Positions 1 to 35,457 of a DNA stretch of 35,457 bases are shown here, piece after piece (positions within the stretch are counted from its first letter, which is position 1; every line of letters starts with the position of its first letter). The translations under genes and the position numbers were made by a program. Origin of the DNA: Patescibacteria group bacterium (GTDB taxonomy: Bacteria; Patescibacteriota; Minisyncoccia; UBA6257; UBA11618). The notes under the pieces are model-generated. The model saw nothing but the letters and a program-made list of their open reading frames with translations. It did no database searches and was not told the DNA's origin. The stretch lies in the NCBI GenBank assembly GCA_003539915.1, contig DPNX01000002.1, positions 1 to 35,457 on the forward strand, read 5' to 3'.

Positions 1-690
1 CCTTATCAAGTATTTGGTGGTATTCGTTTTTATGAAAGGAAAGAGGTTAAGGATTTATTAGCTGGTTTACGTTTCGCTTTCAATCCTAACGATGAGGTTA
101 GCTTTGAAAGATTGCAAAAAACTTTTGGCAAGAGACGTAGTAGGGTTTTGATCGAGAATCTACCTCGCTTAGCAAATGAACTTACCCTTACTCAATTAAT
201 TGATTCTTTTCTTAACAACTCTAACTACATCAACTATCTAGAAAGTCATTATAAGAACTACAAGGATCGGATTGAGAATGTTCAGGAGTTGGTTAACTTT
301 GCCTCTTCTTTTGAGGGCCAAGGCTTAGCTGCTTTTTTGGAGGCGGTAAGCTTAGTACAGAGCCAGGATAAGCCTGAGGGGATGAATGGTGTTAAGCTAA
401 TGACTATTCACTTATCAAAAGGACTTGAGTTTAATAATGTTTTTGTCTGTGGTTGTAGTGAGGGGTTATTACCTCATGAGAGATCTATCGGCTCTCCTGA
501 AGAATTGGAGGAGGAAAGACGGTTAATGTACGTTGCTATGACCAGGGCAAGAAAGAACTTATTCCTTACTTTAAACAGCATTCCTTCAAGATTCTTATAT
601 GAGCTACCGGAAGAATTACTTACCTTCAAAGGTCTGGGTCAGGAGAAAAGCTCTTTACCTGACGAGGATGAGATGTATATTGAATATTAG
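1..690 (+). CDS. UvrD/PcrA/Rep-family DNA helicase, C-terminal part (5' end cut by window edge)
   Basis: Frame 1 is open from base 1 (PYQVFGGIRFYERKEVKDLL...) and runs into the tracked ORF. It carries helicase motif V/VI-like TIHLSKGLEF and YVAMTRARKNL. Confidence 0.85.
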   Translation, partial: PYQVFGGIRFYERKEVKDLLAGLRFAFNPNDEVSFERLQKTFGKRRSRVLIENLPRLANELTLTQLIDSFLNNSNYINYLESHYKNYKDRIENVQELVNFASSFEGQGLAAFLEAVSLVQSQDKPEGMNGVKLMTIHLSKGLEFNNVFVCGCSEGLLPHERSIGSPEELEEERRLMYVAMTRARKNLFLTLNSIPSRFLYELPEELLTFKGLGQEKSSLPDEDEMYIEY

Positions 691-693
691 GAT

Positions 694-1455
694 ATGGGAA
701 GAAGATTAGGACAACATTTTTTAAAAGATCAGAATATTCTGAAAAAAATAGCTGGCGCTCTAGAAATACAGAGTGGTGATTTTATTATTGAAGTTGGTCC
801 TGGTAGGGGGTCTTTAACTGAGTTATTGATGGCGGCTCCTGTGGGAAGGGTAATAGCAATTGAGAAAGATAAGAAATTAGCTCTCGATCTGAAGTTAAAA
901 AATAGAAATGATGTGGTCTTAGAGGTGATTGAAGATGATGTGTTGAAAGTGCTATCAACTATAACTAATAAATTAAATAGGGAATATAAGCTGATAGGTA
1001 ATATTCCTTATTACATTACCGGTCATCTATTAAGAATAGTCTCTGAGTTAGATAATAAACCCTCTTTAACAGTCTTTACCATGCAAAAAGAGGTGGCTAA
1101 GAGATTGTCCGCTAAACCACCAGCTATGAACCTGTTGGCTGCGAGTGTTCAATACTGGGCTGATCCCAAAATTGTTGCCTCTATTCCTCCTGGAAGCTTT
1201 ATTCCTCCCCCTAAAGTTGATTCAGCCATTATTAGCTTAAAAACAAAGAAGGTAAAAAATAGTGAGGATTATTATAAATTCATTAAAATTCTCTTTAAGC
1301 AACCTAGAAAAACTATCTTGAATAATCTTTCTGAGGGATTGGAAATGGAAAAAGGTACTATAAAAGAAAAATTAGCTGATTTAGATATAAAAGAGAGAAG
1401 TAGGCCTCAAAATTTGGATCTAGAAACAATTAAAAAAATATCTAAGTTGTTTTAA
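694..1455 (+). CDS. rsmA: 16S rRNA (adenine1518/1519-N6)-dimethyltransferase
   Basis: N-terminus is LGQHFLKDQNILKKI and the SAM-binding motif is IIEVGPGRGSLTE, with NIPYYIT downstream. Length of 253 aa is typical for KsgA. Confidence 0.9.
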   Translation: MGRRLGQHFLKDQNILKKIAGALEIQSGDFIIEVGPGRGSLTELLMAAPVGRVIAIEKDKKLALDLKLKNRNDVVLEVIEDDVLKVLSTITNKLNREYKLIGNIPYYITGHLLRIVSELDNKPSLTVFTMQKEVAKRLSAKPPAMNLLAASVQYWADPKIVASIPPGSFIPPPKVDSAIISLKTKKVKNSEDYYKFIKILFKQPRKTILNNLSEGLEMEKGTIKEKLADLDIKERSRPQNLDLETIKKISKLF

Positions 1456-1482
1456 GGGGGTGGATAACTCCCTTAATTTTTT
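1452..1482 (+). terminator. Rho-independent terminator after rsmA
   Basis: Stem TTAAGGGGG (1452-1460) pairs with CTCCCTTAA (1468-1476), 9 bp including one G-U, with a 7-nt loop. It is followed by TTTTTT at 1477-1482. Confidence 0.7.
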
Positions 1483-1499
1483 AGTTTGCTGATTAAGGG

Positions 1500-1505
1500 T
1501 ATAAT
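1500..1505 (+). promoter_or_regulatory. -10 box TATAAT, 6 nt before the ATG at 1512 (leaderless-type promoter of the T4SS-like operon)
   Basis: The hexamer is an exact TATAAT, followed by the 6-nt spacer tattac and then ATG. There is no Shine-Dalgarno and no convincing -35. Confidence 0.5.
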
Positions 1506-1511
1506 TATTAC

Positions 1512-2294
1512 ATGAGATCCGTCCGTAAATTCGGTTTGTTTTTGCTTATGGGCCTGTTTGCTTTGGTTGGATTAGTATTCTTTGGTAATTCATTAGAGAC
1601 TCAGACCCCTCAAGTACTGTCTCCAAAAAAAGTGGCTGTGAAGCCAGGCGCTTCAAACAACTTAAATGGAGAGATTGTTATTAATAATCTTCAGGCCGAG
1701 CCTATTATGGATGAGACCACTAAACGCCTAGGGGATCAGATTGCCCAACACATCAAGAGCTTGAATAACGACGGCTTGGTAAGTATTGATGATAAAAAAT
1801 ATGCTAAAGCTCTTAACCCAGAGAATATAGCTAACTCAATCATTAGTGAGGAGCTGGAAAAAATTAATAATATTGATCTTGGTTTCAATGATATTAAATT
1901 AGCAAAAATTAATATTGATTATCGAAATGATAAAAAAATACTGGCTGATTATTTCACCTCTTTCCAAAAAGTAATAAATAAGAACTTTGCTACACAGAAG
2001 ATAGATTGGGAAGAGTTTAATAAGAATAATTTTGATGAGATTATTTCTGCTTATGATAAAGCTATAGCCGAATTTTATAAATTAAAAGTTCCTGCCTTAG
2101 CTCTTAATATACACAAACAACAAATCTCTCTAATGATTCAACAAAAAATAGTCATGACTAAGTTGAAAGATGTTGATAGCAATCCTTTAGAGGCTTTAGC
2201 AGCTTTAAAATACAACCCCTCAATAGACGCAGGGTTTAAGGAGGTGACTAGTAAAGTTCTAAATCTATTAAAGATTAATCAGATAAGTATTTAA
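1512..2294 (+). CDS. Hypothetical bitopic membrane protein (N-terminal TM anchor plus ~230-aa external K/N/I-rich domain); first gene of the T4SS-like operon
   Basis: Hydrophobic segment FGLFLLMGLFALVGLVFFG lies near the N-terminus. The stop overlaps the next start (TAATG at 2294). I recognise no motif; the topology resembles VirB8-type proteins, which is a guess. Confidence 0.6.
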   Translation: MRSVRKFGLFLLMGLFALVGLVFFGNSLETQTPQVLSPKKVAVKPGASNNLNGEIVINNLQAEPIMDETTKRLGDQIAQHIKSLNNDGLVSIDDKKYAKALNPENIANSIISEELEKINNIDLGFNDIKLAKINIDYRNDKKILADYFTSFQKVINKNFATQKIDWEEFNKNNFDEIISAYDKAIAEFYKLKVPALALNIHKQQISLMIQQKIVMTKLKDVDSNPLEALAALKYNPSIDAGFKEVTSKVLNLLKINQISI

Positions 2295-3688
2295 TGAATA
2301 TTAGAAATAAAATTTTAGTTGGAATTCTTGGACTCAGTCTGATTTTGATACCTGTTCAGAGAGCTCAAGCTCTTTTTGGAGTTGGCGATATTGTTTTTGA
2401 AACTAATCCAGCTCTAATTTCTAATGCTGTAGGTGAGACTTTCCTTAGAGATGTTCTTAAGGTGGCAGTTAGTTCTCTTAAGAGAAGGTTATTATCAATG
2501 GTTACTGATCAGATAGTTAACTGGGTTGAAGGAGGGGGTAAGCCTCTATTTGTTACTGACTGGAAAGGCTTCTTATCTGATGCGGCTAATATTGCAGCAG
2601 GTGACTTTGCGTTAGAGCTAGGATTAGAAGAGCTCTGCTCTCCTTTCGGCCTCCAAGTTCAGTTAAGTATTCTTACCCCGCCAAGATTTACTGATTACGT
2701 TTCTTGCACACTAGATGATATCGTTGGTAATATTGAAAACTTTTATGAGGACTTCCGTAACGGTGGTTGGTTTGCCTACTCAGAAATGTGGCTACCTCAA
2801 AACAACTATTATGGTGCTGTCTTTATGGCTATGAATGAAAGAGATGTTCGAATTGCTGAAGAAGCTCAAGCTAGCATTCTAGAAGCTGTTTCTGGTAATG
2901 GTTTCTTGGGCACTAGGAAGTGTGATCCTTCTGGTAGGTTCTGTACTATTACCACTCCAGGAGCTCAAGTTGGTGCTTTAGTTGCAAAAGCTGTTGGCTC
3001 TGACATTGACTACTTGATTGAAGCTGACGATCTAGCTGTTTATGTGGGAGCGATAGCGGACGCCCTGATTAACAGGTTGGTCCGATCTGGTGCTGAAGGA
3101 TTAATTAGCTTAACTACTCCTGACAAACCATCTAATGGTTACTTTAGCGGCTCTGGTCCATGTTCTGGATTAAGAGGTGGTGACTTAACCAACTGCTTAT
3201 CAATAATTAAAGCTAGTGAAAAGACTTACGAGGATAATAAAAAATTATTCCTCACTCAAATTGATGCCACTCTACTACCAAGGCAAACTGGTGGAACAAT
3301 ATTAGCTTCCTTAGTAGAAGGTCAGTCTATATTAGTTCGAACGATAACTAACCTGAGAGATTGTCAGGCTGTCAAAAACTTACCAGAAACTATCTCTACA
3401 GAAACTAATCTTCAAAATGAGCAAGATTCTCTAAACCAATTAAATGGAGAGCTTTTGGCTAATAGGAGAATAACCGAGGCCTTGGAGAGTGCTAAGCTTA
3501 ATATTCAAAACCCTAGCTATCCAGACACACCAACTATCGCTTACCACTACAACAATATTGTTGGTTTATTAGATGAGGATGCAGCCCAATCATTCCAAAC
3601 CACCAAAGAAGCTAACAAAGAACAGCTGCAAAATGAAATTACTGGTAAGATATCAAATGCTCAACAGCAATTAGAAGCTTGTGAATAA
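2294..3688 (+). CDS. Hypothetical secreted protein with conserved-looking Cys residues and a Q/N-rich C-terminal coiled-coil-like region
   Basis: Signal peptide is ILVGILGLSLILIPVQRAQA followed by LFG. Nine cysteines are spaced along the mature part (ELCSPFG, YVSCTL, RKCDPSGRFCTI, GPCSGLRGGDLTNCL, RDCQAV, LEACE). The tail has a heptad-like Q/N/L/E pattern. Confidence 0.6.
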   Translation: MNIRNKILVGILGLSLILIPVQRAQALFGVGDIVFETNPALISNAVGETFLRDVLKVAVSSLKRRLLSMVTDQIVNWVEGGGKPLFVTDWKGFLSDAANIAAGDFALELGLEELCSPFGLQVQLSILTPPRFTDYVSCTLDDIVGNIENFYEDFRNGGWFAYSEMWLPQNNYYGAVFMAMNERDVRIAEEAQASILEAVSGNGFLGTRKCDPSGRFCTITTPGAQVGALVAKAVGSDIDYLIEADDLAVYVGAIADALINRLVRSGAEGLISLTTPDKPSNGYFSGSGPCSGLRGGDLTNCLSIIKASEKTYEDNKKLFLTQIDATLLPRQTGGTILASLVEGQSILVRTITNLRDCQAVKNLPETISTETNLQNEQDSLNQLNGELLANRRITEALESAKLNIQNPSYPDTPTIAYHYNNIVGLLDEDAAQSFQTTKEANKEQLQNEITGKISNAQQQLEACE

Positions 3689-3690
3689 TT

Positions 3691-5553
3691 ATGATATTTA
3701 AAAGACATAAAATATTACTATTACTTCTACTCTTGGTAATTTTAATGCCTAGCTTAGCTCAAGCAGATGTCTTTTCAGGTGCTGCTCTCAGCACAATAGC
3801 ATTTGCCGATGACATAATGGCAAAGGTGTTGTTCGCTGCTGTCTATCTTATTGGTTATTTAGCGGGAATTATCTTTATGATAGCTGGATTTTTACTTCAA
3901 GTAGGTCTGGAATTAAATGCTAATCTAATAAACAGCCCTCTAGTACAAGTTGGATGGCAGATATCTCGTGACTTTGCTAACTTATTATTAGTAGTAGCTA
4001 TAATAACTACTGCTCTCGGAACTATTATAAGGTGGAGAGGTTATACGTACAAGGAGATCTTACCTAGTATTATAGTCGTCGCTCTTCTAATCAACTTTAG
4101 CTTATCAATCGCTGGTATATTTATTGATGCCACTGGTGTAGTTAGTAATTTCTTTGTGGCAAAAGCAACTCCAAACGCTAGTCATGGGGACTTTATTCAA
4201 TTTTCCAGCTCTCTTGCACATGCCTTAGGATTACAAGAGGCTATGAAAACCGACCATCTTAAGGAGGACGAGTTTACAGAGAGTGCCACCTTTAAATTTG
4301 GCAAAGCTTCACTTCAATTATTAGCAGCACTGTTTTTTGTTGTTGCTTTCACCGTCTTAGGAGGGGGTACCATGATGATATTGGCCTTTTCAGTCGTAAT
4401 ACGTTATATAGCCCTGTCCTTGTTGTTAATAATGCTGCCCCTAGCCTTAATTTCTAGTACAATTCCTAAATTTAAAAAGAATTGGGAGGAGTGGCAAGGG
4501 AAGTTTATCGAGTATCTAACTTTTCTGCCAGTTTCATTATTCTTTATTTACTTAACTATTATCTTCTTGACCAATTTCAAAGATGATCCTAATGGCATCT
4601 TTAGTACTATCACCAGTAGTCAGAGTAGTGTTGCTGATTTTATTGCTAACATTGCCGAAACAGCAGCTCGACTATCTATTGTTATTGGCTTGTTGCTAGG
4701 TAATCTGATTATTTCAAAAAAAATAAGTAGTAGTGCAAAAGATATGGTGGCTAACGGTTCATTTGCTCTTTATAACAAGTTTAGGCGTGGTAGCAGGAAG
4801 GTTGGCATGCTACCTTTTCGTGGTGCTAGGGCTGGTGCTAGAGGTATTGGTAAGAGAATACCCGCTACAGATATAAGGGGTAAGGCTGTCGGAGCTATTT
4901 CTAGACTCACCTCTAGAATACCTGTTATTGGAGGAGTTCTCAGCAGCTATAGAGCTAATAGATCAGCTCAAAATGAAGAATTGCGTGCAGAGCAAGTTAA
5001 TGATTATCAAAAGAGTAAATTAAAGAATCTTTCTAATAATGAATTATTTGGCTATTCAGAGCTTGGCTCTGTTGCTAAGGCAGCTAAGTTAAACGAGCTA
5101 TCTAAGAGAGGTAAGTTGGATGAATATCTTAGTAAGAGTAAAGACTCAGAAGCTGCCCTCAAGCCATTTATTGATGCAGCTAAGAAGATGGGTACTCAGA
5201 AGGATCTACTTAAAACTCGCCCTGACCTAGCTGGTAGCTTTGCTGAAGTAGGTGATGATGTAGCTGAGGCAATTGAGAAAGCGGTTGGTAAGATCTCTCC
5301 TAAAGACTCTTTGGAAATAGCGACTTCTGCGCTGAAGAAGGTTGAAGTGGCTATGTCTTTAAAGATGAATCAATTAAAAGAAATTGCTCGAAGTGCTACA
5401 CCTGAGAAGAAGCAAGTTCTTCAAAATGCTGTAAGAATTCATTTAGATCCTCTCATACTAAAAGATACTTCAGCAATGAGTGGTGTAGAAAAACAAATAT
5501 TTGAAAAGCTCAGTAAAATTGATGCGTTTATGGAAGGTCCAGCTTGGAGTTAA
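3691..5553 (+). CDS. VirB6/TrbL-like polytopic membrane protein with a ~250-aa basic/Ala-Lys-rich C-terminal tail
   Basis: A signal-like N-terminus (LLLLLLLVILMPSLAQA) is followed by at least 6 long hydrophobic segments up to about residue 345, then a soluble tail (RRGSRKVGMLPFRGARAGARGIGKR...). Size, topology and position next to PrgI/VirB4 genes fit VirB6-type channel subunits. Confidence 0.6.
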   Translation: MIFKRHKILLLLLLLVILMPSLAQADVFSGAALSTIAFADDIMAKVLFAAVYLIGYLAGIIFMIAGFLLQVGLELNANLINSPLVQVGWQISRDFANLLLVVAIITTALGTIIRWRGYTYKEILPSIIVVALLINFSLSIAGIFIDATGVVSNFFVAKATPNASHGDFIQFSSSLAHALGLQEAMKTDHLKEDEFTESATFKFGKASLQLLAALFFVVAFTVLGGGTMMILAFSVVIRYIALSLLLIMLPLALISSTIPKFKKNWEEWQGKFIEYLTFLPVSLFFIYLTIIFLTNFKDDPNGIFSTITSSQSSVADFIANIAETAARLSIVIGLLLGNLIISKKISSSAKDMVANGSFALYNKFRRGSRKVGMLPFRGARAGARGIGKRIPATDIRGKAVGAISRLTSRIPVIGGVLSSYRANRSAQNEELRAEQVNDYQKSKLKNLSNNELFGYSELGSVAKAAKLNELSKRGKLDEYLSKSKDSEAALKPFIDAAKKMGTQKDLLKTRPDLAGSFAEVGDDVAEAIEKAVGKISPKDSLEIATSALKKVEVAMSLKMNQLKEIARSATPEKKQVLQNAVRIHLDPLILKDTSAMSGVEKQIFEKLSKIDAFMEGPAWS

Positions 5554-5571
5554 TATTAAAATTAATAAACC

Positions 5572-6360
5572 ATGGTCACAATAACATTACAAAACGCTTT
5601 CGCCTCATTATCCGATAAAACCAGGGACTGGCTTACTTCCGAAGAGATAGTGAATAAGATAACCTCTCTTAATGATGGGTTAGGATTAAAATCTGATCGA
5701 CGTCGAATAATATCTAAATTAATTCTTCGAGTAGCTGTCCAGGATTTAGATCCTCGAGACTTTGCTAATGAGCTAGGATCTCAATTAAAAATCAATTATG
5801 AGGCAGCAAAAGAAATAACTCAAAAAGTTCATGCTGATTGCTTGCAACCAATCGAAGCAGAATTAAAGAAAATTAATGTTGATGTTCATGAGATGATTGA
5901 ATACTCTACAGCTCCACCTGAACAACTATCAGCCTATCCTGACAAGCCAGCGCCGGTAATGGAATATTCTAAGCCTGCTAAGCTAGGTTCCAAACCTCTT
6001 AAAGTTGAGGCTACTAGTAAGCTGTCAACCACAGCTCCTGATAACCTGCCTTTAGCAAAACAAAAAATGAAACCAGTTTCCCCTGCCCAACCTTTTGTAT
6101 TACACAAAGAAACGGGTGATATTAAACCAGTAGAAGAGGGGGGTAAGACTTCTTTCAAATACAAAGAGTCTGTTAGAGAAAGAGCTGTTAAGGAACCTCC
6201 CGTTAAAGTTAAAATAGAAAGTCCTCAGAGTGGTAATAACTTAGAGTTTCAGAGAATAGTACATTATAGTAACTTCTTTACCCCTTTTAACACTCCTCAA
6301 ACACCCCCAACCAAGGGAGAGGTTAAAGTTAAAGTACCAGATTCTAAATGGTTTAGTTAA
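5572..6360 (+). CDS. Hypothetical soluble protein: ~110-aa helical N-domain plus Pro/Lys-rich low-complexity tail
   Basis: The ORF has no TM segment or signal peptide. The tail PDKPAPVMEYSKPAKLGSKPLKV...PPVKVKIESP looks disordered. It is co-oriented and 18 nt from the upstream gene. Confidence 0.55.
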   Translation: MVTITLQNAFASLSDKTRDWLTSEEIVNKITSLNDGLGLKSDRRRIISKLILRVAVQDLDPRDFANELGSQLKINYEAAKEITQKVHADCLQPIEAELKKINVDVHEMIEYSTAPPEQLSAYPDKPAPVMEYSKPAKLGSKPLKVEATSKLSTTAPDNLPLAKQKMKPVSPAQPFVLHKETGDIKPVEEGGKTSFKYKESVRERAVKEPPVKVKIESPQSGNNLEFQRIVHYSNFFTPFNTPQTPPTKGEVKVKVPDSKWFS

Positions 6361-6361
6361 T

Positions 6362-6832
6362 ATGCATTTTCAAGTTCCTCAATTTATTGATGTAGAAGAT
6401 AAAATAGTTGGTCCTTTAACTATTAAGCAGTTTTTGTATGTTGCGGCTGGATTCTTAACTATTTTCTTTAGCTTCTTTATTTTTCACTTTTATTTTTGGT
6501 TAATATCTACTGTCTTTATTGTAGTAATAAGTGGTGCTTTCGCTTTTATTAAGTATAATGGCAGATCGTTCTTAGTCCTTATAACATCAGTAATCAATTA
6601 TTACTGGCGTCCTCGTATCTACATCTGGAAAAAAAGGGGTGGTAAACAGGTTAAAAAGAGAGGATTATCAAATCTAAAGTTAAAATTAGATACCTCAAGG
6701 AAGCCTATTAAAGGAGAGAAGTCTTTTATGCTTCCTTTCTTGCAAAGAATAAAGAAGATGAAGGATGAGTATGAGGTTTTTAGAAAATCTACGGGTGAAA
6801 GAGAGGTGGCTCGTAGAGTTGATTATAGATAA
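6362..6832 (+). CDS. PrgI-family (VirB3-like) small membrane protein
   Basis: The N-terminus FQVPQFIDVEDKIVGPLTIKQFLY is followed by two TM helices. This is the characteristic opening of PrgI-family proteins of Gram-positive-type T4SS, and the gene lies directly upstream of VirB4. Confidence 0.7.
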   Translation: MHFQVPQFIDVEDKIVGPLTIKQFLYVAAGFLTIFFSFFIFHFYFWLISTVFIVVISGAFAFIKYNGRSFLVLITSVINYYWRPRIYIWKKRGGKQVKKRGLSNLKLKLDTSRKPIKGEKSFMLPFLQRIKKMKDEYEVFRKSTGEREVARRVDYR

Positions 6833-6834
6833 GT

Positions 6835-6840
6835 TATAAT
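6835..6840 (+). promoter_or_regulatory. Internal -10 box TATAAT, 6 nt before the ATG at 6847
   Basis: An exact TATAAT sits in the 14-nt PrgI/VirB4 spacer. It has the same TATAAT-N6-ATG geometry as at 1512 and 33321. Confidence 0.4.
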
Positions 6841-6846
6841 AAAGCG

Positions 6847-7518
6847 ATGCCAAAACAAAAATCCCTAGCAACACAAGAAATTATTGATATTGATCGCATT
6901 GAAGATGATGTGATTGTTTTGAAAGGTGGTAGTTTTAGAAAAATATTATTAGTTTCAGGAATTAACTTTGATCTTAAATCTGAAGAAGAGAAGAACTTGA
7001 TCATCTTCAGTTACCAGGAGTTTTTAAACTCTCTAAGCTTTTCTATTCAAGAGATAATTCATTCTCGAAAGATTAATATTGAGGGTTATTTGAGTCATTT
7101 AAAAAATCTCCATCAAAAAGAACCTACTAGCTTGTTAAAAAATTTAATTACTGACTATAAAGATTTTGTTAAAGAGTTTGTAGAAAGAAATCCTATTATG
7201 TCTAAGACTTTTTTTATTGTAGTGCCTTATGACCCTATTAATATTCCTAAGATAGGTAAAAGAGTAACTAGAGGTTTGTTTGGATTATTTAAAAAGAAGA
7301 AAGGAGTGGTTGAAGAAAAAACTGAAGATGGTCAGTTTTTAGAAAATAAGCGGCAGCTGGATTTGAGAGTGGATCAAGTAACAGCAGGACTAAATAGGGT
7401 TGGCTTGAGAGCTGTTCCTTTATCAGAAGATGAGGCTATTGAATTATTTTATAATTTTTATAATCCAGCATTAGTAGAAAAGAAAGGTGTTATTAAAAGA
7501 GATAAAAATGAAGAATGA
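6847..7518 (+). CDS. VirB4/TraE-type ATPase, N-terminal domain encoded as a separate ORF
   Basis: TQEIIDIDRIEDDVIVLKGGSFRKILLVSGINFDLKSEEEKNLIIFSYQEFLNSL matches the conserved opening of Gram-positive-type VirB4 proteins (recalled pattern, not a search). The ORF ends at TGA 7516-7518, inside the next ORF. Confidence 0.7.
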   Translation: MPKQKSLATQEIIDIDRIEDDVIVLKGGSFRKILLVSGINFDLKSEEEKNLIIFSYQEFLNSLSFSIQEIIHSRKINIEGYLSHLKNLHQKEPTSLLKNLITDYKDFVKEFVERNPIMSKTFFIVVPYDPINIPKIGKRVTRGLFGLFKKKKGVVEEKTEDGQFLENKRQLDLRVDQVTAGLNRVGLRAVPLSEDEAIELFYNFYNPALVEKKGVIKRDKNEE

Positions 7519-9205
7519 AATTAAAAACATAATAGCGCCAGCTGCTCTAGAGGTTAGCCCTAGCTATTTAAAGTTGGGTGATAAGTATACTAAAACTATA
7601 TTTATCACATCCTATCCTCGTTACTTAGCCACCGGCTGGTTCTCATCAATCATTAATGCTCCTGAATTAATGGATGTATCTATTTTTGTTCATCCGGTAG
7701 ATACCGCAATTGCTTTGAAAAGTTTAAGGCGGAAAACTGCTCAAATAGAATCGCAGATAATAGAAAAAAGTGAGAAGGGGGTTGTTCGAAGTCCTAAATT
7801 AGAAACCGCTCTTCAAGACATTGAGTCTTTAAGAGATTCCTTGCAACAAGCGACTGAGCATCTATTTAATGTTTCTGTTTATATAACTATTTATGCTGAT
7901 AGTGTTAATGAATTAAAAAGATTAGAGGGTAAGATCAATCACTTATTAGAAAGTCGTCTAGTTTATAGCAAGCCAGCCACCTTTCAACAGATAGAGGCCT
8001 TTAACACCACCCTGCCAATAGGAAAAGACTCTTTAATGATCACGTCTCCTTTCAACTCTTCACCAGCCTCTTCGTTTTTTCCTTTTGTTTCTGCCACATT
8101 AACTTCTGATAGCGGTGTACTACAGGGTATTAATCTTAGTAACAATACTTTGGTTATTTTCGACCGCTTTTCTCTAGAAAATGCTAACCAGGTCATCTTT
8201 GCCACCTCTGGTTCTGGTAAATCATATGCTGCTAAATTAGAAGCTTTGAGATTATTAATGACTGGAACCGATGTCCTGATTATCGATCCAGAAAATGAGT
8301 ATAAGAATCTAGCAAAAGCAGTTGGAGGGAGTTTCTTTAATATCTCTCTAGCATCAAAAGATCATATTAACCCTTTTGATTTACCAATTATTCCTAAGGA
8401 TAGTGATCCAACAGATACTCTAAAATCACATATAGTTAACTTAGCTGGTTTATTAAAAATAATGCTAGGGGAGATGACTCCTGAGGAAGAGGCTCTCTTG
8501 GATAGGGCTATATCAGAAACCTATGCCTCTAGAGACATAGCTCCAGGAAAAGACTTTTCTAAAGCTCAACCACCATTATTATCCGACTTAGAAACTGTTC
8601 TTAATAGCTTGACTGGTGGTCAGTCATTAGCCCAACGCCTATATAGATATACCCAAGGTAGTTATGCTGGCTTTATCAACCAACCAACCAACATTAATAT
8701 ACGGAATAGATTGGTTGTCTTCTCTATTAGAGATCTTGAGGAGGAGTTGAGACCTATAGCGATGTATATGATCGTTAACTTCATCTGGAGCCTAATTAAA
8801 AGTGAGTTGAAGCAACGAGTGATGATAGTTGATGAGGCTTGGTGGATGATGAAATACCCTGCTGGCGCCTCTTTTATGTTTGGATTGGTTAAGAGAGCTA
8901 GAAAATACTATTTAGGTGTCACTACTATAACTCAAGACGTTGAAGACTTCTTACAATCTCCTTATGGAAGACCGATAATTACAAACTCTGCTTTACAGAT
9001 ATTATTAAAACAGCAACCGGCAATGATTGATTTGCTTGCTAAGACGTTTAACCTGACAGAAAGTGAGAAGAATTTCTTACTAGACGCACCTGTGGGTGAG
9101 GGGCTGTTTTTTGCAGGCTTAAATCATGTCATTATTAAGATAGTAGCTTCTTATCTTGAGGATCAGATCATAACAACAAATCCAAAAGACTTATTAAATG
9201 AGTAA
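7508..9205 (+). CDS. virB4: VirB4/TraE-type conjugal-transfer-like ATPase, central and C-terminal ATPase part
   Basis: Walker A is ATSGSGKSY (8207-8224) and Walker B is VMIVDEAWWMM (8819-8836), with IAPAALEVSPSYLKLGDKYTKTIFITSYPRY upstream. I prefer the ATG at 7508 over the tracked GTG at 7487. Confidence 0.85.
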   Translation: MKNEIKNIIAPAALEVSPSYLKLGDKYTKTIFITSYPRYLATGWFSSIINAPELMDVSIFVHPVDTAIALKSLRRKTAQIESQIIEKSEKGVVRSPKLETALQDIESLRDSLQQATEHLFNVSVYITIYADSVNELKRLEGKINHLLESRLVYSKPATFQQIEAFNTTLPIGKDSLMITSPFNSSPASSFFPFVSATLTSDSGVLQGINLSNNTLVIFDRFSLENANQVIFATSGSGKSYAAKLEALRLLMTGTDVLIIDPENEYKNLAKAVGGSFFNISLASKDHINPFDLPIIPKDSDPTDTLKSHIVNLAGLLKIMLGEMTPEEEALLDRAISETYASRDIAPGKDFSKAQPPLLSDLETVLNSLTGGQSLAQRLYRYTQGSYAGFINQPTNINIRNRLVVFSIRDLEEELRPIAMYMIVNFIWSLIKSELKQRVMIVDEAWWMMKYPAGASFMFGLVKRARKYYLGVTTITQDVEDFLQSPYGRPIITNSALQILLKQQPAMIDLLAKTFNLTESEKNFLLDAPVGEGLFFAGLNHVIIKIVASYLEDQIITTNPKDLLNE

Positions 9206-9614
9206 GATTGGTTTAATAGAATCTTTTATTCTAGTTAGTTTTGTTGCTATAGCCGAGCTACTAGAATTAATAGTTACTCTTGCTGTTGGACCAGGAGAGG
9301 TGGTGAAGTGGTTTATAAATATTATTGTGTGGCTTCCTGTTCAGTTCTGGTTATTGTTCAGGGGAGCGAGAGGTGATCTGTACGCTTTATCAGTATTAAT
9401 TGAGTTCATTCCTTTTGTAAACGCCTTACCAATAAAAACAGCTTTATTAATTACCACTATCTATATTCACAATCACCCTGAGTCGGCCGCGGCAAAAACT
9501 GTGCATACCGCACAAGAAGTAATGCCTGTTAAAAAGCCCAGGAGGAAGCCTAAACCTAAGATTAAAAAGAAGTCTAAGGTCAGAATGGCTACTAAAGTAA
9601 TTACTAAAATATGA
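9198..9614 (+). CDS. Hypothetical small polytopic membrane protein with Lys/Pro-rich C-terminal tail
   Basis: It has 3-4 hydrophobic segments and then the tail KKPRRKPKPKIKKKSKVR. Its start overlaps the VirB4 stop by 8 nt. Confidence 0.55.
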   Translation: MSKIGLIESFILVSFVAIAELLELIVTLAVGPGEVVKWFINIIVWLPVQFWLLFRGARGDLYALSVLIEFIPFVNALPIKTALLITTIYIHNHPESAAAKTVHTAQEVMPVKKPRRKPKPKIKKKSKVRMATKVITKI

Positions 9615-10273
9615 ATCGTATAATTTTAATAATTTTTATCTGTCTACTATCCTTACCAGCTCTAGCTCACGGGCAAGAGTTCTTATTCAATTGGGAGGGT
9701 GATAGTTTTGTGCCTGGTTTTTATCAAGGAAGAAGAATGCCTACTGATAATTCATCCTTAAAAATGAGTTTTGAATTAATAGAAAATGATCGCTTGTTGA
9801 ATATTAAAGGTAAAAAGGTGGAGTGGTATGTAGATGGAAAATTATCCCAAAAAGGTGTTGGTTTACAAAGAATAACTGCTAATCAATTTAATGTAAGTCG
9901 TAGTGATATATTTGTTAGAGTTTTAATAAAAAATTTTAAAGGAGGTAATCTAGAAAAAAGCTTTATCATCCCTAAAACAATCCCAAAAGTTATTATTGAA
10001 AGAAATTTTATTAATAATACAATATCAGCTGGAATAAGTATTATTAAGGCATGGCCTTTATTTTTTAATATAGACGATCTATCGGATTTAAATTTCAATT
10101 GGTTTTCCAATAATATTAAACATTCTGGTGAGGATGTTGAAAGGCCTAATGTTTTAGAGCTAGATATACCAACTGACAATGGTCAATTCTCTGTTAATTT
10201 AAATATAAATGTTGTTAATAATAAAAATATAAGTGAGTCAGCTATTAAAAAAATAAATCTAACAATAAAATGA
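9611..10273 (+). CDS. Hypothetical secreted beta-rich protein
   Basis: Signal peptide is IILIIFICLLSLPALAHG. FNWEGDS near the N-terminus and FNWFSNN near residue 160 hint weakly at two related modules. ATGA overlaps link it to the genes on both sides. Confidence 0.55.
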   Translation: MNRIILIIFICLLSLPALAHGQEFLFNWEGDSFVPGFYQGRRMPTDNSSLKMSFELIENDRLLNIKGKKVEWYVDGKLSQKGVGLQRITANQFNVSRSDIFVRVLIKNFKGGNLEKSFIIPKTIPKVIIERNFINNTISAGISIIKAWPLFFNIDDLSDLNFNWFSNNIKHSGEDVERPNVLELDIPTDNGQFSVNLNINVVNNKNISESAIKKINLTIK

Positions 10274-11619
10274 AGAAGGTTTTTATTATTATAATATTAT
10301 TAGTTCTATCAACTCCTATCGCTTTTGGTCAAGGAGCTATGGAGTCAGCACTTGCTCTTGATGAAGTTGAGGAGAGGGTTGGGACAAGAAATGACTTAAT
10401 GACAAGTATAGACCGAACAACGGATACAAATAGAATGAGTCATTTAAGTGGGTCTAAACTAACTACAAGAATTAGAAGAGATGCTCAAGAAATGAAGAAG
10501 GCTCTTTATGATCCATATGTTGATGTTGATGAGGTCAAAACTTATCAAATACTAAGAGGTACGTCTAGTAATTATAGAACAAGGTTAGCTGAAGAATATC
10601 TACGGATAACGGGTAACAGGTTTCAAAGTGATTTACTTCGCCTAGGAAATGATAATGGTCATGATGTTTTAAGAGGTAAGTTATTATTTAAACAAGGAAC
10701 CCTCTACCCTGAGGATAGGATTGTTTTAGGTTCTGATGGGAGAGGTACTAATGAAAGGTTATTTTTTGATGAGGTGATGAGCATGAGTCTTTACCCAGAA
10801 GATAAAGCTAGGCTCAATGATAGGTGGGCTGAAAAGTATGGCTCTTCGGGTATTTTTAAGGCTAGAGCTAATGGTGGTGAGAGTAGCGTTTTAACTTATT
10901 TTTACAGCGAAGAGTCTGATGAGTCATATAGATCCACCCTTCAAGCCTTATGGGAGGGAAAGGGTGGTTTTCAAGATAATCATGCTGCTCTAACAGCATC
11001 TTGGCTAGGTATTAATCCTGCTGAGCTCGATAGAGCAGCTGCTAGGACTTATGCGGAAAGAGTTGTTGATGAGCAAATGAACAGGGGGGAGACTAGAAAC
11101 GATGCTGTAATGAGAATCTACAATGAAAAACTAGCCTTTATTAGGACTGGGATGGGTAGTCTTCAGGTTACAGGCTCTGGAGAGTTAGAATGTGGACCCG
11201 ATGGTCTTGGTTATAAACTTTGTGTTCCTATATTGGGAAAGGAGAAGGTGGAAAATATTGGTGGTTATATAGTTTTAATTTATCAGTTTGCTCTAGCTAT
11301 ATCTGGGATCCTTGCCTTTATAATGATTACTTATGGTGGTATTAGATGGACTGTTTCAGGAGGTAATGTTAGTAAAATAAGTGAAGCAAAAGAAATTATT
11401 ACAAACGCTATTTTTGGACTTATTCTTTTAGCTATAGCTACTAGCATTCTATATATCATAGATCCCTCTATATTAAGTATACGAGTTGATAAATCCACCT
11501 TTACCGTAAGAGCGCCTAACTACAAGGCGCCTGTAAAACCTATACCAATTCCAGATCCAGATAGACTGCCTTCCGCGCCTTTAATTATAATTGACCCCGG
11601 TGAATCAAATAACGAATAA
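10270..11619 (+). CDS. Secreted ~300-aa helical-repeat domain fused to a C-terminal VirB2/TrbC-type pilin hairpin
   Basis: Signal peptide is IIIILLVLSTPIAFG. The C-terminus has TM1 IVLIYQFALAISGILAFIMITYGGI, the loop RWTVSGGNVSKISEAKEIITN and TM2 AIFGLILLAIATSILYII, which is the T4SS pilin pattern common in CPR genomes. The N-domain carries DAQEMKKAL...IL..TS and GRGTNE motifs. Confidence 0.65.
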   Translation: MKKVFIIIILLVLSTPIAFGQGAMESALALDEVEERVGTRNDLMTSIDRTTDTNRMSHLSGSKLTTRIRRDAQEMKKALYDPYVDVDEVKTYQILRGTSSNYRTRLAEEYLRITGNRFQSDLLRLGNDNGHDVLRGKLLFKQGTLYPEDRIVLGSDGRGTNERLFFDEVMSMSLYPEDKARLNDRWAEKYGSSGIFKARANGGESSVLTYFYSEESDESYRSTLQALWEGKGGFQDNHAALTASWLGINPAELDRAAARTYAERVVDEQMNRGETRNDAVMRIYNEKLAFIRTGMGSLQVTGSGELECGPDGLGYKLCVPILGKEKVENIGGYIVLIYQFALAISGILAFIMITYGGIRWTVSGGNVSKISEAKEIITNAIFGLILLAIATSILYIIDPSILSIRVDKSTFTVRAPNYKAPVKPIPIPDPDRLPSAPLIIIDPGESNNE

Positions 11620-12764
11620 TGAAAAAAATAATTATTACAATTTCAATCATCTTAATCGTTATTATTAGTGGTTTTATAATCTATTCATTCTTAAGCCCAA
11701 GTGACACCTTGGACTTTGAAATAATAGATTTAGTTACTGATAATTCTGAAAGCACTGATTCAGAACTAGTTTTTGAAAATAAAATAAATATTGTATCACC
11801 AGAAGAAATTTTAGGTTATTCAATTAATCCAGTCACTAAGCATGTTTACGTTGTTAATACGCTAGGTGAAATTAAAAAGATTAATAACTCGAACTCTGAA
11901 AAAGTTTCTAGTCAAAAAATTAAGGGGATTAATAAGGTTCAGTCCTCAAAAGATGGTAGGAAAATAATGATTGGATTTAACTATCCCAACCAACCAGTTT
12001 TTTCTATTTATAATATTACTGATAGCAACTGGACACCTCTTCCTAAAAATACTATCAGCGCTGATTGGCACCCAGAAAATTCTAATGAAATTATTTATTT
12101 AACTAATGATAATTTAAAGATATTAGATCTTAAAAAAAATAGGTCTAGGTCTGTTTTAAACATTAAATTAACAGGCTCTAAATTAGACTGGGTGTCGTTA
12201 AGTGAGGTGATTGTAATGGAGAGACCTACTACTAAATACAGCTCTGATGCGTGGTTGATTAATTTGAGCACTAAAAAAATTAAAAAAATAGCCTCGGGTA
12301 AAGGTTTAATGATTAATCAGAAAGACGGTTGGAGACTAAGCTTTGTTTATAATAGTAAGGGTAATGAGGTGTTTAATTTAATTAATTCAGAAACTAATAA
12401 GGTTGTTGGTTATTTTAACTTCAGAACCCTACCTTCTAAATGTGTTATTGATCAAAATAATTTTTATTGTGCTATCCCGAATCAAATACCATTGAACACA
12501 TCTCTACCTAATGATTATTTGAGTAGAAAATTTATATCTGATGATATTATCCAATCTATAATGATTAGTAGTGATTCGCAATCAATAGAGTCTAAAATAT
12601 TATACAAAGAAGGGGATGATTTGGTTGATGCTACTGACCTTAAAATAGTTAATGATCAGTTATATTTTATTAATCGATCTGATAATAAACTCTATAGCCT
12701 AAAGTTAGATAAGGTGATAGAGGGGGTTGTTAAGGAGGGGGTTACTGAAGAAGCTTCACAATAA
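11619..12764 (+). CDS. Hypothetical membrane-anchored protein, possibly beta-propeller (TolB-like blades); last gene of the operon
   Basis: N-terminal anchor is IIITISIILIVIISGFIIYSF. Blade-like segments recur, for example ISADWHPENSNEIIYLTNDNLKILDL. The fold call is a guess. Confidence 0.5.
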   Translation: MKKIIITISIILIVIISGFIIYSFLSPSDTLDFEIIDLVTDNSESTDSELVFENKINIVSPEEILGYSINPVTKHVYVVNTLGEIKKINNSNSEKVSSQKIKGINKVQSSKDGRKIMIGFNYPNQPVFSIYNITDSNWTPLPKNTISADWHPENSNEIIYLTNDNLKILDLKKNRSRSVLNIKLTGSKLDWVSLSEVIVMERPTTKYSSDAWLINLSTKKIKKIASGKGLMINQKDGWRLSFVYNSKGNEVFNLINSETNKVVGYFNFRTLPSKCVIDQNNFYCAIPNQIPLNTSLPNDYLSRKFISDDIIQSIMISSDSQSIESKILYKEGDDLVDATDLKIVNDQLYFINRSDNKLYSLKLDKVIEGVVKEGVTEEASQ

Positions 12765-13173
12765 CACAACGACCAACTCCTTCTCCAGCGCTCTCAGTCT
12801 CCACGTCTGGACGAGTAGCTAGTTCTAAATGAATGATCCTTCTTTCGTAAGAATTCATAGCTGGTAATTTAACATCTTCCTTAGTCATAACCACTTTTCT
12901 TGCGGCAGCTTTAGCAATATCTATAATAATATTCTCTCGTTCTTTGCGATAATTATTAACATCAACAAAAACTGAGTCGTGATCATTCTTATTAGCTAAA
13001 ACTTTAGATAGGTGATTGAGATCACTAATTACTCTAGGAATCCAATTCTTAAACCAATCTCCTTCGTTAATAAAGATAATTATTTTTCTTCCTTCATTAT
13101 CTGAATTAATAGAAAAATCTTTAAACCCCACTAATTCCAGGATCCGTTGTATTGTTGCTTTGGTCTTCTCCAT
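12742..13173 (-). CDS. jag: Jag/KhpB-type RNA-binding protein (KH plus R3H domains)
   Basis: The R3H-like motif NSYERRIIHLEL is present, and the gene sits downstream of yidC in the classical rpmH-rnpA-yidC-jag order. Confidence 0.8.
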   Translation of the reverse strand: MEKTKATIQRILELVGFKDFSINSDNEGRKIIIFINEGDWFKNWIPRVISDLNHLSKVLANKNDHDSVFVDVNNYRKERENIIIDIAKAAARKVVMTKEDVKLPAMNSYERRIIHLELATRPDVETESAGEGVGRCVIVKLLQ

Positions 13174-13849
13174 AAATCTTTTTATTAATATATAACTGCT
13201 GAGCTAAAGAAAATAAGGTTGTTGTTAACCAATAAACTCCAACAGCAGAAGGCATGTTAAACAATATAACAACTGCTAGTATTGGACCAATCCAAATCAT
13301 CTTTCTACTAATTTTAACCGCTTGTGGTTCTGGCTCTCCTTTCTTAATTTTAGGAAGAGTTAGGCGACCATGCACATACTGAAAGACGGCAGCTAAAACA
13401 ACAATAAGAATACTCTTATTTGATAGATCAATCAAGCCTAAGAAAGTACTGTTAACTACCTCTGGTTGAGAAACAAAGGGGTAGAGATTTTTTAACGTCT
13501 CAGATGTAACACCTAAATAAAAGACTCTATAAACCGCAATCAACACAGGTAGTTGTACAAGAATTAATAAGAAGCCTGAAAAAGGATTAACTTTATGTTG
13601 TTTATATAACTCCAACATTCTTCGCGCTTGTTCTTCGCGATCATCTTTGTGATCATGTTGTATTTTTTGTATCTCTGGTTGAAGTTTTTGTAAGAGGGTT
13701 TGATTTTTAAAACTCTTATAAAAAAGGGGGGCGAGAATAGTTCTAATAATTATAGTTAATAAAATTATAGATACACCAAAGTCTCCAATATTGTTATATA
13801 AAAAAATAAGGGTGTTAAATATAGGTTGTGTGAGAAAGGTGTTAAACAT
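13121..13849 (-). CDS. yidC: Membrane protein insertase YidC (short Gram-positive/Oxa1 type)
   Basis: The sequence contains ILLTIIIRTILAPLFYKSFKNQ...KLQPEIQKIQ...YKQHKVNPFSGFLLILVQLPVLIA. Synteny with rnpA supports the call. Confidence 0.9.
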   Translation of the reverse strand: MFNTFLTQPIFNTLIFLYNNIGDFGVSIILLTIIIRTILAPLFYKSFKNQTLLQKLQPEIQKIQHDHKDDREEQARRMLELYKQHKVNPFSGFLLILVQLPVLIAVYRVFYLGVTSETLKNLYPFVSQPEVVNSTFLGLIDLSNKSILIVVLAAVFQYVHGRLTLPKIKKGEPEPQAVKISRKMIWIGPILAVVILFNMPSAVGVYWLTTTLFSLAQQLYINKKIYGEDQSNNTTDPGISGV

Positions 13850-14151
13850 TATTTAAATAATTTATTAATTTCTTCGATTAGTTGTTCTTTAGAATTATTC
13901 TTACTAATCACAACTAAATAATCAAATGGTTTTAGTTGAGGTAATAATAATCTTACCTGATTAAATACCAATCTCTTCAATTCATTTCTTTTCACTGCTG
14001 ATTTAACCACTTTTTTACTAACCATCACTCCTAACCGAGGGACATCTTTATCGTTAGTATATTTTTTTAGAGTTAAAGATTGAGAGCGTCTAACTTCTGA
14101 TTTTTTACTCTTTAAATATTGAATAGGAAGCCTGTTTTTCTTGGCTAACAT
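13849..14151 (-). CDS. rnpA: Ribonuclease P protein component
   Basis: A 100-aa basic protein starting immediately after the rpmH stop, with the RNR-like KRNELKRL motif. Position is canonical. Confidence 0.85.
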   Translation of the reverse strand: MLAKKNRLPIQYLKSKKSEVRRSQSLTLKKYTNDKDVPRLGVMVSKKVVKSAVKRNELKRLVFNQVRLLLPQLKPFDYLVVISKNNSKEQLIEEINKLFK

Positions 14152-14286
14152 TTAAACAGTAATGTTTTTTCTACCCTTTTGACGACGGCTTTTTAACACT
14201 CGTCGACCACCCGGGGAGGCGCTTCTTTTTAAGAATCCGTGGACTCTTTTTCTCTTTCTTTTTTTAGGTTGATATGTTGTTGACAT
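14152..14286 (-). CDS. rpmH: 50S ribosomal protein L34 (44 aa; below the ORF-track size cutoff)
   Basis: Hand translation of the minus strand gives [44 protein letters not shown]. This is the L34 signature, and the gene abuts rnpA. Confidence 0.95.
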
Positions 14287-14313
14287 AATAATTATTTATA
14301 GCAGAAAATATAG

Positions 14314-14333
14314 TTTTCCACAACTCATCCACA
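14314..14333 (+). promoter_or_regulatory. Two DnaA-box-like 9-mers in the rpmH-dnaA spacer
   Basis: TTTTCCACA (14314-14322) and TCATCCACA (14325-14333) each have one mismatch to TTATCCACA. Confidence 0.6.
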
Positions 14334-14366
14334 TGTTATTAATTTAGGTCTTATTTCATTGAAATT

Positions 14367-14394
14367 TTGACGAGATGCGAAGAGTGATTAAAAT
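14367..14394 (+). promoter_or_regulatory. dnaA promoter: TTGACG-16 nt-TAAAAT, with the -10 ending 6 nt before the ATG
   Basis: The -35 is at 14367-14372 and the -10 at 14389-14394, with the ATG at 14401. There is no Shine-Dalgarno in between. Confidence 0.55.
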
Positions 14395-14400
14395 GATGAT

Positions 14401-15762
14401 ATGGATCTAAATCAGTTTTGGGAAAAAGCCTTAGGAGATATTGAGCTTCAAGTTTCAAAACCTAACTTTGTTACTTGGTTTAAGAATAGTAGGGTAATTG
14501 ATAAACAAGACGGTTTAGTGGTTATTGGTCTACCAAATAACTTTGCTAAAGAATGGGTGGAAAAGAAATACGACAAAGTCATCTTAGGTTCTTTAAGATC
14601 GTTAGATGAGAAGGTTAAAAAGGTGGAGTTTATCATCCACTCCCAAAACAAGCCTCTTGTGCCAAGTAATCTTTCTGAAAAAGCTGTTGCTGATAACGAA
14701 ACTCAATTAAGTTTTACTGAATTTAAGATTGACCCCGAAACAAACCTTAATCCCCAGTACACTCTTCAGTCATACGCTGTTGGATCAACAAACGAATTAG
14801 CTTATGCCGCGATAACTGCCATCCTCGCTTCGATAGGTAACAAATACAACCCTCTCTTTATCTACGGGGGAGTGGGTGTTGGTAAAACTCATTTAATACA
14901 GGCGGCTGGCAATGAAATAAAAAGGAAGTCTAAGGGAAATGTTAAGGTTAGGTATGTTTCCTCAGAAAAATTCACTAATGATGTTATTTGGGCGATGAGA
15001 AACAAACGAATGGATACTATGAAGTCTAAGTATCGAAATGTAGATGTTTTAATTATTGATGATATTCAATTCATTGGCGGTAAAGAAAAGACTGAGGAAG
15101 AGTTCTTTCACACCTTCAATGCTTTGTTCGAACAAAATAAACAGATCATCCTATCCTCTGATAGGTCTCCTAAGTTCATTCCCGTCCTTGAGGAGCGCTT
15201 GAGCTCACGTTTTGAGGGTGGAATGACGGTTGATATATCATCACCTGATTTCGAGCTTAAGGTGGCTGTTTTACGCAATAAGTTAGAAGAAAAGGGTATT
15301 GAGTTAAGTAATGAGGTTATAAACGCTATCGCTAGTAAAACTCAAAAGAATTTAAGAGAGTTAGAAGGTATATTAAATAAGGTTTTATTTTATAAAGAGG
15401 TTAAAAAAGAAGAGGTTAGTGCTAAAACCCTTGATCAAATAATCGATAATATAGTTCAAAAACCAGCTAAAACAACTAGTCCTGATCAAATAATGAAGAT
15501 AGTCTCTAATTTTTTTGAGATATCTATTAACGATATAATCAGCCGCTCTAGAAAAAAGGAGATTGTTGAGCCTAGACAGGTGTCTATCTACCTCTTGAGA
15601 GATATATTAGGCTTATCTTACCCTTATATTGCTGATAAATTAGGAAAAAGAGATCATACTACTGCTATTTATGCTTATAATAAAATAAAGAAGGAGATCT
15701 TAAAAAATCAGATGTTAAACCAAAAAATAATCATGATTAGAGATATTATAGATAAGGGATAA
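14401..15762 (+). CDS. dnaA: Chromosomal replication initiator DnaA
   Basis: AAA+ Walker A is GGVGVGKTHL and Walker B is LIIDDIQF. The C-terminal DNA-binding helix is DHTTAIYAY. Confidence 0.97.
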   Translation: MDLNQFWEKALGDIELQVSKPNFVTWFKNSRVIDKQDGLVVIGLPNNFAKEWVEKKYDKVILGSLRSLDEKVKKVEFIIHSQNKPLVPSNLSEKAVADNETQLSFTEFKIDPETNLNPQYTLQSYAVGSTNELAYAAITAILASIGNKYNPLFIYGGVGVGKTHLIQAAGNEIKRKSKGNVKVRYVSSEKFTNDVIWAMRNKRMDTMKSKYRNVDVLIIDDIQFIGGKEKTEEEFFHTFNALFEQNKQIILSSDRSPKFIPVLEERLSSRFEGGMTVDISSPDFELKVAVLRNKLEEKGIELSNEVINAIASKTQKNLRELEGILNKVLFYKEVKKEEVSAKTLDQIIDNIVQKPAKTTSPDQIMKIVSNFFEISINDIISRSRKKEIVEPRQVSIYLLRDILGLSYPYIADKLGKRDHTTAIYAYNKIKKEILKNQMLNQKIIMIRDIIDKG

Positions 15763-16026
15763 CTTATGGATAAGCTGAGGATTACTGGTGAGTGAGTTCT
15801 GGATAAAAAGTTAGTAAAAACAACTCTACTCAACAAGGTTAAAAGATATCCTATACTTATTACTCTTCTATCCGAGTTTAATCCACAGGAAGTAAACAGG
15901 TTGTTGCGCAGAAAAAAATATTTTTAATTCGATTATAAAAGGGTTATAATATGTTATTCACAAAAAAGGTCCTACACTACTAACTACTACTACTATTAAT
16001 AATTAATATATAAATATATTAGTAAT
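15763..16026 (+). other. Candidate oriC (dnaA-dnaN spacer): DnaA boxes, CTA/TAG trinucleotide run, AT-rich unwinding element
   Basis: One-mismatch boxes are TATGGATAA (15765-15773, reverse orientation), TCTGGATAA (15798-15806, reverse), TAATCCACA (15879-15887) and TTATTCACA (15954-15962). Seven CTA triplets lie at 15972-15995. The stretch 15996-16026 contains only one G/C base. Confidence 0.7.
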
Positions 16027-17133
16027 ATGAAGGTTGTTATCTTAAAAAGTAATTTAAAAGGTGGATTGTCGTCAGTCGAGAGAGCTATAGGAGAGAGTTC
16101 TAATTTACCAGTTCTTAGAAACGTCTTATTAAAGACTAATGGTAATAAGATTAATATTTCAACAACTAATTTAGAACTAGCTATCACTAAAACTGTTTCA
16201 GGAAAGATTATCGAAGAAGGAGGTTTAACGATTCCTTTCAGTACTTTAAATAATATTGTTAACAATACTACTCAAGAGAGAGTTAGTTTAGAAAAGGATG
16301 GAAATAATTTTATTTTCAAGACAGATAATTACGAAGCTAAAATACAAGGACTTAAAGAAGATGAATTTCCAGTTATTCCTAAGATTAAAAGTGAAAACTG
16401 TATAGAGTTCAATCCGGTTATATTAAGAAAAGCTGTTAATAAAGTTATTAGTGCTGCTCAGATGTCAGAAATAAGACCAGAGATTAGTGGGTTATTACTT
16501 GATTACCAAGTAACTCAAATAAAATTAGTAGCAACGGATAGTTTTAGGCTCGCAGAAAAGAATATTAGCGCCAATCAATTCAAGTCTGATATAAACCACA
16601 GCTTTAAGGTAATCGTTCCGCTAAAGACCGTTCAGGAGGTCTTAAGGGTATTTAGCGATGATGAACCAATCAAACTTTTTATAGACGACAATCAAATTCT
16701 TTTTAAGAACAATAATTTACAGATCATTTCTAGATTGATTGATGGTGAGTATCCGGATTATGAACAGATTATCCCTAAAAGTATCGAAACTGAATTAAGT
16801 GTTAATAAGGAGCATTTTATAAACGCTGTTCGCTTAGTTAGTACTTTTAGTGGAAAAAATAATGATGTTAATCTAGCGCTTAAAAACAATAAGGTGATGG
16901 AAGTTTATTTAGCTAATCAGATGTTGGGAGAAAATAATTACATGATCCCCACCAAAACTGACGGAAAAGATTTTGAAAATGTTTCTTTTAACTGGCGTTA
17001 TCTAATTGATGGCTTGAAAGTTATAGATTCTGAAAATCTAATCTTTGGAGTTAATGGTAATAATCGTCCAGCGGTAATTAAGTCAGCTGATGACACTTCT
17101 CATTTTTATATCTTAATGCCAATCAAGGCTTAG
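16027..17133 (+). CDS. dnaN: DNA polymerase III beta sliding clamp
   Basis: The protein is 368 aa and contains ATDSFRLA and LIDGEYPDYEQIIP motifs. It follows dnaA. Confidence 0.95.
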   Translation: MKVVILKSNLKGGLSSVERAIGESSNLPVLRNVLLKTNGNKINISTTNLELAITKTVSGKIIEEGGLTIPFSTLNNIVNNTTQERVSLEKDGNNFIFKTDNYEAKIQGLKEDEFPVIPKIKSENCIEFNPVILRKAVNKVISAAQMSEIRPEISGLLLDYQVTQIKLVATDSFRLAEKNISANQFKSDINHSFKVIVPLKTVQEVLRVFSDDEPIKLFIDDNQILFKNNNLQIISRLIDGEYPDYEQIIPKSIETELSVNKEHFINAVRLVSTFSGKNNDVNLALKNNKVMEVYLANQMLGENNYMIPTKTDGKDFENVSFNWRYLIDGLKVIDSENLIFGVNGNNRPAVIKSADDTSHFYILMPIKA

Positions 17134-17134
17134 A

Positions 17135-19474
17135 TTATCTAGAGTAGATAATTATCTCTTCTCTTATTTCTTTATTATTACTATCGGTAGCTTTAATCTT
17201 TAGAATGTTTTGGGATTTAATACTATTAAGATTAAAATTTTCTTGGTAAATATATTCTGGTCCAAAATTACCAGACCTCTGACTTATTAACTTGTTGTTA
17301 AGATAAACTTCTACGTTCTTAATCTCATGAGATGAATTTATAACAGCTCTTACAGAGAAATCTTTATTGATAAAATTACCGTTAACAGGCTTTTCTATCT
17401 TAATGGATAATTTTTTAGTATTAAGCGATAAATTTTTTACTTTATCAGGGTTGTTTTGAATCCACTCCACCAAGGATTTTTCCCAATTATCATACTGAGA
17501 GTCACGACGTGGATTAACTGGCACTGATCCATCGGGGTTACCTTTGTTGACGTAATGAAGGATGTTATGAATTTCACCATCAATAACATACTCACCTCGT
17601 AAGATAGGTTTTTGAACGTTAACTGGTTCAGGTCTTTCAAAAACCTCCATTGGTCTATCAGCTAGCACTTCTTTCAAGAAGGCGTTCCAAATAGGTAGAG
17701 CGGCTAAAATAGAACTACCTCTTTGTTGCATGGGTGTATTGTCGTTATTACCAACCCAAACACCCGTTACTAAAGATGTGGTGTATCCCATAGCCCATGC
17801 ATCGTGATATTCATTAGTAGTTCCAGTTTTTAAAGCTACCTCTTGATTAGGGAAAGTAGTTAAATGAAGACTACTTTGATAAAGTTGTCGCCTAACTTCT
17901 ATATCGGTAAGAATATCATTTATTAAACGAGCGTATTGAGGATTAACAACCTCATCAACATCATCTTTAAACTCTTCTAACACCTCTCCCTTACTATCCT
18001 CAATTTTTAAAATCATTGATTGTTCGTGTTTTAAACCATCTTGAGCAAAGACGGAGTACGCACCAACTAAGTCGATTAACTTAACCTCACCACCACCAAG
18101 AGCAAGAGAGAGACCATAACGACTTCTTTCGGTGAGGGTTGTGATACCAAAATCAGCAGCAGTCTTTAAGGTGCTTCCAACACCAGCTAGGTAAAGAACC
18201 TTAACAGAAGGTACGTTCATAGATTGAGCTAAAGCATTTCTTAGATTAACCGGACCCCTAAACTGATTATCAAAGTTGTGAGGCATGTAGCTTCTTTTTC
18301 CAGTGGTATCAAAATCTACTTGAGTATCAAAGATAACTGTTTCAGGAGAAAAGCCTTTTTTAAAAGCAGTAACATAAGCAAAGGGTTTGATAGCGGAACC
18401 AGGTTGTCTCAATCCTTGAACAGCAACGTTGAAATTACCATCGTTATCGGTGTCAAAATAATCTTTAGACCCCACTAAAGCTAATATTTGACCAGTATTA
18501 GCATCTTGAGCTACTAAGGAGGCGTTTTTACCATTATATAGATTAGTATTTCTTTCAGCCCCCTCCCTAACAACTCTTTCAGCTATTTGTTGCATGTCCC
18601 AATCCAAGGTTGAGATAACTTTTAAACCGGCTTTTTGAACAAAATCTTCACCATACTTATTATTCAAATATTCTTGGAGAGTAATAACAAAATGAGGAGC
18701 TTTAATTCCTATAGTATGAGGAGAGAATTCTAATTTTTCTTCTTTAGCTTCTTCATATTCTTCTTCTGTAATATAACCAGCAACTTTCATTTGTTTTAGA
18801 GTGTGGTTTTTTCTACTCATTAGAACATCAACATGAGTTCCGTAGGGCGAGTAGTAACTAGGAGCTCTTGGAAGACTAGCTAAAAGAGCCGCTTCATTTA
18901 TGGATAGGTCTTTAGCATTTTTTTCAAAAAATGTTTGAGCAGCAGCCTCAATACCATAGGCGTTAGAGCCGTAAGGTATCTGGTTGAGGTAGAGATTTAA
19001 AATATCATCCTTAGAATATCTTTTTTCTAAACGCAAAGTAAGAATTAACTCCTTAACCTTTCTAGATATAGTTCTTTCAGGAGTAAGAAAAGCATTCTTA
19101 GCTAATTGTTGGGATATGGTAGAACCACCTTGAACTATCCGACCACTTCTCAAATTAACTAGAAAAGCCCTAGCTAAAGATTGCCAATCAATACCAGCGT
19201 GTTCATAGAATTTTATATCCTCAATAGAAACAGAAGCATGTTTTACATAATCCGGAATATCGGAGTAAGGGATAACAGTTCTTTTTTCTTCTCCATGAAT
19301 CTCATAAAGTAACGTTTCACCAGTTCGATCAAAAATTTTTGTTGATTGGTTTACTTGCCGTTGATCAAACAACTCAGGATCAGGAAGGTTTCTAGTAATA
19401 ATGAAAAAGTACCCAAGAGACCCTAGGGCAAAAATAACGAATATTAAAAATAAATATTTAAATAACTTTTTCAT
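17135..19474 (-). CDS. Class A penicillin-binding protein (PBP1A-type glycosyltransferase/transpeptidase) with extra C-terminal beta domain
   Basis: GT51 motifs are EDIKFYEHAGID and GGSTISQQLAKN. Transpeptidase motifs are SAIKPF (SxxK), SMN (SxN) and KTGTT. An N-terminal TM anchor is present. Confidence 0.92.
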   Translation of the reverse strand: MKKLFKYLFLIFVIFALGSLGYFFIITRNLPDPELFDQRQVNQSTKIFDRTGETLLYEIHGEEKRTVIPYSDIPDYVKHASVSIEDIKFYEHAGIDWQSLARAFLVNLRSGRIVQGGSTISQQLAKNAFLTPERTISRKVKELILTLRLEKRYSKDDILNLYLNQIPYGSNAYGIEAAAQTFFEKNAKDLSINEAALLASLPRAPSYYSPYGTHVDVLMSRKNHTLKQMKVAGYITEEEYEEAKEEKLEFSPHTIGIKAPHFVITLQEYLNNKYGEDFVQKAGLKVISTLDWDMQQIAERVVREGAERNTNLYNGKNASLVAQDANTGQILALVGSKDYFDTDNDGNFNVAVQGLRQPGSAIKPFAYVTAFKKGFSPETVIFDTQVDFDTTGKRSYMPHNFDNQFRGPVNLRNALAQSMNVPSVKVLYLAGVGSTLKTAADFGITTLTERSRYGLSLALGGGEVKLIDLVGAYSVFAQDGLKHEQSMILKIEDSKGEVLEEFKDDVDEVVNPQYARLINDILTDIEVRRQLYQSSLHLTTFPNQEVALKTGTTNEYHDAWAMGYTTSLVTGVWVGNNDNTPMQQRGSSILAALPIWNAFLKEVLADRPMEVFERPEPVNVQKPILRGEYVIDGEIHNILHYVNKGNPDGSVPVNPRRDSQYDNWEKSLVEWIQNNPDKVKNLSLNTKKLSIKIEKPVNGNFINKDFSVRAVINSSHEIKNVEVYLNNKLISQRSGNFGPEYIYQENFNLNSIKSQNILKIKATDSNNKEIREEIIIYSR

Positions 19475-19478
19475 CCTC

Positions 19479-19503
19479 TAAAAATCCCGTCATAAGACGG
19501 GAT
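19479..19503 (-). terminator. Stem-loop with U-run (minus strand) only 5 nt upstream of the PBP start; terminator/attenuator or 5' stabiliser
   Basis: ATCCCGTC (19484-19491) pairs with GACGGGAT (19496-19503), a perfect 8-bp stem with a 4-nt loop. The minus strand continues UUUU AGAGG AUG. Confidence 0.45.
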
Positions 19504-19525
19504 AATAATCTTTGTATGATTTCGA

Positions 19526-19681
19526 TTAATAATCTTCATTACCTTCTTCTAGTGTATCATCATCTACCTCATCTTCATCCATTAAATCATCATCACTCAT
19601 TTCATCCATTTCATCATAGACACCATCCTCAATGTCTTCAGTGTGATTACTTAGTGAGAAGGAAACTTTATATTCAGTCAT
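19526..19681 (-). CDS. Hypothetical 51-aa hyper-acidic small protein (not in the ORF track)
   Basis: Hand translation gives MTEYKVSFSLSNHTEDIEDGVYDEMDEMSDDDLMDEDEVDDDTLEEGNEDY, with 23 D/E and 1 K. It is on the same strand as flanking ruvC and the PBP gene, and ends just before the 19484-19503 hairpin. Confidence 0.45.
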   Translation of the reverse strand: MTEYKVSFSLSNHTEDIEDGVYDEMDEMSDDDLMDEDEVDDDTLEEGNEDY

Positions 19682-19751
19682 ATAATAACTTTATTATCGA
19701 GAATAATACGACCTTTTATTTATTTATTAGCGTAATTAAAATGAAGTATAA

Positions 19752-20228
19752 CTAACTTATATTACGTGTCAAGTTAGCGGCTGTGATTGAAATTGCTATA
19801 GCATCAGTGACATCGTCAATTAATTTTACAGGAGGTATTTGAAGTATAGAAAAGACCATCCTAGCCACAGCCTTTTTATCAGACAAACCATAACCTGTGA
19901 CGGATAATTTAACCTCTTGAGGGTTATGCTCTGTAAGGATTATATTCTGTTTTAGAGAGAGGTATATTAAAACGCCACGAGCTTGAGCAACCTCTATGGC
20001 GGTCTTCACATTTCTAGAAAAAAATATTTTTTCTATAGCTACTAGATCGGGTTTAAGTTCTTTTAATACTTTTTTGTAATCGTGAGCAAGAAAGGTTAGT
20101 TTGTGATTTATGTCTTTTTCTTTTACCTCAATCAACCCGTAGTCAATCAAGGTTAACTTAGAACCATTTTTTTCAATAAGACCATAACCACAACGAGATG
20201 ATCCAGGATCAACACCGAGAATTCTCAT
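19752..20228 (-). CDS. ruvC: Crossover junction endodeoxyribonuclease RuvC
   Basis: The N-terminus is MRILGVDPGSSRCGYGLI and the protein is 158 aa. The yebC-ruvC gene order is conserved. Confidence 0.92.
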   Translation of the reverse strand: MRILGVDPGSSRCGYGLIEKNGSKLTLIDYGLIEVKEKDINHKLTFLAHDYKKVLKELKPDLVAIEKIFFSRNVKTAIEVAQARGVLIYLSLKQNIILTEHNPQEVKLSVTGYGLSDKKAVARMVFSILQIPPVKLIDDVTDAIAISITAANLTRNIS

Positions 20229-20740
20229 TAGCTTTTAGCGTTAGTTGTTATGTTTTGCACGTCAGAGTGTTCTTCTAAAACATCAATAAGTTTATTTAAA
20301 GAATCTTTTTCTCTAGAAGATATTTCTTGAGGGAATTTAGGTTCGTTATTTTCAAAAGCCCATTGGACACTACCAACTTCAGCTATCTTGCAATCGTGCT
20401 TACTCAATAAGTGGCGAATTTCAGCGATGGTTCTATTACTGTTATCGGTAATAACCTTGATTAACATAGCTACACCACCTGGGCCATAAGCCTCAATTAA
20501 TAATTCTTTTAAGTCTTTATCTTTAGCTCCTTCTATAGCTCTCTTGATATTATCATTAGGAACGTTATTTTCTTTAGCTTTTTCAACTAAGCTTTTTAAT
20601 TGAGAGTTAAATTTAGGGTCGATTTCTTCGCGAGCAGCAGCTGAAATAGCTTTTAATATTTTAGAAAAAGTTTGGCTACGCTTTTTATCCTTAGCCTCTT
20701 TTTTATGTTTAATAGTTTTCCATTTAGAGTGACCGGACAT
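20228..20740 (-). CDS. yebC: YebC/PmpR-family protein, shortened (170 aa versus about 240 aa typical)
   Basis: The N-terminus is MSGHSKWKTIKHKKEAKDKKRSQTFSKI, with NVPNDNIKRAIE downstream. It overlaps the ruvC start by 1 nt. Confidence 0.85.
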   Translation of the reverse strand: MSGHSKWKTIKHKKEAKDKKRSQTFSKILKAISAAAREEIDPKFNSQLKSLVEKAKENNVPNDNIKRAIEGAKDKDLKELLIEAYGPGGVAMLIKVITDNSNRTIAEIRHLLSKHDCKIAEVGSVQWAFENNEPKFPQEISSREKDSLNKLIDVLEEHSDVQNITTNAKS

Positions 20741-20776
20741 GTTTTTATATATAACTTGAATGCTTATAAAAATAAA

Positions 20777-20802
20777 CCCTCCTCCCTAAGTAGGGAGGAG
20801 GG
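20777..20802 (-). terminator. Strong rho-independent terminator after the small lipoprotein gene
   Basis: CCCTCCTCCCT pairs with AGGGAGGAGGG, a perfect 11-bp GC-rich stem with a 4-nt loop. The minus strand continues TTTATTTTTAT. Confidence 0.8.
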
Positions 20803-20824
20803 GGTGGTCCGAAAAAAAAGATAA

Positions 20825-21046
20825 CTACTCTTTTCGGAAGTTGGATTTAGAATCGACATCAAGTCGATACTTGTGTTTACCGATCTGAGTTGCGGAAGCG
20901 AAGTTAGACTCACTTCGCTTAACACTGCTGTGGAAGGCACTACCAACACAATGATTGTTAGCACCCACCTGGAAACCAGCACCAACAGCACAACCACTCA
21001 TCATGATCGTCAACGCGACCAAACCCAAATAAAATACCCTCTTCAT
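20825..21046 (-). CDS. Small lipoprotein (73 aa), Gly-rich
   Basis: The signal peptide with lipobox-like sequence is LVALTIMMSGC. AAGGAG (21052-21057) lies 5 nt upstream of the ATG, the only strong SD at an operon head in the window. A dedicated terminator follows. Confidence 0.7.
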   Translation of the reverse strand: MKRVFYLGLVALTIMMSGCAVGAGFQVGANNHCVGSAFHSSVKRSESNFASATQIGKHKYRLDVDSKSNFRKE

Positions 21047-21178
21047 ATTAACTCCTTTTCAAAAGAGGTTTGAGGAACTGGGCATATTATTACACATAAA
21101 TATAATTTAGTCAATACCCGATAAACACCTAAAGTCAACCACTTTATTTTTTGTTTGAAAACGGCTAGGATAATAGCG

Positions 21179-22843
21179 ATGGCTTCAGCAATTGAGGAAC
21201 AATTAGTTAAGATAAAAAGAGATTCAGAGGAAAGAGATGTTAAAAGAAAAGCTGATGAACTTGGGTTAGATTATTTAGATCTTTCAACTAAAGTAATTAG
21301 TAATACAGCTCTAGAAACTTTATCAAAAGACGTTGCTGAAGCGGCTCAGGTAATACCAGTTGAGCTAAAAGGTCAGGATTTAGCTTTAGCGGTCATTGAT
21401 CTAAAAAATAATAAGACTCAAGAGGTTGTGAGTGATTTAAAAAGCAAGGGTTTCAATCTTGCTTTTTATTTATCTTCAAAAAGCTCTATAAAAAAAGCCC
21501 TAAAAAGTTATGATAATTTACCTAAAAAACGAGGTGAGATAACAGGCGAGGTTGATGTAAAAGAAAGTAATTTAGAAGAGGTAGCTAAAAAATTAACGAG
21601 CTTAAAAATAATAACAGAAGAGATAGAGAGTTTTAATACTAATCAACAACCAATCGGTAGTGTTTTAGAAATGATTTTAGCTGGAGCTATTACTACTAAA
21701 TCATCTGACGTTCACTTTGAACCAAGTATAGACAAGATTAAGATTCGTTACAGAATAGATGGTGTTTTAAATACTATTGTTAATGATTTTTCTACTTCTT
21801 TATATAAAAGCTTATTATCTAGAATTAAATTATTAACTGGTTTAAAAATTGATGTTAGTGGTAAATCTCAAGATGGTAGGTTTTCTATAGCCTTTGGAAA
21901 TAAAGATGTTGAGTTAAGAGTTTCTATCCTGCCATCAGAGTATGGTGAGACGGTGGTAATGAGGGTCTTAGACCCAGATTCTATTAACATATCTTTAGAA
22001 GACTTAGGATTGCGTAAGGATGATCTAGATATTGTAACAATTGAAATTCAAGAACCAAACGGAATGATTTTAAATACTGGACCTACTGGGTCGGGAAAAA
22101 CCACCACTCTTTATAGTTTCTTAAAACAACGTCATTCATCTGAGATTAAAATAATCACAATTGAGGATCCTATTGAATATAATATTGAAGGAATTGAACA
22201 AACCCAAGTTGATGAAGAGAGGGGTTACACTTTTTCTAACGGCTTGAGTGCGGTAATGAGACAGGATCCGGATGTTATTTTAATTGGTGAGATTAGAGAT
22301 GCTGAGACGGCAAATACCGCTGTTCAATCTGCCTTAACAGGACACCTGGTTTTTTCTACGGTTCACGCTAATGAGGCGGCTGGATCTATTCCTAGATTAT
22401 TAGATCTAAATATTAAACCAACTAGTATTGGACCAGCTTTAAATATGATAATGGCTCAACGATTGGTTCGTAAGTTGTGTGAGAATTGTAAAAAACAAAC
22501 AGAGGTTGATGATGAGATGAGGGTAAAGATCGCTCACTTATTAGCAATATTACCAGAAAGAGTAGATAAGGTTAGTTATCAAACACCAACTCTATTTGAA
22601 GTGGTTGGTTGTGAAAAATGTAATCAAACAGGTTATAAAGGTCGGGTAGGTATTTTTGAGCTGTTACAAGTTAAACAGGAAATAGAATCACTAATAGAAA
22701 AAGAGGCTAGTGAAACAGAGTTACAAGAGTTTGCATTGAAACAAGGAATGGTAACAATGCAACAAGATGGATTATTGAAAGTATTAACCGGAATAACAAC
22801 CTTAGAAGAGATTAAGGCTGCGACAGGTAGTCTGAACTTTTAA
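21179..22843 (+). CDS. pilB: GspE/PilB-family secretion ATPase (type IV pilus assembly ATPase-like)
   Basis: A T2SSE N-domain is present, Walker A is GPTGSGKTT, the Asp/His boxes include FSTVHAN, and the tetracysteine motif is CENC...CEKC. AGGA (21167-21170) lies 8 nt before the ATG at 21179; the tracked TTG at 21155 is an alternative start. Confidence 0.88.
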   Translation: MASAIEEQLVKIKRDSEERDVKRKADELGLDYLDLSTKVISNTALETLSKDVAEAAQVIPVELKGQDLALAVIDLKNNKTQEVVSDLKSKGFNLAFYLSSKSSIKKALKSYDNLPKKRGEITGEVDVKESNLEEVAKKLTSLKIITEEIESFNTNQQPIGSVLEMILAGAITTKSSDVHFEPSIDKIKIRYRIDGVLNTIVNDFSTSLYKSLLSRIKLLTGLKIDVSGKSQDGRFSIAFGNKDVELRVSILPSEYGETVVMRVLDPDSINISLEDLGLRKDDLDIVTIEIQEPNGMILNTGPTGSGKTTTLYSFLKQRHSSEIKIITIEDPIEYNIEGIEQTQVDEERGYTFSNGLSAVMRQDPDVILIGEIRDAETANTAVQSALTGHLVFSTVHANEAAGSIPRLLDLNIKPTSIGPALNMIMAQRLVRKLCENCKKQTEVDDEMRVKIAHLLAILPERVDKVSYQTPTLFEVVGCEKCNQTGYKGRVGIFELLQVKQEIESLIEKEASETELQEFALKQGMVTMQQDGLLKVLTGITTLEEIKAATGSLNF

Positions 22844-22851
22844 AATAAAAA

Positions 22852-23011
22852 AAATAAAGACCATTGATCTGTGGGCGTTGCCCCCGGAAGGACTAAAAAT
22901 CTTTTATTGGATAAAAGAGTCAGAGTTTAATCGAGGAATAGTCGAGCCGTAGCTTGACTACCCGAAGTATCTAAAATAAACTCCCTGCCCACAGATCAAT
23001 GACCTTTATTT
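22852..23011 (+). ncRNA. Candidate structured RNA or MITE-like element closed by a 25-nt imperfect inverted repeat
   Basis: AAATAAAG-AC-CATTGATCTGTGGGC (22852-22876) pairs with GCCCACAGATCAATG-AC-CTTTATTT (22987-23011). Inner hairpins lie at 22891-22921 and 22939-22960; the latter has a G-U pair that works only on the plus strand. Confidence 0.35.
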
Positions 23012-23055
23012 AACGGCGTTATTCTATCACGAGGAAATGATTTTGTCAAATTTTT

Positions 23056-24033
23056 ATGGATAATTTAACTATCGATGGTGTTTTACGTCCTGTAGATTGG
23101 GATGATTATGTTGGACAAGAGAAGATTAAAATTAATCTGCGGATTATTTTGGATGCTGCTAAAAAAAGAGGAGAAGCTTGTGATCATTTATTGTTTTATG
23201 GTCAGGCTGGTTTAGGAAAGACAACTTTAGCTAATTTAGTAGCTAAGGATCTAGGCTTTAATCTTAAAGTGACCTCTGGGCCAGCTTTAGAGAAGATGGG
23301 AGATCTTGCGGCTGTGTTAAGTAACTTAGAAGAGAATGATGTTTTGTTTATTGATGAGGCTCATCGATTAAACAAATCCATTGAAGAGGTTTTGTATCCA
23401 GCGATGGAAAGTCGCAAGCTTCATTTAGTGATTGGTAAGGGGCCAGGAGCTAGGACAGTAGCTTTGGACCTACCATCTTTTACTATTATAGCCGCTACAA
23501 CTCGACCTCATTTATTATCTGGCCCTTTACGCTCTCGTTTTGGAGCCTCTTTCAAGTTAGATTTCTATGACCTAAAGGATATCTGTAGAATTGTTAAAAG
23601 ATCAGCCCAGGTTTTAAATATGAACATGAGTGATGAGGCTGTTGAGGCTTTAGCAAGGTCATCTAGGTCAACTCCTCGAGTAGCTAATCGTTTGTTGAAG
23701 AGGGTAAGAGACTTTGCGGATGTTCACGATATTAAACAAGTTGATAAAGCAACGGCTTTAAACACTTTAAATTTGTTAGAAATTGACAATATGGGATTAG
23801 AGCCGATGGATAGGAGGTTGTTAGAGGTGATAATTGATAAGTTTGACGGTGGTCCAGTAGGAATTAACTCATTAGCCGCTGCTTTAAATGATGATGTGGG
23901 AAATATAGAAGATGTTTATGAGCCTCACTTACTATCAATAGGGTTTTTAGTTAGAACCTCAACGGGAAGAGTGGTAAGAGAAGCTGCTTATCGTCACCTG
24001 GGTCGTGAGATTTCTGAAGAAAAATTAATATGA
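23056..24033 (+). CDS. ruvB: Holliday junction branch migration helicase RuvB
   Basis: Walker A is GQAGLGKTTLA and Walker B is LFIDEAHRL. TTRPHLLSGPLRSRFG is also present. Confidence 0.96.
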   Translation: MDNLTIDGVLRPVDWDDYVGQEKIKINLRIILDAAKKRGEACDHLLFYGQAGLGKTTLANLVAKDLGFNLKVTSGPALEKMGDLAAVLSNLEENDVLFIDEAHRLNKSIEEVLYPAMESRKLHLVIGKGPGARTVALDLPSFTIIAATTRPHLLSGPLRSRFGASFKLDFYDLKDICRIVKRSAQVLNMNMSDEAVEALARSSRSTPRVANRLLKRVRDFADVHDIKQVDKATALNTLNLLEIDNMGLEPMDRRLLEVIIDKFDGGPVGINSLAAALNDDVGNIEDVYEPHLLSIGFLVRTSTGRVVREAAYRHLGREISEEKLI

Positions 24034-24443
24034 TAACTAAAGGGGTAGTTGAAACTAGAAAAATAGCTCAAGAATTAGCTAAAAAATCAAAAGGTAGAAT
24101 TTTTGCTTTAGTTGGTGAGTTGGGAGCGGGTAAGACAACTTTTGTACAAGCCTTTCTTAAGGCCTTAGGTGTAAAAGGAAGGGTTATGAGCCCAACTTTT
24201 GTAATTATGCGCAATTATCAATTAAAAGATGGTCGTAAGGTGTACCATTTGGATGGTTATAGAATTAAAGAAGATAAAGAGCTGGTAAGTTTGGGTTTTA
24301 AAGATTTAATTAAAGATCCTAATAATATTATTTTAATAGAGTGGGCGGATAGGGTTAAAAAACTTTTACCACCAGAGACTATTTGGTTAGAATTTGAACA
24401 CGGTAAAAATTCTAAAGAAAGAATTATTAAAATTAAGAAATGA
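24030..24443 (+). CDS. tsaE: tRNA t6A37 biosynthesis ATPase TsaE
   Basis: The P-loop GELGAGKTTFVQ is followed by SPTF and then EW. The protein is 137 aa. Confidence 0.85.
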   Translation: MITKGVVETRKIAQELAKKSKGRIFALVGELGAGKTTFVQAFLKALGVKGRVMSPTFVIMRNYQLKDGRKVYHLDGYRIKEDKELVSLGFKDLIKDPNNIILIEWADRVKKLLPPETIWLEFEHGKNSKERIIKIKK

Positions 24444-25312
24444 AAACTTTATTATTAATAGATAATCACGCTTTAATTTATCGTTTTTTTCACGCTCTAC
24501 CACCTCTTACTAATCCTAAGGGAGAGGCGAGTGGTGCTATCTATGGTTTGTCGAGCGTTTTGTTAAAAATAATAAAAGAACAGCGACCAGACTATATTGC
24601 TGCCGCTTTTGATTTACCAGGAAAGACTTTTAGAACTGACTTATATGATCAGTATAAGATTCATCGACCAACCATGCCTAATGATTTGCAGCCGCAAGTA
24701 AAAAAGGCTCGTGAGCTATTCAATGTCTTTGGAATTAAGACTATTGATCAGGAGGGTTTTGAGGCTGATGATGTGATTGGTTCGTTAGCTAAGAAGTTTA
24801 AAGATGAGAAAGATTTAGTAGTGATCATCCTTTCTGGGGACTTAGATGTTCTACAGTTGGTTGTTGGTGAAAAAGTAGTGATTCAGTTTTTAAAGAAAGG
24901 AATTACCGAGACAAAACTTTATGATGAAGAGGCTGTGATAGAGCGTTATGGCGTAACACCAAAACAATTACCAGACCTTAAAGGTTTATTAGGCGATACC
25001 TCGGATAATATTCCTGGTATTAAGGGAGTGGGTCCAAAAACCGCCAGCCCTTTAATAGCTAAATACGGTGATCTTGATGGTTTGTTTGAGAATCTCTGGG
25101 AGCTACCAGAAAAGATCGGAAATAAACTAGAGAATCAAAAAGAATCAGCTTTATTTTCTAAAGACCTAGCTACCATTAGGGTTGATATTCCTCTAAACTT
25201 TTCTTTGGAGGATTTAAAAAGAGAGTCTTTGAGTAGGGATAAGATTAAAGATTTTTTTGAAGAAATGGGTTTTAATAGCTTAATTAAAAGATTGGATAAT
25301 ATTATTGATTAA
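24440..25312 (+). CDS. 5'-3' exonuclease/FEN domain (stand-alone N-terminal module of Pol I)
   Basis: The sequence contains LLLIDNHALIYRFFHA, EADDVIGSL and the H3TH motif GDTSDNIPGIKGVGPKTA. Confidence 0.9.
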   Translation: MKTLLLIDNHALIYRFFHALPPLTNPKGEASGAIYGLSSVLLKIIKEQRPDYIAAAFDLPGKTFRTDLYDQYKIHRPTMPNDLQPQVKKARELFNVFGIKTIDQEGFEADDVIGSLAKKFKDEKDLVVIILSGDLDVLQLVVGEKVVIQFLKKGITETKLYDEEAVIERYGVTPKQLPDLKGLLGDTSDNIPGIKGVGPKTASPLIAKYGDLDGLFENLWELPEKIGNKLENQKESALFSKDLATIRVDIPLNFSLEDLKRESLSRDKIKDFFEEMGFNSLIKRLDNIID

Positions 25313-26601
25313 TGAATCAGGAGATAAAAAATAAAATAGCTAATTGGCTACTTAATCCCGACAATCCTATAGATAATAAAGAGGAGTTGCCTAACAAGCT
25401 TAAGAAAGAAGGTTTAGAAAATATATTTAATGAGATTGAGCTACCCTTAGTTGATGTTTTGAGGTCAATGGAGGAATTAGGGATAAAAATTAATAAGAAT
25501 GAAGTTAAAAAACTTTTAACTAAATACAATAAGGAGCTAAAGGTATTAGAGAAAAAAATTTATAAGGAGGCTGGTGAGGAATTTAATATAAATTCACCCC
25601 AACAACTTTCTAAAATATTATTTGAGAAGCTGGATATTGAGCCAAGAGGGAGAGCAACAAAGAGCGGTTTGCACTCAACTAGAGCAGAGAAGTTACAAGA
25701 ATTAAAAGAAGAGCACTCAATTATTAACTTAATAATTAAATACAGAGAGTCATTTAAAATAAAATCCACTTATCTAGAACCATTATTTAAATTAGGCGAT
25801 CGCGTGCACACTACTTTTCTTCAGACTAGCACTGCTACAGGAAGACTAAGTTCTCAAAATCCCAACCTTCAAAACATTCCTTCTGTAGTTAAAAAAGTTT
25901 TTATAGCTAGCTCGGGATATGAGTTGGTTTCCTTAGACTACTCACAAATTGAATTAAGAATTCTAGCTGGTTTGAGCAACGACCCAAAGATGCTCAAGGC
26001 CTTTAAAGCAGATCAAGATATTCATCGTCTTACAGCGAGTCAGGTTTTTGACATACCTCTTGATAAGGTGACGTCAGAAGAAAGAAATATGGCTAAAACA
26101 CTTAACTTTGGAATTGTTTATGGAATGGGGGCGGTTGCTTTTGCTCGTAGTAGTGGCTTAAGTAGAAAAGAAGCTCGTCATTTTATTGAAGAATATTTTT
26201 CTGATTTTAAAAAAATAAAAAAGTGGCAAGAAGAAGTTAAGGAGAGGGCGAGAAAAAATGGTTACGTTGAGAATCTCAATGGTAGAAAGCGTTGGTTGCC
26301 AGCCATTACCTCTACAAACAAGTTTTTATCTTCCGAGGCTGAGCGAGCAGCAATTAATATGCCGATTCAAAGCTTAGCGGCAGACATTATTAAGTTGGCC
26401 ATGATTAAGGTTCATCAACAATATAAAAATGACGATGTGAGACTTCTTTTATCAATTCATGATGAATTGTTGTTTGAGATTAAGAGTGATAAAGTTAATA
26501 GTGTAGTTAAAAAAATCACTCAAATTATGGAATCGGTTTATAATTTTCCGGTGCATCTTAAAGTTGATGTGTCAGTAGGAAAAAATTGGGCTGATCTTTA
26601 A
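25312..26601 (+). CDS. polA: DNA polymerase I polymerase (family A) domain, with no recognisable 3'-5' exonuclease domain
   Basis: Motif A is LVSLDYSQIELRILA, motif B is RNMAKTLNFGIVYGM and motif C is LLSIHDELLFE. Only about 110 aa precede the fingers/palm region. Confidence 0.9.
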   Translation: MNQEIKNKIANWLLNPDNPIDNKEELPNKLKKEGLENIFNEIELPLVDVLRSMEELGIKINKNEVKKLLTKYNKELKVLEKKIYKEAGEEFNINSPQQLSKILFEKLDIEPRGRATKSGLHSTRAEKLQELKEEHSIINLIIKYRESFKIKSTYLEPLFKLGDRVHTTFLQTSTATGRLSSQNPNLQNIPSVVKKVFIASSGYELVSLDYSQIELRILAGLSNDPKMLKAFKADQDIHRLTASQVFDIPLDKVTSEERNMAKTLNFGIVYGMGAVAFARSSGLSRKEARHFIEEYFSDFKKIKKWQEEVKERARKNGYVENLNGRKRWLPAITSTNKFLSSEAERAAINMPIQSLAADIIKLAMIKVHQQYKNDDVRLLLSIHDELLFEIKSDKVNSVVKKITQIMESVYNFPVHLKVDVSVGKNWADL

Positions 26602-26609
26602 TAAAGACT

Positions 26610-27761
26610 TTGTTTTTTAGAAAGAAAGAAAAAATAGAAGAAGATTTTTCTTGGTCACCTGACCAAGGGCTGCTTAGCGCTTTAATAACGGGTTTGGAGG
26701 AAGGAGTTATTGTTTATGATAAAGATTTTAGGGTTTCTAATTTTAATAAAGCAGCGGAAGACATCTTTGAAACTAAGGCTAGTGAAGTGGTTGGAAGAAC
26801 CTTCTCTTTAACTAAGGCTAAAAGCTTTAAATCAAAGACCTTAGCCCAAGCTATATTTCCCTCTTTAGCTCCTACAGTCATTAGAAGATCTGAACCAGGT
26901 ACTTATCCTCAGATAATAGAGGTTTCTTTAGAAAATCCTGTTAAAGAGTTGCGCATAGTTACTCATAAGGTGGAGGATGATCTGGGTAAGACGTGGGGTT
27001 TTATTAAGGTGATTAAAGATAGAACTAGAGAATTAGAATTGCTAAGAGCTAAAAGTGATTTTATAACAATTGCCGCTCACCAACTACGAACACCAACCAC
27101 AGCTCTTAACTGGGCGTTAGATAGTTTGAATAAAGATAAGAATTTAAGTAAAGAGAGTAAGGGGGAGTTAAAGATTGCTCGACAGACAGCTAAAAATCTT
27201 CTTAATACTATTAATGATTTAATTAATATTACTCAAATAGAGGAGGGTAAATTTGGTTATAGTTTTAAGAAGTTAGAGCTAAACAAGTTCTTATCCAAAT
27301 TATTATCTGATGCTGATGTGATAGCAAAAGAGTATAAGGTTAAGCTTTATTACAAGCGTCCAAAATCAAAAGAGGTTTTTGTTAGTGCTGATAAGGCTCG
27401 CTTAGGATTAGCAATAGCTAATCTTATTGATAATGCTATTAAATATAATGTCCCTAATGGTCAGGTAATTATTGGTTTAAAAAAACTACCCAATAAGCCT
27501 ATGGTAGAAATTAGCGTTCAAGATACTGGCGTAGGTATTCCAAAGAGTGATATTGGTAAATTATTTACCAAGTTTTTTAGAGCAAAAAATATTGAACAAT
27601 ATGGCGTTGAGGGTTCTGGCTTAGGGCTCTTTTTAACTAAGAATATTATTGCTCGTCATGGAGGAACTATTAGAGTTGAGTCGGTAGAGAATAGAGGAAG
27701 TACTTTTTATTTCACCTTACCCACCGATTCTAAATTAATACCTTTAAAAAAATTAGAATAA
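26610..27761 (+). CDS. Soluble PAS-domain sensor histidine kinase (no TM segment)
   Basis: The PAS-like region is GVIVYDKDFRVSNFNKAAEDIF. The H-box is FITIAAHQLRTPTTAL, the N-box NLIDNAIKYN, G1 VQDTGVGIP and G2 GSGLGL. TTG is the only plausible start. Confidence 0.85.
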   Translation: MFFRKKEKIEEDFSWSPDQGLLSALITGLEEGVIVYDKDFRVSNFNKAAEDIFETKASEVVGRTFSLTKAKSFKSKTLAQAIFPSLAPTVIRRSEPGTYPQIIEVSLENPVKELRIVTHKVEDDLGKTWGFIKVIKDRTRELELLRAKSDFITIAAHQLRTPTTALNWALDSLNKDKNLSKESKGELKIARQTAKNLLNTINDLINITQIEEGKFGYSFKKLELNKFLSKLLSDADVIAKEYKVKLYYKRPKSKEVFVSADKARLGLAIANLIDNAIKYNVPNGQVIIGLKKLPNKPMVEISVQDTGVGIPKSDIGKLFTKFFRAKNIEQYGVEGSGLGLFLTKNIIARHGGTIRVESVENRGSTFYFTLPTDSKLIPLKKLE

Positions 27762-27764
27762 TAC

Positions 27765-28613
27765 ATGCCCGAGTTACCAGAGGTGCAAACAACTATTGAT
27801 GGTTTAAATAAAAAGATCCGCCAAAGGCGGATTATTTCTACTTGGAATGATTGGCCTAAGTTTAGTTCAGTAGAAAAAACCCAAGGGCATACTATTAAAA
27901 AAATAGAACGGATTGGTAAGAATATTCTCTTCTATTTTACGGACCCACACATTTTATTAGTACATATGAAGATGACGGGTCATTTGTTGGTAGGAGAGTG
28001 GAAAATAGGAAGAGATGGGGTGATCCCTATAAAACCCAAGGAGATGAAAGAGAGAATAAATGGCTTTATTCATTTTATTTTAGTTTTAGACGATGGGAAG
28101 ATGGTGGCTTTTTCTGATGTTAGAAAATTTGGAAAAGTGGTCTTTGGTACTTTAGATGAGATAGAAAATTTACCAGAGCTGAAGAAGCTTGGGCCTGATG
28201 CTTTAAAAATATCCCTTAAGGATTTTTCAGAGAGAGTTCTTAAGAAGAAGAAAACCATTTATCAAACATTATTAGATCAAGATGTGGTAGCGGGCATTGG
28301 TAATATTTATGTTAGCGAGATTCTTTGGCAGGTTAAGGTACACCCTTTAACACCTGCTAATAAATTAAACAAAGATCAATTAAAGGAGATGTGTAAAGCT
28401 ACTAAACAGATATTATCGAAGGCGGTTAAATTTAGAGGCACCTCGGTAGATGATTATAGAGACGCTTCAGGAAAGAGAGGTGGTTATGCTGACCATCGTT
28501 TAGCTTATGGAAGAGAGGGTGAGGGGTGTAAGAGATGTGAAGTAAAAATGAAGAGAGCTAAGAAAGGAGGGAGGTCCTTTCATTATTGTCCGGATTGTCA
28601 GAAGCTCAATTAA
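27765..28613 (+). CDS. mutM: Formamidopyrimidine-DNA glycosylase
   Basis: The N-terminus is MPELPEV, with catalytic Pro2/Glu3. The C-terminal zinc finger is CKRC...CPDC. Confidence 0.93.
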   Translation: MPELPEVQTTIDGLNKKIRQRRIISTWNDWPKFSSVEKTQGHTIKKIERIGKNILFYFTDPHILLVHMKMTGHLLVGEWKIGRDGVIPIKPKEMKERINGFIHFILVLDDGKMVAFSDVRKFGKVVFGTLDEIENLPELKKLGPDALKISLKDFSERVLKKKKTIYQTLLDQDVVAGIGNIYVSEILWQVKVHPLTPANKLNKDQLKEMCKATKQILSKAVKFRGTSVDDYRDASGKRGGYADHRLAYGREGEGCKRCEVKMKRAKKGGRSFHYCPDCQKLN

Positions 28614-28634
28614 ATATCTAATCGTTCGCATTTT

Positions 28635-28643
28635 TGGTATAAT
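28635..28643 (+). promoter_or_regulatory. Extended -10 promoter TGGTATAAT, 8 nt before the holA ATG
   Basis: A TGnTATAAT match lies at 28635-28643 and the ATG at 28652. There is no Shine-Dalgarno. Confidence 0.5.
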
Positions 28644-28651
28644 AGAAGCCA

Positions 28652-29413
28652 ATGATTATATATCTTCACGGCCCTGATTCGTATCGACGTCAGCAAAAAC
28701 TTAAGGAAATAGTTAGAGAGTATAAGAAGAGACATTCTAGCTTAACAATTGAGCGTTTTTATTTTGATGAAGGAAAAGAGGAGTCTGTTAAATTTACAAA
28801 CTTTGTTAAGGGGCAGTCTTTATTTGGTGGTCATCGTTTAGCAATAACTTCTAACGTGGGAGTTATTAAAGAAAAGAACGTTATTGAATTATTTAAAACC
28901 TTATCAGAGGAAAAAGAGGTGGTAATACTTATCTCAGAAGAAAAGACTCTTAATAAGGACTTCTCCTTTCTTGCTAAAGACCCGGTGATTAACCAAGAAT
29001 TCAAGGACCTTACATCAACCCAAATTCATCTATTTATTAAACAAGAGGCTGTAAAAAGAAAGCTTTCTTTATCGTCGTCTGATATTGGTATGATTGCTGA
29101 AACTTATAGAAATGATAATTGGGGGATTGTAACAGAGTTAGACAAGTTAGCTTTAGGAGGGTCAGTTACCCAATCATTACCACAAGCCAGCCTTTTTCAA
29201 ATGTTATTTAAATTACAAAAGAGATTTCCTCTTAATGTGAGGATGTCTACCCTAGAAAAGTTATTGGTAGATGAAGATTCAGCTAAAATATTTAATTTGT
29301 TAGCATATCAAAAAAACGTCGCAGCTAGAGATGTTTTTGCTAACTACGACGTTTTGGTGAAGTCTGGTAAGTTGGATTATGAATCGGTTTTACTAGACTT
29401 AGCGATTCTTTGA
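28652..29413 (+). CDS. holA: DNA polymerase III delta subunit (HolA)-like, short form
   Basis: The opening MIIYLHGPDSYRRQQKLKEI is typical of small-genome HolA proteins. SLFGGHRLAI and ELDKLAL motifs are present. Confidence 0.65.
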   Translation: MIIYLHGPDSYRRQQKLKEIVREYKKRHSSLTIERFYFDEGKEESVKFTNFVKGQSLFGGHRLAITSNVGVIKEKNVIELFKTLSEEKEVVILISEEKTLNKDFSFLAKDPVINQEFKDLTSTQIHLFIKQEAVKRKLSLSSSDIGMIAETYRNDNWGIVTELDKLALGGSVTQSLPQASLFQMLFKLQKRFPLNVRMSTLEKLLVDEDSAKIFNLLAYQKNVAARDVFANYDVLVKSGKLDYESVLLDLAIL

Positions 29414-29649
29414 GTTAAGCGAGACTTAAGTCTGCTAGCTCTATTCTTATGAATAAGATTTTTCTTAGCAGCTTTATCTAGCTTCTTATAAACACCAGAA
29501 AGCATTTTGGTTGCTTCCTCCGGCTTGCTTTCAGCAGCTTTTTTAAAGTCTCTAACAACTTCTTTAAGAGCCTTTTTCTGTGACAAATTACGCGCACGTC
29601 GATGTTGGCTTTGTCTTAAAGATTTCTTAACTGATTCTGTATTAGGCAT
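29377..29649 (-). CDS. rpsT: 30S ribosomal protein S20
   Basis: The sequence is MPNTESVKKSLRQSQHRRARNLSQKKALK..., a 90-aa basic protein. Confidence 0.92.
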   Translation of the reverse strand: MPNTESVKKSLRQSQHRRARNLSQKKALKEVVRDFKKAAESKPEEATKMLSGVYKKLDKAAKKNLIHKNRASRLKSRLTQRIAKSSKTDS

Positions 29650-29657
29650 ATAGAGAG

Positions 29658-29686
29658 ATGATAGGGAAAAAAATTAAGTTAGTCAA
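29658..29686 (-). promoter_or_regulatory. rpsT promoter TTGACT-17 nt-TATCAT, with the -10 ending 8 nt before the ATG
   Basis: On the minus strand the -35 TTGACT is at 29681-29686 and overlaps the uvrB stop. The -10 TATCAT is at 29658-29663 and the start is at 29649. Confidence 0.55.
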
Positions 29687-31472
29687 CATTAAAATTACTA
29701 ACCATAATAGGTTTATTTAATTCTTGGGGAGTAATGCCGCTTTTTTTATTAAACCTTATCTGAGCCAGACGACGTCTTTTAGTCTCGTTTAAAGTTTGTT
29801 TAATAGAGTTGGTTAGAAGATCAGCATAAAGAATAACTTGGCCTTTAGTGGAGCGAGCTGCTCGACCAGCCATTTGAATAAGGCCTCGATAGTTACGAAG
29901 AAAACCCTCTCTATCAGCGTCTAGGATGGCAACTAGACTTACCTCAGGTAGGTCTAGGCCCTCACGTAACAAGTTAACACCAACTACTACATCTATTTCA
30001 CCGCGACGCAAAGAAGCTAAAACCTCTGGGCGTTTTAAGGTTTTAATTTCTGAATGAAGATATGTTGCTTTAATACCTTGGTCTAAGAGGTACTCGGTTA
30101 AATCCTCAGCCGATCTCTTAGTTAGAGTGAGTGCTAGACAGCGTTCGTTTTTGGATACACGAGCCTTAATTTCTTTTAATAAATCTACTACCTGAGTTTG
30201 AGCTGGTCTAATAGATATTTTAGGATCTAAGATACCAGTAGGTCTTACCATCTGTTCAACAATACAACTACCTTTCTTAGCCTTTTCTAGTTCATAGTCG
30301 CCAGGGGTAGCAGAAACATAAATAGTTTGATCAATTTTTTCTTCAAACTCTTCAAAGCGTAGTGGGCGATTGTCTATAGCAGAAGGTAGGCGGTAGCCGT
30401 AGGCTATTAAAGAATCTTTTCTTTTTGAGTCACCAGCTTGCATAGCTCTTAATTGAGGGATGGTGATGTGAGATTCATCAACTATTAATAGAAAGGGCTT
30501 AGGCATATAATCTAATAGCGTAAGAGCAGGTTCGCCTGGTTTACGAAAATCAAAGTGACGAGAATAGTTTTCAACGCCATTAACGTAGCCTTGTTTCTTT
30601 AACATCTCAATATCAAACAAAGTCTTTTTTTCTAGACGCTCAGCTTCTTCAAGTCTACCGTCTGATTGAAATTTTTTAACTCGTTCTTCCATTTCACTTT
30701 TAATATTTTGCAAAGCAAGATTGAATTGATGTTGAGGAGTTGTCCAGAATTTAGCGGGGTAAATATCTAACTTCTTTTTATTCTTACCATCTATTTTAAT
30801 AGAGGTAATTTTTTTACGATTCATTTCAAGCTCTACTTTTTCATCTGTGACAAGATGAATAATTATTTTGCCAGTTCCTAATCTATTAGTGTTTAAAATA
30901 TATTCACCTGGAACAATTTTATCGCGACTACGAACGTATTGAAGTAGCCCTAGGTGGTGAGATAAATCTTTATTACTAATAACCCCACCAATTCTTAATT
31001 CTAAACGAGCCTTTTTATAATTATCGGGACTACCGATGCCATAAATACAGGAGACAGAAGCAATAACTAGAGAGTCTTTTCTAGTAAATAGATTTTGAAT
31101 AGTAGCGTGACGTAGTTTATCGATCTCTGAATTGATACGGGCGTCTTTTTGAATGTAAGTTTTATCTACTGGTAAATAAGCTTCGGGTTGGTAGTAGTCG
31201 TAATAGGAGACAAAATAGTTAACGGAGTTTTTGGGGAAAAATGATTTGAATTCTTGGTAGAGTTGAGCGGCTAAAATTTTATTAGGAGAAATCACTAGAG
31301 TTGGCATATTTAATTCTTCGATAGCTGAAGCTATGGTAAAGGTTTTACCAGACCCAGTCACACCTAATAGGACCTGGTTTTTGTGGTCCTTTCTAACTCC
31401 TTCGACGAGTTTTTTAATAGCTTGTGGTTGGTCGCCTCCAGGTTTGAAGGGTGATACCAGCTTAAACTTCAT
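29679..31472 (-). CDS. uvrB: Excinuclease ABC subunit B, lacking the C-terminal UVR domain
   Basis: The sequence contains KLVSPFKPGGDQPQAI, Walker A GVTGSGKTF, DESH and QMAGRAARS. I prefer Met14 of the tracked ORF as the start, because a minus-strand TATAAT (31483-31488) lies inside the longer ORF. Confidence 0.92.
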   Translation of the reverse strand: MKFKLVSPFKPGGDQPQAIKKLVEGVRKDHKNQVLLGVTGSGKTFTIASAIEELNMPTLVISPNKILAAQLYQEFKSFFPKNSVNYFVSYYDYYQPEAYLPVDKTYIQKDARINSEIDKLRHATIQNLFTRKDSLVIASVSCIYGIGSPDNYKKARLELRIGGVISNKDLSHHLGLLQYVRSRDKIVPGEYILNTNRLGTGKIIIHLVTDEKVELEMNRKKITSIKIDGKNKKKLDIYPAKFWTTPQHQFNLALQNIKSEMEERVKKFQSDGRLEEAERLEKKTLFDIEMLKKQGYVNGVENYSRHFDFRKPGEPALTLLDYMPKPFLLIVDESHITIPQLRAMQAGDSKRKDSLIAYGYRLPSAIDNRPLRFEEFEEKIDQTIYVSATPGDYELEKAKKGSCIVEQMVRPTGILDPKISIRPAQTQVVDLLKEIKARVSKNERCLALTLTKRSAEDLTEYLLDQGIKATYLHSEIKTLKRPEVLASLRRGEIDVVVGVNLLREGLDLPEVSLVAILDADREGFLRNYRGLIQMAGRAARSTKGQVILYADLLTNSIKQTLNETKRRRLAQIRFNKKSGITPQELNKPIMVSNFNVD

Positions 31473-31552
31473 AAGGACCCATATTATAAAGGAAAAATGG
31501 CTTTTTGTCATCTAGAGTTGTTATCTAAGGCCTCGTTCTATACTATATAGGT

Positions 31553-32128
31553 ATGATTTATCGTTTATCAGGGGAATTAGTGTCTAAAAAGGAGAATTTT
31601 ATAATTATTGATGTTAACAAGGTTAATTACAAAGTATTCGTATCACCCAAAACTCATCAAGCCTTACCAGCAAATGGAGAAGAGTCACAGATCTATACTT
31701 ACTTAAATGTAAAAGAGGATGCCTTAGATTTGTATGGCTTTCTAACTGAGTCTGAACTAGGATTCTTTGAAAAGCTGATTAGTATTAGCGGTGTTGGTCC
31801 TCGCTCAGCTTTAGGGGTGATGGCAGTAGCTCCAGTTGACCAGTTGATAGCAACTATTAATGAAGGTAAGCCGGAGTTGTTGACTCGTGCCTCAGGAATT
31901 GGTAAAAAAACGGCAGATAGAGTGGTTCTAGAATTGAGAGGTAAGGTGGCTGCTATAGGAACGGAAAATGTGGTGAGGGCTATGGAGTCTGATATTGAAT
32001 TAGAGGAGGCTTTGATAAGTTTGGATTATAGCAAGGCTCAAGCTAAGAAGATAACCGCTCAAATTGATCCTAAACTAACAAGATTAGAGGATCGTCTGCG
32101 AGCTGCTCTAAAGAAAATAGAAAAATGA
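31553..32128 (+). CDS. ruvA: Holliday junction DNA helicase subunit RuvA
   Basis: The opening is MIYRLSGEL, and the HhH motifs are ISISGVGPRSAL and ASGIGKKTADRV. The protein is 191 aa. Confidence 0.9.
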   Translation: MIYRLSGELVSKKENFIIIDVNKVNYKVFVSPKTHQALPANGEESQIYTYLNVKEDALDLYGFLTESELGFFEKLISISGVGPRSALGVMAVAPVDQLIATINEGKPELLTRASGIGKKTADRVVLELRGKVAAIGTENVVRAMESDIELEEALISLDYSKAQAKKITAQIDPKLTRLEDRLRAALKKIEK

Positions 32129-33276
32129 GTTTTTTAAGAAAAATTTTTTACAGCATACCAGGACTACCTTGGTTGTATCATTTCAGCTGGTCCTTTTTGG
32201 GAGCGGCTGTTTACGGTTTTCCGTCAAAAGATATTTTTGTGATTGGAATTACCGGAACTAAAGGGAAAACTACTGTTATTGAATTATTAAATCACATTTT
32301 AGAGGTGGCTGGCGAGAAGACTGCGGTTCTTTCATCTATTAAAGTTAAGGTTGGGAATAAGGAGGATAAAAACAAGACAGAGACTACTATGCCAGGTCGT
32401 TTCTTCATTCAAAGATTTTTAAGTCAAGCGGTTAAAGCTGATTGTCGATATGCAATTATTGAGGTTACATCAGAAGGTATCTCAGCTAATCGACACCGTT
32501 TTATAAAATGGGATGTGGTGGGTTTGATAAATCTAGCTCCAGAGCACATTGAAGCCCACGGTTCATTTGAAAAGTATAAAGAGGCTAAGTTAAAGCTTTT
32601 TAAAATAGCTAAGAAGCTTTGTTTTATTAATAAGAACGATAAGTATGCCGAAGAGTTTGAGCGGGTCGCTCAAGGTCGCGTGGTTTGGTTTAGAAAGAGC
32701 GAGTTAAAGAGCAAATTAATGGGAGAGTTTAATAGATATAATGTAGGAATGGCTGAAGCTATTACTAAAGAGTTGGGAGTTAGTGAAAAAAATATTGTTA
32801 AAGCCGTATTAGAGTTTAGTGGCATTCCTGGAAGAATGGAGCTTGTGCAAAAAGAGCCTTTTGCAGTGATAGTTGATTATGCTCACACGCCAGATTCTTT
32901 AAGGGCAGTTTATGAGAGTTTAGCTACGAAATATAAAAAAATAATTTGTGTTCTTGGGTCAGCTGGAGGTGGTAGAGATAAGTGGAAGAGAGTAGAGATG
33001 GGAAAGATTGCTGCTGAGTATGGTGATGAGATTATCTTAACTAATGAAGATTCTTATAATGAAGAGCCAGAAGATATAATCGAGGAGATTGCTCAAGGCT
33101 GTCCTAAAGCTCAAAAGATAGTTGATCGTGAGGAGGCTATTAAGACTGCTATCAATTTAGCTCAACCAGGAGATGTGGTGATAATTACTGGTAAGGGTAG
33201 TGAAAATTCTATTCATATAAAAGGAGGTAAGACTATTGATTGGAGTGATAAAGAGACTGTTTTAAAGAACTTGTAG
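32125..33276 (+). CDS. Mur ligase family protein (MurE-like), without the usual N-terminal UDP-binding domain
   Basis: The P-loop is GITGTKGKTT, with NLAPEHIEAHGSFEKY and DYAHTPDSL. TNEDSYNEEP occupies the place of the MurE DNPR motif. Confidence 0.7.
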   Translation: MSFLRKIFYSIPGLPWLYHFSWSFLGAAVYGFPSKDIFVIGITGTKGKTTVIELLNHILEVAGEKTAVLSSIKVKVGNKEDKNKTETTMPGRFFIQRFLSQAVKADCRYAIIEVTSEGISANRHRFIKWDVVGLINLAPEHIEAHGSFEKYKEAKLKLFKIAKKLCFINKNDKYAEEFERVAQGRVVWFRKSELKSKLMGEFNRYNVGMAEAITKELGVSEKNIVKAVLEFSGIPGRMELVQKEPFAVIVDYAHTPDSLRAVYESLATKYKKIICVLGSAGGGRDKWKRVEMGKIAAEYGDEIILTNEDSYNEEPEDIIEEIAQGCPKAQKIVDREEAIKTAINLAQPGDVVIITGKGSENSIHIKGGKTIDWSDKETVLKNL

Positions 33277-33308
33277 AGTTATTAAGAGTTAATTTTTGAG
33301 AAATATTA

Positions 33309-33314
33309 TATAAT
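33309..33314 (+). promoter_or_regulatory. -10 box TATAAT, 6 nt before the ATG at 33321
   Basis: An exact TATAAT is followed by tatctc and then ATG. There is no Shine-Dalgarno. Confidence 0.45.
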
Positions 33315-33320
33315 TATCTC

Positions 33321-34670
33321 ATGAAATTAACTTTCAATGGAGGTGTTAAAGCTGTTACTGGTGCAAACTACTTACTAGAGAGCGATCAAACAAAAATATT
33401 AATAGATTGCGGTCTTCATCAAGGGGGGAAGTTTAGTGAGCGACAAAACTGGGACGATTTTCCTTATAGCCCTAAGGATATCAAAGCAGTCTTTATTACT
33501 CACTCGCACATAGATCATATTGGTTTATTACCTAAATTATATAGAGAGGGTTTTAGAGGAACGGTTTATTCCACAACGCCTTGTAAGGAATTCTCAAGAG
33601 TTCTATTAAATGACTCTCAGCATATTTTAGAGATGGAAGCAAAGAGATCAAAGAAACCTATCTTGTATGAAGAAGAGGATATAGTTGGTCTGATGAAACT
33701 TTGGAAAGGAGGTAAATACCACAAGCCTATTACAGTTGATAATTTTACAGTTACTTTTTATAGCGCTGGACATATTCTGGGTTCAAGTATTATTTATATT
33801 GAAGCTGATGGGAAAAGAATTGTTTTCTCTGGAGACTTAGGTAATAGCCCTGCTCCTTTGATTGGTTATAAGGAGGAGTTGCCGGAGACAGATTATTGTT
33901 TAATAGAGTCTACTTATGGTGATCGAATTCACGAAGATATAGCGGAAAGGAAAGATATAATCGAAAATATGATTGAGAACGTGGTTAGATCAGGAGGAAC
34001 TTTAATGATTCCAGCTTTTGCCATGGAAAGAAGTCAGCAGTTACTTTATGTCATTCATGAATTGATGCATGAGGGGCGGGTACCCAAGATACCAGTTTTT
34101 TTAGATAGTCCATTAGCTATTAAGCTAACAGAAATTTATAAGAGGCATCGTAGTTATTTTAGTGAAGATGTCATTGCTCAGATAAAACCAGACGACCCAA
34201 TTTTCAGTTTCCCCGGTTTGAAAAAAACCTTAACAACTATGGAGTCAAAAGCTATTAACGAAGTTGATCCGCCAAAGATTATTATTGCTGGCTCAGGAAT
34301 GATGCATGCTGGCAGAATCTTACATCATTTAAAACGTCACTTACCAGATCCTAATAGTATTCTTTTGATTGTTGGTTTCCAGGCTAAAGGTTCTTTAGGT
34401 CGTCAGCTATTTGACGGAAAAAAGAAAGTGAGGATACATGGTCAAGACGTAGAGGCTCATTGTCGTATCAAAGCTATTGGTGGTTATTCAGCCCATGCTG
34501 ATCAGCCTCAGTTAATGGATTGGTTACGACCGCAGAGAAAAAAATTAAAAAAAGTTTTTGTTGTTCAAGGTGAAGAGAAAGCTAGTGCTGTTCTTAGGGA
34601 TAAGATTAAAGACGAGTTGGTTATTACAGCCAGCATCCCTCAGAAGGGTATTACTTATGATATAATTTAA
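33321..34670 (+). CDS. MBL-fold beta-CASP family nuclease (RNA-metabolising metallo-beta-lactamase type)
   Basis: The HxHxDH motif is HSHIDHIG. A downstream D/H pattern (GDLGN, ESTYGDR, ...GGYSAHAD) is typical of beta-CASP enzymes. Confidence 0.8.
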   Translation: MKLTFNGGVKAVTGANYLLESDQTKILIDCGLHQGGKFSERQNWDDFPYSPKDIKAVFITHSHIDHIGLLPKLYREGFRGTVYSTTPCKEFSRVLLNDSQHILEMEAKRSKKPILYEEEDIVGLMKLWKGGKYHKPITVDNFTVTFYSAGHILGSSIIYIEADGKRIVFSGDLGNSPAPLIGYKEELPETDYCLIESTYGDRIHEDIAERKDIIENMIENVVRSGGTLMIPAFAMERSQQLLYVIHELMHEGRVPKIPVFLDSPLAIKLTEIYKRHRSYFSEDVIAQIKPDDPIFSFPGLKKTLTTMESKAINEVDPPKIIIAGSGMMHAGRILHHLKRHLPDPNSILLIVGFQAKGSLGRQLFDGKKKVRIHGQDVEAHCRIKAIGGYSAHADQPQLMDWLRPQRKKLKKVFVVQGEEKASAVLRDKIKDELVITASIPQKGITYDII

Positions 34671-34674
34671 CGTA

Positions 34675-35253
34675 ATGGCTAATAATAACTTCAAGTATAA
34701 TATGAAGTACAAAATTTGTGTCTCTGGAGCAGCAGAGACCGGGCATTGTGCTAAAGACGCTTTGGAAAAAGCCGAACTATTAGGTCAGGAGATTGCTAAA
34801 GCTGGAATGATTCTGGTTACAGGAGCAACTACTGGTACACCATATTGGTCAGCTAAAGGGGCTAAGGAGGCGGGAGGTACGGTTATAGGATTGTCGCCAG
34901 CAGTTTCTAAGGCTGCACATATTAAGAGTTATCGCTTACCAGTTGATTATCATGACATGATAATTTTTACAGGCTTTGATTATTCAGGAAGAAACTTATT
35001 ATTAACTCGTGCTGCTGATGCGGTAATTACTGTTTGTGGGCGAATGGGTACTTTAAATGAATTTACAATTTCTTTTGAGGATAATAAACCAATGGGAGTT
35101 TTGGAGGGAACTGGTGGTATAGCAGATGAGGTGAGAGACATTGTTGCTAAGGCTCATCGCGGACCTGGTAAGATAGCTTTTGAAAGTGATCCTAGAAAAT
35201 TACTACAACTGGTTGTTGAGTTAATTGATAAAGAAAACAAAGATCTTAATTAA
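34675..35253 (+). CDS. LOG/TIGR00725-like Rossmann-fold protein
   Basis: VTGATTGTPYWSAKGAKEAGGTVIGLSP and CGRMGTLNE resemble the LOG-family GGGxxGxM...GGxVIGIxP and PGGxGTxxE motifs. Confidence 0.6.
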   Translation: MANNNFKYNMKYKICVSGAAETGHCAKDALEKAELLGQEIAKAGMILVTGATTGTPYWSAKGAKEAGGTVIGLSPAVSKAAHIKSYRLPVDYHDMIIFTGFDYSGRNLLLTRAADAVITVCGRMGTLNEFTISFEDNKPMGVLEGTGGIADEVRDIVAKAHRGPGKIAFESDPRKLLQLVVELIDKENKDLN

Positions 35254-35457
35254 TGATCAAAGCTAAGTCTTTAATACCTATAGGTATAATGGCCGGAGCT
35301 ATTATTGGAGCTGGTATTTTTTCTTTGCCATTTATTTTTGCTCAGATAGGAATCTCAAATGGGTTTATTGTAATGGCATTAGCTACAGCAGTTGTGGTGA
35401 TGATTCATTTATTCTATGCCGATATCATTGTTAGAACTAAGGGGCGGCATAATTTTG
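35253..35457 (+). CDS. Amino-acid-permease-like polytopic membrane protein, N-terminal part (3' end cut by window edge)
   Basis: The ATG overlaps the upstream stop (TAATG). The translation MIKAKSLIPIGIMAGAIIGAGIFSLPFIFAQIGISNGF... is open to the window end, and GAGIFSLP is typical of amino acid transporter TM1. Confidence 0.55.
   Translation, partial: MIKAKSLIPIGIMAGAIIGAGIFSLPFIFAQIGISNGFIVMALATAVVVMIHLFYADIIVRTKGRHNF

What the first reader, a model, noticed from the sequence alone, without database searches (positions are those of the whole stretch)
1500..33323. Systematic -10 box 6-10 nt upstream of start codons: leaderless mRNAs at almost every operon head
For genes that start a transcription unit, a -10 hexamer sits where a Shine-Dalgarno should be. 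The plus-strand cases are as follows. TATAAT-N6-ATG occurs at 1512, at 6847 and at 33321. TTGACG-16-TAAAAT-N6-ATG precedes dnaA (14401). TATATT-N6-ATG precedes dnaN (16027). TGGTATAAT-N8-ATG precedes holA (28652). TATACT-N8-ATG precedes ruvA (31553). The minus-strand cases are TTGACT-17-TATCAT-N8-ATG for rpsT (29649), TATAAA-N8-ATG for rpmH (14286) and TATAAT-N10-ATG for uvrB (31472). A transcription start about 7 nt after the -10 would leave 0-3 nt of leader. Internal genes are instead coupled by overlapping stop and start codons. Only the small lipoprotein gene (AAGGAG, 21052-21057) and perhaps pilB (AGGA) show an SD at an operon head. Three exact TATAAT-N6-ATG cases among about 45 genes seems far more than chance placement would give, even in AT-rich DNA; this is a rough judgement, not a statistic.
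Basis: partly seen in the sequence, partly recalled or inferred. Interest (0 to 1): 0.6.

Follow-up and report, generated by a model that had tools for sequence, protein, structure and literature searches.

The report
Promoters abutting start codons: leaderless genes
In this tiny uncultured Parcubacteria (candidate phyla radiation) genome, many operon-first genes have a promoter -10 box ending 6-8 bases before the ATG, so their mRNAs probably begin at the start codon; this known mechanism fits a lineage whose 16S rRNA has lost its ribosome-docking (anti-Shine-Dalgarno) tail.

Summary
All ten listed sites are in the sequence as stated. Exact TATAAT-N6-ATG occurs 4 times in the window against 0.68 expected, three times at gene starts.

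In the whole 422-kb genome, TATAAT is the most enriched hexamer 5-9 nt before operon-first start codons. These boxes also carry TGn extensions and TTGACA -35 boxes, so they are sigma-70 promoters and not ribosome sites.

The layout is conserved in relatives while the spacers diverge. It holds for dnaA (about 40 of 64 further genomes), rpmH (60 of 78) and rpsT, but not for dnaN or, beyond the genus, holA.

The 16S rRNA of the same-genus relative, on the contig syntenic with this window, ends GAACAAUUAAUUA instead of GAUCACCUCCUUA. Every sampled member of the order lacks the anti-SD, and uL1 is absent. Tightly spaced internal genes have no SD and overlap or abut their neighbours.

"Almost every operon head" overstates it: about 8-11 of 19 in the window and 25-45% genome-wide. 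No transcript 5' ends could be examined.

This is a new member of a known kind (leaderless, GeneMarkS-2 group C-like), not found described for this phylum. A conserved AAGGAG class of about 20 genes remains unexplained.

The parts
1500..1514 (+). TATAAT-N6-ATG before a 260-aa gene with no Pfam match. A terminator-like hairpin with T-run (1452-1476) lies just upstream in the same 56-nt gap.
6835..6849 (+). TATAAT-N6-ATG inside a 14-nt gap, before the VirB4-N-like ORF. The hexamer is identical in the same-genus genome while flanking bases differ.
14284..14303 (-). rpmH: TGcTATAAA-N8-ATG.
   Evidence: In 60 of 78 related genomes a TANNNT box lies 6-8 nt before the rpmH ATG.
14367..14403 (+). dnaA: TTGACG-16-TAAAAT-N6-ATG.
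   Evidence: TTGAC-16/17-TAnAAT-6/7-ATG is conserved through the family and in about 40 of 64 further Paceibacteria, with divergent spacers.
16015..16029 (+). dnaN: TATATT-N6-ATG. Uncertain, because it lies in an AT-rich origin-type region.
   Evidence: No conserved -10 position in 72 relatives.
28635..28654 (+). It has no Pfam match.
   Evidence: Conserved only in the same genus.
29647..29686 (-). rpsT (S20): TTGACT-17-TATCAT-N8-ATG.
   Evidence: Two family relatives keep TTGTCT-17-TATTAT-N7 and TTGTCA-17-TAGTAT-N7.
31470..31511 (-). uvrB: ATGACA-17-TATAAT-N10-ATG. The expected leader is about 3-4 nt.
   Evidence: A -10 lies about 10 nt upstream in several relatives.
31539..31555 (+). ruvA: TATACT-N8-ATG.
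   Evidence: Relatives have TATATT-N7 and TATTAT-N8, while others have no such box.
33309..33323 (+). TATAAT-N6-ATG before a beta-CASP/metallo-beta-lactamase RNase gene.
21166..21181 (+). pilB (T2SSE ATPase): the true start is ATG 21179, preceded by TAGGAT-N7 or the overlapping GATAAT-N4. Ambiguous.
21044..21114 (-). Counter-example: a small lipoprotein gene with AAGGAG 5 nt before the ATG. It has a leadered promoter, TTGACT-17-TGtAATAAT, about 35 nt upstream.

Best explanation
The hexamers are -10 elements of sigma-70-type promoters placed so that RNA polymerase starts at, or 1-4 nt before, the A of the ATG. The first gene of many transcription units is therefore made as a leaderless mRNA, and ribosomes recognise its 5'-terminal AUG directly.

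Downstream genes are translated by termination-reinitiation across overlapping or abutting stop and start codons. Where the gap between co-directional genes exceeds about 15 nt, a new promoter often abuts the next ATG.

This fits an organism of the uL1-less Parcubacteria/Paceibacteria lineage, whose 16S rRNA 3' tail has lost CCUCC and so cannot dock on Shine-Dalgarno sequences.

Shown here: motif position, promoter character, conservation in relatives, loss of the anti-SD in relatives, and absence of SD at coupled genes. Inferred: the transcription start positions and the way the ribosome initiates.
For: 1. Position. An unbiased hexamer search 5-9 nt before operon-first starts in G000 plus the same-genus contig puts TATAAT first: 34 observed against 4.5 expected, p = 5e-19. 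The peak is at spacers 6-7, which places the A of the ATG at the usual +1 position.

2. Promoter character. I compared boxes abutting starts with other intergenic TANNNT hexamers (see also the frequency matrix).
- TG extension: 21% against 5.5% (p = 1.6e-6).
- A -35 box matching at least 5 of 6 bases of TTGACA, 16-18 nt upstream: 21% against 4% (p = 2e-8).

3. Start codon. 59 of 63 genes in this class start with ATG, against 69 of 101 other heads.

4. Gene spacing.
- 20 of 27 genes behind same-strand gaps of 16-39 nt carry the box.
- SD-like 4-mers occur in 0 of 109 genes behind gaps of 0-39 nt.

5. Conservation with divergent spacers.
- dnaA.
- rpmH: 60 of 78 genomes.
- rpsT and uvrB.
- Across 80 related genomes with dnaA excluded, TANNNT at spacers 6, 7 and 8 numbers 78, 51 and 44 of 717 heads. 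Background is 26.5 (p = 1e-18), and there is no SD peak.

6. Anti-SD.
- The same-genus genome carries its 16S on the 194-kb contig that is syntenic with this window. It ends ...GCGUAGAACAAUUAAUUA.
- 7 of 7 same-order genomes and 1 same-class genome lack CCUCC.
- 27 of 29 Patescibacteria of other classes keep GGAUCACCUCCUUUCU.
- uL1 is absent in 5 of 5 same-order genomes and present in 3 of 3 outgroups. This matches the anti-SD-less, uL1-less Parcubacteria group of Tsurumaki et al. 2022 (PMC9297842).

7. Positive control. The same pipeline finds SD motifs before 35-51% of internal genes in some anti-SD-bearing Patescibacteria, against 2-5% here.
Against: - The start site is inferred from promoter geometry alone.
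- Gene and start calls are my own crude longest-ORF calls.
- With the loose TANNNT pattern, enrichment in long intergenic regions is modest: 39% against 22-29% at control positions.
- The loose sigma-70 scan finds no overall promoter excess in this AT-rich window.
- dnaN and holA are not conserved, and ruvA only partly. About 10 relatives have the dnaA promoter with a 25-45-nt leader.
- A class of about 20 genes keeps a canonical AAGGAG(G) 5-8 nt before the ATG. That is unexpected if no anti-SD exists.
- This genome's own 16S 3' end is not assembled. Its only 16S fragment (contig C19) is 74% identical to the same-genus 16S and looks mis-binned.
Confidence: 0.8

Rival explanations
1. The promoters are real, but transcription starts a few bases upstream, so the mRNAs have very short 5' UTRs of about 3-10 nt and are not strictly leaderless. 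This applies especially to the N8-N11 cases (uvrB, rpsT, ruvA, rpmH, 28652, 5572, 19681). Initiation would then use a short-leader, SD-independent route.
For: Five of the ten listed sites have spacers of 8-10 nt. Genome-wide there is a shoulder at spacers 8-9: 11 and 11 of 164. Relatives show uvrB boxes 10-17 nt from the ATG.
Against: The main peak is at spacers 6-7. Discriminators of 6-8 nt are normal for sigma-70 promoters, so N8 is still compatible with a start at the A. This is a matter of degree and not a different mechanism.
Confidence: 0.12
2. The TA-rich hexamer is a translation signal and not a promoter. It could be an A/U-rich non-SD ribosome-binding element, or a new 'SD' that pairs with the altered 16S tail (CAAUUAAUUA, complementary to UAAUUAAUUG).
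For: The altered tail is conserved as CA(A/U/C)UUAA across families. TAATTA and ATAATT are also enriched before starts, because TATAAT is often followed by TA.
Against: - The consensus is TAtaaT with TGn and TTGACA partners at promoter spacing.
- The dnaA and rpmH boxes in relatives are TAnAAT with no complementarity to the tail.
- TAATTA and TTAAT show no peak before internal genes, and the TAATTA peak sits at spacer 4-5, simply as the shifted TATAATTA.
- A ribosome-binding motif should precede internal genes too, which is the criterion for GeneMarkS-2 group B (PMC6028130). It does not.
Confidence: 0.04
3. Chance placement in AT-rich DNA, or mis-set start codons, creates the appearance of a pattern.
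For: Intergenic DNA here is very AT-rich and TANNNT is common. The loose promoter scan is not enriched. dnaN is a plausible false positive.
Against: - Shuffle and positional controls reject chance.
- The peak is specific to ATG.
- Conservation across dozens of genomes argues against chance.
- Pfam N-termini support the start codons.
Confidence: 0.03

Closest known systems
Leaderless-rich bacterial genomes (GeneMarkS-2 'group C': Actinobacteria such as Mycobacterium tuberculosis and Streptomyces, and Deinococcus-Thermus such as D. deserti)
   Same: A Pribnow box lies 6-8 nt before the start codon of operon-first genes. A quarter to a half of transcription units are affected, and ATG/GTG sits at the 5' end (PMC6028130).
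   Different: In group C genomes the remaining and internal genes use SD sites and the 16S rRNA keeps its anti-SD. Here internal genes show no SD (2-5%) and the lineage's 16S has lost CCUCC. The genome is also low-GC and about 0.45 Mb. None of the 4 papers holding 'leaderless' with Patescibacteria, candidate phyla radiation or Saccharibacteria that I opened describes leaderless mRNAs in CPR; 3 further hits were judged by title and abstract only.
Anti-SD-less, uL1-less Parcubacteria subgroup (Tsurumaki et al. 2022, RNA 28:1041, PMC9297842)
   Same: The CCUCCU motif is lost at the 16S 3' end and uL1 is missing, in the same part of Parcubacteria. I reproduced both in this organism's relatives.
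   Different: In the passages I read, the paper reports the loss and calls its link to uL1 unclear; none of them says how mRNAs are then selected. The promoter-at-ATG layout plus tight coupling offers an answer.
Bacteroidetes-type SD-independent initiation (GeneMarkS-2 'group B')
   Same: Little or no SD usage.
   Different: Group B genomes keep the anti-SD in the rRNA and show one A-rich motif before all genes, internal ones included. Here the motif is a promoter and is tied to transcription-unit heads.
Termination-reinitiation coupling at overlapping stop and start codons (ATGA, TAATG)
   Same: The modal same-strand distances are -4, -1 and 0 to +4.
   Different: Here it appears to be the only route for internal genes, with no SD assistance. 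This is inferred and was not tested.

Membership tests
Bacterial leaderless-mRNA genes (GeneMarkS-2 group C pattern) | A -10 (Pribnow) motif localised about 6-8 nt upstream of start codons of first genes in operons | tested here: met
   TATAAT is the top enriched hexamer (34 against 4.5). The peak is at spacers 6-7.
Bacterial leaderless-mRNA genes (GeneMarkS-2 group C pattern) | The motif is a promoter element, accompanied by -35 and/or extended -10 elements | tested here: met
   TG extension 21% against 5.5%. A -35 box matching at least 5 of 6 bases in 21% against 4%.
Bacterial leaderless-mRNA genes (GeneMarkS-2 group C pattern) | Mapped transcription start coincides with the first base of the start codon | not testable with these tools
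Bacterial leaderless-mRNA genes (GeneMarkS-2 group C pattern) | Internal and leadered genes use SD-type ribosome-binding sites | tested here: not met
   SD-like 4-mers precede 2% (G000) and 5% (G001) of internal genes, and 0 of 109 genes behind gaps of 0-39 nt. Only about 11% of heads have an SD-like motif.
Bacterial leaderless-mRNA genes (GeneMarkS-2 group C pattern) | The arrangement is conserved at orthologous genes in relatives | tested here: met
   Met for dnaA, rpmH (60 of 78) and rpsT. Not met for dnaN, or for holA beyond the genus.
Anti-SD-less, uL1-less Parcubacteria (Tsurumaki 2022) | The 16S rRNA 3' tail lacks CCUCC | tested here: inconclusive
   This genome's own 16S 3' end is not assembled, and the C19 fragment looks foreign. 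The feature is met in the same-genus genome on the syntenic contig and in 7 of 7 same-order genomes.
Anti-SD-less, uL1-less Parcubacteria (Tsurumaki 2022) | No uL1 gene | tested here: met
   PF00687 is absent from G000 and four relatives. It is present in 3 of 3 outgroup Patescibacteria and in 14 of 14 control genomes.
Non-SD RBS genomes (GeneMarkS-2 group B, Bacteroidetes type) | The same upstream motif precedes both first and internal genes | tested here: not met
   The box is rare before tightly coupled genes and frequent once the gap exceeds 15 nt.

The most novel reading that the evidence does not exclude
A class-level Parcubacteria lineage has given up SD/anti-SD pairing altogether, and its genome is organised around that loss. 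Every gene is either translated from a 5'-terminal AUG or reinitiated within a few bases of the previous stop. Any gap longer than about 15 nt must therefore carry its own promoter abutting the next ATG.

On this reading the AAGGAG motifs kept before about 20 accessory genes are no longer ribosome-docking sites. They would be operators for CsrA, or for a small RNA. These genes include both csrA paralogues, each with a second GGA motif upstream.
Probability: 0.3. Interest if true: 0.75.

Novelty: new member of a known kind. Interest (0 to 1): 0.5.

Why it matters

It also has a practical side. Gene finders that assume an SD will mis-set starts in these genomes, whereas a -10 box at 6-8 nt is a usable start-site signal.

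The spacing rule is a compact example of translation machinery shaping genome architecture: genes are either tightly coupled or carry their own promoter. If it holds, it could be exploited to predict transcription units in thousands of uncultured CPR genomes.

The same signature appears in several anti-SD-bearing Patescibacteria classes. Leaderless initiation may therefore have preceded, and permitted, the loss of the anti-SD.

Tried and rejected
1. This genome's own anti-SD.
- The only 16S piece (C19, model positions 1-893 by cmscan, 9-873 by the genome search) stops at the contig end.
- It is 74% identical to the same-genus 16S and 82% identical to an anti-SD-bearing genome of another class. 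It is probably mis-binned, so I did not use it.
- A CTGGAGCACCTCCTTT at the end of contig C36 looked like a 16S 3' end. The contig has no rRNA by Rfam and does not align with 16S tails. I treat it as chance.

3. A co-evolved new SD complementary to the altered tail. TAATTA is enriched only as the shifted TATAATTA and not before internal genes. Rejected.

4. The generic sigma-70 scan of the window is not enriched over shuffles. It is too loose for AT-rich DNA. Its top hits do include dnaA, rpsT and uvrB.

5. Rfam and tRNA scans of the window found nothing.

6. Literature. Seven full-text searches, three of them pairing 'leaderless' with Patescibacteria, candidate phyla radiation or Saccharibacteria, gave no hit that I read which describes leaderless mRNAs in CPR. 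The N. lyticus TM7x TSS paper (PMID 35975994) is not held.

7. For a while I thought relatives' loci were unreadable in Python. The L*.fa files in fact hold many records each.


Full report
**What the window is.** The window is contig C45 of a 422-kb, 53-contig metagenome-assembled genome. It is 94% complete with GC 0.38. DnaA relatives carry the labels Parcubacteria/Paceibacteria (Colwell-, Lipton- and Wolfebacteria), with genomes of 0.5-1.3 Mb. A same-genus genome (G001) is collinear with window 4339-25773 at 79-83% DNA identity.

**The observation.**
- Start codons are backed by Pfam profile coordinates: RuvA_N 1-62 to profile 1-61, DnaN 1-118 to profile 1-120, and S20 2-82 to profile 1-82.
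- The UvrB N-terminus MKFKLVSPFKPGGDQP fits ATG 31472.
- The DnaA start is conserved.
- In the window, TATAAT-N6-ATG occurs 4 times against 0.68 expected, three times at gene starts.
- TATAAT-N6-10-ATG occurs 13 times against 3.67 expected, and 0 of 100 shuffles reach 13.

I called 424 genes with a simple codon-bias and longest-ORF caller.
- Among 164 operon heads (upstream gene divergent, or gap of at least 40 nt), hexamers within one mismatch of TATAAT number 12, 19 and 7 at spacers 6, 7 and 8. Background is about 2.8 per position.
- Without any annotation, TATAAT-Nk-ATG peaks at k = 6-8 (15, 24, 12 against about 7.7). There is no peak before five control triplets.
- An unbiased hexamer search 5-9 nt before heads (G000 plus the 194-kb G001 contig) ranks TATAAT first: 34 against 4.5, p = 5e-19.

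**Promoter or ribosome site?** The boxes behave as promoters.
- Boxes abutting starts carry a TG extension in 21%, against 5.5% of other intergenic TANNNT hexamers (p = 1.6e-6).
- They have a -35 box matching at least 5 of 6 bases of TTGACA, 16-18 nt upstream, in 21% against 4% (p = 2e-8).
- The aligned class shows T, T, G at -23 to -21 and T, G at -3 and -2.
- 59 of 63 genes in this class start with ATG.
- The box tracks transcription-unit structure. It precedes 20 of 27 genes behind same-strand gaps of 16-39 nt, 17 of 39 behind gaps of 40-99 nt, 19 of 49 behind gaps of 100 nt or more, and 27 of 76 divergent heads.
- Tightly coupled genes rarely have it. G001 and 80 further genomes behave alike.

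**Conservation in relatives.**
- dnaA: TTGAC-16/17-TAnAAT-6/7-ATG (once GTG) runs through the family and into other families, while the spacer sequence diverges completely. It recurs in about 40 of 64 further Paceibacteria. About 10 have the same promoter with a 25-45-nt leader that has no SD.
- rpmH: 60 of 78 genomes have TANNNT 6-8 nt before the ATG, with the mode at 7.
- rpsT: relatives keep TTGTCT-17-TATTAT-N7 and TTGTCA-17-TAGTAT-N7.
- uvrB keeps a box about 10 nt upstream. ruvA is partly conserved. holA is conserved only within the genus. dnaN shows no conserved position.
- Pooling 80 genomes with dnaA removed, TANNNT at spacers 6, 7 and 8 numbers 78, 51 and 44 of 717 heads. Background is 26.5 (p = 1e-18), and no SD peak appears.

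**The anti-SD.** This genome's own 16S is not usable. The C19 fragment is truncated, only 74% identical to the same-genus gene, and closest to a genome of another class.
- In G001 the 16S lies on the same 194-kb contig as the region syntenic with this window. It ends AAGUCGUAACAAGGCACGUGUAGCGGAAGCUGUGCGUAGAACAAUUAAUUA, where E. coli has GGAUCACCUCCUUA.
- Seven of seven same-order genomes and one same-class genome lack CCUCC. Their consensus is G(G/A)A(U/A)CA(A/U/C)UUAA.
- 27 of 29 Patescibacteria of other classes keep GGAUCACCUCCUUUCU.
- uL1 is absent from G000 and four relatives but present in three outgroups.
- bS1 is a short protein of about 400 aa with four domains. bS21 is only a sub-threshold hit.
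- This is the anti-SD-less, uL1-less Parcubacteria group of Tsurumaki et al. 2022. In the passages I read, that paper does not address initiation.

**SD usage.**
- SD-like 4-mers precede 2% (G000) and 5% (G001) of internal genes, and 0 of 109 genes behind gaps of 0-39 nt.
- The same pipeline finds them before 35-51% of internal genes in some anti-SD-bearing Patescibacteria, which serves as a positive control.
- Several of those outgroups also show the -10 peak at 6-8 nt: 30 of 62, 19 of 53 and 12 of 43 heads, against 6, 3 and 0 at control positions. Leaderless usage therefore seems wider than the anti-SD-less clade.

**Extent.** I count about 19 heads in the window.
- Eight are convincing: 1512, 6847, rpmH, dnaA, 28652, rpsT, ruvA and 33321.
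- Three are near-leaderless: uvrB (N10), 5572 (TAAAAT-N9) and the small acidic ORF at 19681 (GATAAT-N11).
- Three are ambiguous: dnaN, pilB and 34675.
- Four have no box: 13173, 19474, 20740 and 23056.
- One, the lipoprotein gene at 21046, has AAGGAG behind a leadered promoter.
- Genome-wide the raw share is 33-44% of heads. The excess over positional controls is 20-26%. My start calls are crude, so the true value probably lies between these.

**Unexplained.** AAGGAG is the second most enriched hexamer before heads: 12 against 0.4.
- About 20 mostly small, accessory-looking genes have AAGGAG(G) 5-8 nt before the ATG.
- Some lie on the G001 contig that carries the anti-SD-less 16S.
- They include both csrA paralogues. 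csrA genes in six genera of the family keep AGGAG at that spacing. At least five of the nine distinct genes shown also have a second GGA motif 25-45 nt upstream, which is the classical two-site CsrA operator layout.
- Whether the motif still recruits ribosomes is open.

**Comparison and novelty.** The mechanism is the known leaderless arrangement of GeneMarkS-2 group C.
- It differs in that SD is missing from internal genes and the anti-SD is missing from the lineage's rRNA.
- In seven full-text searches, none of the hits I read describes leaderless mRNAs in CPR/Patescibacteria.
- Earlier notes of this scan on other Parcubacteria genomes reach the same reading. I treat them as leads, not evidence.
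- My verdict is a new member of a known kind. The evidence is solid but indirect, and 5'-end mapping is still needed.

Noticed in passing
window 22846-23049, minus strand: A near-perfect promoter, TTGACA-17-TGnTAGAAT (23049-23021, 11 of 12 matches), points into the 160-nt inverted-repeat element between pilB and ruvB. The minus-strand RNA folds at -66.5 kcal/mol (z = -7.9) and ends in a U-run. It has no Rfam match and is probably a small RNA gene on the minus strand.
   Followed up: partly
G000 contigs C34:4899-5417, C47, C20, C32, C11, C21 and others; window 21044-21057: About 20 genes keep a canonical AAGGAG(G) 5-8 nt before the ATG, although the lineage's 16S has no CCUCC. They include two csrA paralogues. 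csrA genes in six genera keep the motif, and at least five of the nine shown have a second GGA site 25-45 nt upstream, like a CsrA operator.
   Followed up: partly
G000 contig C19:3275-4113: The genome's only 16S fragment is 74% identical to the same-genus 16S and 82% identical to an anti-SD-bearing Patescibacterium of another class. The 4.1-kb contig is probably mis-binned.
   Followed up: partly
G000 whole genome; G001, G002, G006, G018: No uL1 gene (PF00687) in five of five same-order genomes, but present in three outgroup Patescibacteria. bS1 is a four-domain protein of about 400 aa (C35:5494-6186). bS21 is only a sub-threshold match (C52:2893-3048).
   Followed up: yes
window 21155-21181: The longest pilB ORF starts at TTG 21155, but that codon is TAA in the same-genus genome. 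The real start is ATG 21179.
   Followed up: yes
window 19474-19510: The 779-aa PBP-like gene starts right after a GC-rich hairpin with U-run (minus strand, 19503-19484) and has no -10 box or spaced SD. It may be read through from the small acidic ORF upstream, or its start may be mis-set.
   Followed up: no
loci L163-L198 (anti-SD-bearing Patescibacteria of other classes): Several outgroup genomes that keep the anti-SD also show a -10 peak 6-8 nt before operon-first starts: 30 of 62, 19 of 53 and 12 of 43 heads. Leaderless genes may therefore be phylum-wide.
   Followed up: partly

Follow-up and report, generated by a model that had tools for sequence, protein, structure and literature searches.

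Type IV secretion systems (T4SS) that have no relaxase and lie close to the replication origin are already described across the phylum Patescibacteria in papers published from 2023 to 2025. Quinonero-Coronel et al. (2025, Microb Genom 11:001409, PMC12102498) describe this class, note that it has no relaxase, and place it near dnaA, ksgA, rnpA, and rpmH; the class is also treated in a 2025 review. In PMC12102498, the Paceibacteria arrangement has the same VirB4, adjacent TrsD, PrgI/VirB3, VirB6, and PF18895 VirB2-like pilin as the cluster analyzed here; it is likewise without a relaxase or coupling protein (T4CP) nearby, lies beside dnaA, dnaN, ksgA (rsmA), rnpA, and rpmH, and is given the same hypothesis of repurposing for import or host interaction. 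The present cluster, which adjoins the replication origin in a 35,457-nucleotide stretch of DNA (the window) from an uncultured marine Patescibacteria (CPR) bacterium with a reduced genome, is not different in kind. Relative to the accessible text of that paper, the present analysis adds that all 11 open reading frames (ORFs) form a conserved module, that ORF11 encodes a TolB-like propeller, that the single pilin of each locus bears a variable extension, and that the ectodomain of the window pilin holds sub-threshold, unconfirmed annexin-like repeats.

The SEML1_0006-0019 cluster of Southlakia epibionticum ML1 (Wang et al. 2023, Cell; PMC10633639) is likewise a Gram-positive-like T4SS with pilins, shows within it neither a recognizable relaxase nor a coupling protein, and is chromosomal, near the start of genome numbering. 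However, it belongs to Saccharimonadia, encodes six divergent pilins in an array where the window has one extended pilin, and has peptidase and lysozyme genes directly downstream of virB4; furthermore, its essentiality has been shown by experiment. With the monoderm MPF-FATA systems (pCF10 Prg, pGO1/pSK41 Trs, and the C. difficile CTn elements), the window cluster shares a VirB4 above the CD1110 threshold, TrsD-like and PrgI-like parts, and a CD3337/EF1877- or PrgH-like (VirB6) part, and both are without the VirB7/9/10 outer-membrane core. Unlike those systems, the window cluster is without relaxase, T4CP, oriT-processing genes, a VirB1-type hydrolase, and a recognizable VirB8-like protein, has a VirB2-type pilin, which is missing from Gram-positive systems, and is fixed in the chromosome rather than mobile.

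Two further systems bear on import. Helicobacter pylori ComB, which the initial annotation had offered as an analogy, is likewise a T4SS that works with neither relaxase nor coupling protein, and VirB2-, VirB3-, VirB4-, and VirB6-type parts are common to both. The analogy holds to that extent but is loose: ComB is diderm, has VirB7, VirB8, VirB9, and VirB10 homologues, none of which were detected in the window cluster, and is MPF-T-like phylogenetically, whereas the lineage studied here is monoderm and its cluster is MPF-FATA-like and derived from that class. ComB takes up DNA, whereas competence in cultured Patescibacteria is attributed to type IV pili together with ComEC. The crenarchaeal Ced system (CedA, CedB) is an importer driven by a VirB4/HerA-type ATPase that works alongside type IV pili, and it is therefore a conceptual precedent for import; however, the similarity of the window VirB4 to Ced is weak, partial, and limited to the P-loop (40.9 bits, cut-off 700), and no CedA-like protein was identified in the window cluster.

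Results

The 11 ORFs lie on the same strand at positions 1512-12764, and a check of coordinates and strands showed that all junctions are overlaps or gaps of 18 nt or less, the largest gap being 18 nt. Start and stop codons are shared as TAATG at 2294 (ORF1/ORF2) and 11619 (ORF10/ORF11), and the overlaps measure 11 nt (7508/7518), 8 nt (9198/9205), 4 nt (9611/9614), and 4 nt (10270/10273). None of the 11 ORFs is interrupted, and together they make up a single chained operon, as the initial annotation had described. The features are as follows.

1452-1482, plus strand: intrinsic-terminator-like hairpin (1452-1476; 10-bp stem, 4 GC pairs) and T-run ending rsmA; upstream operon boundary
1500-1505, plus strand: TATAAT hexamer, 6 nt upstream of the ORF1 ATG (1512)
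1512-2294, plus strand: ORF1, 260 aa, lineage-specific, N-terminal membrane anchor and helical ectodomain (hydropathy)
2294-3688, plus strand: ORF2, 464 aa, secreted, conserved cysteines and C-terminal long-helix bundle (homologue alignment, AF2)
3691-5553, plus strand: ORF3, 620 aa, extended VirB6/TrbL-like polytopic membrane protein (orthologue Pfam matches, hydropathy)
5572-6360, plus strand: ORF4, 262 aa, conserved N-terminal region of ~100 aa and Pro-rich tail, no transmembrane (TM) segment, predicted cytoplasmic (hydropathy)
6362-6832, plus strand: ORF5, 156 aa, PrgI/VirB3-like two-TM protein (Pfam PF12666)
6847-7518, plus strand: ORF6, 223 aa, TrsD/TraC-like protein, VirB4 N-terminal domain as a separate gene (NF041427, PF26593)
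7508-9205, plus strand: ORF7, 565 aa, VirB4 ATPase body (NF045971, 4AG5, Walker motifs)
9198-9614, plus strand: ORF8, 138 aa, small 3-TM membrane protein with basic tail (hydropathy)
9611-10273, plus strand: ORF9, 220 aa, secreted or anchored (orthologue profiles)
10270-11619, plus strand: ORF10, 449 aa, signal peptide, ~310-aa ectodomain, VirB2-type T4SS pilin hairpin, and Pro-rich tail (PF18895)
11619-12764, plus strand: ORF11, 381 aa, membrane-anchored TolB-like beta-propeller, last gene (family profile)

The terminator and the TATAAT hexamer noted earlier upstream of the operon were both found. The hexamer is possibly a -10 element of a leaderless transcript, but the promoter call is weak because no -35 hexamer lies at the usable spacing of 16-18 nt, and a two-hexamer scan did not list this site. 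The convergent overlap of the ORF11 3' end with jag, also noted before, measures 23 nt.

Profile searches support the four T4SS parts that had been named from the sequence (VirB6, PrgI/VirB3, VirB4, and the pilin), VirB6 through its orthologues. ORF7 has intact Walker A (ATSGSGKS) and Walker B (VMIVDE) motifs, matches the NCBIfam CD1110 VirB4 family NF045971 (2.6e-113, 379.8 bits, cut-off 325, positions 186-731 of 752) and the VirB4 C-terminal domain structure 4AG5 (E=6.5e-40), and has orthologues in 80/80 loci; Pfam TraG P-loop/AAA_10 matches 7487-9205. ORF6 matches NF041427 TrsD (8.4e-9), the TraC-like family PF26593, and N-terminal positions of VirB4 models, and it aligns collinearly with the N-terminal part of VirB4 ORFs that are fused (768-790 aa) at three loci (L013, L024, L059). 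About 875 stand-alone ORF6 homologues of 210-235 aa were found, and the ORF6/ORF7-type split is present in three independent assemblies. A frameshift as the cause of the two pieces is ruled out by these homologues and assemblies. The VirB4 in two pieces reported earlier was thus confirmed by profiles as two ORFs, with the correction that, judging from the homologues, it is a conserved gene split into a TrsD/TraC-like protein and an ATPase body.

ORF5 matches PF12666 (PrgI; 1.7e-8, 35.3 bits, cut-off 27), its orthologue lies directly upstream of TrsD in 79/80 loci, and it is predicted to be the membrane tether for VirB4. ORF3 has nine hydrophobic segments, comprising a signal/TM segment and about eight TM segments, followed by a hydrophilic helical C-terminal domain of ~280 aa. 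Taken alone, it lies under every curated threshold, with no direct Pfam match and a below-cut-off match to NF046089 (CD3337/EF1877; 4.5e-4); however, TrbL/VirB6 (PF04610) was matched by 4 of 25 ORF3 orthologues (best E=1.3e-7), and orthologues occur in 50/52 loci.

The pilin call rests on a PF18895 (T4SS_pilin) match at ORF10 residues 334-397 (2.4e-8, 34.3 bits, cut-off 26.6) and a pilin-hairpin HMM (3.8e-25), which rejected ORF8 as a pilin. The ectodomain occurs in only six proteins, and sub-threshold annexin-like repeat matches at residues ~68-192 make an annexin-like, possibly membrane-binding, domain an unconfirmed candidate; the AF2 model of ORF10 was unusable (pLDDT 43.5). Each locus has a single pilin gene, whose extension is highly variable (99-1223 aa), and accommodating the ~310-aa ectodomain of the sole pilin in a canonical VirB2 pilus lattice may be difficult, a point that counts against the host-directed T4SS reading given below. 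Such a variable, surface-exposed extension is expected of a host-recognition surface and, together with the candidate membrane-binding domain, fits an adhesive pilus that attaches to the host without transport. This reading is nonetheless unlikely: type IV pili already give adhesion in these genomes (window PilB-like ATPase; PMC12206443, PMC10633639), and the fact that the locus has kept both an extended VirB6 channel protein and a complete VirB4 points to translocation.

Hydropathy agrees with the earlier statement that five of the six unnamed ORFs carry a signal peptide or TM anchor, finding N-terminal hydrophobic or TM segments in all but ORF4. ORF1 has no match in Pfam, NCBIfam, or PDB, and has orthologues at the same offset in 39/46 loci. 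The ORF2 family (99 homologues, orthologues in 37/46 loci) is confined to Patescibacteria, and almost none of its members has a Pfam domain; C115, C138, C210, and C217 are invariant or near-invariant, and the AF2 model (pLDDT 71.8 overall, >95 at residues 310-464) gave no Foldseek match in PDB below E=0.05. No match was found for the ORF4 family in Pfam and PDB (orthologues in 57/62 loci) or for ORF8 in Pfam (orthologue directly 3' of VirB4 in 51/70 loci). ORF9, with orthologues in 50/65 loci, is probably beta-rich; it has no match in PDB, and its orthologues gave a faint BiPBP_C match in 3/31 and nothing else. The ORF11 family profile matches TolB structures (3.8e-9), its orthologues (45/55 loci) match PD40, DPPIV_N, and YqgU propellers. 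In all, seven of the 11 cluster proteins, the TolB-like propeller among them, are lineage-specific without assignable function, and prediction places six of these seven in the membrane or among exported proteins. Nothing resembling VirB8 or VirB1 was recognized in the cluster.

The cluster is flanked by uvrD-rsmA on one side and jag-yidC-rnpA-rpmH-dnaA-dnaN on the other, a housekeeping context that had been proposed earlier and is borne out by Pfam (UvrD_C, RrnaAD (RsmA), R3H (Jag), YidC, RnpA, DnaA, DnaN).

14152-14286, minus strand: rpmH
14287-16026, unstranded: dnaA (14401-15762) and flanking intergenic DNA, likely oriC (DnaA-box-like 9-mers; DnaA and DnaN by Pfam)

Six of the 12 one-mismatch TTATCCACA matches of the window fall in ~380 bp of intergenic DNA. 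The two regions concerned flank dnaA, lie 1.5-3 kb from where the cluster ends, and are likely oriC. Genes for recombination and repair (RuvABC, UvrB, UvrD) are abundant in the window.

The initial annotation had held that the cluster does not look like a conjugative element, that the window is devoid of DNA-processing and integration functions, and, by eye, that composition shows no obvious break; these points stood. No relaxase, T4CP (VirD4/TraG), VirB11, or integrase was found by profile searches in any scanned ORF of the window, no tRNA in the window, and no bounding direct or att-like repeats around the cluster. The sole T2SSE-family ATPase in the window, 562 aa long and carrying an MshEN domain, is of the PilB type. 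GC (0.345 vs 0.350), GC3 (0.272 vs 0.278), codon usage (r = 0.966), and tetranucleotides (correlation equal to the internal control) revealed no break between the cluster and neighboring housekeeping genes. The description "coupling-protein-less" holds for the cluster and the 35-kb window, to which it should be restricted: VirD4-like genes are present elsewhere in most Patescibacteria genomes according to the 2025 survey (PMC12102498), and a T4CP may lie elsewhere in this genome.

Synteny in related genomes agrees with the origin-proximal placement: nearly every related locus of at least 18 kb preserves the order uvrD-rsmA-cluster-jag-yidC-rnpA-dnaA-dnaN, and each of the 11 ORFs has recurrent counterparts with matching offset and strand, so that they form a conserved module. 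In the rsmA-jag interval of 26 relatives, no relaxase, T4CP, integrase, or VirB11 was present among 113 extra intra-cluster ORFs. A decayed ICE, or its transfer region, that has lost relaxase, coupling protein, and integrase would account for a VirB4 whose closest resemblance is to conjugative MPF-FATA ATPases (CD1110 family) and for TrsD, PrgI, and CD3337/EF1877-like parts typical of Gram-positive conjugative elements. However, dozens of species-level Paceibacteria-type genomes have the cluster in the same place and with the same gene order, with proteins only 40-55% identical, which argues from sequence comparison that the cluster is a native, old, vertically inherited chromosomal module; with the intact operon, the uniform composition, and the lack of integrase, att repeat, and tRNA, the decayed-ICE reading is extremely improbable and effectively refuted. 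As a monoderm machine, the system is probably akin to the MPF-FATA conjugation class, and it is fixed beside the origin in Paceibacteria-type genomes.

Discussion

The cluster is quite probably a Patescibacteria-type T4SS serving host interaction rather than conjugation. The earlier statement that the function of such clusters is essentially untested is outdated because Tn-seq showed the homologous cluster to be essential for epibiotic growth in Southlakia epibionticum (PMC10633639). Its pilins are also essential, and comEC is not (PMC10633639, PMC12857230); it should be noted that this essentiality comes from Saccharimonadia, another class, in which several arrayed pilins take the place of the single one (PMC10633639). 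These results weigh against a ComB-like or Ced-like competence machine taking up free environmental DNA for transformation. The lack of relaxase and T4CP in the cluster, as in ComB, the partial VirB4 matches to archaeal CedB (1e-10) and CedD (1.4e-6), and the repair genes of the window are consistent with such a machine; however, those matches are far below cut-off, the CedB ones are confined to the shared P-loop core, and the only genetically tractable relative transforms via comEC and type IV pili, with comEC dispensable for growth and the T4SS essential. The monoderm type, with VirB7, VirB9, and VirB10 not found, excludes the cluster from the ComB family, and competence is very unlikely.

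For a host-directed T4SS, DNA-processing partners would have been lost or never present. By the usual course of T4SS assembly, VirB3 and VirB6 would form a membrane platform, and a VirB4 hexamer would extract pilin subunits from the membrane for polymerization into a tube or pilus; lineage-specific envelope proteins may replace the missing VirB8, VirB1, and cell-wall-spanning parts. By comparison with published cultured relatives, the structure would contact the host cell and be required for epibiotic growth. This assembly model rests on analogy because seven of the 11 cluster proteins have no assignable function.

As for the substrate, a contact-dependent exporter of effectors or toxins into or onto a host bacterium, with no dedicated coupling protein in the cluster, is possible but doubtful. 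T4CP-less protein-secreting T4SSs are known (Bordetella Ptl and Brucella VirB, as cited in PMC12102498), Wang et al. regard protein export as possible (PMC10633639), and several Sec-exported operon proteins have no known function. However, no candidate effector or immunity pair was recognized in the cluster or beside it, ORFs 1, 2, 9, and 11 belong to the conserved module and are not variable cargo, and the biosynthetic poverty of the lineage and reported RNA uptake favor import. Uptake of macromolecules from the host, for example nucleic acids (RNA, DNA) and possibly lipids, is the tentative choice, and the remaining likelihood falls to something other than uptake, effector export, or attachment only. 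We infer a host-directed conduit, with import favored. The import or contact-dependent exchange suggested in the initial annotation matches current published hypotheses, and tubular structures penetrating the host, with host RNA uptake, have been reported in a cultured relative (bioRxiv 10.64898/2026.06.21.733656).

Architecture of the cluster and its surroundings

An ORF scan of the window returned the same eleven + strand ORFs, spanning 1512-12764, that had been proposed in the initial annotation; these are called ORF1 to ORF11 here, from the rsmA side to the jag side. As first described, neighbouring ORFs share a TAATG at 2294 and at 11619, overlap by 11 nt (7508/7518), 8 nt (9198/9205), 4 nt (9611/9614) and 4 nt (10270/10273), and are nowhere separated by a gap of more than 18 nt. 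The upstream flank consists of the UvrD C-terminus and RsmA, and a T-run with a terminator-like hairpin lies 3' of rsmA at 1452-1476, in agreement with the terminator originally placed there. Downstream, the order is Jag, YidC, RnpA, RpmH (14152-14286, minus strand), DnaA, DnaN and a class A PBP, and the convergent overlap claimed for jag and the cluster was found as a stretch of 23 nt shared by ORF11 and jag. The TATAAT reported at 1500-1505 is present, only 6 nt 5' of the ORF1 ATG at 1512, and an operon promoter at this hexamer, giving a leaderless transcript, is plausible from the sequence, although a -35 element at the proper spacing is absent. The search for a sigma-70 promoter for the operon yielded this -10 hexamer only, with promoter-like sites numbering 48 against a shuffled expectation of 50.

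Within approximately 380 bp of intergenic DNA around dnaA lie 6 of the 12 near-consensus DnaA boxes of the whole window, and this cluster of boxes, together with the dnaA-dnaN pair, supports placing the origin there. GC skew was uninformative for the origin: it goes with the coding strand throughout the window, and no switch was found at dnaA. Transcription of the 11-kb operon points toward the presumed origin (dnaA at 14401), and a head-on encounter with the leftward replication fork would follow. All relatives with the dnaA linkage preserve this orientation.

Type IV secretion components encoded by the cluster

Profile, structure and orthologue searches gave assignments to the following cluster genes.

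3691-5553, + strand: ORF3, VirB6/TrbL-like, by transitive homology and topology
6362-6832, + strand: ORF5, PrgI/VirB3 (PF12666, 35.3 bits, above the cut-off of 27)
6847-7518, + strand: ORF6, TrsD/TraC-like VirB4 N-terminal domain (NF041427 TrsD, 8.4e-9, below the 200-bit cut-off)
7508-9205, + strand: ORF7, VirB4 ATPase body (NF045971 CD1110 VirB4, 379.8 bits against a cut-off of 325)
10270-11619, + strand: ORF10, T4SS pilin hairpin at residues 334-397 (PF18895, 34.3 bits, cut-off 26.6)
11619-12764, + strand: ORF11, membrane-anchored TolB-like beta-propeller

The PrgI/VirB3-like protein and the VirB2-type pilin hairpin named in the initial annotation were thus both recovered above threshold, and the VirB4 described there as being in two pieces (6847-9205) is borne out by the TrsD and CD1110 VirB4 profile matches. 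ORF7 aligns to positions 186-731 of the 752 in the CD1110 VirB4 model, matches structure 4AG5 (E=6.5e-40), and retains intact Walker A (ATSGSGKS) and Walker B (VMIVDE) motifs; its profile matches point to an MPF-FATA affinity. ORF6 also matches the first ~100-230 positions of several VirB4 models and carries PF26593 (TraC-like) in precomputed domain calls, and the named close homologues of this piece all belong to Patescibacteria. ORF6 and ORF7 together make up one VirB4, each contributing a complementary half.

A frameshift or assembly error behind the two-piece VirB4 was ruled out by the existence of about 875 stand-alone ORF6 homologues of 210-235 aa and by independent assemblies, the identical gene pair being present in three independent marine-metagenome assemblies, TARA Oceans included. 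The two pieces are fused in only 3 of ~76 related loci (L013:746-3103, L024:788-3157 and L059:10001-12307; 768-790 aa). These natural fusions, which tie both VirB4 halves together, are collinear with ORF6 plus ORF7, and the split point in the window corresponds to a ~10-residue unconserved linker of the fused ORFs. The division of VirB4 into two genes is natural.

The VirB6/TrbL-like call for ORF3 was accepted on transitive homology only. The window copy has no Pfam match and reaches 4.5e-4 and 19 bits, against a cut-off of 120, with NF046089 (the CD3337/EF1877 mobilome membrane family), while TrbL/VirB6 is matched by 4 of 25 orthologues (best 1.3e-7). Its layout is about 8-9 TM segments followed by a hydrophilic tail of ~280 aa, an 'extended VirB6'. 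No direct sequence match was found between the VirB6-like family and the solved VirB6/TrwI structures.

Lineage-specific proteins

Six ORFs had been left unnamed in the initial annotation, and ORF11 alone among them gained an assignment: its family profile matches TolB structures (E=3.8e-9), and its orthologues match PD40, DPPIV_N and YqgU. The family of ORF2 has conserved cysteines and is confined to Patescibacteria; an AF2 model of moderate quality overall (pLDDT 71.8) shows a helical bundle at the C-terminus, predicted with confidence. A search for a VirB5-like or other known fold in ORF2 led to no assignment, Foldseek against the PDB returning generic helical bundles only (E at least 0.05). 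Profile and structure searches gave no assignment for ORFs 1, 4, 8 and 9. For ORFs 1, 4 and 9, family profiles against the PDB and member scans against Pfam were searched for a VirB8-like or VirB1-like protein and came back empty; the sole ORF1 match in these scans was a signal-peptide artefact. ORF8 was rejected as a hidden second pilin, since a hairpin HMM (41 orthologues) matches only ORF10 within the window.

Besides ORF6 and ORF7, ORF4 (5572-6360) is the sole cluster protein without a membrane segment. It has a conserved N-terminal region of ~100 aa, a Pro-rich tail and a conserved 'RVVHYS..RTP' motif, and no relatives were detectable outside the cluster for this family, which is present in 57 of 62 related loci. 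ORF4 is a candidate cytoplasmic adaptor.

The cluster is a native and conserved module

To place the cluster among its relatives, 80 related loci from species-representative genomes, almost all of them Patescibacteria MAGs, were retrieved with an alignment of the TrsD-like protein as query. Across these loci, tblastn detected VirB4 in 80/80, TrsD in 80/80 and PrgI in 79/80. The other ORFs were traced by iterative HMMs, with denominators counting the loci long enough for the ORF, and recur with unchanged offset and strand across most loci: ORF1 in 39/46, ORF2 in 37/46, ORF3 in 50/52, ORF8 in 51/70, ORF9 in 50/65 and ORF11 in 45/55. Nearly all loci of at least 18 kb have the order UvrD, RsmA, the cluster, Jag, YidC, RnpA, DnaA, DnaN and PBP1. 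The rsmA-jag location is fixed in nearly all of the long loci, the dnaA linkage being lost only in more distant lineages (e.g., L044, L062 and L076), and the arrangement must be old because protein identities are only 20-60%.

The initial annotation had seen no compositional break by eye, and GC, GC3, codon usage (r=0.966) and tetranucleotides of the cluster match the rest of the window. It had also listed tRNAs, flanking direct repeats, relaxase, T4CP, VirB11 and integrase as absent; the window holds no tRNA and no bounding repeat, and none of the four proteins is among its ORFs. The remainder of the window encodes housekeeping proteins (RuvA, RuvB, RuvC, TsaE, Pol I, Fpg, UvrB, a Mur ligase and an RNase J-like enzyme) and one PilB-type ATPase. 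Furthermore, among 113 extra ORFs from the rsmA-to-jag interval of 26 relatives, relaxase, T4CP, integrase and VirB11 were all absent; these ORFs gave two further pilins and sporadic insertions, namely 23S-IVP genes, one IS200 and one PD-(D/E)XK nuclease. Short genes for 23S rRNA intervening-sequence proteins (PF05635) lie inside the T4SS cluster of six relatives (among L009-L080) and not in that of the window, and bacterial TSP3-repeat proteins occur within the rsmA-to-jag interval of six relatives, the window having none.

Taken together, these data demonstrate that the cluster is native and not foreign. The idea that it is the remnant of an ICE is rejected on synteny, native composition and the lack of tRNA, bounding repeats and mobility genes, and has next to no probability left. 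Relaxase, T4CP or integrase in relatives, att repeats, and profiles failing to support the components had been named at the outset as evidence against the initial reading; each was looked for, in the window or in the rsmA-to-jag interval of the 26 relatives, and none was found.

Relation to known systems

The closest description of the cluster is the Patescibacteria-clade T4SS surveyed by Quinonero-Coronel et al. 2025 (PMC12102498). In that survey, VirB4 is reported in 2,417 of 3,035 genomes as a clade nested in MPF-FATA, with TrsD as the most abundant associated component alongside PrgI/VirB3, VirB6 and PF18895-type pilins; relaxases are reported in only 103 genomes, and T4CP homologues are mostly distant from virB4. 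For Paceibacteria specifically, the survey places the T4SS close to dnaA, dnaN, rnpA, ksgA and rpmH. The window shares with this clade, so described, VirB4 with an adjacent TrsD, PrgI/VirB3, a PF18895 pilin, and a chromosomal cluster free of relaxase and T4CP near dnaA, ksgA, rnpA and rpmH. It matches the defining features that were tested, with VirB6 supported by transitive homology only.

Unlike the transfer region of an MPF-FATA ICE or plasmid, the window has no relaxase (MOB) or T4CP among its ORFs or in the interval of the 26 relatives, no integrase, att repeats, tRNA target or atypical composition, and a cluster location that is fixed in nearly all of the long related loci. Because relaxase, T4CP, integrase and mobility were each looked for in the window and the related loci and not found, the cluster is not a conjugative element. 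Nor does it belong to the ComB family: VirB7, VirB8, VirB9 and VirB10, the diderm core components, have no Pfam or NCBIfam match on any of the 11 proteins. ComB, with which the cluster had been compared initially, and archaeal Ced remain functional analogies only. The term 'coupling-protein-less' holds for the cluster and the window only.

Relaxase-less Patescibacteria T4SSs were published in 2023-2025 and have already been reviewed, so the cluster is a rediscovery, and the initial interpretation was sound. Relative to the available text of the survey, modest new elements are that the 11 genes form a conserved module in which seven families lack an assignment, that one of its proteins is a TolB-like propeller, and the single pilin with a hypervariable extension and an unconfirmed annexin-like domain.

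The pilin and its variable extension

With the local hairpin HMM, 56 of 59 loci were each found to have exactly one pilin-hairpin gene, typically 1-1.6 kb downstream of VirB4. The encoded proteins are 99 to 1223 aa long. Most relatives carry the hairpin close to the N-terminus (a median of 56 residues before it), with a variable extension behind it that has a median of 152 aa and a maximum of 1096 aa; the window pilin is the opposite extreme of the set, with 329 residues preceding the hairpin. VirB2-type pilins (VirB2, TraA) have both termini on the cell-exterior side, and therefore either arrangement would show the variable domain outward. The surface-facing extension runs from 0 to about 1100 aa and is usually C-terminal, being N-terminal and candidate annexin-like in the clade of the window.

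The window ectodomain was found in only six proteins, with at least 69% identity and always joined to the hairpin. In phmmer against the PDB it matched annexin A4 at a sub-threshold E=1.8e-4, and with the family profile annexins made up all 43 top matches (E=1.3e-4 to 4e-3), spanning two consecutive repeats in register (residues ~68-192 of the ORF10 product). Pfam Annexin, for which the cut-off is 25 bits, scored 17.3 in one orthologue and 12.9 in another, and did not match the window copy of ORF10. The annexin signals are consistent with one another but all sub-threshold. The AF2 model, built on a 6-sequence alignment, had a pLDDT of 43.5 and its fold is not readable; of the GxGT-like loop 'GRGT', only G-T is kept in orthologues. 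The ectodomain is therefore best described as a candidate for annexin-like repeats.

If it were a true annexin, the ectodomain would bind acidic phospholipids, the pilus or membrane platform could dock on or fuse with the host membrane, and host RNA, DNA or lipids could be taken up by the route so opened. The wider proposal, that the single VirB2-type pilin itself recognises the host and engages its membrane through the hypervariable extension as an uptake device, is improbable. Under that proposal, the seven conserved lineage-specific proteins, among them the TolB-like propeller and ORF2 with its cysteines and helical bundle, would build an envelope apparatus unlike any structurally described T4SS.

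Proposed function

From what is established on T4SSs, the membrane platform would consist of VirB3 and the extended VirB6, and a two-polypeptide VirB4 hexamer would pull the pilin from the membrane and polymerise it. The exported or membrane-bound ORFs 1, 2, 8, 9 and 11 may replace the unrecognised VirB8, VirB1 and wall-spanning parts.

The initial annotation held the function of such clusters to be essentially untested, which is out of date: Tn-seq by Wang et al. found the Southlakia epibionticum cluster essential for epibiotic growth (PMC10633639). This homologous cluster is essential with its pilins included, and comEC is not (PMC10633639, PMC12857230); essentiality for epibiotic growth is known only for S. 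epibionticum (PMC10633639). Natural transformation in a cultured relative is attributed to ComEC and T4P (PMC10633639, PMC12857230), and a machine for competence with free DNA is a very improbable function for the window cluster. In a cultured parasite of the Patescibacteria phylum, tubular structures penetrate the host and host RNA is taken up (bioRxiv 10.64898/2026.06.21.733656). The import idea of the initial annotation is the same as the import of DNA or other macromolecules proposed in the survey (PMC12102498), and an import conduit is the reading that we tentatively prefer. Export of effectors is somewhat unlikely, and a role in adhesion only is distinctly so.

Patescibacteria make up a large part of bacterial diversity, and their T4SS is a leading candidate for the device by which these tiny cells, poor in biosynthetic capacity, feed on or contact their hosts. 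The window adds a further uncultured marine example, which leaves the question of feeding no easier to test. It does supply a clean list of the 11 genes that make up the Paceibacteria-type module, seven of them coding for conserved proteins of unassigned function, and a sole pilin that bears a variable, probably surface-exposed domain; the gene list and this domain are concrete targets for structural work once a cultured member of the class can be handled.

Neighbouring genes

A public contig that reaches upstream of the window carries a gene with LysM and Peptidase_M23 domains (L081:1059-1910, minus strand) just upstream of uvrD, ~2 kb before the window start. From its domains, the product is a possible cell-wall hydrolase that could fill the missing VirB1 role, and M23/LysM proteins near virB4 are noted in the survey (PMC12102498). 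Inside the window, a PilB/GspE-type assembly ATPase is encoded at 21155-22843 (562 aa, T2SSE plus MshEN domain), and no other recognisable type IV pilus genes were found there. This ATPase shares its superfamily with VirB11 but is of the PilB type. DNA polymerase I, in which no 3'-5' exonuclease domain was detected, is encoded by two adjacent ORFs that share one base: a 5'-3' exonuclease (24440-25312, 290 aa) and a polymerase domain (25312-26601, 429 aa).

Follow-up and report, generated by a model that had tools for sequence, protein, structure and literature searches.

The window, by which we mean the whole 35,457-nt stretch of DNA analyzed here, has a GC content of 34-37% and belongs to a tiny marine bacterium of the Patescibacteria (CPR) whose type IV secretion system (T4SS) is chromosomal. 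On the forward strand, a gene for a 156-aa PrgI/VirB3-like membrane protein (6362..6832; Pfam PF12666 PrgI, E 1.7e-8, above the cut-off) is followed immediately by an ORF of 223 aa (6847..7518), which starts with the ATG at 6847 and ends with the TGA at 7516-7518. An ORF of 565 aa (7508..9205, forward strand) comes next, and a gene with a T4SS pilin domain lies downstream of it. The neighboring T4SS genes in the window are all intact. The window also contains RrnaAD (rsmA/ksgA, 694-1455), DnaA (14401-15762), and DnaN (16027-17133). In the region 12742-17133, the last 23 nt of the T4SS operon lie within a convergent jag-like (R3H) gene; the operon lies beside yidC, dnaA, and dnaN and is thus origin-proximal, as reported for many Patescibacteria.

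The 223-aa and 565-aa ORFs overlap by 11 nt according to their ORF coordinates (ATGAAGAATGA, 7508..7518, forward strand), and the frame of the second is +1 relative to the first. Across the junction, the small gene reads GAT AAA AAT GAA GAA TGA, over ATG AAG AAT GAA ATT in the frame of the large one. A run of five A residues occupies 7504..7508 of the same strand, its last A being the A of the ATG of the 565-aa ORF. The two ORFs, their overlap, and the A5 run had all been placed at these coordinates in a preliminary description of the locus, and the ORF analysis bore them out. The same description held that the two ORFs together total about 788 aa and that removing one A would fuse the frames. 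Deleting one A from the run indeed yields an open reading of the window sequence, ...RDK-MKNEIK..., but the fused length is 785 aa. The frames can, moreover, be joined by any single-base indel within approximately 7478-7515, not solely in the A5 run, and the 35-kb window contains 91 A5 runs and 72 longer A runs (163 A runs of at least five). The A5 run at 7504-7508 is unremarkable in itself, and we consider its position at the junction incidental.

No clear Shine-Dalgarno sequence was found before the ATG at 7508, where there is just AAGAG, 6 nt upstream. Other junctions within the same operon overlap by 1, 4, 4, and 8 nt; in this T4SS operon, a gene as a rule begins before the preceding one has ended. 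The GTG at 7487 was considered as an alternative start of the larger gene and rejected, because in the sister species the aligned ATG directly follows a stop codon, which fixes the start at the ATG at 7508.

The 565-aa ORF matched the NCBIfam model NF045971 (VirB4-like, CD1110 family) with 379.8 bits against a cut-off of 325, covering profile positions 186-731 of 752, and its Pfam matches were P-loop_TraG (89 bits), AAA_10, and DUF87. The Walker A and Walker B motifs that had been ascribed to this ORF were seen as ATSGSGKSY and VMIVDEAW, which identifies a VirB4-family ATPase. Three full-length VirB4 models were tiled by the two products without overlap, the small product covering 1-104 and the large one 186-731 in CD1110, 19-178 and 238-726 in TIGR00929, and 100-233 and 293-893 in VirB4_plasma. 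Judged by these profile matches, the predicted 565-aa product is the remainder of VirB4, that is, the rest of the N-terminal domain together with the P-loop ATPase. It corresponds to a VirB4/TrsE-type T4SS ATPase without the first ~185 residues of single-chain VirB4.

The best NCBIfam match of the 223-aa ORF was NF041427, the TrsD/TraD family of conjugative transfer proteins (E 8.4e-9, residues 14-126 only); its score of 35.5 bits is far below the curated cut-off of 200, so that the protein is not a member by NCBI's rule. After it ranked three full-length VirB4 models, each matched in its N-terminal part. When a 50-sequence profile of the 223-aa protein was compared with the TrsD protein of L. 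plantarum using hhalign, residues 21-207 aligned to 43-216 of 219 with a probability of 96.5% and an E value of 7.3e-10. The precomputed Pfam family of the 223-aa protein and its homologues is PF26593 'TraC-like'; it appears in precomputed annotations only, and a Pfam-A scan of the ORF itself gave no match. By sequence similarity, the protein is distantly related to the TrsD proteins of plasmids. Its length of 223 aa, within the range of about 200-230 aa, and its position directly upstream of a VirB4 ATPase gene are those of TrsD.

The AF2 model of the 223-aa protein had a pLDDT of 85.3, with the residues at the junction (215-223) disordered. A Foldseek search with this model returned TrwK/VirB4 of the R388 T4SS as all of the top 14 PDB matches (E 1e-4 to 4e-3, probability 1.00, TMq 0.39-0.49); beyond these, E values rose above 0.06. 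The predicted fold corresponded to the N-terminal region of TrwK in entries 8RTB, 8RTD, 7O41, 7O42, and 7O43, at 12-16% identity. A profile search of the 223-aa family against the PDB sequences gave no match, so that VirB4 was found there by fold comparison only. Stand-alone homologues of ~210-235 aa numbered 875 in one database, and a representative library held 1957 homologues, the best 150 of which were nearly all 200-400 aa long, with one of 797 aa. From the profiles and the predicted fold, the 223-aa product is a putative TrsD-type protein, i.e., the first part of the VirB4 N-terminal domain as a polypeptide of its own. The preliminary description was thus right in regarding this ORF as the N-terminal part of VirB4; the named family TrsD had escaped it.

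The fused 785-aa sequence was searched in six frames against 60 related genomes, after which the loci were extracted and each junction was rebuilt. Both parts lay on one contig in 56 relatives of the same order, to which the following counts refer. In 52 of these, the N-terminal part ended in a stop codon at one shared boundary (query residues ~207-223), and an ORF of its own encoded the ATPase, so that the comparison of orthologues proposed beforehand showed the split to recur at the same point. Only four relatives (G046, G051, G021, and G044) had one uninterrupted ORF of ~790-815 aa. Open frames of more than 800 aa had suggested many fused genes, a reading that was rejected when the sequences showed the two matches to share a frame but to be separated by a stop.

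The junctions of the 52 split relatives varied freely. Relative to the small gene, the ATPase gene was in frame 0 in 11 genomes, +1 in 20, and +2 in 21. The two genes overlapped in 13 genomes, were 0-20 nt apart in 21, and were separated by longer spacers of up to 572 nt in 18. Their types (ATGA, TAATG, TAA-ATG, TAAnATG) are ordinary for bacteria, and comparison of the junctions showed that the A5 run is not conserved. A maximum-likelihood tree built from the ATPase part of 53 taxa gave the fused forms at least two origins and placed them among split forms, in other families than the window species, while the sister species and all family-level relatives were split. The frame relation changed at least 20 times on this tree, even between the near-identical pair G012/G008. 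In a phylum-wide sample, 197 of ~200 genomes had a match, mostly as two separate matches with the ATPase match beginning at query residue ~223. Because the split is near-universal while frames and junctions vary, these alignments indicate that the split is the old, stable, and normal state of the lineage, whereas the junction sequence is free to drift. By the same comparison, the split predates the order and probably the phylum as well.

Several junctions had features of their own. The ATPase proteins of G012 (locus L013, contig C70) and G008 (L014, C39) are virtually identical, and their junctions differ: the former is a 20-nt overlap, and the latter is a 53-nt spacer with a G+C-rich inverted repeat, CCTCCCCCTACCCCTCCTCGGTAGAGGAGGGGAG, which resembles an inserted hairpin element. 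Spacers of 86-119 nt with an A+T-rich palindrome, ACGAATATACGAATTCGTATATTCGT, were seen in L025 (G048:C79) and L026 (G017:C41). The long spacers between the TrsD-like and ATPase genes in L024 (G006:C1) and L048 (G033:C6), of 218 and 572 nt, leave room for an inserted small gene.

The sister species, a member of the same genus with 83% nucleotide identity to the window, has both genes intact, as does the window species. At its junction, GATAAAAAATAAATG, the small gene ends with GAT AAA AAA TAA and the ATPase gene begins in the same frame with ATG AAT AAT GAA ATT. The DNA alignment places a 5-nt gap at the junction in the window relative to the sister species. This 5-nt difference removed the TAA that ends the small gene, which consequently runs three codons further, to the TGA inside the ATPase gene; the 11-nt overlap of the window species arose because this TAA was lost. 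The A5 run is a remnant at the site of the 5-nt difference. The dN/dS values against the sister species were 0.076 for the 223-aa gene and 0.027 for the ATPase gene, and as estimated from these alignments, both genes are under strong purifying selection.

The use of TGA in this lineage was also examined. A reading of TGA as a non-stop codon in the genome of the window was rejected, since seven of the 33 window ORFs end in TGA and conserved genes are without in-frame TGA; were the TGA at 7516-7518 read through, a TAA two codons on would end the small ORF. These TGA ends occur though RF2 was not found in this genome, in which one class-I release factor was detected, RF1-like with a PET motif (L068, G000:C3:5148-5936). 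An assembly gap is the likeliest reason for the absence of RF2, the genome being in 53 contigs and 94.5% complete; the sister species has an RF2 with an SPF motif. Two relatives of one genus within the same order, G022 (L051, G022:C3:1600-4650) and G052 (L052, G052:C1:64100-67150), have TrsD and VirB4 genes interrupted by in-frame TGA only. At the columns of these TGA codons, 49-54 of the 54 other relatives have Trp, and the TrsD and VirB4 genes of G022 lack TGG altogether. Each of the two genomes gave a single strong release-factor match, itself with three TGA codons. From these codon columns, TGA looks like a Trp codon in both. This agrees, at the class level, with the first report of translation table 4 in the Patescibacteriota class Minisyncoccia (gTranslate, PeerJ 2026, PMC13695967).

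Taken together, we are highly confident that the locus holds two real, separately translated genes of a chromosomal, origin-proximal T4SS, with a lineage-typical split VirB4. A genuine split was the first of three readings in the preliminary description, and it gains its support from the 52 of 56 relatives that are split, in all three frame relations.

Slippage at the A5 run had been offered as the third reading. Here, a programmed +1 frameshift or phase-variable slippage at A-AAA-A would produce a full-length VirB4, either besides or instead of the halves. Such a shift can be drawn: a tRNA-Lys on the AAA at 7504-7506 could re-pair on the AAA at 7505-7507, after which the ATG would be read in the ATPase frame, and because of the 11-nt overlap there is room for it, though in the window species only. 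Against it, the 52 split relatives have neither a conserved slippery motif nor a conserved frame relation, 11 of them are in the same frame with an in-frame stop between the genes that no frameshift could bypass, and the sister species needs no shift at all. With at least 20 changes of frame relation on the tree and a conserved ATG of its own in the downstream gene, the locus does not behave as a programmed frameshift site. Phase-variable homopolymer tracts are usually at least 7 nt long, with length variants between strains or within populations. The junction tract measures 5 nt, is too short for the known tracts of transcriptional slippage or phase variation, is one of 163 A runs of this length or longer in the window, and is identical at the consensus level in the window and four other assemblies, with no A-run length variation across the five. 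A two-gene architecture, seen in 52 of 56 relatives and with each of the three frame relations, is typical of the lineage, and the slippage reading is unsupported; we judge it very unlikely. Equally improbable, in our estimate, is a weaker form of it, in which an occasional +1 slip of tRNA-Lys on A-AAA-A within the overlap would give some single-chain VirB4, as a step towards the re-fusions seen at least twice in the order. A slip of this kind is chemically conceivable, but no observation calls for it, and it finds no support in the comparison of relatives.

The second earlier reading was an assembly indel. If the run were a homopolymer sequencing or assembly error and the true genome had A4, the locus would encode a single-chain 785-aa VirB4, as the open frame left by removing one A allows; a single-chain protein of ~790-815 aa does exist in the four fused relatives of the same order. 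The identical 43-nt junction with A5, however, was recovered from four other assemblies made from different samples with different assemblers. Contigs of ERZ909154 (ERR594345), Logan SRR6488124, GCA_001048895.1, and ERZ5402418 each encode a protein identical to the 223-aa product, including the three C-terminal residues, whose codons follow the A5 run. The four are 98.8-99.96% identical to the window, with 2-9 mismatches elsewhere and an identical junction, an agreement between consensus assemblies, which may share a systematic homopolymer bias. Illumina data are not prone to errors in a run of five A, which is also a short tract for an error of the systematic kind. An indel is likewise contradicted by the relatives, since the sister species and every family-level relative are split and the fused forms belong to other families; we consider it extremely unlikely. 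The idea of a recently inactivated VirB4 in a decaying secretion locus, which draws on the resemblance of the pair under table 11 to a frameshifted gene when measured against single-chain VirB4 models, has a negligible probability given the strong purifying selection on both parts, the age of the split, the intact neighboring T4SS genes, and the essentiality of the system in one cultivated relative tested (PMC12102498).

The two-gene TrsD and VirB4 arrangement itself is already known and published, and the window is a member of it. Quiñonero-Coronel et al. (2025, Microb Genom, PMC12102498) reported 2,272 homologues of TrsD, described as homologous to the N-terminal portion of VirB4, in Patescibacteria, of which 1,664 adjoin virB4, and listed the TrsD gene as essential in Ca. 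Southlakia epibionticum ML1. The described pair shares with the window a small gene homologous to the VirB4 N-terminus beside virB4, a chromosomal location, and no relaxase. The T4SS locus in Patescibacteria is commonly near dnaA, dnaN, ksgA, rnpA, and rpmH (PMC12102498), and the window has this setting as well, near dnaA/dnaN, rsmA (KsgA), rnpA, and rpmH, together with genes for PrgI/VirB3-like, VirB6-like, and VirB2-like pilin proteins. Nothing essential is different; the junction of the window is an 11-nt overlap that goes back to a 5-nt difference to the sister species, and the published work does not go into the structure of the junctions or the fused forms that turn up now and then.

Comparable pairs, TrsD/TraD with TrsE, occur in Gram-positive plasmids of the pGO1/pSK41 type (MPF-FATA). 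In the L. plantarum plasmid NZ_CP058677.1, genes for small membrane proteins likewise come first, then a trsD gene of ~220 aa, and immediately after it a DUF87/VirB4 ATPase gene. In contrast to the window, the identity to its TrsD is 27%, its ATPase has 671 aa versus 565, and its system is conjugative with a relaxase, whereas that of the window is chromosomal with no relaxase nearby. A Miltoncostaea (actinobacterial) plasmid shares the gene order of PrgI, N-domain gene, and DUF87 ATPase. Compared with single-chain VirB4 (TrwK of R388, and VirB4 of the CD1110 family and mycoplasma ICEs), the two window products together cover the full-length profiles but are two polypeptides instead of one, and the structural match of the small product is moderate (TM 0.49, 12-16% identity).

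With the locus understood as two separately translated genes, the 11-nt overlap would probably couple translation of the ATPase to termination of the small gene and thus keep the parts in step. Such coupling fits the overlaps of 1, 4, 4, and 8 nt elsewhere in the operon and the want of a clear Shine-Dalgarno sequence. In the R388 structures (7O41/8RTB), the covalent VirB4 N-terminal domain binds the ATPase and the VirB3-like protein at the membrane. By analogy, the small protein would probably form a non-covalent complex at the membrane with both the ATPase and the PrgI/VirB3-like protein, in which it would do the work of the covalently attached N-terminal domain of single-chain VirB4.

To the published arrangement, this analysis adds two points. 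TrsD has been described in the literature without an assigned function, and the tiling of the profiles together with the predicted VirB4 N-terminal fold leads us to propose a role for it, that of a detachable N-terminal domain of the motor. The other point is that a stable split goes with a fluid junction: across 53 taxa, the frame changed at least 20 times and the genes re-fused at least twice. For annotation, a frameshifted-looking VirB4 in Patescibacteria or in pGO1-type Gram-positive systems is a normal TrsD and VirB4 pair, and to label such pairs as pseudogenes, assembly errors, or recoding sites would be wrong.

Follow-up and report, generated by a model that had tools for sequence, protein, structure and literature searches.

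A 449-amino acid protein, encoded by an ATG-initiated ORF on the plus strand (10270..11619) of the 35,457-nucleotide stretch of DNA analysed here (the window), was found to carry an annexin-homologous module between a Sec-type signal peptide and a hairpin of the T4SS pilin family PF18895, a combination referred to below as the annexin-pilin. With a probability of roughly 55%, we consider it to be an envelope protein of a Patescibacterial monoderm-type (MPF-FATA-like) T4SS, whose annexin module is shown to the host for contact or adhesion. The architecture is new, whilst its component domains were already known.

A Kyte-Doolittle scan of the protein revealed exactly three hydrophobic segments (residues 1-25, 330-359 and 373-404), in agreement with the signal peptide and two transmembrane helices that had been predicted originally. 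The signal peptide (residues 1-21, MKKVFIIIILLVLSTPIAFG followed by QG; 10270..10332) is probably cleaved after AFG, is 76-100% conserved among orthologues and is a leader of the same kind as that of the small PF18895 pilins. Downstream of it lies a variable linker (residues 22-61; 10333..10452) that was modelled at a pLDDT of 28-40, is 24-52% identical among orthologues and is missing in the distant fusion relatives. This is followed by annexin-like repeat 1 (residues 62-144; 10453..10701), which aligns to repeat 1 of annexin IV and has five helices in the model, annexin-like repeat 2 (residues 145-216; 10702..10917), which aligns to repeat 2 of annexin IV including GaGTDE, and a third helical module (residues 217-297; 10918..11160) with four confidently modelled helices, two of them long. 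A second linker with invariant residues (298-329; 11161..11256), containing a disulphide-type Cys308...Cys318 loop and the pilin N-terminal motif CGPDGLGYKLCVPILG, leads into the PF18895 hairpin (residues 330-403; 11257..11478) and a predicted extracellular C-terminal tail (residues 404-449 and stop; 11479..11619), all of these parts being on the plus strand. The Pro-rich sequence claimed for this tail (KAPVKPIPIPDPDRLPSAP) was present in the translation; the tail was modelled with low confidence, and is kept in close orthologues and shorter or missing in others. The remaining strings quoted in the original prediction were likewise located at the residues claimed, with DAQEMKKAL starting from D71, GRGTNE at 157-162, and the hairpin IVLIYQFALAISGILAFIMITYGG / AIFGLILLAIATSILYII at 330-397 (nt 11257-11470).

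Residues 62-216 are, with secure statistics, a homologue of the annexins, which bind membranes in eukaryotes, and two repeats are supported. A single-sequence phmmer search of the PDB retrieved annexin A4/A5 at an E-value of 6e-4, and the addition of relatives improved this to 6.9e-9 for PDB annexins with an 8-sequence family profile and to 7.1e-12 for annexin A4/A5/A2 with a 14-sequence profile, annexins alone being found among the best 60 PDB matches listed for the latter. Annexin IV was aligned over repeats 1-2, in a register that agrees with the annexin helices across both repeats, including the GxGTDE of repeat 2. The AF2 model of the N-domain was confident (pLDDT 81.7, pTM 0.74), and its 5 + 5 helices over residues 62-216 correspond to five-helix repeats of ~70 residues each. 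When the Foldseek check proposed in the original prediction was run against the PDB with this model, all of the top 50 matches were annexins (probability 1.0), with TM scores of just 0.34-0.43 and an rmsd of ~12 angstroms; judging from the model, the N-domain does not have the global fold of the four-repeat curved annexin disc. The predicted annexin relationship thus stood as homology, but is limited to two repeats within a non-canonical overall fold.

An exhaustive hmmsearch of 1.84 billion protein representatives yielded 60 matches, of which 25 were inspected. Two belonged to the query family, six were further annexin-pilin fusions, 15 were above the Pfam Annexin threshold (E to 1e-94), and the remaining two, P0011 (itself among the fusions) and the short protein P0016, gave sub-threshold Annexin matches only. 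It could be argued that a generic helical domain resembles annexins by chance or through its composition, or that two genes were joined into one long ORF by an error of assembly or annotation. The Pfam Annexin model (PF00191) did not match the 449-aa protein at E<=1, and matched three of the eight orthologues with a best E of 1e-3, judged to lie below the gathering score of 25 bits from a match listed without its bit score; the Foldseek TM scores were also below 0.5, and hhalign comparisons among residues 62-144, 145-216 and 217-297 detected no significant internal repeat (E 0.16-0.37). Against this, the profile E-values improved with each addition of relatives, every inspected non-family match also matched Pfam Annexin (all but P0016 above threshold), the alignment register followed the annexin helices and GxGTDE, and the leading structural matches were annexins without exception. 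The fused ORF, moreover, recurs in TARA, ENA, JGI, Logan and GTDB assemblies, as it does in relatives that share only 29-31% identity. We therefore regard a chance or artefactual origin as highly improbable, and as refuted as far as computation allows.

The same architecture was found in eight close orthologues and six distant relatives from independent assemblies, which excludes mis-assembly or an artefactually fused ORF. The family is rare, with about nine clusters among the 1.84 billion representatives; the distant fusions surfaced solely in the exhaustive search, a word-indexed protein search with the wide-family alignment having added P0044 only. The relatives came from TARA and marine metagenomes, indicating a marine origin. 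Identity among orthologues was 78-99% for the hairpin and 20-84% for the N-domain, a pattern of conserved hairpin and variable N-domain that had been anticipated. The third module was the fastest-evolving folded part, with 20-23% identity to P0007 and P0008.

A third annexin repeat at residues 217-297 was considered and dropped, since a PDB search with a profile of this module yielded no significant match, to annexins or otherwise (best E 0.13, to a DUF2059 protein), and hhalign gave no annexin signal. In the hhalign comparison, repeats 1 and 2 were aligned in the expected register despite the non-significant E-value. For a type II Ca2+ site, the criterion applied was a GxGT in the AB loop together with an acidic residue ~38 positions downstream. 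GxGT was confined to repeat 2, where the AB loop reads G157-R-G-T160-N-E162; across the wide family W186 and G194 do not vary and T160 hardly does, and the cap region (N201, E204) is not conserved. Repeat 1 has DPYVDVDE instead of a GxGT loop and an invariant Leu125 at the position of the acidic Ca2+ cap, its wide-family invariants being Y102, R103, Y110, T114 and L125. With sub-threshold Pfam scores, two repeats, low TM values and an unconserved Ca2+ cap, an annexin-type function is uncertain.

The hairpin matched PF18895 (T4SS_pilin) with 34.3 bits (Pfam cut-off 26.6 bits; E 2.4e-8), residues 334-397 covering positions 9-71 of the 71-position profile, and the same assignment is precomputed for the 449-aa protein in the database. 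It comprises helix 1 (~330-356), a polar loop (IRWTVSGGNVSKISEAKE) and helix 2 (~376-397), ends in ILYIIDPSIL, and aligns with 17 other Patescibacterial hairpins; in the full model it forms two long helices, but with a pLDDT below 50. A hairpin profile detected no VirB2/TraA/TrbC chain in the PDB at E<=10, the only match being PsbZ (E 0.69), and PF04956 did not match the protein at E<=1. Of the proposed VirB2-type pilin identity, then, the family match and T4SS context were borne out but similarity to a solved T4SS pilin was not, and support for the 'VirB2-type' label comes entirely from PF18895 and gene context. The description of the protein as outsized was fair, since typical PF18895 proteins span 96-156 aa, the range of the 120 best hairpin matches, versus 449 aa here. 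Preceding the hairpin, C308, G309, P310, G314, Y315, L317, C318 and G323 are invariant in 11 fusion proteins, and YKLCVPILG can be aligned by eye with YT(L/V)LxPLPG, which small PF18895 pilins carry after their signal peptide. Searching all six-frame ORFs of the window with the hairpin HMM identified no second pilin hairpin. The annexin-pilin is not the only large protein built on this hairpin, as in other Patescibacteria it occurs in fusions of 219-607 aa, with Peptidase_M15_3 (L014), with a GDSL lipase and SLT transglycosylase (L009), and in further proteins (L010-L013, L015, L017 and L019-L021).

The annexin-pilin gene is located two genes downstream of VirB4, within a conserved PrgI-TrsD-VirB4 cluster, in a T4SS operon that adjoins oriC and lies near dnaA; all genes described here are on the plus strand. 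The upstream part of this tightly packed operon (1512..6360), the order of which is kept in relatives, encodes two secreted or anchored proteins (1512-2294 and 2294-3688), a VirB6/CD3337-like polytopic membrane protein (3691-5553; weak NCBIfam CD3337/EF1877 match) and a 262-aa protein (5572-6360). A terminator-like hairpin (1452-1476) is present ahead of the gene cluster, and a sigma-70 promoter scan was uninformative (48 sites versus 48 expected). The T4SS core (6362..9205), which is conserved in L001-L004 and has Pfam matches to PrgI, P-loop_TraG and AAA_10, consists of a PrgI/VirB3-like protein (6362-6832; Pfam PrgI), a TrsD/VirB4 N-domain protein (6847-7518; NCBIfam TrsD) and the VirB4 ATPase (7487-9205; NCBIfam VirB4). 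Between VirB4 and the annexin-pilin gene are two translationally coupled genes, for a 138-aa polytopic membrane protein (9198-9614) and a 220-aa secreted protein (9611-10273). The annexin-pilin ATG overlaps the upstream stop codon (ATGA), whilst its TAA overlaps the next ATG (TAATG), coupling it to a gene for a 381-aa protein (11619..12764) that has an N-terminal membrane anchor and a conserved Cys pair and is also found in L001-L004.

For the annexin-pilin and its neighbours, NCBIfam returned nothing beyond TrsD/VirB4 and the weak CD3337/EF1877 match. The 138-aa and 220-aa proteins had no family match in Pfam or NCBIfam, nor did the 381-aa protein, Pfam giving only one sub-threshold Kelch_4 match among the 220-aa and 381-aa proteins; no PDB match was obtained for these two with either single sequences or 4-sequence profiles. 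Synteny was identical in relatives at 80% and 43% identity, and orthologues of the 220-aa (37% identical) and 381-aa (35% identical) proteins were found upstream and downstream, respectively, of the distant fusion P0044, both genes being retained on either side of a relative with 29% identity. Down to ~30% identity, the fusion is conserved together with its two neighbours.

We infer all functional steps of the annexin-pilin, beginning with Sec export and leader cleavage, which by topology logic would place the annexin module outside the cell. Helix 1 would then act as a stop-transfer segment, the short polar loop would be cytoplasmic, and helix 2 would return the tail to the outside. VirB2 and TraA pilins have the same topology, with both termini outward in the assembled pilus. 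The hairpin may stay in the membrane as a T4SS anchor, or the VirB4 machine may extract it and build it into a pilus-like fibre or the tip of one; either way, the annexin module would be displayed toward the host cell. There it would most likely bind envelope phospholipid or another anionic surface, serving as a host-contact or adhesion element, and any Ca2+-dependent site would stay occupied at the Ca2+ level of seawater (~10 mM). That the annexin part evolves faster than the hairpin is consistent with a host-facing specificity module.

How far beyond display the protein goes is a matter on which several readings differ. That the annexin-pilin serves a monoderm epibiont as the structural or tip subunit of a fibre assembled by its T4SS, with modules binding host phospholipid in Ca2+-rich seawater so that the filament docks on the host envelope and perhaps extracts lipid or fuses, we think unlikely. 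On the outside of an F-pilus each subunit occupies some 650-700 square angstroms; a VirB2-type helical filament would have difficulty accommodating a 27-kDa domain per subunit, and a homopolymer would therefore need a wide 'bottle-brush' form. The opposite reading, in which the protein is a membrane-anchored surface protein only, with the hairpin as a general anchor or T4SS-docking module that does not polymerise and any pilus built from small pilins elsewhere, is a tentative but real possibility. Joined elsewhere to Peptidase_M15_3, to a GDSL and SLT pair and to further C-terminal domains, the hairpin is as much in keeping with a generic membrane anchor as with a pilin, and the size of the domain would argue against dense packing in a filament. 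The count of a single hairpin also covers the 35-kb window only, so small pilins may be encoded elsewhere in the genome. It is nevertheless the sole hairpin gene in the T4SS operon, both here and in the syntenic relatives, other Patescibacteria put pilin genes at the same spot (PMC12102498), and the degree of hairpin conservation resembles that of a structural subunit.

Processing offers another explanation, namely that the product is a pro-protein cut near CGP...LCVPILG to give a soluble annexin-like factor and a mature pilin of normal size (~120-140 aa). The placing of Y-K-L-C-V-P-I-L-G, equivalent to the mature N-terminal Y-T-L-L-x-P-L-P-G of small PF18895 pilins, would suit such a cut, and canonical T4SS pilins provide a precedent in that VirB2, TraA and TrbC are matured from unusually long leaders. 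We nonetheless find this improbable: with three hydrophobic segments only, there is no second signal-peptidase-like h-region before the motif, nor a recognisable protease site, no protease gene was recognisable in the operon by Pfam or NCBIfam, and the invariance of both cysteines is more suggestive of a stable loop with a structural role than of a site of cleavage.

PF18895 pilins encoded beside virB4 and close to dnaA are a widespread feature of Patescibacteria (PMC12102498), and T4SS and pilin genes are essential for the epibiotic growth of Southlakia epibionticum, the one organism tested (PMC10633639; PMC12857230). The Patescibacterial T4SS has neither a relaxase nor a coupling protein and is of unknown function (PMC12102498; PMC12857230; PMC10633639); a PF18895 pilus is raised as a possibility in reviews, polymerisation having been shown experimentally for no member (PMC12857230). 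Among bacterial annexins, none has a demonstrated function (PMC3894181). No relevant paper emerged from literature searches pairing annexin with Patescibacteria, CPR, VirB2 or T4SS pilin, the word 'annexin' is absent from the main Patescibacterial T4SS paper (PMC12102498), and no published description of an annexin-T4SS pilin fusion was found.

A 280-residue annexin-homology domain on the predicted outward side of a T4SS pilin-family protein points to direct contact with a lipid surface, and gives a concrete idea of how the poorly understood T4SS of a tiny, host-dependent marine Patescibacterium might touch its host cell. A soluble domain of ~240 residues could be expressed from it and assayed for Ca2+ and phospholipid binding without culturing the organism. 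The few bacterial annexins listed so far are thereby joined by one with an extracellular architecture linked to a secretion system. Seen alongside the hydrolase fusions, the annexin-pilin also suggests that the PF18895 hairpin acts as a modular carrier and not only as a minimal pilin. Were the fibre reading true, it would give Patescibacteria a physical means of scavenging the lipids and metabolites on which they depend, a process with no known mechanism, and PF18895 hairpins would be a modular platform taking annexins, peptidoglycan hydrolases and lipases to the host interface.

The annexin-pilin shares with PF18895 pilins, such as those of the array that is essential in Southlakia epibionticum ML1 (PMC10633639, PMC12102498), the hairpin family, the signal peptide, the Y-x-L-x-P-L/I-x-G before the hairpin, the ILYxI(D/N)P ending and a site next to virB4 and near dnaA; unlike them it is 449 aa in length, with ~285 residues inserted between leader and pilin motif, and unlike the ML1 array it is a single gene. 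With the annexins (PF00191; A4/A5/A2 structures such as 1aow, 1ann and 2zhi), its only structural neighbours among the top 50 Foldseek matches, it is homologous over two consecutive five-helix repeats of ~70 residues and its repeat 2 has GxGT(D/N)E in the AB loop. It differs in having two recognisable repeats rather than four, a third non-annexin helical module, a repeat 1 without a Ca2+ loop and an unconserved acidic cap, and, whereas annexins are cytosolic and soluble, its annexin module is predicted to be extracellular and membrane-tethered.

Bacterial annexins (Kodavali et al. 2014, PMC3894181) likewise have divergent domains in one to five copies, often joined to DUF4157/eCIS_core, metalloproteases, lipase or toxins and sometimes to transmembrane regions, and the exhaustive-search matches include such multi-domain proteins. 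None of those described there is Patescibacterial, joined to a secretion-system pilin or encoded in a T4SS operon. As in VirB2/TrbC/TraA (PF04956; F and T pili), a leader is followed by two hydrophobic helices with a short polar/basic loop, both termini are outside (predicted here) and the gene is beside VirB3/VirB4 homologues; in contrast to that family there is no detectable sequence similarity, polymerisation is unproven for the annexin-pilin, and the annexin-pilin belongs to a monoderm, in which machines of the MPF-FATA-like kind normally lack pilins (PMC12102498). The PF18895-hydrolase fusions (L014, L009 and others) likewise comprise a hairpin carrying a large extracellular domain. Their cargo, however, is mostly C-terminal and enzymatic, whilst that of the annexin-pilin is N-terminal, between leader and pilin motif, and would be an annexin module of the binding type, not a catalytic domain.

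The open reading frame at positions 10270..11619 of the forward strand encodes a 449-aa protein, referred to here as the annexin-pilin, whose ATG shares bases with the stop codon of the preceding gene (ATGA) and whose TAA shares bases with the ATG of the following gene (TAATG); the gene is therefore part of a tightly coupled operon. The sequence strings quoted in the original prediction, which proposed a T4SS pilin hairpin behind a secreted annexin-like domain, were all located at the positions assigned to them, and a hydropathy scan returned exactly three hydrophobic segments, namely a leader (residues 1-25) and the two segments of the hairpin (330-359 and 373-404). An identical protein is deposited at NCBI as a 'hypothetical protein' of 'Patescibacteria group bacterium' and is also present in TARA data, the label in public records being hypothetical.

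The assignment of the hairpin to the T4SS pilins was borne out by Pfam, in which PF18895 (T4SS_pilin) matched residues 334-397 with 34.3 bits against a cut-off of 26.6 bits. The hairpin aligned well with other Patescibacterial hairpins and terminates in the family motif ILYxI(D/N)P. Small PF18895 members consist of a leader, a few residues, the motif Y-T-L-L-x-P-L-P-G, approximately 20 residues and then the hairpin; the counterpart of this motif in the annexin-pilin is Y-K-L-C-V-P-I-L-G (residues 315-323), and hence some 285 extra residues separate the leader from the N-terminus of the mature pilin. Its description as outsized also holds, at 449 aa relative to 96-156 aa for the 120 best database matches to the hairpin profile. 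No solved T4SS pilin was retrieved from PDB with this profile at E<=10, the hairpin was of low confidence in the predicted structure, and no second hairpin gene was found anywhere in the 35-kb window.

Annexins A4 and A5 ranked first in PDB when the annexin-pilin was searched as a single sequence (E 6e-4), with E-values of 6.9e-9 for a profile of eight orthologues and 7.1e-12 once six distant relatives were added. The best 60 PDB hits listed for the latter profile were exclusively annexins, and residues ~68-194 aligned to repeats 1-2 of annexin IV, including the GaGTDE of repeat 2. The annexin resemblance, originally noticed by eye, was corroborated by an AlphaFold2 model of the N-domain (pLDDT 81.7, pTM 0.74; helices 5 + 5 + 4), for which the top 50 Foldseek PDB hits were all annexins with a probability of 1.0; the full-length model likewise gave annexins as top hits. 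The protein falls below the threshold of Pfam's own Annexin model. A canonical Ca2+-binding annexin core is unsupported, as TM-scores to annexins were only 0.34-0.43 (rmsd ~12 angstroms), residues 217-297 carried no annexin signal, repeat 1 (62-144) has no GxGT and an invariant Leu in place of the acidic cap, and the cap position of repeat 2 (145-216), which keeps G-x-G-T-(D/N)-E, is not conserved. The evidence supports an N-domain of two annexin-homology repeats and a third helical module outside the annexin homology.

An exhaustive HMMER search with the N-domain alone against 1.84 billion representatives yielded 60 hits, 25 of which were inspected. Two of these were the query family (P0005 and P0008) and six were further annexin-pilin fusions of 375-470 aa (P0010, P0011, P0012, P0015, P0020 and P0044), with a leader, annexin-like module, CGP...C loop and PF18895 hairpin. 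Fifteen of the 25 exceeded the Pfam Annexin threshold, with E-values down to 1e-94, and several of them also carried eCIS_core or Aspzincin_M35 domains. Sub-threshold Annexin matches were found in P0011, one of the six fusions, and in the short P0016, a protein of 190 aa with an N-terminal membrane anchor and one annexin-like repeat. This repeat closely resembles repeat 1 of the fusion family (DAQKLKEALYDPWFFIDEDTVFNIL...DLNRLG), and P0016 is possibly a free-standing relative, or else a piece of the module.

The predicted pattern of a host-specificity module, a variable N-domain on a conserved hairpin, was recovered among the orthologues, with identities of 78-99% in the hairpin as opposed to 28-80% in the annexin repeats. 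Identities were 53-91% in the Cys-loop linker, 20-84% in the third helical module and 24-52% in the linker at residues 22-61.

By Sec topology rules, and by analogy with VirB2/TraA pilins, whose topology is known, both the Pro-rich tail and the annexin module would face the exterior of the cell, and the 18-residue hairpin loop would be cytoplasmic in the membrane-embedded form. Whether anchored in the membrane or serving as a subunit of a fibre or of its tip, the annexin-pilin would display at the T4SS a binding surface of annexin type, and would contact anionic lipid or the envelope surface of a host. Seawater contains Ca2+ at ~10 mM, which would favour any Ca2+-bridged binding by the module. 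A rough packing estimate based on F-pilus geometry disfavours a tightly packed homopolymer, and so keeps alive the rather unlikely reading that the protein is solely a membrane anchor and forms no polymer. No PF18895 protein is known to form a filament, which in the literature is an attractive possibility in view of the essentiality of the pilin genes in S. epibionticum (PMC10633639, PMC12857230). Cleavage of a pro-protein into a secreted annexin and a normal pilin is conceivable but unsupported, and was considered improbable.

In a scan of GTDB genomes the PF18895 hairpin was also found in open reading frames of 219-607 aa, indicating that large cargo on this hairpin is a recurring theme. Its partners in other Patescibacteria include Peptidase_M15_3 (locus L014, 2395-3348), an N-terminal GDSL lipase together with a C-terminal SLT lytic transglycosylase (L009, 5967-7790) and other C-terminal domains, with further fusions to large extracellular domains at L010, L011, L012, L013, L015, L017, L019, L020 and L021. 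A recurrent C-terminal domain of ~170 aa, with the motifs 'TGGTEGGHxxHG...D...HWH', looks by eye like a LAS-type zinc peptidase, and the hairpin may serve more generally to carry domains that attack the host envelope. The L009 contig (CAZRUM010000001.1) is labelled 'uncultured Gammaproteobacteria bacterium', which may point to mis-binning or mislabelling of a Patescibacterial contig, or to transfer.

The PF18895 pilins of Patescibacteria (PMC12102498, PMC12857230, PMC10633639) and bacterial annexins fused to a variety of partner domains (PMC3894181) have already been described. Literature searches found no account of annexins in Patescibacteria, or of any fusion between an annexin and the pilin of a secretion system; the annexin-pilin thus combines known parts in a manner for which no description was found. 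Although the family is rare and its role putative, it makes an essential machine, the T4SS, unusually accessible to study.

The window is chromosomal Patescibacterium DNA, in which a terminator-like hairpin (1452-1476) lies ahead of the T4SS cluster. Upstream of the annexin-pilin, and on the same strand, are encoded a VirB6/CD3337-like membrane protein, a PrgI/VirB3-like protein, a 223-aa TrsD/TraC-like protein corresponding to a TrsD-type VirB4 N-domain (6847..7518) and a 572-aa VirB4 P-loop ATPase (7487..9205). The immediate flanking genes encode a 220-aa secreted protein (9611..10273) and a 381-aa N-anchored protein (11619..12764), neither of which had a match in Pfam, NCBIfam or PDB. Gene order was kept around orthologues of 80% and 43% identity, and at the locus of a 29%-identical relative (L005) both flanking genes were still orthologous (37% and 35% identical, respectively), which indicates that the three genes form a conserved module.

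The end of the operon directly abuts an origin-proximal block (12742..17133), comprising jag(R3H)-yidC-rnpA on the minus strand and, beyond it, dnaA-dnaN on the plus strand. Elsewhere in the window, DNA polymerase I is encoded by two separate genes, one for the 5'-3' exonuclease (290 aa; 24440..25312) and one for the family-A polymerase (429 aa; 25312..26601), with no recognisable 3'-5' exonuclease domain. A YebC/TACO1-family gene on the minus strand (20228..20740) encodes only 170 aa, which match the N-terminal domain but, of the model for the second and third domains, no more than the first 55 positions; this truncation appears real, since two syntenic relatives (L001 and L004) share the short form.

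The layout of the window matches the published Patescibacterial arrangement of a T4SS next to the replication origin, in which PF18895 'VirB2-like' pilin genes are usually close to virB4, and for which it was proposed that near-oriC placement may raise expression (PMC12102498). The encoding of VirB4 by two overlapping open reading frames was common to all of the syntenic relatives (L001-L004), and hence the split is genuine rather than a frameshift error, in agreement with the TrsD plus VirB4 arrangement reported for monoderm-type systems.
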